Shown here piece by piece: positions 1-19,407 of a DNA stretch of 19,407 nucleotides (the stretch's first letter is position 1; each line of letters opens with the position of its first letter). The notes under the pieces were generated by a model. That model saw only the letters and a program-made list of their open reading frames with translations. It did not search any database and had not been told where the DNA came from. Origin of the DNA: Elusimicrobiota bacterium (GTDB lineage Bacteria > Elusimicrobiota > Elusimicrobia > Elusimicrobiales > UBA9959); the NCBI GenBank assembly GCA_037137395.1, contig JBAXKK010000049.1, positions 1 to 19,407 on the forward strand, read 5' to 3'. The position numbers and the translations under genes were made by a program.

Positions 1-50
1 CAAAAGATTTTTTTATAGATGTGGCGGGCAAAGTGGAGCTGGAGTTGTAA
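1..50 (+). CDS. 3' end of an unidentified CDS running in from the left edge (...KDFFIDVAGKVELEL*)
   Basis: Open frame from position 3 to TAA at 48-50, followed by an intergenic array. Too short to assign a product. Confidence 0.4.
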   Translation, partial: KDFFIDVAGKVELEL

Positions 51-74
51 AGTCAGGGAGGAGTTTCGGGGACA

Positions 75-213
75 GCCGTAAGCGAACTACGCCATAGGCG
101 ATAACGACTGCGATAAGCTGAAAATATGCCATAAGCTATAAGCTATAAGCCGTAGGCAGAATAGGATTGTCTTACTATTTGCGCTTCCCGTTTTACGATT
201 CACGATTGACGAT
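75..213 (+). repeat. Heptamer array R1
   Basis: gccataa gctataa gctataa gccgtag GCAGAAT aggattgtc TTACTAT ttgcgct tcccgtt ttacgat tcacgat tgacgat, directly abutting the ATG at 214. Confidence 0.9.
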
Positions 214-774
214 ATGAAAAGAATTTTTGATGTTGGTTTAGCTGTTTGTGCCCTGCTGATACTTGGGACGCCGATGCTTATTGTCGCTCTGGCGGTTAAG
301 TTGACTTCGCGGGGGCCGGTATTGTATTGGTCGGACAGGGTCGGGTTGGATAATGCTCTTTTTAGAATGCCCAAGTTCCGCACTATGCGCACGGATACTC
401 CGGCCGTGGCTACGCATCTCCTGGCTGATCCTGACAGCTTTATTACGCCGGCGGGGAAATTTCTGCGGAAATCCAGCCTGGATGAACTGCCTCAGTTGTT
501 CAGCATTCTTAAGGGGGATATGAGTTTTGTTGGACCCCGGCCGGCCCTGTTTAACCAGGAGGATCTTATACGGATGAGGACCGCTAAAGGTGTGCAGCGT
601 ATAACACCGGGGCTTACTGGTTGGGCGCAGGTGAACGGCCGTGATGAGCTGCCAATACCTGTTAAAGTTGATTTTGATGAATACTATCTAAAGAATCGTT
701 CTATAGGCTTCGATATGAAGATATTGTTTAGTACCGCTTTTCAGGCGCTGGCAGGGAAGGGCGTGAAGCATTAG
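214..774 (+). CDS. Small monotopic phosphoglycosyl transferase (Bac_transf family; initiating sugar transferase, PglC/CapM-like)
   Basis: KRIFD + hydrophobic helix, KFRTM, RKSSLDELPQL, GDMSFVGPRP and PGLTGWAQVNGR motifs. Confidence 0.92.
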   Translation: MKRIFDVGLAVCALLILGTPMLIVALAVKLTSRGPVLYWSDRVGLDNALFRMPKFRTMRTDTPAVATHLLADPDSFITPAGKFLRKSSLDELPQLFSILKGDMSFVGPRPALFNQEDLIRMRTAKGVQRITPGLTGWAQVNGRDELPIPVKVDFDEYYLKNRSIGFDMKILFSTAFQALAGKGVKH

Positions 775-794
775 AATGGATATGATGAATTTAT

Positions 795-960
795 GCCATA
801 GGCTATAAGCTTTAGGCCATAAGCGAACTATAAGCTATAGGCAGAATAGAGATTATTACTATTTACGCTTTCCGCTTTACGATTGACGCCGTTTGCTATT
901 TGCAGAATTGATTACTATTTGCGATTCACGCTTTACGATTGCCGATTCCCGATTGACGAA
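795..960 (+). repeat. Heptamer array R2 (two junction cores)
   Basis: gccatag gctataa gctttag gccataa ... GCAGAAT agagatta TTACTAT ttacgct ttccgct ttacgat ... gccgttt gctattt GCAGAAT tga TTACTAT ttgcgat tcacgct ttacgat tgccgat tcccgat tgacgaa. Confidence 0.9.
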
Positions 961-971
961 TTACACTGGGA

Positions 972-1037
972 TTGATTTGTTTGAAGAAACCTGGTATACT
1001 ATTTCTGTAAGTAATCAAAAAAGATTAATTATGGAAA
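972..1037 (+). promoter_or_regulatory. Sigma70-like promoter of AbiE pair 1 with a downstream operator-like inverted repeat
   Basis: TTGATT (972-977), 17 bp spacer, TGgTATACT (-10 at 995-1000). Imperfect IR tttctgtaagtaatc (1002-1016) / gattaattatggaaa (1023-1037), 12/15 complementary. AbiEi antitoxins are known to autorepress via promoter inverted repeats. Confidence 0.65.
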
Positions 1038-1040
1038 CAT

Positions 1041-1670
1041 ATGAAATTTCAGGAGTTTAGCGCAAAATTTAGGGATTTGCCTTTATTGCCGACAAAATTG
1101 GCGCTGGCAGGTTCAGGCACGGCTGGACTTAATCAGCTTGAGCGCTGGCGTAAGCTGGGGCTTGTTGTCCGCCTTCGGCGCGGGCTTTATATTTTTGGGG
1201 AGGGGGAGCGGAAAATTGAGCCAAGCCGCGGTTATTTGGCCGGGCAGATTTATCAGCCCTCGTATGTAAGCCTTGAGTACGCGCTTAGCCGCTACGGGCT
1301 TATCCCGGAAAGGGTTGCGGATATCACTTCCGTCACAACAAAAAAAACGGCAAGTTTTGTGAATGAATTCGGGACATTCGTGTACCAAAGTGTTAAGCCC
1401 GCGGCTTTTCGCGGTTTTACGGCGCTTAAAGACGAAGCCGGCCTGTCGTATTTTATGGCTGAGCCGGAAAAAGCCGTCGCGGATTTTGTCTACCTTAATT
1501 TGGATAAAATTAAATCCGGGGCAGCTGCGCGGACGCTGCTGGACTCTTTCCGGTTTCAAAATCTACGCACATTAAGAAAGGTCAGGCTGGCCGCTTATTT
1601 TGCCCTTTTCGGCGTTAAAAAAATGCGGGAAGCCGCGCTGGCTCTGGCGGCGCTCGCGGAGGAGAGATGA
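1041..1670 (+). CDS. AbiEi-family antitoxin / transcriptional regulator (type IV TA)
   Basis: N-terminal wHTH-like segment (LERWRKLGLVVRLRRGLYIF), SYVSLEYALSRYGLIPE and AEPEKAVAD motifs. Overlaps the downstream toxin by ATGA. Confidence 0.85.
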   Translation: MKFQEFSAKFRDLPLLPTKLALAGSGTAGLNQLERWRKLGLVVRLRRGLYIFGEGERKIEPSRGYLAGQIYQPSYVSLEYALSRYGLIPERVADITSVTTKKTASFVNEFGTFVYQSVKPAAFRGFTALKDEAGLSYFMAEPEKAVADFVYLNLDKIKSGAAARTLLDSFRFQNLRTLRKVRLAAYFALFGVKKMREAALALAALAEER

Positions 1671-2467
1671 TCGAGGCCTTAAAGCAGGAAACAGCTGCCG
1701 GAGTTTCCCCGGAGGAGAAGGGCAACAGGGCAAGAGAGTTTTTGCAGATTCTCGCGCTTAAATCCTTGTCCGACCAGGGGGCGTTTTCAAATGTGGCTTT
1801 TATCGGCGGGACCGCCCTGCGCGTTTTATATGGCGTCAGGCGTTTTTCCGAGGATTTGGATTTTTCTATTACCAATCTTAAGGGTTATGATTTTAAGGGG
1901 CTCTGCGGCGGACTTGAACGGACTTTCCGTCTGAACGGGCTTACCGTGAAGCTGGATAAGGAAAATAAGAAAACTGTTAATTCGGTTTTTTTAAGTTTTC
2001 CGGGGTTGCCTAAAGCTTTGGGATTGTCCGGTCACAAAGAAGAAAAACTCTCAATTAAAATTGAGGTTGACACAAATCCTCCGGCCGGCTGGCAAACTCA
2101 GCGCGCGATCGTTAATAAAACATATCTTTTTGATATTCTTCATTATGATCTGTCCTCAATGTTTGCCGGCAAACTGCACGCCTGCTTTTACCGAAAATTC
2201 ACCAAAGGCCGCGATATTTACGACCTTTTCTGGTATCTTGGGCGAAAGTCCCGGCCTAATCTTGTTATGCTTAATAACGCTATTGCCCAGAGCCAGGGAA
2301 AAAGCCCCGGAATTACGGAGAGAAATTTAACGGAGTTTATGCTCAATGGGATCGCGCGCGTTGACCTGTCCGCGGCTAAGAAAGACGTGGAGAAATTTTT
2401 GGAAGATAAGTCCGAACTTAAGCTGTTTAACGCTGAGCTTCTGGCCGCGGCTATTAAGTCTTTGTAA
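1667..2467 (+). CDS. AbiEii/AbiGii-family nucleotidyltransferase toxin (type IV TA)
   Basis: FIGGTALR...RRFSEDLDF polbeta-type NTase motif, KIEVD, AGKLHA...KGRDIYDL. GGAG RBS upstream. Confidence 0.9.
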   Translation: MIEALKQETAAGVSPEEKGNRAREFLQILALKSLSDQGAFSNVAFIGGTALRVLYGVRRFSEDLDFSITNLKGYDFKGLCGGLERTFRLNGLTVKLDKENKKTVNSVFLSFPGLPKALGLSGHKEEKLSIKIEVDTNPPAGWQTQRAIVNKTYLFDILHYDLSSMFAGKLHACFYRKFTKGRDIYDLFWYLGRKSRPNLVMLNNAIAQSQGKSPGITERNLTEFMLNGIARVDLSAAKKDVEKFLEDKSELKLFNAELLAAAIKSL

Positions 2468-2549
2468 TGTTTTTCGGGTTTTAAAATTATGGAGTATGGC
2501 GCTTCCAGCGATCCGGAAGCTTCTGAGGGGGACGCGGGGGAAGCGGATT

Positions 2550-2558
2550 TGGTATAAT
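2550..2558 (+). promoter_or_regulatory. Extended -10 promoter (TGgTATAAT) for the capD-like gene
   Basis: TATAAT at 2553-2558 with TG two bases upstream; 7 nt separate it from the ATG at 2566. Confidence 0.5.
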
Positions 2559-2565
2559 TAGGGGG

Positions 2566-4461
2566 ATGAAGAAGACCTTTAACAGGCATCAGCATTGGCT
2601 TGTTTTCGCCGCGGACGCCGCTGCTGTTACTGTTTCTTACTGGGTCGCTTTCCAGTTGAGATTTGACCTTAACCTTCCTGAGATACAGGCTTCCAATCTA
2701 CTCAATACATTGGCGATTGTCGTAGTTATCCGGTTGGCGTCTTTCTACTCTTTCAACCTTTACCGCGGTATCTGGCGCTATGCCAGCATAGACGACCTTG
2801 CCTCCGTCTTTAAGGCTGTTCTGGCCAGCCAGGCGGTTATCGCGGCGGTCATACTCTTCATTAACTATTCCAATTTCCCGCGCGCCGTGATAATAATAGA
2901 CCCGATACTGACCATCGTTCTGGTCGGAGGGATAAGGTTCGCGATCAGGGTTACCCGTGAGATGCGCCATAGCGGCAACACACGGGAACTGACGAAAGTG
3001 CTTATTTTCGGCGCGGGCGATCTTGGGGAAAGCCTTTTGCGGGAGATAAGGCGGGATAAAACACATCGCTACAAAGTGGCCGGCTTTATAGACGATAACC
3101 CGGATATGTGGAACCATCAGATACACGGGGCTAAAATATTCGGCGGCCGCGGCGTACTGCCCAGGATAATAAGCAAATACGCTATCGATTCTGTAGTCGT
3201 CGCCGTGTCGCATTCCCGCGGCAAGCTGATAGGCGAATTGATGGACCTTTGCCATAACAGCCAGGTGCTGAAAAAGGTTCATTTTAAAACAGTGCCCACG
3301 CTTTCCGAATCTCTGGCTAAAACTCCCGGCGCGAAGGCGGCCAAGGGCCTCAGAAATGTGGAGTTAAGCGACCTGCTGAACCGCAGGCCGGTGCAGACGG
3401 ATATGAACGAGGTTTCCCGCCTTGTGGCCGGGAAAACCGTTCTGGTGACTGGCGCCGGCGGGACAATAGGGTCGGAACTCTGCCGCCAGATAGCGGCTTT
3501 CGGGGCCAAGCGTCTGCTGCTGCTTGAAAACCATAATACCGCGCTTTTTTACATAGACAAGGAACTTTGTGAAGCGGGTTACGGCGCTGAGATAATTCCG
3601 ATTTCCGGAGATGTGAAGGACAGAGGGCTGCTGAATAATCTGTTTCGCGCCTACAAGCCGGAGCTGGTGTTTCACGCGGCAGCCCACAAGCATGTGCCGC
3701 TTATGGAGGCCAATCCCCAGGAGGCCGTGAAAAACAACGCCTTGGCCACATTTGTGCTGGCCGAGACTGCGGCCGCCCACGGGGTTGAGCGGTTCCTGTA
3801 TATCTCCACCGATAAGGCGGTGAGGCCGTCCAGCGTGATGGGCGCGACCAAGCGCCTTGGCGAGATGGCGCTTACGAGCCTCGCGGCTTCTTCGGCCACA
3901 AAATATATTGCGGTGCGGTTCGGGAATGTGCTGGGCAGTTCAGGCAGCGCTTTTAATATCTTTCGCGAACAGATAGCCGCCGGCGGCCCGGTTACCGTAA
4001 CCCACCCTGAGATCACCCGCTATTTTATGACCACGCAGGAGGCTATCCAACTTATACTGCAGGCCTGCTCCATGGGGCGCGGCGGTGAGATATTTGTGCT
4101 GAACATGGGTGAACCTGTAAAGGTCCTGCAGATGGTGCGCAATCTGATAATGCTGGGGGGCCTTGAGCCCGAAAAGGATATAGCCATCAAATTTACGGGC
4201 CTGAGACCCGGAGAAAAGATGTACGAGGAACTCTTCAGGGCGGAAGATGTGCGCAAGGATACCGGCCACCCGGATATTTTTATGGCCATTCCCGAGGGCG
4301 CGAACGCTGCTATTTCAAAAGAGCAGGTGATGGAGCTTGGTGCCCTTTGCGATCTGCCGGATAAGACGCCGCTTTTGATAAAGATCCGGGACCTTGTTCC
4401 GGCATTTAAGAGAGCGCCGGCGGATAAGAAGGCGGCGGCCGCTAACGGCGACAACGCATGA
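2566..4461 (+). CDS. capD: Membrane-anchored UDP-GlcNAc 4,6-dehydratase (CapD/WbpM/PglF family)
   Basis: Four N-terminal hydrophobic helices, IFGAGDLG CoA-binding-like domain, TGAGGTIGSELCRQ, HAAAHKHVPLME, STDKAVRPSSVMGATKR, VRFGNVLGSSGS, GLRPGEKMYEEL. Confidence 0.93.
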   Translation: MKKTFNRHQHWLVFAADAAAVTVSYWVAFQLRFDLNLPEIQASNLLNTLAIVVVIRLASFYSFNLYRGIWRYASIDDLASVFKAVLASQAVIAAVILFINYSNFPRAVIIIDPILTIVLVGGIRFAIRVTREMRHSGNTRELTKVLIFGAGDLGESLLREIRRDKTHRYKVAGFIDDNPDMWNHQIHGAKIFGGRGVLPRIISKYAIDSVVVAVSHSRGKLIGELMDLCHNSQVLKKVHFKTVPTLSESLAKTPGAKAAKGLRNVELSDLLNRRPVQTDMNEVSRLVAGKTVLVTGAGGTIGSELCRQIAAFGAKRLLLLENHNTALFYIDKELCEAGYGAEIIPISGDVKDRGLLNNLFRAYKPELVFHAAAHKHVPLMEANPQEAVKNNALATFVLAETAAAHGVERFLYISTDKAVRPSSVMGATKRLGEMALTSLAASSATKYIAVRFGNVLGSSGSAFNIFREQIAAGGPVTVTHPEITRYFMTTQEAIQLILQACSMGRGGEIFVLNMGEPVKVLQMVRNLIMLGGLEPEKDIAIKFTGLRPGEKMYEELFRAEDVRKDTGHPDIFMAIPEGANAAISKEQVMELGALCDLPDKTPLLIKIRDLVPAFKRAPADKKAAAANGDNA

Positions 4462-5351
4462 ACCCGAAACACAGGATACTTATACTCGGAGGCGGCGGGA
4501 CGCTGGGTCATAAACTCTGGCAGGTCCTGGCCAAAAAATTCCCGGACACTTTTGTTTCTATACGCAAGAGTAAAGATTTTTACGCCAAATGCACCTTGTT
4601 TTCCGGCCCCAATGTCTTTGACTCGCTTGATTTGAGTGATTTTGCCGTGCTTAACAGGGTGCTGGACGAAATAAAGCCTTCGGTGATAGTGAATTGCGCC
4701 GGAGTTACCCCGCGCGGCAAGGACGCCGCGGACAGGAATTCCAACATTTCCATTAACGCGCTTTTGCCGCACAGGCTGGCCGAGTGGTGCGCGCGCGGCG
4801 GAGCCCGGCTGATACATTTCAGCACCGTTTGCGTGTTTGCCGGGAGCAAGGGCGGCTACAGTGAAGAAGCCCGGCCGGACGCTCATGACCTGTACGGGAT
4901 AACCAAGTCCCTTGGCGACGTTACAGCGCCTTGCGCGCTGACGCTCAGGTCTTCATTTATAGGCCGCGAGATATTCGGCGGGACCGAATTGCTGGAATGG
5001 TTTTTGGGGCGGCAAGGCCAAACTGTGCAAGGTTTCCGCAAGGCGCTTTTTACCGGCCTTACCACCAACCGCCTGGCGGAACTTGTAGCCGATCTGATAG
5101 AGAACCACCCTGCCCTTAACGGACTTTATCATGTTTCAAGCGAGACGCTTTCAAAATACGAGCTGTTAAAACTAATGAACGAAGCGTATAAACTGGACGC
5201 GCGTATTGAGCCTGAAGATACTTTTGAATGCAAGCGGGATATGGACGGAAGAAGATTTGAAAAAATGACCGGTTTTATATGTCCGCCCTGGCGGCGGATG
5301 ATGTTTGAGATGGCCGCGGACACTACACCCTACGCTGAATGGAGGAAATGA
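4458..5351 (+). CDS. RmlD-like NAD(P)-dependent 4-keto-6-deoxy sugar reductase (QnlA/WbvR-like)
   Basis: ILGGGGTLG Rossmann motif, VNCAG, INALLPHRLA, YGITK catalytic YxxxK, LLEWF. At 297 aa it has no C-terminal cupin domain. Confidence 0.8.
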   Translation: MNPKHRILILGGGGTLGHKLWQVLAKKFPDTFVSIRKSKDFYAKCTLFSGPNVFDSLDLSDFAVLNRVLDEIKPSVIVNCAGVTPRGKDAADRNSNISINALLPHRLAEWCARGGARLIHFSTVCVFAGSKGGYSEEARPDAHDLYGITKSLGDVTAPCALTLRSSFIGREIFGGTELLEWFLGRQGQTVQGFRKALFTGLTTNRLAELVADLIENHPALNGLYHVSSETLSKYELLKLMNEAYKLDARIEPEDTFECKRDMDGRRFEKMTGFICPPWRRMMFEMAADTTPYAEWRK

Positions 5352-5352
5352 A

Positions 5353-6420
5353 ATGATCTTTGATAAAAAAACGGTTTTGGTGACCGGCGGCACGGGGTCG
5401 TTCGGCAAGGTTTTTGTAAAGCGGGTGCTCAGCGGCGAGCAGGGCACGCCTAAAAAGCTGATAATTCTGTCGCGCGACGAGGCCAAACAGAACGACATGC
5501 GTATTTCCTACATGAAGAAAACCGTGGCCACCGACGAGGTTATTTATAATAACTTTAAGAATGTGCTGGAGTTCCGCATAGGGGATGTGCGCAGCTACGC
5601 CGATGTCTGTTCCGCCGTGAAGGGCGCAGACATTGTTATTAACGCGGCCGCCTTAAAGCAGGTGCCGGCCTGCGAATACTTTCCCGGACAGGCCGTGCTG
5701 ACCAATTGCCTCGGGCCGGAAAATATACTGCGCGCTATAAGAGAGAACGATTATCCGGTTGAGACCGTTATCGGCATAAGCACCGACAAGGCGTGCAAGC
5801 CGGTAAATGTGATGGGGATGACCAAGGCGCTGCAGGAGCGCATATTTACATCGGCCAATGTTCTTATCCCTAAGACCAGATTCGTCTGCGTGCGCTACGG
5901 CAATGTGCTGGCCTCGCGCGGCTCGGTTATACCGCTTTTTCATGAGCAGATAAAGCATGGCGGCCCAGTTACCATAACGGTCCCCGAGATGACGCGGTTC
6001 CTGCTCAGCCTTAACCAGGCCGTGGATACGGTGTTTGCTGCTATCAAGCACGGCAAGCGGGGCGAAACCTATGTGCCGATAGCCCCGGCCTCAAAGGTCA
6101 TAGATATCGCTAAGGCCCTCATCGGCGACAGGGATATAGAGATCAAGATAACCGGTATCAGGCCGGGCGAGAAGCTGGCCGAGATAATGGTATCGGAAGA
6201 AGAGATACACCATTGTCTTAAGCGCGGGGATTACTATGTTATCGCTCCCATGCTGCCGGAGCTACAGGAGAAGGGCGTAAAGATAGACAAGGTCCTTAAC
6301 AAAGAGTACAGTTCGGACGATGATCTGATGGATTTTGAACAAACTTTGTCCCTGCTAAAAAAGCAAAAACTGCTTATCGGGGAAGATAATTACAGCGGCA
6401 CCGGGGAGTTGTTGAGATAA
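5353..6420 (+). CDS. fnlA: UDP-GlcNAc 4,6-dehydratase/epimerase (FnlA/CapE/WbjB family)
   Basis: TGGTGSFG, SRDEAKQ, AAALKQVPACEYFP, STDKACKPVNVMGMTKAL, RYGNVLASRGSVIP, TRFLLSL, GIRPGEK. Start placed at ATG 5353 behind GGAGG (5341-5345). Confidence 0.88.
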   Translation: MIFDKKTVLVTGGTGSFGKVFVKRVLSGEQGTPKKLIILSRDEAKQNDMRISYMKKTVATDEVIYNNFKNVLEFRIGDVRSYADVCSAVKGADIVINAAALKQVPACEYFPGQAVLTNCLGPENILRAIRENDYPVETVIGISTDKACKPVNVMGMTKALQERIFTSANVLIPKTRFVCVRYGNVLASRGSVIPLFHEQIKHGGPVTITVPEMTRFLLSLNQAVDTVFAAIKHGKRGETYVPIAPASKVIDIAKALIGDRDIEIKITGIRPGEKLAEIMVSEEEIHHCLKRGDYYVIAPMLPELQEKGVKIDKVLNKEYSSDDDLMDFEQTLSLLKKQKLLIGEDNYSGTGELLR

Positions 6421-6442
6421 AGGATGGGGGACATGTTAGTTA

Positions 6443-6471
6443 TTGCAGTATACTGCACTATATCGTATACT
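6443..6471 (+). promoter_or_regulatory. Sigma70-like promoter of AAA_14 gene 1 with an overlapping perfect 14-bp palindrome
   Basis: TTGCAG (6443-6448), 17 bp spacer, TATACT (6466-6471). Palindrome TGCAGTATACTGCA at 6444-6457. Confidence 0.65.
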
Positions 6472-6480
6472 TAACTCATT

Positions 6481-7776
6481 ATGTCTGACAAGGTTAAAAT
6501 CAGGGAAGTGCTGCTTGATCAGTTGGGCGATATCCCCGGCATTTTGGATAAGTGCCGCGTTGAGCGCCTTGTCGAGCCTGAACTTCGCGCCGCCCTCGCG
6601 GATAATCTTGTTAAAGTTATAAGCGGCGTGCGCCGGTGCGGGAAGTCTGTTTTGGCCCATCGCGTATTAAAAGATCTGCCGTATGGTTACGTGAATTTTG
6701 ATGACGAACGATTGGCTGATATTACAACCGCTGATTTAAACCTTGTGCTGGAAGTTCTTCTGGAACTCCGGCCGGGCCTTAAATATATCCTGCTTGACGA
6801 AATACAGAATATTGAGAAATGGGAACTATTTGTCGCCCGGCTGCAGCGCGGCGGCTACAGAGTCATAATCACCGGCAGCAACGCCCATCTGTTAAGCCGG
6901 GATTTGTCTACCCATTTAACGGGGCGACATAAAGTTTTTGAAATTTATCCCTTTTCATTTCCGGAATATCTGCGTTCCCGCGGCATAGAGGCGCCGCGCG
7001 GCAAAGCTTTGAGCACCCGTTCCCGGGCCGAAATGAGCGCAGCCTTCTCGGACTATTTTGCCGTCGGCGGGTTTCCTGAACTTCCAGCTATTGTGGATAA
7101 AAAATCATATTTACACGACCTTTACGATAAAATTCTCACGCAGGATATAGCCCTGCGGCACGGCGTAAGGCATATCAAAACCCTTAAGGATATAGCGCTT
7201 TACACCGCGAATAATTACGCCTCCAGGCTTTCTTACCAGAATATTAAAAACGCTTACGCCCTTGGGAGCATACATACTGTTAAAAATTATCTGGCCTATA
7301 TGCAGGAGGCTTACCTCTTTTTTGCCGTGGAGGCGTTCTCACATAAAACGCGGGAGCGCGTGCGCCTGCCCAGGAAGATGTACGGCATTGACACCGCTTT
7401 GCTGCGGTCAATTTCCGTTTCAGGTCAGAAAAATGAGGGGCGTCTGCTTGAAAATATGGTCTATCTGGAACTGTTGCGCAGGAAAAAACAAGTTTCGTAT
7501 TACAGCGACACTCAGCGTAAATATGAGGTGGATTTCGTATGCGTTCAAAACGCCGGGGAGCCGGTGGAACTTATACAGGTCTGCCTGGATACCAGTATGG
7601 CGGAAGTTAAGGAGCGTGAGTTAAGGGGCCTGCAAAGCGCTTTAAACGCTTTCAAGAACATTTCAGCCGGCGGGCTGACGCTTATTACGCTTGACCGCGG
7701 CGGCACTGAGCGCGTAGCCGGCCGCCAGGTAAAATGCGTGCCGGTATGGGAGTGGCTGCTGGCAGGCGGCCGGTAG
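6481..7776 (+). CDS. AAA_14 family ATPase with C-terminal DUF4143 / PD-(D/E)xK-like domain
   Basis: Walker A GVRRCGKS, YVNFDDERL, Walker B ILLDEIQ, ITGSNA, LTGR, GGFPE, and C-terminal LENMVYLEL...YEVDFV...LIQV. Confidence 0.88.
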   Translation: MSDKVKIREVLLDQLGDIPGILDKCRVERLVEPELRAALADNLVKVISGVRRCGKSVLAHRVLKDLPYGYVNFDDERLADITTADLNLVLEVLLELRPGLKYILLDEIQNIEKWELFVARLQRGGYRVIITGSNAHLLSRDLSTHLTGRHKVFEIYPFSFPEYLRSRGIEAPRGKALSTRSRAEMSAAFSDYFAVGGFPELPAIVDKKSYLHDLYDKILTQDIALRHGVRHIKTLKDIALYTANNYASRLSYQNIKNAYALGSIHTVKNYLAYMQEAYLFFAVEAFSHKTRERVRLPRKMYGIDTALLRSISVSGQKNEGRLLENMVYLELLRRKKQVSYYSDTQRKYEVDFVCVQNAGEPVELIQVCLDTSMAEVKERELRGLQSALNAFKNISAGGLTLITLDRGGTERVAGRQVKCVPVWEWLLAGGR

Positions 7777-7800
7777 CCGGAGAAAAACAGGAGAACAATT

Positions 7801-8934
7801 ATGCCTTTAAAGGTTATGACTATCGTGGGGACCAGGCCGGAGATAATTAAGCTAAGCCGGGTGATGCACGAGATAGAAAAGCATCTGAAACATGTGATAG
7901 TTCACACCGGCCAGAACTATGATTATGAGCTTAATGAAATATTTTTTAAGGAACTGGGCATCCGAAAGCCCGACTATTTTCTGGATTCCGTGGGCGATAC
8001 TCTGGCCCGGACTATCGGCAATATTATAGCCAAGGCCGACGCGGTCATGGAGAAGGAAAAACCGGACTGCGTTCTGCTTTACGGCGATACCAACAGCTGC
8101 CTTTCAGTTATGGCGGCCAAGCGCAGGAAGATCCCGGTGTTCCACATGGAGGCCGGCAACCGCTCCTTTGACCAGCGGGTTCCGGAAGAGCTGAACCGCA
8201 AGGTTGTGGACCATTTGAGCGACATAAATATGACGCTTACCGAACACGCCCGCCGCTATCTGATAAGCGAAGGCCTGCGCCCCGAGACCGTGATAAAGAC
8301 CGGCTCGCCCATGAAAGAAGTTCTGGCGCATTATATGCCGCGGATCATGAAGTCTGACGCTCTCAAGCGCCTGAAGCTCAAGGAGCGGGCTTATTTTGTG
8401 GTAAGCGCCCACCGCGAAGAGAACGTGGACAGCGCGGAAAATTTTAAAAATCTGCTGGATTCGCTGAACGCTATAGCCCATAAGTACAAGATGCCGGTGA
8501 TAGTGTCCACGCACCCGCGCACGCGCAAGCGTCTGGAAGAGCTGGATACCCGGCACCTGGACAAAAAAATAAGCTTTATGAAACCGCTGGGTTTTTTTGA
8601 CTATATTAAATTGCAGCAGAACGCTTTCTGCGTGGTTTCCGACAGCGGCACTATAACAGAGGAATCCACTATTCTTGACATCCCGGCCGTGACTATTCGC
8701 CAGGCGCATGAGCGGCCCGAGGGCATGGATGAGGGGACGCTTATTATGTGCGGGTTGAAGTCCGAGCGGGTGCTGGAATCTGTTGATATCGTGGTGAAGC
8801 AGGCCGCCGCCGGAAAGAGGCAGTTCCGCATAGTGCCGGATTACGACACCGATAATGTCTCAAAGAAAGTGCTGCGCATAATAATGAGCTACACGGATTA
8901 CATAAACCGGACAGTGTGGAGAAAGTCTTCCTGA
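7801..8934 (+). CDS. Non-hydrolysing UDP-N-acetylhexosamine 2-epimerase (FnlC/QnlB/CapG/WbjD; WecB family)
   Basis: GTRPEIIKL, HTGQNYDYELN, GDTNS, HMEAGNRSFD, PEELNR, HREENVD, SDSGTITEE, HERPEG. AGGAGA RBS at 7789-7794. Confidence 0.93.
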   Translation: MPLKVMTIVGTRPEIIKLSRVMHEIEKHLKHVIVHTGQNYDYELNEIFFKELGIRKPDYFLDSVGDTLARTIGNIIAKADAVMEKEKPDCVLLYGDTNSCLSVMAAKRRKIPVFHMEAGNRSFDQRVPEELNRKVVDHLSDINMTLTEHARRYLISEGLRPETVIKTGSPMKEVLAHYMPRIMKSDALKRLKLKERAYFVVSAHREENVDSAENFKNLLDSLNAIAHKYKMPVIVSTHPRTRKRLEELDTRHLDKKISFMKPLGFFDYIKLQQNAFCVVSDSGTITEESTILDIPAVTIRQAHERPEGMDEGTLIMCGLKSERVLESVDIVVKQAAAGKRQFRIVPDYDTDNVSKKVLRIIMSYTDYINRTVWRKSS

Positions 8935-8946
8935 AAAGGACGACTT

Positions 8947-9117
8947 GCCATTGGCGATAGGCAGAAAATATGCCATAAGCTATAGGCTTTAGGCCATAGG
9001 CAGAAAAAACTGCCATTCGCCATTCGCCGTTTGCCATTTGCAGGATTGCTGACTATTTACGCTTTACGTTTTCCGTTTTATGCTTTCCGCTTTACGATTG
9101 TCGCTTTCCGTTTCCCG
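8947..9117 (+). repeat. Heptamer array R3
   Basis: gccataa gctatag gctttag gccatag gcagaaa / gccattc gccattc gccgttt gccattt GCAGGAT tgc TGACTAT ttacgct ttacgtt ttccgtt ttatgct ttccgct ttacgat tgtcgct ttccgtt. Confidence 0.9.
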
Positions 9118-9133
9118 GCTGTAATGCTAAGTA

Positions 9134-9162
9134 TTGAAAATTAGTTGCAACTAAATTATAAT
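9134..9162 (+). promoter_or_regulatory. Near-consensus sigma70 promoter of AbiE pair 2 with a perfect 14-bp palindrome in the spacer
   Basis: TTGAAA (9134-9139), 17 bp spacer, TATAAT (9157-9162). Palindrome TTAGTTGCAACTAA at 9141-9154. ATG follows at 9170. Confidence 0.75.
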
Positions 9163-9169
9163 ACATATA

Positions 9170-9943
9170 ATGTACAACCAATTACAGTTGCGAGAAATAT
9201 TCCATATAGAGTTTTTGCGCTGCCTGGCCGCCGATATGCCCACGGGGGTTTGGGCGCTTAAGGGCGGGGTCAACCTGCGGCTTTTTTTTAAAAGCATCAG
9301 ATATTCCGAGGATATGGATATTGATGTGGCGGAGCTGCCGGTGGAGTCCGTTAAAAAACGGGTAATGCGGATTTTGAAATCACCGTCATTCCGGGAAAAT
9401 CTTAAAACCTACGGTATAACCGGGATAAGGCCGCCGGACATGGCGGCCGCCAAGCAGACGGCCGTCACGCAGCGCTTTAAGGTGCATATAACAACCTCGG
9501 CGGGGGAGGATTATTTCACCAAAGTGGAATTCTCAAGACGGGGCTTTCAGGGCGAACCGGCGGCGGAGCCGGTGTCTCCCGCGGTTTTGCGGCCTTACGC
9601 GATGGCTCCTCTTGTGGTGCCGCATTATCCGGCGGAGGCCGCGGCGGCCCAAAAAATTTCAGCAGTATTATCCCGCTCCGTGCCGCAGGCCCGGGATATT
9701 TTTGATCTTTACCTGTTAAGCGCCCAGGTGCGCCCTGGAGAGAAGAGGCTGACCCTGCCGGACAAGAGCGAACTGGTCAAGGTCCGTGAGAATATTCTCG
9801 CGCCGGGCTTTGAGTTATTCAGGGATGTCGTGGCCGCTTATCTCACGCCGGCAGACCGTAAGGTTTATTGCGCACCCGGGGTCTGGGACGAGATAAAACT
9901 TAAAGCTGCGGATTTCGTAAAGGAGCTTGGCGATGCCGCCTAA
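9170..9943 (+). CDS. AbiEii/AbiGii-family nucleotidyltransferase toxin (second copy, toxin first)
   Basis: ALKGGVNLR...RYSEDMDID NTase motif, KVEFS, QKISA...R...ARDIFDL. Confidence 0.85.
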   Translation: MYNQLQLREIFHIEFLRCLAADMPTGVWALKGGVNLRLFFKSIRYSEDMDIDVAELPVESVKKRVMRILKSPSFRENLKTYGITGIRPPDMAAAKQTAVTQRFKVHITTSAGEDYFTKVEFSRRGFQGEPAAEPVSPAVLRPYAMAPLVVPHYPAEAAAAQKISAVLSRSVPQARDIFDLYLLSAQVRPGEKRLTLPDKSELVKVRENILAPGFELFRDVVAAYLTPADRKVYCAPGVWDEIKLKAADFVKELGDAA

Positions 9944-10568
9944 TAATAAGACGCTGGCGGCCTGTTTAGGGCTTCTTGGGCGACAGATCTTTACCGCGCG
10001 GGAGCTGGCAGCCGTTTCGGGACGGTCGGCTTCAGTTGTGTCACAGGGGTTGGCTTTTCTTCAGAAACAGGGACTGGCTGTAAAGGTGGCGCACGGCGTA
10101 TGGGCTTCCGGCAGTTCCATGCCTAGCCCGTACGCGGTAATCCCGTACCTTTTTCCAAGGCAAAGATGTTATGTTTCATTTACAAGCGCCCTTCACCTGC
10201 ATGGTATCATAGAGCAGATCCCGCAGGTTATCACGCTGGCGTCCGTCGCCCACACGCGGGAAATTAATACCAACGCGGGGAACTATCTGGCGCATCATCT
10301 GGCGCCCTCATTCTTTACGGGTTTCAGCTGGCATGAAAAGGGCGGATTTTTAATCGCAGAGCCGGAAAAAGCGCTTGTGGATTGTCTTTATGTGTCGGCG
10401 TTCCGCAACCGGCAGTTCTCACATTTTCCGGAGTTGAAGTTTCCGTCCGCCTTCAGCTTTAAAAGAGCTGTCGCCTGGGCGGCCCTGATCAAAAACGGAG
10501 CGGCGCTGAAACACGCGCTTAAGCGGCTTGCGGAAATAAAAGTGGCAAGCGTAAATCGGGAAGCGTAA
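9933..10568 (+). CDS. AbiEi-family antitoxin / wHTH regulator (second copy)
   Basis: IFTARELA...LAFLQKQGLAVKVAHGVW wHTH, YVSFTSALHLHGIIEQIP, IAEPEKALVD. Start placed at ATG 9933 behind AAGGAG. The last codons and the stop lie inside array R4. Confidence 0.83.
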   Translation: MPPNNKTLAACLGLLGRQIFTARELAAVSGRSASVVSQGLAFLQKQGLAVKVAHGVWASGSSMPSPYAVIPYLFPRQRCYVSFTSALHLHGIIEQIPQVITLASVAHTREINTNAGNYLAHHLAPSFFTGFSWHEKGGFLIAEPEKALVDCLYVSAFRNRQFSHFPELKFPSAFSFKRAVAWAALIKNGAALKHALKRLAEIKVASVNREA

Positions 10569-10828
10569 AGCGGGAATAGTAAATCGTAAAGCGTAAAGCG
10601 GGAAGCGTAAATCGTAAAGCGTAAAGCGGGAAGCGTAAAACGGAAATCGTAAAGCGGAAAACGTAAAGCGTAAAGAGTAAGAAATCTCTGTTCTGCTTAT
10701 GGCCTAAATCGTAAAGCGGAAAACGGGAAGCGGAAATAGTAAGAAGTCTTTATTCTGCTTATGGCCTAAAGCTTATGGCTTATGGCGTAGTTCGCTTACA
10801 GCCTATGGCATAGTTATTCGCTTATGGC
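10548..10828 (-). repeat. Heptamer array R4 (inverted relative to the other five)
   Basis: 19 in-phase 7-mers at 10548-10680 (agcgtaa/atcgtaa/agcggga...), then two reverse-complement junction cores (10674-10696, 10736-10758) and ttatggc/ctatggc units. Confidence 0.92.
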
Positions 10829-10829
10829 A

Positions 10830-12032
10830 ATGAAAATCTTAATTATTACCGATCGGTTTTATCCTGAAGAATTTATTATTAACGATCTGGCATCCGAATG
10901 GGCGGCCAGGGGTTTCATTGTGGACGTGCTTACACAGGCGCCAAGCTACCCGTTTGGCAAGATCTTTCCCGGCTACTCCAACCGCCTTTTTTCAAGGGAA
11001 ACCTGGAAAGGCGTAAATATCTCCAGATTTTTTACCGTGACCGGTTACAGAAAATCCCTTTTCCTGAAGCTACTGTGCTATTTCAACTTCGCCTTTGTTT
11101 CAAGCATTATTGCGCTCTTGATAGGGCGGCGTTACGACATAGTATTTGTTTATCAGACCGGTCCCGTGACGCAGGCGCTCCCGGCTGTGCTTATACGTAA
11201 AGTTTACGGCAAGCCTTTTACCATGTGGGTGCAGGATGTCTGGCCGGACATGGCGTACGCCTACGGTTTTAAGAAAACATGGCTGATGAAGTCATTCCTT
11301 GATAGGCTGGTGGGTTTTATCTACCGTAATACCGATAATATCGTGGTTTCCTGCGCCGGGTTCGCCAAAAGCATAGAGCCGTATGTTCCCGGCAAACTGA
11401 TGCCGCATTTCCCCAACTGGCCGACAGTGACTCCCGACCAGACTGGCGGCGCTGGCGTTAAGCTTTCGGATAAGTTTAATTTCACCTTTGCCGGCAACAT
11501 AGGAAAGTTTCAGAATCTTGAGAATGTTATACGCGGCTTCGGGTTGGCCTTCGCCGAGAATCCTGACATGCAACTGAATATAGTGGGGGATGGTTCATAC
11601 CAGGAGCGCCTTAAGAAAATAGTGTTCCGGTATGCCATAGGCGGCGTGGTTTTCTGGGGGCGCAAGAAGCAGGAAGAGATGCCCGGGTATTTCAGGGCCA
11701 GCGATGTTATGGTAATCTCGCTTTGCGACCAGCCGGGTGTCGGGCTTACAGTGCCGGCAAAGTTTCAGGCTTATCTGGCCTTCGCCAAGCCTGTTTTCTG
11801 CGTTATGAACGGCGAAGTAAAGCGCGTAGTGGAAGAGTATAATACAGGCCTCTGCGCTCCGCCGGATAGCCCTGAACACATAAAGGCGGGGTTTCTCAAA
11901 TTTTATTCGCTAAAAGGTTCCGGCCTTGAAACTTTCTCCGCCAACTCACGCTTATTACTTGAAAAGATTTATAACAGGGAAAAGATAATAGAGGGGATCA
12001 CAGATTTAGTAACGAAAGCAAAATGCCATTAG
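10830..12032 (+). CDS. GT4 family glycosyltransferase (WbuB/CapL/WbjE-like)
   Basis: MKILIITDRFYPE start, VLTQAPSYP, WVQDVWPD, FAGNIGKFQNLE, IVGDG, VPAKFQAYLAFAKPV. The stop codon lies inside array R5. Confidence 0.88.
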   Translation: MKILIITDRFYPEEFIINDLASEWAARGFIVDVLTQAPSYPFGKIFPGYSNRLFSRETWKGVNISRFFTVTGYRKSLFLKLLCYFNFAFVSSIIALLIGRRYDIVFVYQTGPVTQALPAVLIRKVYGKPFTMWVQDVWPDMAYAYGFKKTWLMKSFLDRLVGFIYRNTDNIVVSCAGFAKSIEPYVPGKLMPHFPNWPTVTPDQTGGAGVKLSDKFNFTFAGNIGKFQNLENVIRGFGLAFAENPDMQLNIVGDGSYQERLKKIVFRYAIGGVVFWGRKKQEEMPGYFRASDVMVISLCDQPGVGLTVPAKFQAYLAFAKPVFCVMNGEVKRVVEEYNTGLCAPPDSPEHIKAGFLKFYSLKGSGLETFSANSRLLLEKIYNREKIIEGITDLVTKAKCH

Positions 12033-12166
12033 CCATTCGCCGTTGGCCGTTTGCCATAGGCAGAATAACGATCGCCATAGGCTATAAGCTTTAGGCCATA
12101 GGCAGAACAGAGATTTCTTACTCTTTACGTTTTCCGCTTTACGGTTCCCGATTTACGCTTTACGAT
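12025..12166 (+). repeat. Heptamer array R5
   Basis: gccatta gccattc gccgttg gccgttt gccatag gcagaat / gccatag gctataa gctttag gccatag GCAGAAC agagatttc TTACTCT ttacgtt ttccgct ttacggt tcccgat ttacgct ttacgat. Confidence 0.9.
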
Positions 12167-12188
12167 TATTGCCTTAGGGTAGAGCCTA

Positions 12189-12234
12189 TTGCGGATTATC
12201 AGGATATTATGCATAATATATGCATAATATTATG
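12189..12234 (+). promoter_or_regulatory. Probable promoter of AAA_14 gene 2 with overlapping palindromes
   Basis: TTGCGG (12189-12194), 17 bp spacer, CATAAT (12212-12217). Perfect 16-bp palindrome ATATTATGCATAATAT (12204-12219), tandem TATGCATAATA x2 (12208-12229) and palindrome CATAATATTATG (12223-12234). Confidence 0.55.
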
Positions 12235-13377
12235 GCAAATTCCTTTAAAAGAACTCTTTCCTTACCGTCCTTGCTGGGGACGGCGAGTCATTTTCTGTTT
12301 GGCCCGCGTTCAATAGGGAAAACTTACCTTATAAAAAAACAACTGCCGGACGCTAAGGTTTACGACCTTTTAGATTCGGATGTTTTTGGGCGGTTAGCCC
12401 GCAGGCCTAAAACGCTTGGTGAGGAACTTTCTAAAACAGATAAGCTGGTCGTTATTGACGAAATACAGAAACTCCCTGTGCTGCTGGATGAAGTACACCG
12501 CCTTATAGAGACGAAGGGAACACGTTTTCTGCTTACCGGCAGCAGCGCGCGCAAACTGCGGCATGGCGGCAGTAACCTGCTTGGGGGTAGGGCACGCCAG
12601 GCGCATCTGTACCCTCTTTGCTTCCCTGAAATACCGCATTTTGATCTGGTTACATATTTGAACCGGGGTGGTATCCCGCGTATTTTGCCGCTTGAAGATT
12701 ATGAAGCGGAACTGCGCGGCTACGCGGATCTATACCTGCGCGAGGAGATAACAGCGGAGGCTCTGGTACGCAATATAAGCCAATTTGCCCGCTTTCTGGA
12801 CGTTATGGCGCTTCAGAACGGCGAGGAACTGAATTATGAAGGTATTGCCAGCGACTGCGGGGTTCCGGCCCGTACTCTTCAGAATTACGTCCAGATCCTG
12901 GAGGAAACGCTGATTGGCTTCCCTGTGCATTCTTTCCGGGCCACAAAAAAACGCAAAGCTATCACGCGTTCCAAATTCTTTCTGTTTGATGTGGGCGTAA
13001 CCAACGTTATGGCCCAGCGGGGGGAAATTAAGCCTCGCAGCGAGCTTTTTGGCAAATGTTTTGAGCATTTCCTATTCCTTGAACTGCGCGCGTATCTTGG
13101 CTACCGAAGACTGCCGCAGGCGCTTCAGTACTGGCGAAGTACCACAGGGTTTGAGGTGGATTGTGTTTTAGGCGACCGTCTTGCGCTGGAATTTAAAGCT
13201 AGTGACGCGGTGACGGAGAGACATTTGCGCGGGCTTAAGGCTTTGCGCGAAGAAGGCCTGGTGCGGAATTTTGCGGTGATTTCACAAGATCCTGAACTGC
13301 GGGTGGTAGACGGTATAACCATATACCCGTGGCGGAAATTTCTGGAAGCCTTATGGGCGGATAAAATCTTGAATTAA
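12232..13377 (+). CDS. AAA_14 family ATPase with C-terminal DUF4143 / PD-(D/E)xK-like domain (second, divergent copy)
   Basis: Walker A GPRSIGKT, Walker B VIDEIQ, LTGSSARKL, LLGGRA, GGIP, FEHF...YWRS...EVDCV...LEFK. The start could alternatively be 12220. Confidence 0.88.
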   Translation: MANSFKRTLSLPSLLGTASHFLFGPRSIGKTYLIKKQLPDAKVYDLLDSDVFGRLARRPKTLGEELSKTDKLVVIDEIQKLPVLLDEVHRLIETKGTRFLLTGSSARKLRHGGSNLLGGRARQAHLYPLCFPEIPHFDLVTYLNRGGIPRILPLEDYEAELRGYADLYLREEITAEALVRNISQFARFLDVMALQNGEELNYEGIASDCGVPARTLQNYVQILEETLIGFPVHSFRATKKRKAITRSKFFLFDVGVTNVMAQRGEIKPRSELFGKCFEHFLFLELRAYLGYRRLPQALQYWRSTTGFEVDCVLGDRLALEFKASDAVTERHLRGLKALREEGLVRNFAVISQDPELRVVDGITIYPWRKFLEALWADKILN

Positions 13378-13427
13378 GGTGACACACAACTTAATTGCCT
13401 GTAATTAAGTTGTGTGTCACCTTAATT
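13372..13427. repeat. Perfect 25-bp inverted repeat with a 6-nt spacer between convergent genes (bidirectional terminator and/or REP-like element)
   Basis: AATTAAGGTGACACACAACTTAATT (13372-13396) gcctgt AATTAAGTTGTGTGTCACCTTAATT (13403-13427). Confidence 0.85.
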
Positions 13428-15253
13428 GGTATTAGAGGGCCGGAGGCGGGGATAGTGAATAAAATTTTATTGTTGAGTCCGCCTTTGAAAAGAGAACCGA
13501 ATCTGTCCCGGAAAGCCTTGTCTGTTTTTGCCAGAAGCACAAAATCATATCCTGCCAGATTTTTACGCCATGCTTGAGCGGACCAGTCGGCCGTCCAGAT
13601 GTCTCCCGGATAGTACGGAACGCCCAATGACCAGGGCGCGCTGCGCGTGCTTGTGACGCGCGGCGCAAGTTCATAAGCTAATATCCAGGCTTCGTAACCT
13701 TTTGAGTCCTGCCACACTATATAAACCCTCTTATCAAGGCCGATCAGCGGCGTGATGTTCCGTATCTGCTGCTGAATAGCGGCCCTTATATCGTTGTCGG
13801 GGGTTCCCCGCAGTTTTATCAGAAACTTTGACGCGGTGGAAAATGAAAGGAATAAAACCCACAGCAGAATAATTCCGGTAAGCGCGGGCGAAGGTTTCTG
13901 ACCCTCAGGATCTTCCGGTAAAACGCGTGACAGCAGGGCGATAAGCGCCACGCACCAGCCAAGTAAATAGATGTTAAGGTAGCGCCCGAATGAAGCCGCC
14001 CTTACGCCCTCATATTCGCCGAAGGAGTATAGATACATAAAAAGCATGCCGGCGAGATAAACCCCGAAGCCAAACATCATAAATCTAAGAGTTATCCCGG
14101 CTTGCGCGCGCTCCCGGCGCCGTTTCTCGGCTCTAAAAATTAATACTGAGAGGGCGAGCAGCAGAACTATTTGTATCTTAAAGGACAATAGCGATTTTTT
14201 AAACTTTATCAATGTCGCTTTGTCCCTGCCGGTGGCTTCGGTCCGGGAAAAACTTTTGCGGATCGCTGAGAGGGAAGGCTTTATCGTAAATGTCTGTGAG
14301 AGCCCCAAGGTCTTTACCCGGCTGCCCCAGCTTTTTGAGGCCGCAAGCGGGGCTAATATCAGCCCGGCGCACAGGATCATAAGAATGATACGCTTCTTGC
14401 CGCGGTCACCTGCCGCCGGCTCTTGCGCCTGTGATGTTAAGAGGTCAGTAATGATGATTGCCGCGGCTATCAGCGCCAGCAAAAGCCCGGAGGCTTTTAT
14501 CAGCGGGAGGATAAACAATACCGGGAGGGCGCGGATCATGGCGGCGGCGTCATATCTGCCGGAAATTAAATAGGCCGCCGGGACCAGGCCGAACAGGAAA
14601 CCCACCAGAAGATCCACATATAATTTCTGCAATTTGTAGCCGAAAAGAGCGAGGGCTATGCATGAGACGGCTATTATCGCCAATACCCTGATCCAATTAT
14701 TCCGGCAACGAGTTTCGGTTAAGGCCAGGACGGCCGAGAACAGAAAGAGCGCCTGGGCAAAATATGTCGCGCCTTCCGACCAGCCGGTAAAGCAGGTAAT
14801 GTAATATTGAAAGAGTGCGGTACCGGGGGGGTAATCTTTCAGGTACAGCGCGCTATCCGGCGCGGGAAAAGAATTCGAAAATAACATTTCCTTGGCGGCG
14901 AATCCCCAGTGTGAGAACTCATCCCAGGCGCCATAGCCCGCGCCCGAAAGCGTGAACCAAAGCAGTATGGCGGCGGCAAAAAAAAGAACCGGCCCAGGCT
15001 CAGTCAGGCAGGACCAGCCCGCTTTGGGATCTTTTCGCGCCTTATACAAGCCGATGATTCCAAGCGCGACGCCGGTAAAAGCGAGCAGGCGGGCGCCTGG
15101 CAGCAGTAAACCCGTCATGCCAGCCGCGTACAGAGCGGTTATGAGGGAAGAGATGGTAAATAAAGGGAGTGCGGCGGTCGGCCACCGGGTAAACTGACGA
15201 AGGAAAATAAAATATCCGGCGAATGAGGCTAGGAGTAAAATAAGGCCTGTCAT
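13391..15253 (-). CDS. Polytopic membrane protein, probable GT-C fold glycosyltransferase (GtrC/ArnT-like role)
   Basis: More than ten hydrophobic segments, a first large loop with acidic WDEFSHWG and DYPPG motifs, LYVD, and a soluble C-terminal domain. Translationally coupled (ATGA) to the GT2-GtrA fusion. Confidence 0.65.
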   Translation of the reverse strand: MTGLILLLASFAGYFIFLRQFTRWPTAALPLFTISSLITALYAAGMTGLLLPGARLLAFTGVALGIIGLYKARKDPKAGWSCLTEPGPVLFFAAAILLWFTLSGAGYGAWDEFSHWGFAAKEMLFSNSFPAPDSALYLKDYPPGTALFQYYITCFTGWSEGATYFAQALFLFSAVLALTETRCRNNWIRVLAIIAVSCIALALFGYKLQKLYVDLLVGFLFGLVPAAYLISGRYDAAAMIRALPVLFILPLIKASGLLLALIAAAIIITDLLTSQAQEPAAGDRGKKRIILMILCAGLILAPLAASKSWGSRVKTLGLSQTFTIKPSLSAIRKSFSRTEATGRDKATLIKFKKSLLSFKIQIVLLLALSVLIFRAEKRRRERAQAGITLRFMMFGFGVYLAGMLFMYLYSFGEYEGVRAASFGRYLNIYLLGWCVALIALLSRVLPEDPEGQKPSPALTGIILLWVLFLSFSTASKFLIKLRGTPDNDIRAAIQQQIRNITPLIGLDKRVYIVWQDSKGYEAWILAYELAPRVTSTRSAPWSLGVPYYPGDIWTADWSAQAWRKNLAGYDFVLLAKTDKAFRDRFGSLFKGGLNNKILFTIPASGPLIPIKVTHNLITGN

Positions 15254-16974
15254 GCTTCCCCGGGGCTTATCGCTTTAGCCTGCTCTCCGGTCTTGTCCGC
15301 CCGCGCGACAATTATCCCCTGTGTGAGGATGATCTTCCAGTTTATGGTCCGGTAGAGTATCGTCCCGTAGCGCGCCATTTCCCGCTCCACCGCAGCGGGT
15401 TGCAAAGGCCGCTCATCATGGAAAAGCCACAGGCCCAGGCTTTCGGCCAGGTTCCGTGTGGCGCGGTAAAGCCAGGTGGGGGTGGGGAAAGATATGATCA
15501 CCAGTCCTCCCTGTTTTGCGCAGGCGAAATGAGACTGTATGGCTTTTGCGGTATCCTTGGGTGAGAAATGTTCGATAAGACCGGCGCTGAAAACAACATC
15601 CGCTGAGGAGACAGCCTGCGCGTCGGCGAGAATATCATTTTCAAGCAGCGCTACTTTTTTAGGCGAGGGGCATCTGTTTGCCAGCAGGTCAAGGCCTTTG
15701 CGATTGGTGTCCAGAACGGTGTAAAAAGCTTCGGGATACCCGGCTGTCAGCGAAGAGAAAAAACAACTGTTGGCGCCGCCCAGTTCGCAGAAGCTGGTTA
15801 TGGCTGCGGGTTTGAATTTTTCTATCAGGCGCAGGAATAGTCTGCCGGTTATGCGCCTGGTTATGGATGCAAAGGGCGAAGGCGCCCCGTAATATGAATC
15901 CCAGTCCGTGCCCTTCGGTCCGGCGGCGGCCCCGGGGGCGCCGTCCTCACGCCTGGCGAAAACCAGCAACCCCTGGGCGGCGAAGCTGGCGAAGAATAGC
16001 CCACCTTCAGCCAGCAGCTTTGCCGAGAAAACGCCTAAGCCTGAAAAGATCACAAGGCTTGTTACCAGGCCGTAGGAGACGAACATCAGCAGAGTTACAA
16101 GCAGAATATAGCGCGACAGCTCCGGCGCCGTGCGCTCGCGGGACTTGAACACAAGCGCTTTACCCACGGTGAAATTGAAAAAGCCGGCTACGCAGCGCGC
16201 TATCACAATGCTGATGAAGATGCGGGAGGATAAAAAATAGGCGGCGGAAAATACCGCGTAATCCAAGGCTGCCGTTATAAGCGAGGCGGCTGAAAATCTG
16301 AGGAAAACGAAATAGACGCGCAGGGAATCCAGCAGGGGGTTGAAATGAGATTTTTCATTCTGCCCGATGTAGACGGTTTTTATGGATGTCTCGGTAATTT
16401 TCCTGCGCGAACGCACAGCCATCAGCAGCATTTCCAGCTCGAATTCATAGCCGGTGGCCGGGATCTTCAGTAATTCCGGCAGGAATTCTCGTGGTATGCC
16501 GCGCAGGCCTGTTTGAGTATCCTTTATTTCCCGGCCAGAAAGAAAATGGAAAACCAGGCGCGTTACGCTGTTGCCGAAAAGGCTCCGCTTGGGGGTTTTT
16601 GAATCAAAGCTTCTGATACCCAGAGCCAGGCTGCCGGGATTTTTGACCAGGGCCCGGCCGACGGCCGCTATGTCTTCGGGCAGGTGCTGTCCGTCGGCGT
16701 CAGCTGTTACCACGCCCGGACAGTCAGTTTTGAAATTCAGCAGGAAATAGTTGAAAGCTGTTTTAAGAGCCTGACCTTTGCCCATGTTAACCGCGTGGCG
16801 CAGCATATGTACGCGGGGCAGAGCGCCCAGCGCCAGTAAAATAGCGGCGTGAGGCTGCGAGGAGCCGTCATCGACTATAATTACATCACGCCCCGGATCC
16901 TCAAGGAGTTTTTTTACCAGCGGTTCAAGTTCCGGACCTGGCTGATACGCTGGTATTATAACTGGTGGAAGCAT
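15250..16974 (-). CDS. Fusion of a GT2 polyprenol-phosphate glycosyltransferase, a GtrA-like flippase and a class I SAM-dependent methyltransferase
   Basis: IIPAYQP, VDDGS, NMGKGQALK, TADADGQH, DTQTGLRG, YEFELEML, SHFNPLLDS (GT2). About four hydrophobic helices with FNF...VFKS (GtrA). ELGGANS, DVVFSAGLIEHF, GGLVIISFP (MTase). Start placed at 16974 because the upstream codons are repeat-derived. Confidence 0.82.
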   Translation of the reverse strand: MLPPVIIPAYQPGPELEPLVKKLLEDPGRDVIIVDDGSSQPHAAILLALGALPRVHMLRHAVNMGKGQALKTAFNYFLLNFKTDCPGVVTADADGQHLPEDIAAVGRALVKNPGSLALGIRSFDSKTPKRSLFGNSVTRLVFHFLSGREIKDTQTGLRGIPREFLPELLKIPATGYEFELEMLLMAVRSRRKITETSIKTVYIGQNEKSHFNPLLDSLRVYFVFLRFSAASLITAALDYAVFSAAYFLSSRIFISIVIARCVAGFFNFTVGKALVFKSRERTAPELSRYILLVTLLMFVSYGLVTSLVIFSGLGVFSAKLLAEGGLFFASFAAQGLLVFARREDGAPGAAAGPKGTDWDSYYGAPSPFASITRRITGRLFLRLIEKFKPAAITSFCELGGANSCFFSSLTAGYPEAFYTVLDTNRKGLDLLANRCPSPKKVALLENDILADAQAVSSADVVFSAGLIEHFSPKDTAKAIQSHFACAKQGGLVIISFPTPTWLYRATRNLAESLGLWLFHDERPLQPAAVEREMARYGTILYRTINWKIILTQGIIVARADKTGEQAKAISPGEA

Positions 16975-16985
16975 AAAGAAAGGAT

Positions 16986-17263
16986 GCCATTCGCCGTTTG
17001 CCATTGGCCATTAGCAGAGTGAAAATTGCCGTTTGCTATTTGCCATTTGCCGTTGGCAGAGTAAGACTGCCATTAGCCATTCGCCGTTGGCCATTTGCAG
17101 AATTGCTGACTATTTACGATTCACGATTGCCGATTTACGCTAACGACTGCCATAGGCTATACGCTTTAAGCCATAGGCAGAATAAGAAGCGCTATTTGCC
17201 ATTAACCATTTGCCATACGCAGAATTGCTTACTATTTGCGCTTTCCGCTTCCCGCTTTACGCT
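16986..17263 (+). repeat. Heptamer array R6 (five A-modules, two junction cores)
   Basis: Five blocks of exactly four GCYRTNN-type units, each capped by GCAGART. Two continue into tgc-TKACTAT plus four TTACGMT-like units. Confidence 0.92.
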
Positions 17264-17271
17264 TAGCTGCG

Positions 17272-18699
17272 CTACCGGGCGCCGCTGCGGTTTAGCACTA
17301 CGCCCGCGGTTTTAAAGATTATCATTATGTCCAGCCAGAGATCCCAATTTTTTACATACCAGCTGTCCATTGTTATGCGGAAATCGTAGGAGGTGTTGCT
17401 GCGTCCGCTTATCTGCCAGAGGCCGGTTATGCCGGGCGGGAGCTTTAATATCGTTTCGCCTTCCGTCACCAGGAATTCTTTTTCCCGGGGCAGATAGGGG
17501 CGGGGGCCTATAAGGCTCATTTCACCTTTTAGAATGTTTATGACCTGGGGAAGTTCATCTAGCGAGGTGGATCTGAGCCACTGCCCCGCTTTGGTTATTC
17601 TCGGATCGTTTTTTAGCTTCCAGAATTTATCCCACTCCTCTTTGGCTTCCTTGTCGCTCTTTAAGATTGTGCCAAGCCTTTCTTCCGCGTCCAGATACAT
17701 GGTGCGGAACTTATAGCACATAAAGGATTTGCCATTCTTACCGATGCGGCGCTGGAGGAGGAACGCCGGGCCGGGGGAATCGCGCCGGATAAGATGCGCT
17801 ATAAGGGCCAATAGCGGCAGCGCGAGGATGAACAGGAACAGGCCGGCCAGGTAATCTACGCTGCGCTTAACGGCGTAGTTAAGCGGGTTGGAGAGATTAT
17901 TTTTTATTTCTATGATCATAGCCTGTTCCCGGAAAAAATATCTCAATTCGGTCCCTGAGACCGCCAGGCCCTTGAAATCCGGTATATAGAGGGTGTTTTC
18001 GGCTTTATGCTGAATGGCGTTTATAAGTTTAACAAGTTCCGCTTTTTCAAGTTCCGGTTTGGCCACTATCACATCGTGGATGCCGGCGCTGTTTATATAA
18101 CGCTCTATCTGGTCCAGCTGGGGATGGATCTTTAAGCCGCAGAGCTCGCTTTGGGCGGAAGAGTCGTCCACAAAGCCTACTACATCATAACCCAGATTCG
18201 GTTCGTTCTTTACGGCGTTGAAGGCGGAGATAGCGGCCTCTCCGGAGCCGACGATAAGCATTTTGCGCTTCATCAGATCAGCGGAATAGATAAGTTTTTT
18301 AAGAGCCGCCCGCAGAAAGGGGAGAAGCATGACCGAAAGGCCGCCCATGATCACCATGAGTATGCGGGAGAATTCCGGGCCTTTTTTGCTTATGAAGAGG
18401 ATTGTGAACACGGCCACGCAGGCGAAGAAGGAGGATTTCCAGAGGAATTTAACTTCGTCCCAGACGGCGAAGCGTTTGGAATAAGCGCCCTCATAGGTCA
18501 TTATGCCCAGCCAGATGGGGAATATCCAGCCGTATAAAGAAAGGTCATTAAGGAATTGCGGCAGATTATGGAAGAAAACAGGCAGCAGGTTTTTCCGCAA
18601 AAAAACCGACAGCTGAAAAAGGATGAAAAGACAGGCTATATCGCCCAAAAATAGCGCGGCGATGCCGAGCCGGTTTTTAACCTTGGTCAGGTGGAACAT
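17272..18699 (-). CDS. wbaP: Undecaprenyl-phosphate hexose-1-phosphate transferase (WbaP/WcaJ type)
   Basis: Four N-terminal hydrophobic helices, IVGSGEAA domain, KRSVD, KFRTM, KLKNDPRITKAGQWLRSTSLDELPQ, GEMSLIGPRP, PGITGLWQISGRS, YVKNWDLWLD. Sugar specificity cannot be read from the sequence. Confidence 0.9.
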   Translation of the reverse strand: MFHLTKVKNRLGIAALFLGDIACLFILFQLSVFLRKNLLPVFFHNLPQFLNDLSLYGWIFPIWLGIMTYEGAYSKRFAVWDEVKFLWKSSFFACVAVFTILFISKKGPEFSRILMVIMGGLSVMLLPFLRAALKKLIYSADLMKRKMLIVGSGEAAISAFNAVKNEPNLGYDVVGFVDDSSAQSELCGLKIHPQLDQIERYINSAGIHDVIVAKPELEKAELVKLINAIQHKAENTLYIPDFKGLAVSGTELRYFFREQAMIIEIKNNLSNPLNYAVKRSVDYLAGLFLFILALPLLALIAHLIRRDSPGPAFLLQRRIGKNGKSFMCYKFRTMYLDAEERLGTILKSDKEAKEEWDKFWKLKNDPRITKAGQWLRSTSLDELPQVINILKGEMSLIGPRPYLPREKEFLVTEGETILKLPPGITGLWQISGRSNTSYDFRITMDSWYVKNWDLWLDIMIIFKTAGVVLNRSGAR

Positions 18700-18705
18700 A
18701 AGTAT

Positions 18706-18711
18706 ATTATA
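18706..18711 (-). promoter_or_regulatory. Possible -10 box (TATAAT) for the wbaP-like gene
   Basis: ATTATA on + (TATAAT on -), 6 nt before the ATG at 18699. No convincing -35. Confidence 0.4.
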
Positions 18712-18853
18712 CAAGAAATCAATTAGCGCTGGTTTGGGAAGTTCTGAGTTTTACCGGTCATAAAGCCGGGAATTTATAATGACCGCCCCAGAATCGCGGT
18801 ATAAACTGCGAATCCTCAACAAATGTTATGTAAAATTATGACAGGTGCAATAA

Positions 18854-19007
18854 TTGGAGCGGGTGACGGGGGATCTGGGTTAGCGAAACCCTCCGGAAGC
18901 CGAGACTTGCATAGCGGCGAGGCTGAGGACGGGAAGTGCGGCCACGGTGTGGTCGACACTGGTTCCGCGTTCCAGTCCCTTGGCAGGCCCTGCGAACCCT
19001 GTTCCAA
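18854..19007 (+). ncRNA. Candidate structured non-coding RNA of unrecognised family
   Basis: GC-rich island in an AT-rich spacer with nested helices: 18854-18863/18998-19007, 18868-18878/18972-18981, 18883-18890/18961-18968 and hairpin 18935-18960. G-U pairs favour the + strand. Confidence 0.45.
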
Positions 19008-19056
19008 CATGAAAAGAACCGAAATCAAAGAAAACCTTGTAACACAAACTTTACCG

Positions 19057-19407
19057 CTAATGCAGACCTATTTTGCATTCGTGGGTCTTGGCGTATTCAT
19101 CCAGCGAAATCTTCTCGTGTTCCCTGTAGGCCGCTGTCCTCTTGGAGAGCAGGTCAAAATTGGTCTGATGGGCGTCGAACATCGGGCCGTCAACGCAGGC
19201 GAATTTGGGTTTGCCGCCTACTTCCACGCGGCAGCCGCCGCACATGCCGGTGCCGTCCAGCATTACGGGATTGAGGCTGGCGAAAGTGGGAGTCGCGTGC
19301 GGGCGCGAGGTTTCGGCTACGAATTTCATCATAATGATGGGTCCGATGGTGAATATGGCGTCGATCTTTTCGCCTCTTGCGTAAAGCGTTTTCATCGCGT
19401 CCGTGAC
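19057..19407 (-). CDS. C-terminal part of an NfnA/SudB-like FAD/NAD-binding [2Fe-2S] subunit (truncated by the window edge)
   Basis: IGPIIMMKFV, SLNPVMLDGTGMCGGCRV and KFACVDGPMFDAH [2Fe-2S] motif. The frame is open to the window end. Confidence 0.88.
   Translation of the reverse strand, partial: VTDAMKTLYARGEKIDAIFTIGPIIMMKFVAETSRPHATPTFASLNPVMLDGTGMCGGCRVEVGGKPKFACVDGPMFDAHQTNFDLLSKRTAAYREHEKISLDEYAKTHECKIGLH

What the first reader, a model, noticed from the sequence alone, without database searches (positions are those of the whole stretch)
75..17263. Family of six grammar-following heptamer arrays marking gene boundaries: candidate cassette/recombination system
Seen: arrays at 75-213, 795-960, 8947-9117, 10548-10828 (inverted), 12025-12166 and 16986-17263. 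All are built from three degenerate 7-mer classes: A1 (GCCATAG/GCTATAA/GCTTTAG), A2 (GCCATTN/GCCGTTN) and B (TTACGCT/TTACGAT/TTCCGCT/TCCCGAT). They are polar: A units end in a GCAGAAT cap that faces a TTACTAT cap starting the B units. They are not simple microsatellites, not CRISPR and not classical REP hairpins, and I do not recognise them as a named element. All lie at gene boundaries in a polysaccharide locus, and four border accessory TA/ATPase cassettes. Inference: they are two-armed protein-binding or recombination sites (arm-core-arm) through which accessory genes are inserted, deleted or shuffled in the surface-glycan locus, an integron-like logic. No recombinase is encoded in this window.
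Basis: partly seen in the sequence, partly recalled or inferred. Interest (0 to 1): 0.88.

Follow-up and report, generated by a model that had tools for sequence, protein, structure and literature searches.

The report
Hybrid heptamer arms in glycan operon
The six repeat arrays are real, but they are a young hybrid form of a genome-wide family of 7-base repeat arms that normally bracket a small four-helix-bundle gene and crowd into gene junctions; they are not the recombination sites of an integron-like system.

Summary
The six polar arrays exist as described. They are 17 of 714 heptamer arms in this genome (8 unit classes; 651 versus 1 in shuffled DNA at the strict score). Most arms form same-class hairpins at stop-codon-to-start junctions. 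B arms bracket the genome's one intact four-helix-bundle (IVS/S23p) gene, A1 arms bracket one in the sister genome, and periodic arms flank 56 of 76 such genes across phyla. This scan found that cassette link before on other DNA. What is particular here is a non-folding A-core-B hybrid module with a fixed core: 49 copies here, 15 in the sister genome, one in 78 others. The integron reading fails most tests: no integron integrase; gene-sized differences are no commoner at arrays (7/123 versus 20/250); the same TA and ATPase genes enter relatives' glycan loci without arrays (0/12 homologues flanked). Partial support remains: all four cassettes missing from the sister genome sit at junctions with an array in one genome, and hybrid modules neighbour 6/18 AAA_14 genes. 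Arrays of another class replace each other at the same junction (11/32 versus 7/208). Best reading: selfish junction elements, perhaps lending homology for shuffling.

The parts
1..49 (+). 3' end of an AbiEii gene (the rest lies on contig C171, which overlaps the window start by 55 nt)
75..213 (+). Array 1: A1 arms and one A1-core-B module (128-212) ending at the sugar-transferase start codon
214..774 (+). Bacterial sugar transferase (PF02397); one of three copies in the genome, each preceded by a hybrid module
795..962 (+). Array 2: two tandem hybrid modules (827-889 long core, 887-952 short core); G001 has an 8-mer arm joined to a B arm here
1041..2467 (+). AbiEi-like plus AbiEii (PF08843) pair with a promoter-like site at 972-1000; G001 has a different AbiE-like pair here; no array at its right end
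2566..6420 (+). Core nucleotide-sugar genes (PF02719, PF04321, PF02719), 93% identical in G001
6481..7776 (+). AAA_14/DUF4143 ATPase with no array; G001 has an A2 hairpin (fold z -6.4) in its place
7801..8934 (+). UDP-GlcNAc 2-epimerase (core)
8947..9117 (+). Array 3: A1 arms and an A2-core-B module (9012-9090); homology with G001 ends at the A cap (9006)
9124..10568 (+). AbiEii (9170-9943) plus AbiEi-like (9933-10568) pair with an 11/12 promoter match at 9134-9162; homology with the closest foreign copies spans about 9124-10542, from B arm to B arm; the second gene takes its stop codon from the arm
10539..10828 (-). Array 4: long B arm and two hybrid modules (10640-10707, 10704-10786), inverted relative to array 3 and complementary to it
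10830..12032 (+). GT4 glycosyltransferase (core); its last codons differ from G001 and its stop lies in array 5
12024..12168 (+). Array 5: A2 and A1 arms and a hybrid module (12074-12158); G001 has an 8-mer arm joined to a B arm here
12220..13377 (+). AAA_14/DUF4143 ATPase, absent from G001
13372..13428 (.). Non-heptamer palindrome (family Z, 22 matches in the genome; half-sites flank a Y1/RAYT-type transposase on C47)
16985..17265 (+). Array 6: A2 arms and two hybrid modules (17069-17141, 17191-17265) between two core genes; shorter in G001, with no gene difference

Best explanation
The arrays are non-autonomous relics of a small selfish cassette: a four-helix-bundle (23S rRNA-IVP/S23p) gene bracketed by inward-facing runs of a 7- or 8-nt unit. 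SHOWN: such arms bracket the gene here and across phyla; most arm pairs in this genome lack the gene and fold as hairpins; they sit between a stop codon and the next start in operons; the first arm read usually supplies stop codons; and a junction that holds an array in one species often holds one of another class in its sister. INFERRED: the cassette is copied into stop-to-RBS junctions by a local event that replaces the spacer and often the last codons. It is tolerated because the arm restores a stop, then loses its gene and is overwritten by later invasions. The window's arrays are a lineage-specific hybrid: an A-type left arm fused through a fixed core to a B-type right arm. It cannot pair, so it must spread at the DNA level, most likely by recombination or gene conversion into existing A or B arms and by tandem amplification. 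TA and ATPase genes traffic through this glycan locus on their own; arrays gather at the same permissive junctions. The mobilising enzyme is not identified. My guess (about 0.3) is that the Avd-like four-helix bundle binds the arms and recruits a host polymerase or reverse transcriptase.
For: The intact gene C76:12003-12350 (TIGR02436, PF05635) is bracketed by inward B arms, and a G001 copy by inward A1 arms. Periodic arms on both sides of 14 of 27 family and 56 of 76 GTDB four-helix-bundle genes versus 0 of 25 and 0 of 67 control windows; same class on both sides in 7 of 7 family loci that could be classed. Of 186 close two-arm sites 127 are same-class (31 expected), and 53 of the 59 mixed ones are within A1/A2/B. 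Fold z below -3 for 114 of 137 same-type sites versus 2 of 38 A-B sites. The first arm starts within -20..+10 nt of the upstream stop in 162 of 325 co-oriented spacers. Stops in all three frames in left-reading versus right-reading arms: A1 92 vs 13 of 134, B 49 vs 0 of 108, C 80 vs 24 of 85. Class replaced in place in 11 of 32 versus 7 of 208, OR 15, p 7e-7. Last 12 nt of the upstream gene more changed at changed junctions (2.3 mismatches vs 1.4 and 1.0), with no identity dip further in. Full hybrid module: 49 copies in G000, 15 in G001, 1 in 78 other family genomes, also in nuo, pyruvate kinase, lpxC/lpxD, exbD and thiolase operons. At four junctions G001 has a bare A or B arm where G000 has that arm plus a module.
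Against: No insertion intermediate or enzyme was seen, and gain versus loss between G000 and G001 is not polarised. One intact arm-flanked gene stands against about 700 arms. Class A2 rarely carries stops in all frames (6 of 77), and class D carries more in the right-reading sense. A-versus-B unit similarity does not single out this pair (3.36 of 7; B versus D is 3.84), so why only A and B mix is unexplained. The control windows are mostly coding DNA. The G001 sample (570 kb of 2.6 Mb) was chosen around array matches, and loci absent from G001 could not be scored. Hybrid modules are enriched beside AAA_14 genes, which the plain relic model explains only by shared permissive sites.
Confidence: 0.62

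Rival explanations
1. Hybrid modules are passive portable homology. Once several lie in direct orientation in a variable locus, host homologous recombination between them inserts, deletes or swaps the genes in between. This can hold together with the best explanation.
For: Modules adjoin 6 of 18 AAA_14 genes versus 54 of 2352 genes; 5 of 21 AAA_14 plus AbiEii genes outside the window, p 8e-5. Neighbouring module clusters are co-oriented in 11 of 13 cases in variable loci versus 1 of 5 in housekeeping operons (hand count; p 0.02). Contig C75 alternates modules with MNT-HEPN, ATPase and unknown gene pairs. Breakpoints lie in the arrays at 9006 and about 10794. In run X4, whose core genes are about 93% alike, a contig from 12152 (inside the B arm) to 13401 has only 6 other letters, hinting at recent exchange of that ATPase.
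Against: The enrichment rests on five contigs and is not independent. None of 13 module spacers outside the window shows a gene difference. An AbiE pair and an AAA_14 gene replace each other between C75 and G001:C121 with no array in either. Arms of any class are not enriched beside AAA_14 genes, 8 of 18 versus 659 of 2352, p 0.12.
Confidence: 0.3
2. One reading: arm-core-arm sites of a dedicated site-specific, integron-like system. An A hairpin (target) recombining with a B-bounded circle would give exactly the A-core-B, cargo, B-core-A layout at 8947-10828.
For: The layout at 8947-10828 fits attL/attR logic, and G001 keeps outer A arms with a short filler there. The core length is fixed. Foreign homology of that TA pair runs from B arm to B arm. 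G001 has a second hybrid type, 8-mer arm plus B arm, at two junctions where the window has A plus B.
Against: No integron integrase over cut-off in 7 of 7 genomes. Modules do not fold. Cassettes carry promoter-like sites. Only one cassette has the inverted layout. Outward class matching is at chance. Mixed sites other than A/B are rare, 6 of 186. 0 of 12 homologues of the AbiEii have adjoining arrays. No enrichment of gene differences at arrays. The module exists in essentially two genomes, while the cassettes move across the family.
Confidence: 0.08
3. The accessory genes are moved, if by any repeat, by the other small palindromes (families Y and Z) and their Y1/RAYT-type transposases; heptamer arrays are bystanders.
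For: Z closes the second ATPase cassette, lies around the AAA_14 pair on C126 and at a sugar-transferase replacement in G001. Z and Y flank Y1_Tnp genes on C47 and C4. Z adjoins 3 of 18 AAA_14 genes versus 27 of 2352 genes.
Against: Most cassettes have neither Y nor Z at their ends, and counts are small.
Confidence: 0.15
4. The arrays are ordinary slippage-born simple repeats that arise in place and have no mobile ancestor.
For: Unit numbers vary freely between G000 and G001. Heptamer repeats are known to be over-represented in bacteria (PMC4692102, passages).
Against: Strict inward polarity, eight shared classes, a fixed hybrid core in 49 copies and the tie to four-helix-bundle genes across phyla do not follow from slippage alone.
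Confidence: 0.07

Closest known systems
Intergenic heptamer repeats of Xanthomonas and Nostoc (Rehm et al. 2015, PMC4692102, passages read) and cyanobacterial STRR heptamers (name recalled; the Calothrix heptanucleotides are mentioned in those passages)
   Same: Tandem 7-nt units, intergenic, often as convergent inverted pairs (70 and 75 cases in the two xanthomonads), function unknown.
   Different: Here eight or more classes coexist, the units are not G-quadruplex type, arrays are replaced by other classes at the same junction, and one hybrid non-pairing module is amplified.
S23p-encoding 23S rRNA intervening sequence (Coxiella IVS; PMC4990558, passages read)
   Same: A four-helix-bundle gene inside an element bordered by complementary ends; the arms of the intact copies here pair (duplex -40 and -63 kcal/mol).
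   Different: Sits in mRNA operon junctions, not in rRNA; ends are tandem repeats; the window's copies have no gene and do not pair; RNase III excision untested.
Integron cassette arrays (attC/IntI; PMC5027507, PMC3053210, PMC11641012, search listing and start of abstracts only)
   Same: Short repeated sites between accessory TA-type genes, mostly in direct orientation in variable loci.
   Different: No integron integrase, sites do not fold, cassettes have promoter-like sites, sites also lie in housekeeping operons, and the cassettes move without them.
REP/BIME mosaics with RAYT transposases (Delihas 2011, PMC3184786, passages read)
   Same: Many small intergenic repeats built into mosaic clusters, linked to recombination and mRNA stability.
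   Different: Arms are tandem heptamers, not roughly 35-nt palindromes; in this genome the Y1 transposases are flanked by other palindromes (Y, Z), not by heptamer arms.

Membership tests
Integron cassette array | Integron integrase (TIGR02249) in the genome | tested here: not met
   0 of 7 genus genomes over cut-off; best 76 bits against 265
Integron cassette array | attC site folds as a single-strand hairpin | tested here: not met
   7 window modules z -0.6 to +1.0; 2 of 38 A-B sites with z below -3; folded with RNA parameters
Integron cassette array | One site after each promoterless cassette | tested here: not met
   Three of four window cassettes lack a right-hand array; promoter-like sites at 972-1000 and 9134-9162, though the scan total is near chance, 23 versus 18.5
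Arm-flanked four-helix-bundle (IVS/S23p-like) cassette | Same arm classes bracket a PF05635 gene as an inward pair | tested here: met
   B arms at C76:11950-12377; A1 arms at G001:C82
Arm-flanked four-helix-bundle (IVS/S23p-like) cassette | The window's arrays themselves enclose the gene or form a same-class stem | tested here: not met
   No PF05635 hit on C49; modules are hybrid and unpaired; only arrays 3 and 4 pair with each other, around a TA pair
23S rRNA intervening sequence | Located in 23S rRNA | tested here: not met
   No Rfam match in the window or in the two four-helix-bundle loci L032 and L038
23S rRNA intervening sequence | Excised from RNA by RNase III | not testable with these tools
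   Needs RNA end mapping
Bacterial intergenic heptamer repeats (STRR-like) | Tandem 7-nt units, dispersed, mostly intergenic, often as inverted pairs | tested here: met
   654 of 714 arms outside called genes; 186 close inward pairs
REP/RAYT | Repeat flanks a Y1 tyrosine transposase | tested here: inconclusive
   4 Y1_Tnp genes; those on C47 and C4 are flanked by palindrome families Z and Y; heptamer arms beside all four were not tabulated
CRISPR array or known RNA family | Rfam match, or regular repeat-spacer structure | tested here: not met
   No Rfam match; periods of 7, 14, 28 and 62 only within arrays

The most novel reading that the evidence does not exclude
Heptamer arms are the recognised ends of an undescribed junction-targeting mobile system built on the Avd-like four-helix-bundle protein. 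It overwrites stop-to-RBS spacers, its half-sites can be fused into non-pairing hybrids that still spread, and in surface-glycan loci such hybrids have begun to capture and shuffle TA and ATPase genes (the B-to-B TA pair inside an A pair being one captured cargo).
Probability: 0.2. Interest if true: 0.85.

Novelty: new variant of a known kind. Interest (0 to 1): 0.46.

Why it matters
Bacterial heptamer repeats and the S23p protein family are both unexplained in the papers I read. This genome pair adds three testable handles: arrays are replaced by another class at the same gene junction far above chance; the change is local to the stop codon; and a hybrid that cannot form an RNA stem still reached 49 copies, so pairing is not needed for spread. 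If the hybrids also lend homology for gene shuffling in surface-glycan loci, a selfish repeat would be shaping surface variation and defence-gene content. The claim of a new integron-like system is not borne out.

Tried and rejected
Integron integrase: none over cut-off; six tyrosine-recombinase matches, none on C49. Rfam: nothing in the window. Reciprocal attL/attR class matching genome-wide: at chance. Import of junction alleles by long homologous tracts from divergent donors: no identity dip in flanking coding DNA, all p >= 0.06; close donors would not show. A-B unit likeness as the reason for mixing: not distinctive. Other cargo inside inward arm pairs: ten loci were read by ORF listing only; one held RNase P RNA and no further four-helix-bundle gene is in the genome search. 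Reverse transcriptase: a single one, beside the Avd-like gene on C52, which has no arms; no link to the arrays shown. Sequencing runs: no RNA holder listed. All laid runs were contigs at 88% likeness, so circles could not be sought. The X4 joint 9006-10767 has only 23 letters on its short side and may come from another A hairpin, so I do not count it as the empty allele (my notebook entry 4 overstated it). Parts without cover in X4 (1295-1941, 9706-10352) and the half depth of its contig over the first AAA_14 gene are not used as evidence. The single module in G089 lies in a 13-kb stretch 83-95% like G000:C17: shared island or binning error, not counted as independent. Look-alike search of earlier findings by sequence and by relatives gave nothing. 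No structure or complex prediction was run.
Full report
OBSERVATION. It is a surface-glycan locus with two AbiEi/AbiEii pairs and two AAA_14/DUF4143 genes among the core genes. The window holds 17.

GRAMMAR. Every class has a polarity. Of 186 close inward two-arm sites, 127 are same-class (31 expected); 53 of the 59 mixed ones are within A1/A2/B. Same-type sites (A1 and A2 pooled) fold: z below -3 in 114 of 137. A-B sites do not: 2 of 38 (sites over 160 nt left out). A-B sites share a core of two fixed lengths, whereas hairpin loops vary freely, so the A-B module is one dispersed family. It has 49 copies here, 15 in sister genome G001 and one in 78 other family genomes, on DNA 83-95% like our C17. 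It lies in variable loci and also in nuo, pyruvate kinase, lpxC/lpxD, exbD, truB and thiolase operons (75 neighbours of the 34 sites outside the window scanned). Arms prefer co-oriented junctions, start at the upstream stop (162 of 325 within -20..+10 nt), and in the left-reading sense usually carry stops in all frames, A2 and D excepted.

WHAT THE ARMS ARE. Earlier scan notes said such arms bracket four-helix-bundle genes; I tested this. The genome's one intact PF05635 gene, C76:12003-12350, lies between inward B arms; the second hit is an Avd-like gene beside the only reverse transcriptase and has no arms. A G001 copy lies between inward A1 arms. Periodic arms flank both sides of 14 of 27 family loci (4 of 31 dropped at contig edges) and 56 of 76 GTDB loci (4 of 80 dropped), against 0 of 25 and 0 of 67 control windows 350 nt further out, which are mostly coding. 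So both halves of the window's module are arms of that cassette, fused.

TEST OF THE CASSETTE-SITE IDEA. G001 keeps the core genes at 90-93% and lacks all four window cassettes. At 774-2565 it has a different AbiE-like pair with arrays on both sides; that pair occurs in G002 and G004 with no arrays by my scans. At 6420-7800 the window has an ATPase and no array, and G001 an A2 hairpin. At 8934-10829 homology ends at the A cap (9006) and resumes in the right array; the window's two arrays pair strongly with each other. At 12032-13390 G001 has an 8-mer arm joined to a B arm and no ATPase. In run X4, joints of equal depth (19.7) link the epimerase end to A arms and A arms to the GT4 start, which fits an allele without the TA pair, but the loop was not shown. 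Across 373 syntenic spacers, from 570 kb of G001 chosen around array matches, gene-sized differences occur in 7 of 123 with arms and 20 of 250 without, p 0.53; four of the seven are in the window, and the rows were not hand-curated. Of 17 hybrid-module spacers 3 differ, all in the window. None of 12 AbiEii homologues has an adjoining array, though some sit in glycan loci. An AbiE pair and an ATPase replace each other between C75 and G001:C121 with no array. No integron integrase exists in the 7 genus genomes. On the other side, modules adjoin 6 of 18 AAA_14 genes (one of 19 dropped for lack of a gene call) against 54 of 2352 genes, and they are mostly co-oriented in variable loci; these counts come from five contigs.

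THE ARRAYS THEMSELVES TURN OVER. Among 309 small co-oriented spacers, 68 share a class, 21 have an array only here, 7 only in G001, 12 have different classes (11 after removing a duplicate mapping) and 201 have none. A different class is found in 11 of 32 junctions where ours is not shared, against 7 of 208 where we have none (OR 15); undetected 8-mer classes make this a lower count. The exbB-exbD-tonB junctions in five genomes are variously empty or filled with different classes. Replacement runs from the last codons to the RBS, with no divergence gradient further into the genes. At four junctions G001 has a bare arm where G000 has the arm plus a module; direction is unknown.

MECHANISM. Shown: anatomy, the tie to four-helix-bundle genes, junction placement, replacement in place, and amplification of a non-pairing hybrid. 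Inferred (0.62): a selfish cassette copied into stop-to-RBS junctions, tolerated because the arm restores a stop, losing its gene and being overwritten; the hybrid spreads by recombination into existing A or B arms and by tandem gain. Secondary role as portable homology for gene shuffling: 0.3. Dedicated site-specific system: 0.08. The enzyme is unknown; a role for the Avd-like protein is a guess.

LITERATURE. I read passages only of PMC4692102, PMC6749651, PMC4990558 and PMC3184786; integron features come from a search listing and abstract starts and recall. Searches turned up no paper whose listing ties heptamer arms to four-helix-bundle genes outside rRNA or describes a hybrid module; the library lacks most subscription papers, and no supplements were read. 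The STRR name and STRRs in cyanobacterial RNase P RNA are recalled. The scan itself has noted the arm-cassette link in 43 other findings.

VERDICT. A real feature and a new variant of a known but unexplained kind; the integron-like reading is mostly not supported. Interest 0.46.

Noticed in passing
G000:C27:26878-27379 (L122): An inward A1 arm pair brackets the RNase P RNA gene (RF00010, 216 bits); the arms pair (duplex -46 kcal/mol), so they could form a processing stem.
   Followed up: partly
L036 (G006:C3) and L037 (G002:C11): A four-helix-bundle domain with heptamer arms is fused in frame to the front of a roughly 1200-aa protein; the right arm reads as part of what looks like the signal-peptide region.
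   Followed up: partly
window 1-55; G000:C171, C126, C23: C171 (an AbiE pair) runs into both the window start and the reverse of C126. Three sugar-transferase copies (85-93% alike) are each preceded by a hybrid module: duplicated loci or strain variants, unresolved.
   Followed up: partly
window 13372-13428; G000:C47, C4, C75, C126: Two further palindrome families (22 and 26 matches) flank Y1/RAYT-type transposases and also border accessory genes in glycan loci.
   Followed up: partly
G000:C52:12491-14000: A diversity-generating retroelement-like set: reverse transcriptase, Avd-like gene and a template-like stretch.
   Followed up: no
L021:2588-2795 (G001:C105): A truncated 5' piece of a sugar-transferase gene, a Z half-site and a module remnant precede the intact gene: trace of a gene replacement.
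   Followed up: no
G000:C74:3972-4104, C172:442-558 and G001 L106:13933-14046: One gene junction appears with three different hairpin classes, two of them within the G000 bin.
   Followed up: partly
window 15250-16977: A GT2, GtrA and methyltransferase three-domain fusion, conserved in G001.
   Followed up: no
L136 (G089:C44:8000-21015) and G000:C17: A 13-kb stretch 83-95% alike between two genera and mostly absent from G001: shared island or binning error.
   Followed up: partly
G000:C58:14666-14861 and many short hairpin loops: Arm classes with longer, about 10-nt-spaced units exist too, and many hairpin loops share a short near-palindromic motif whose origin I did not resolve.
   Followed up: no
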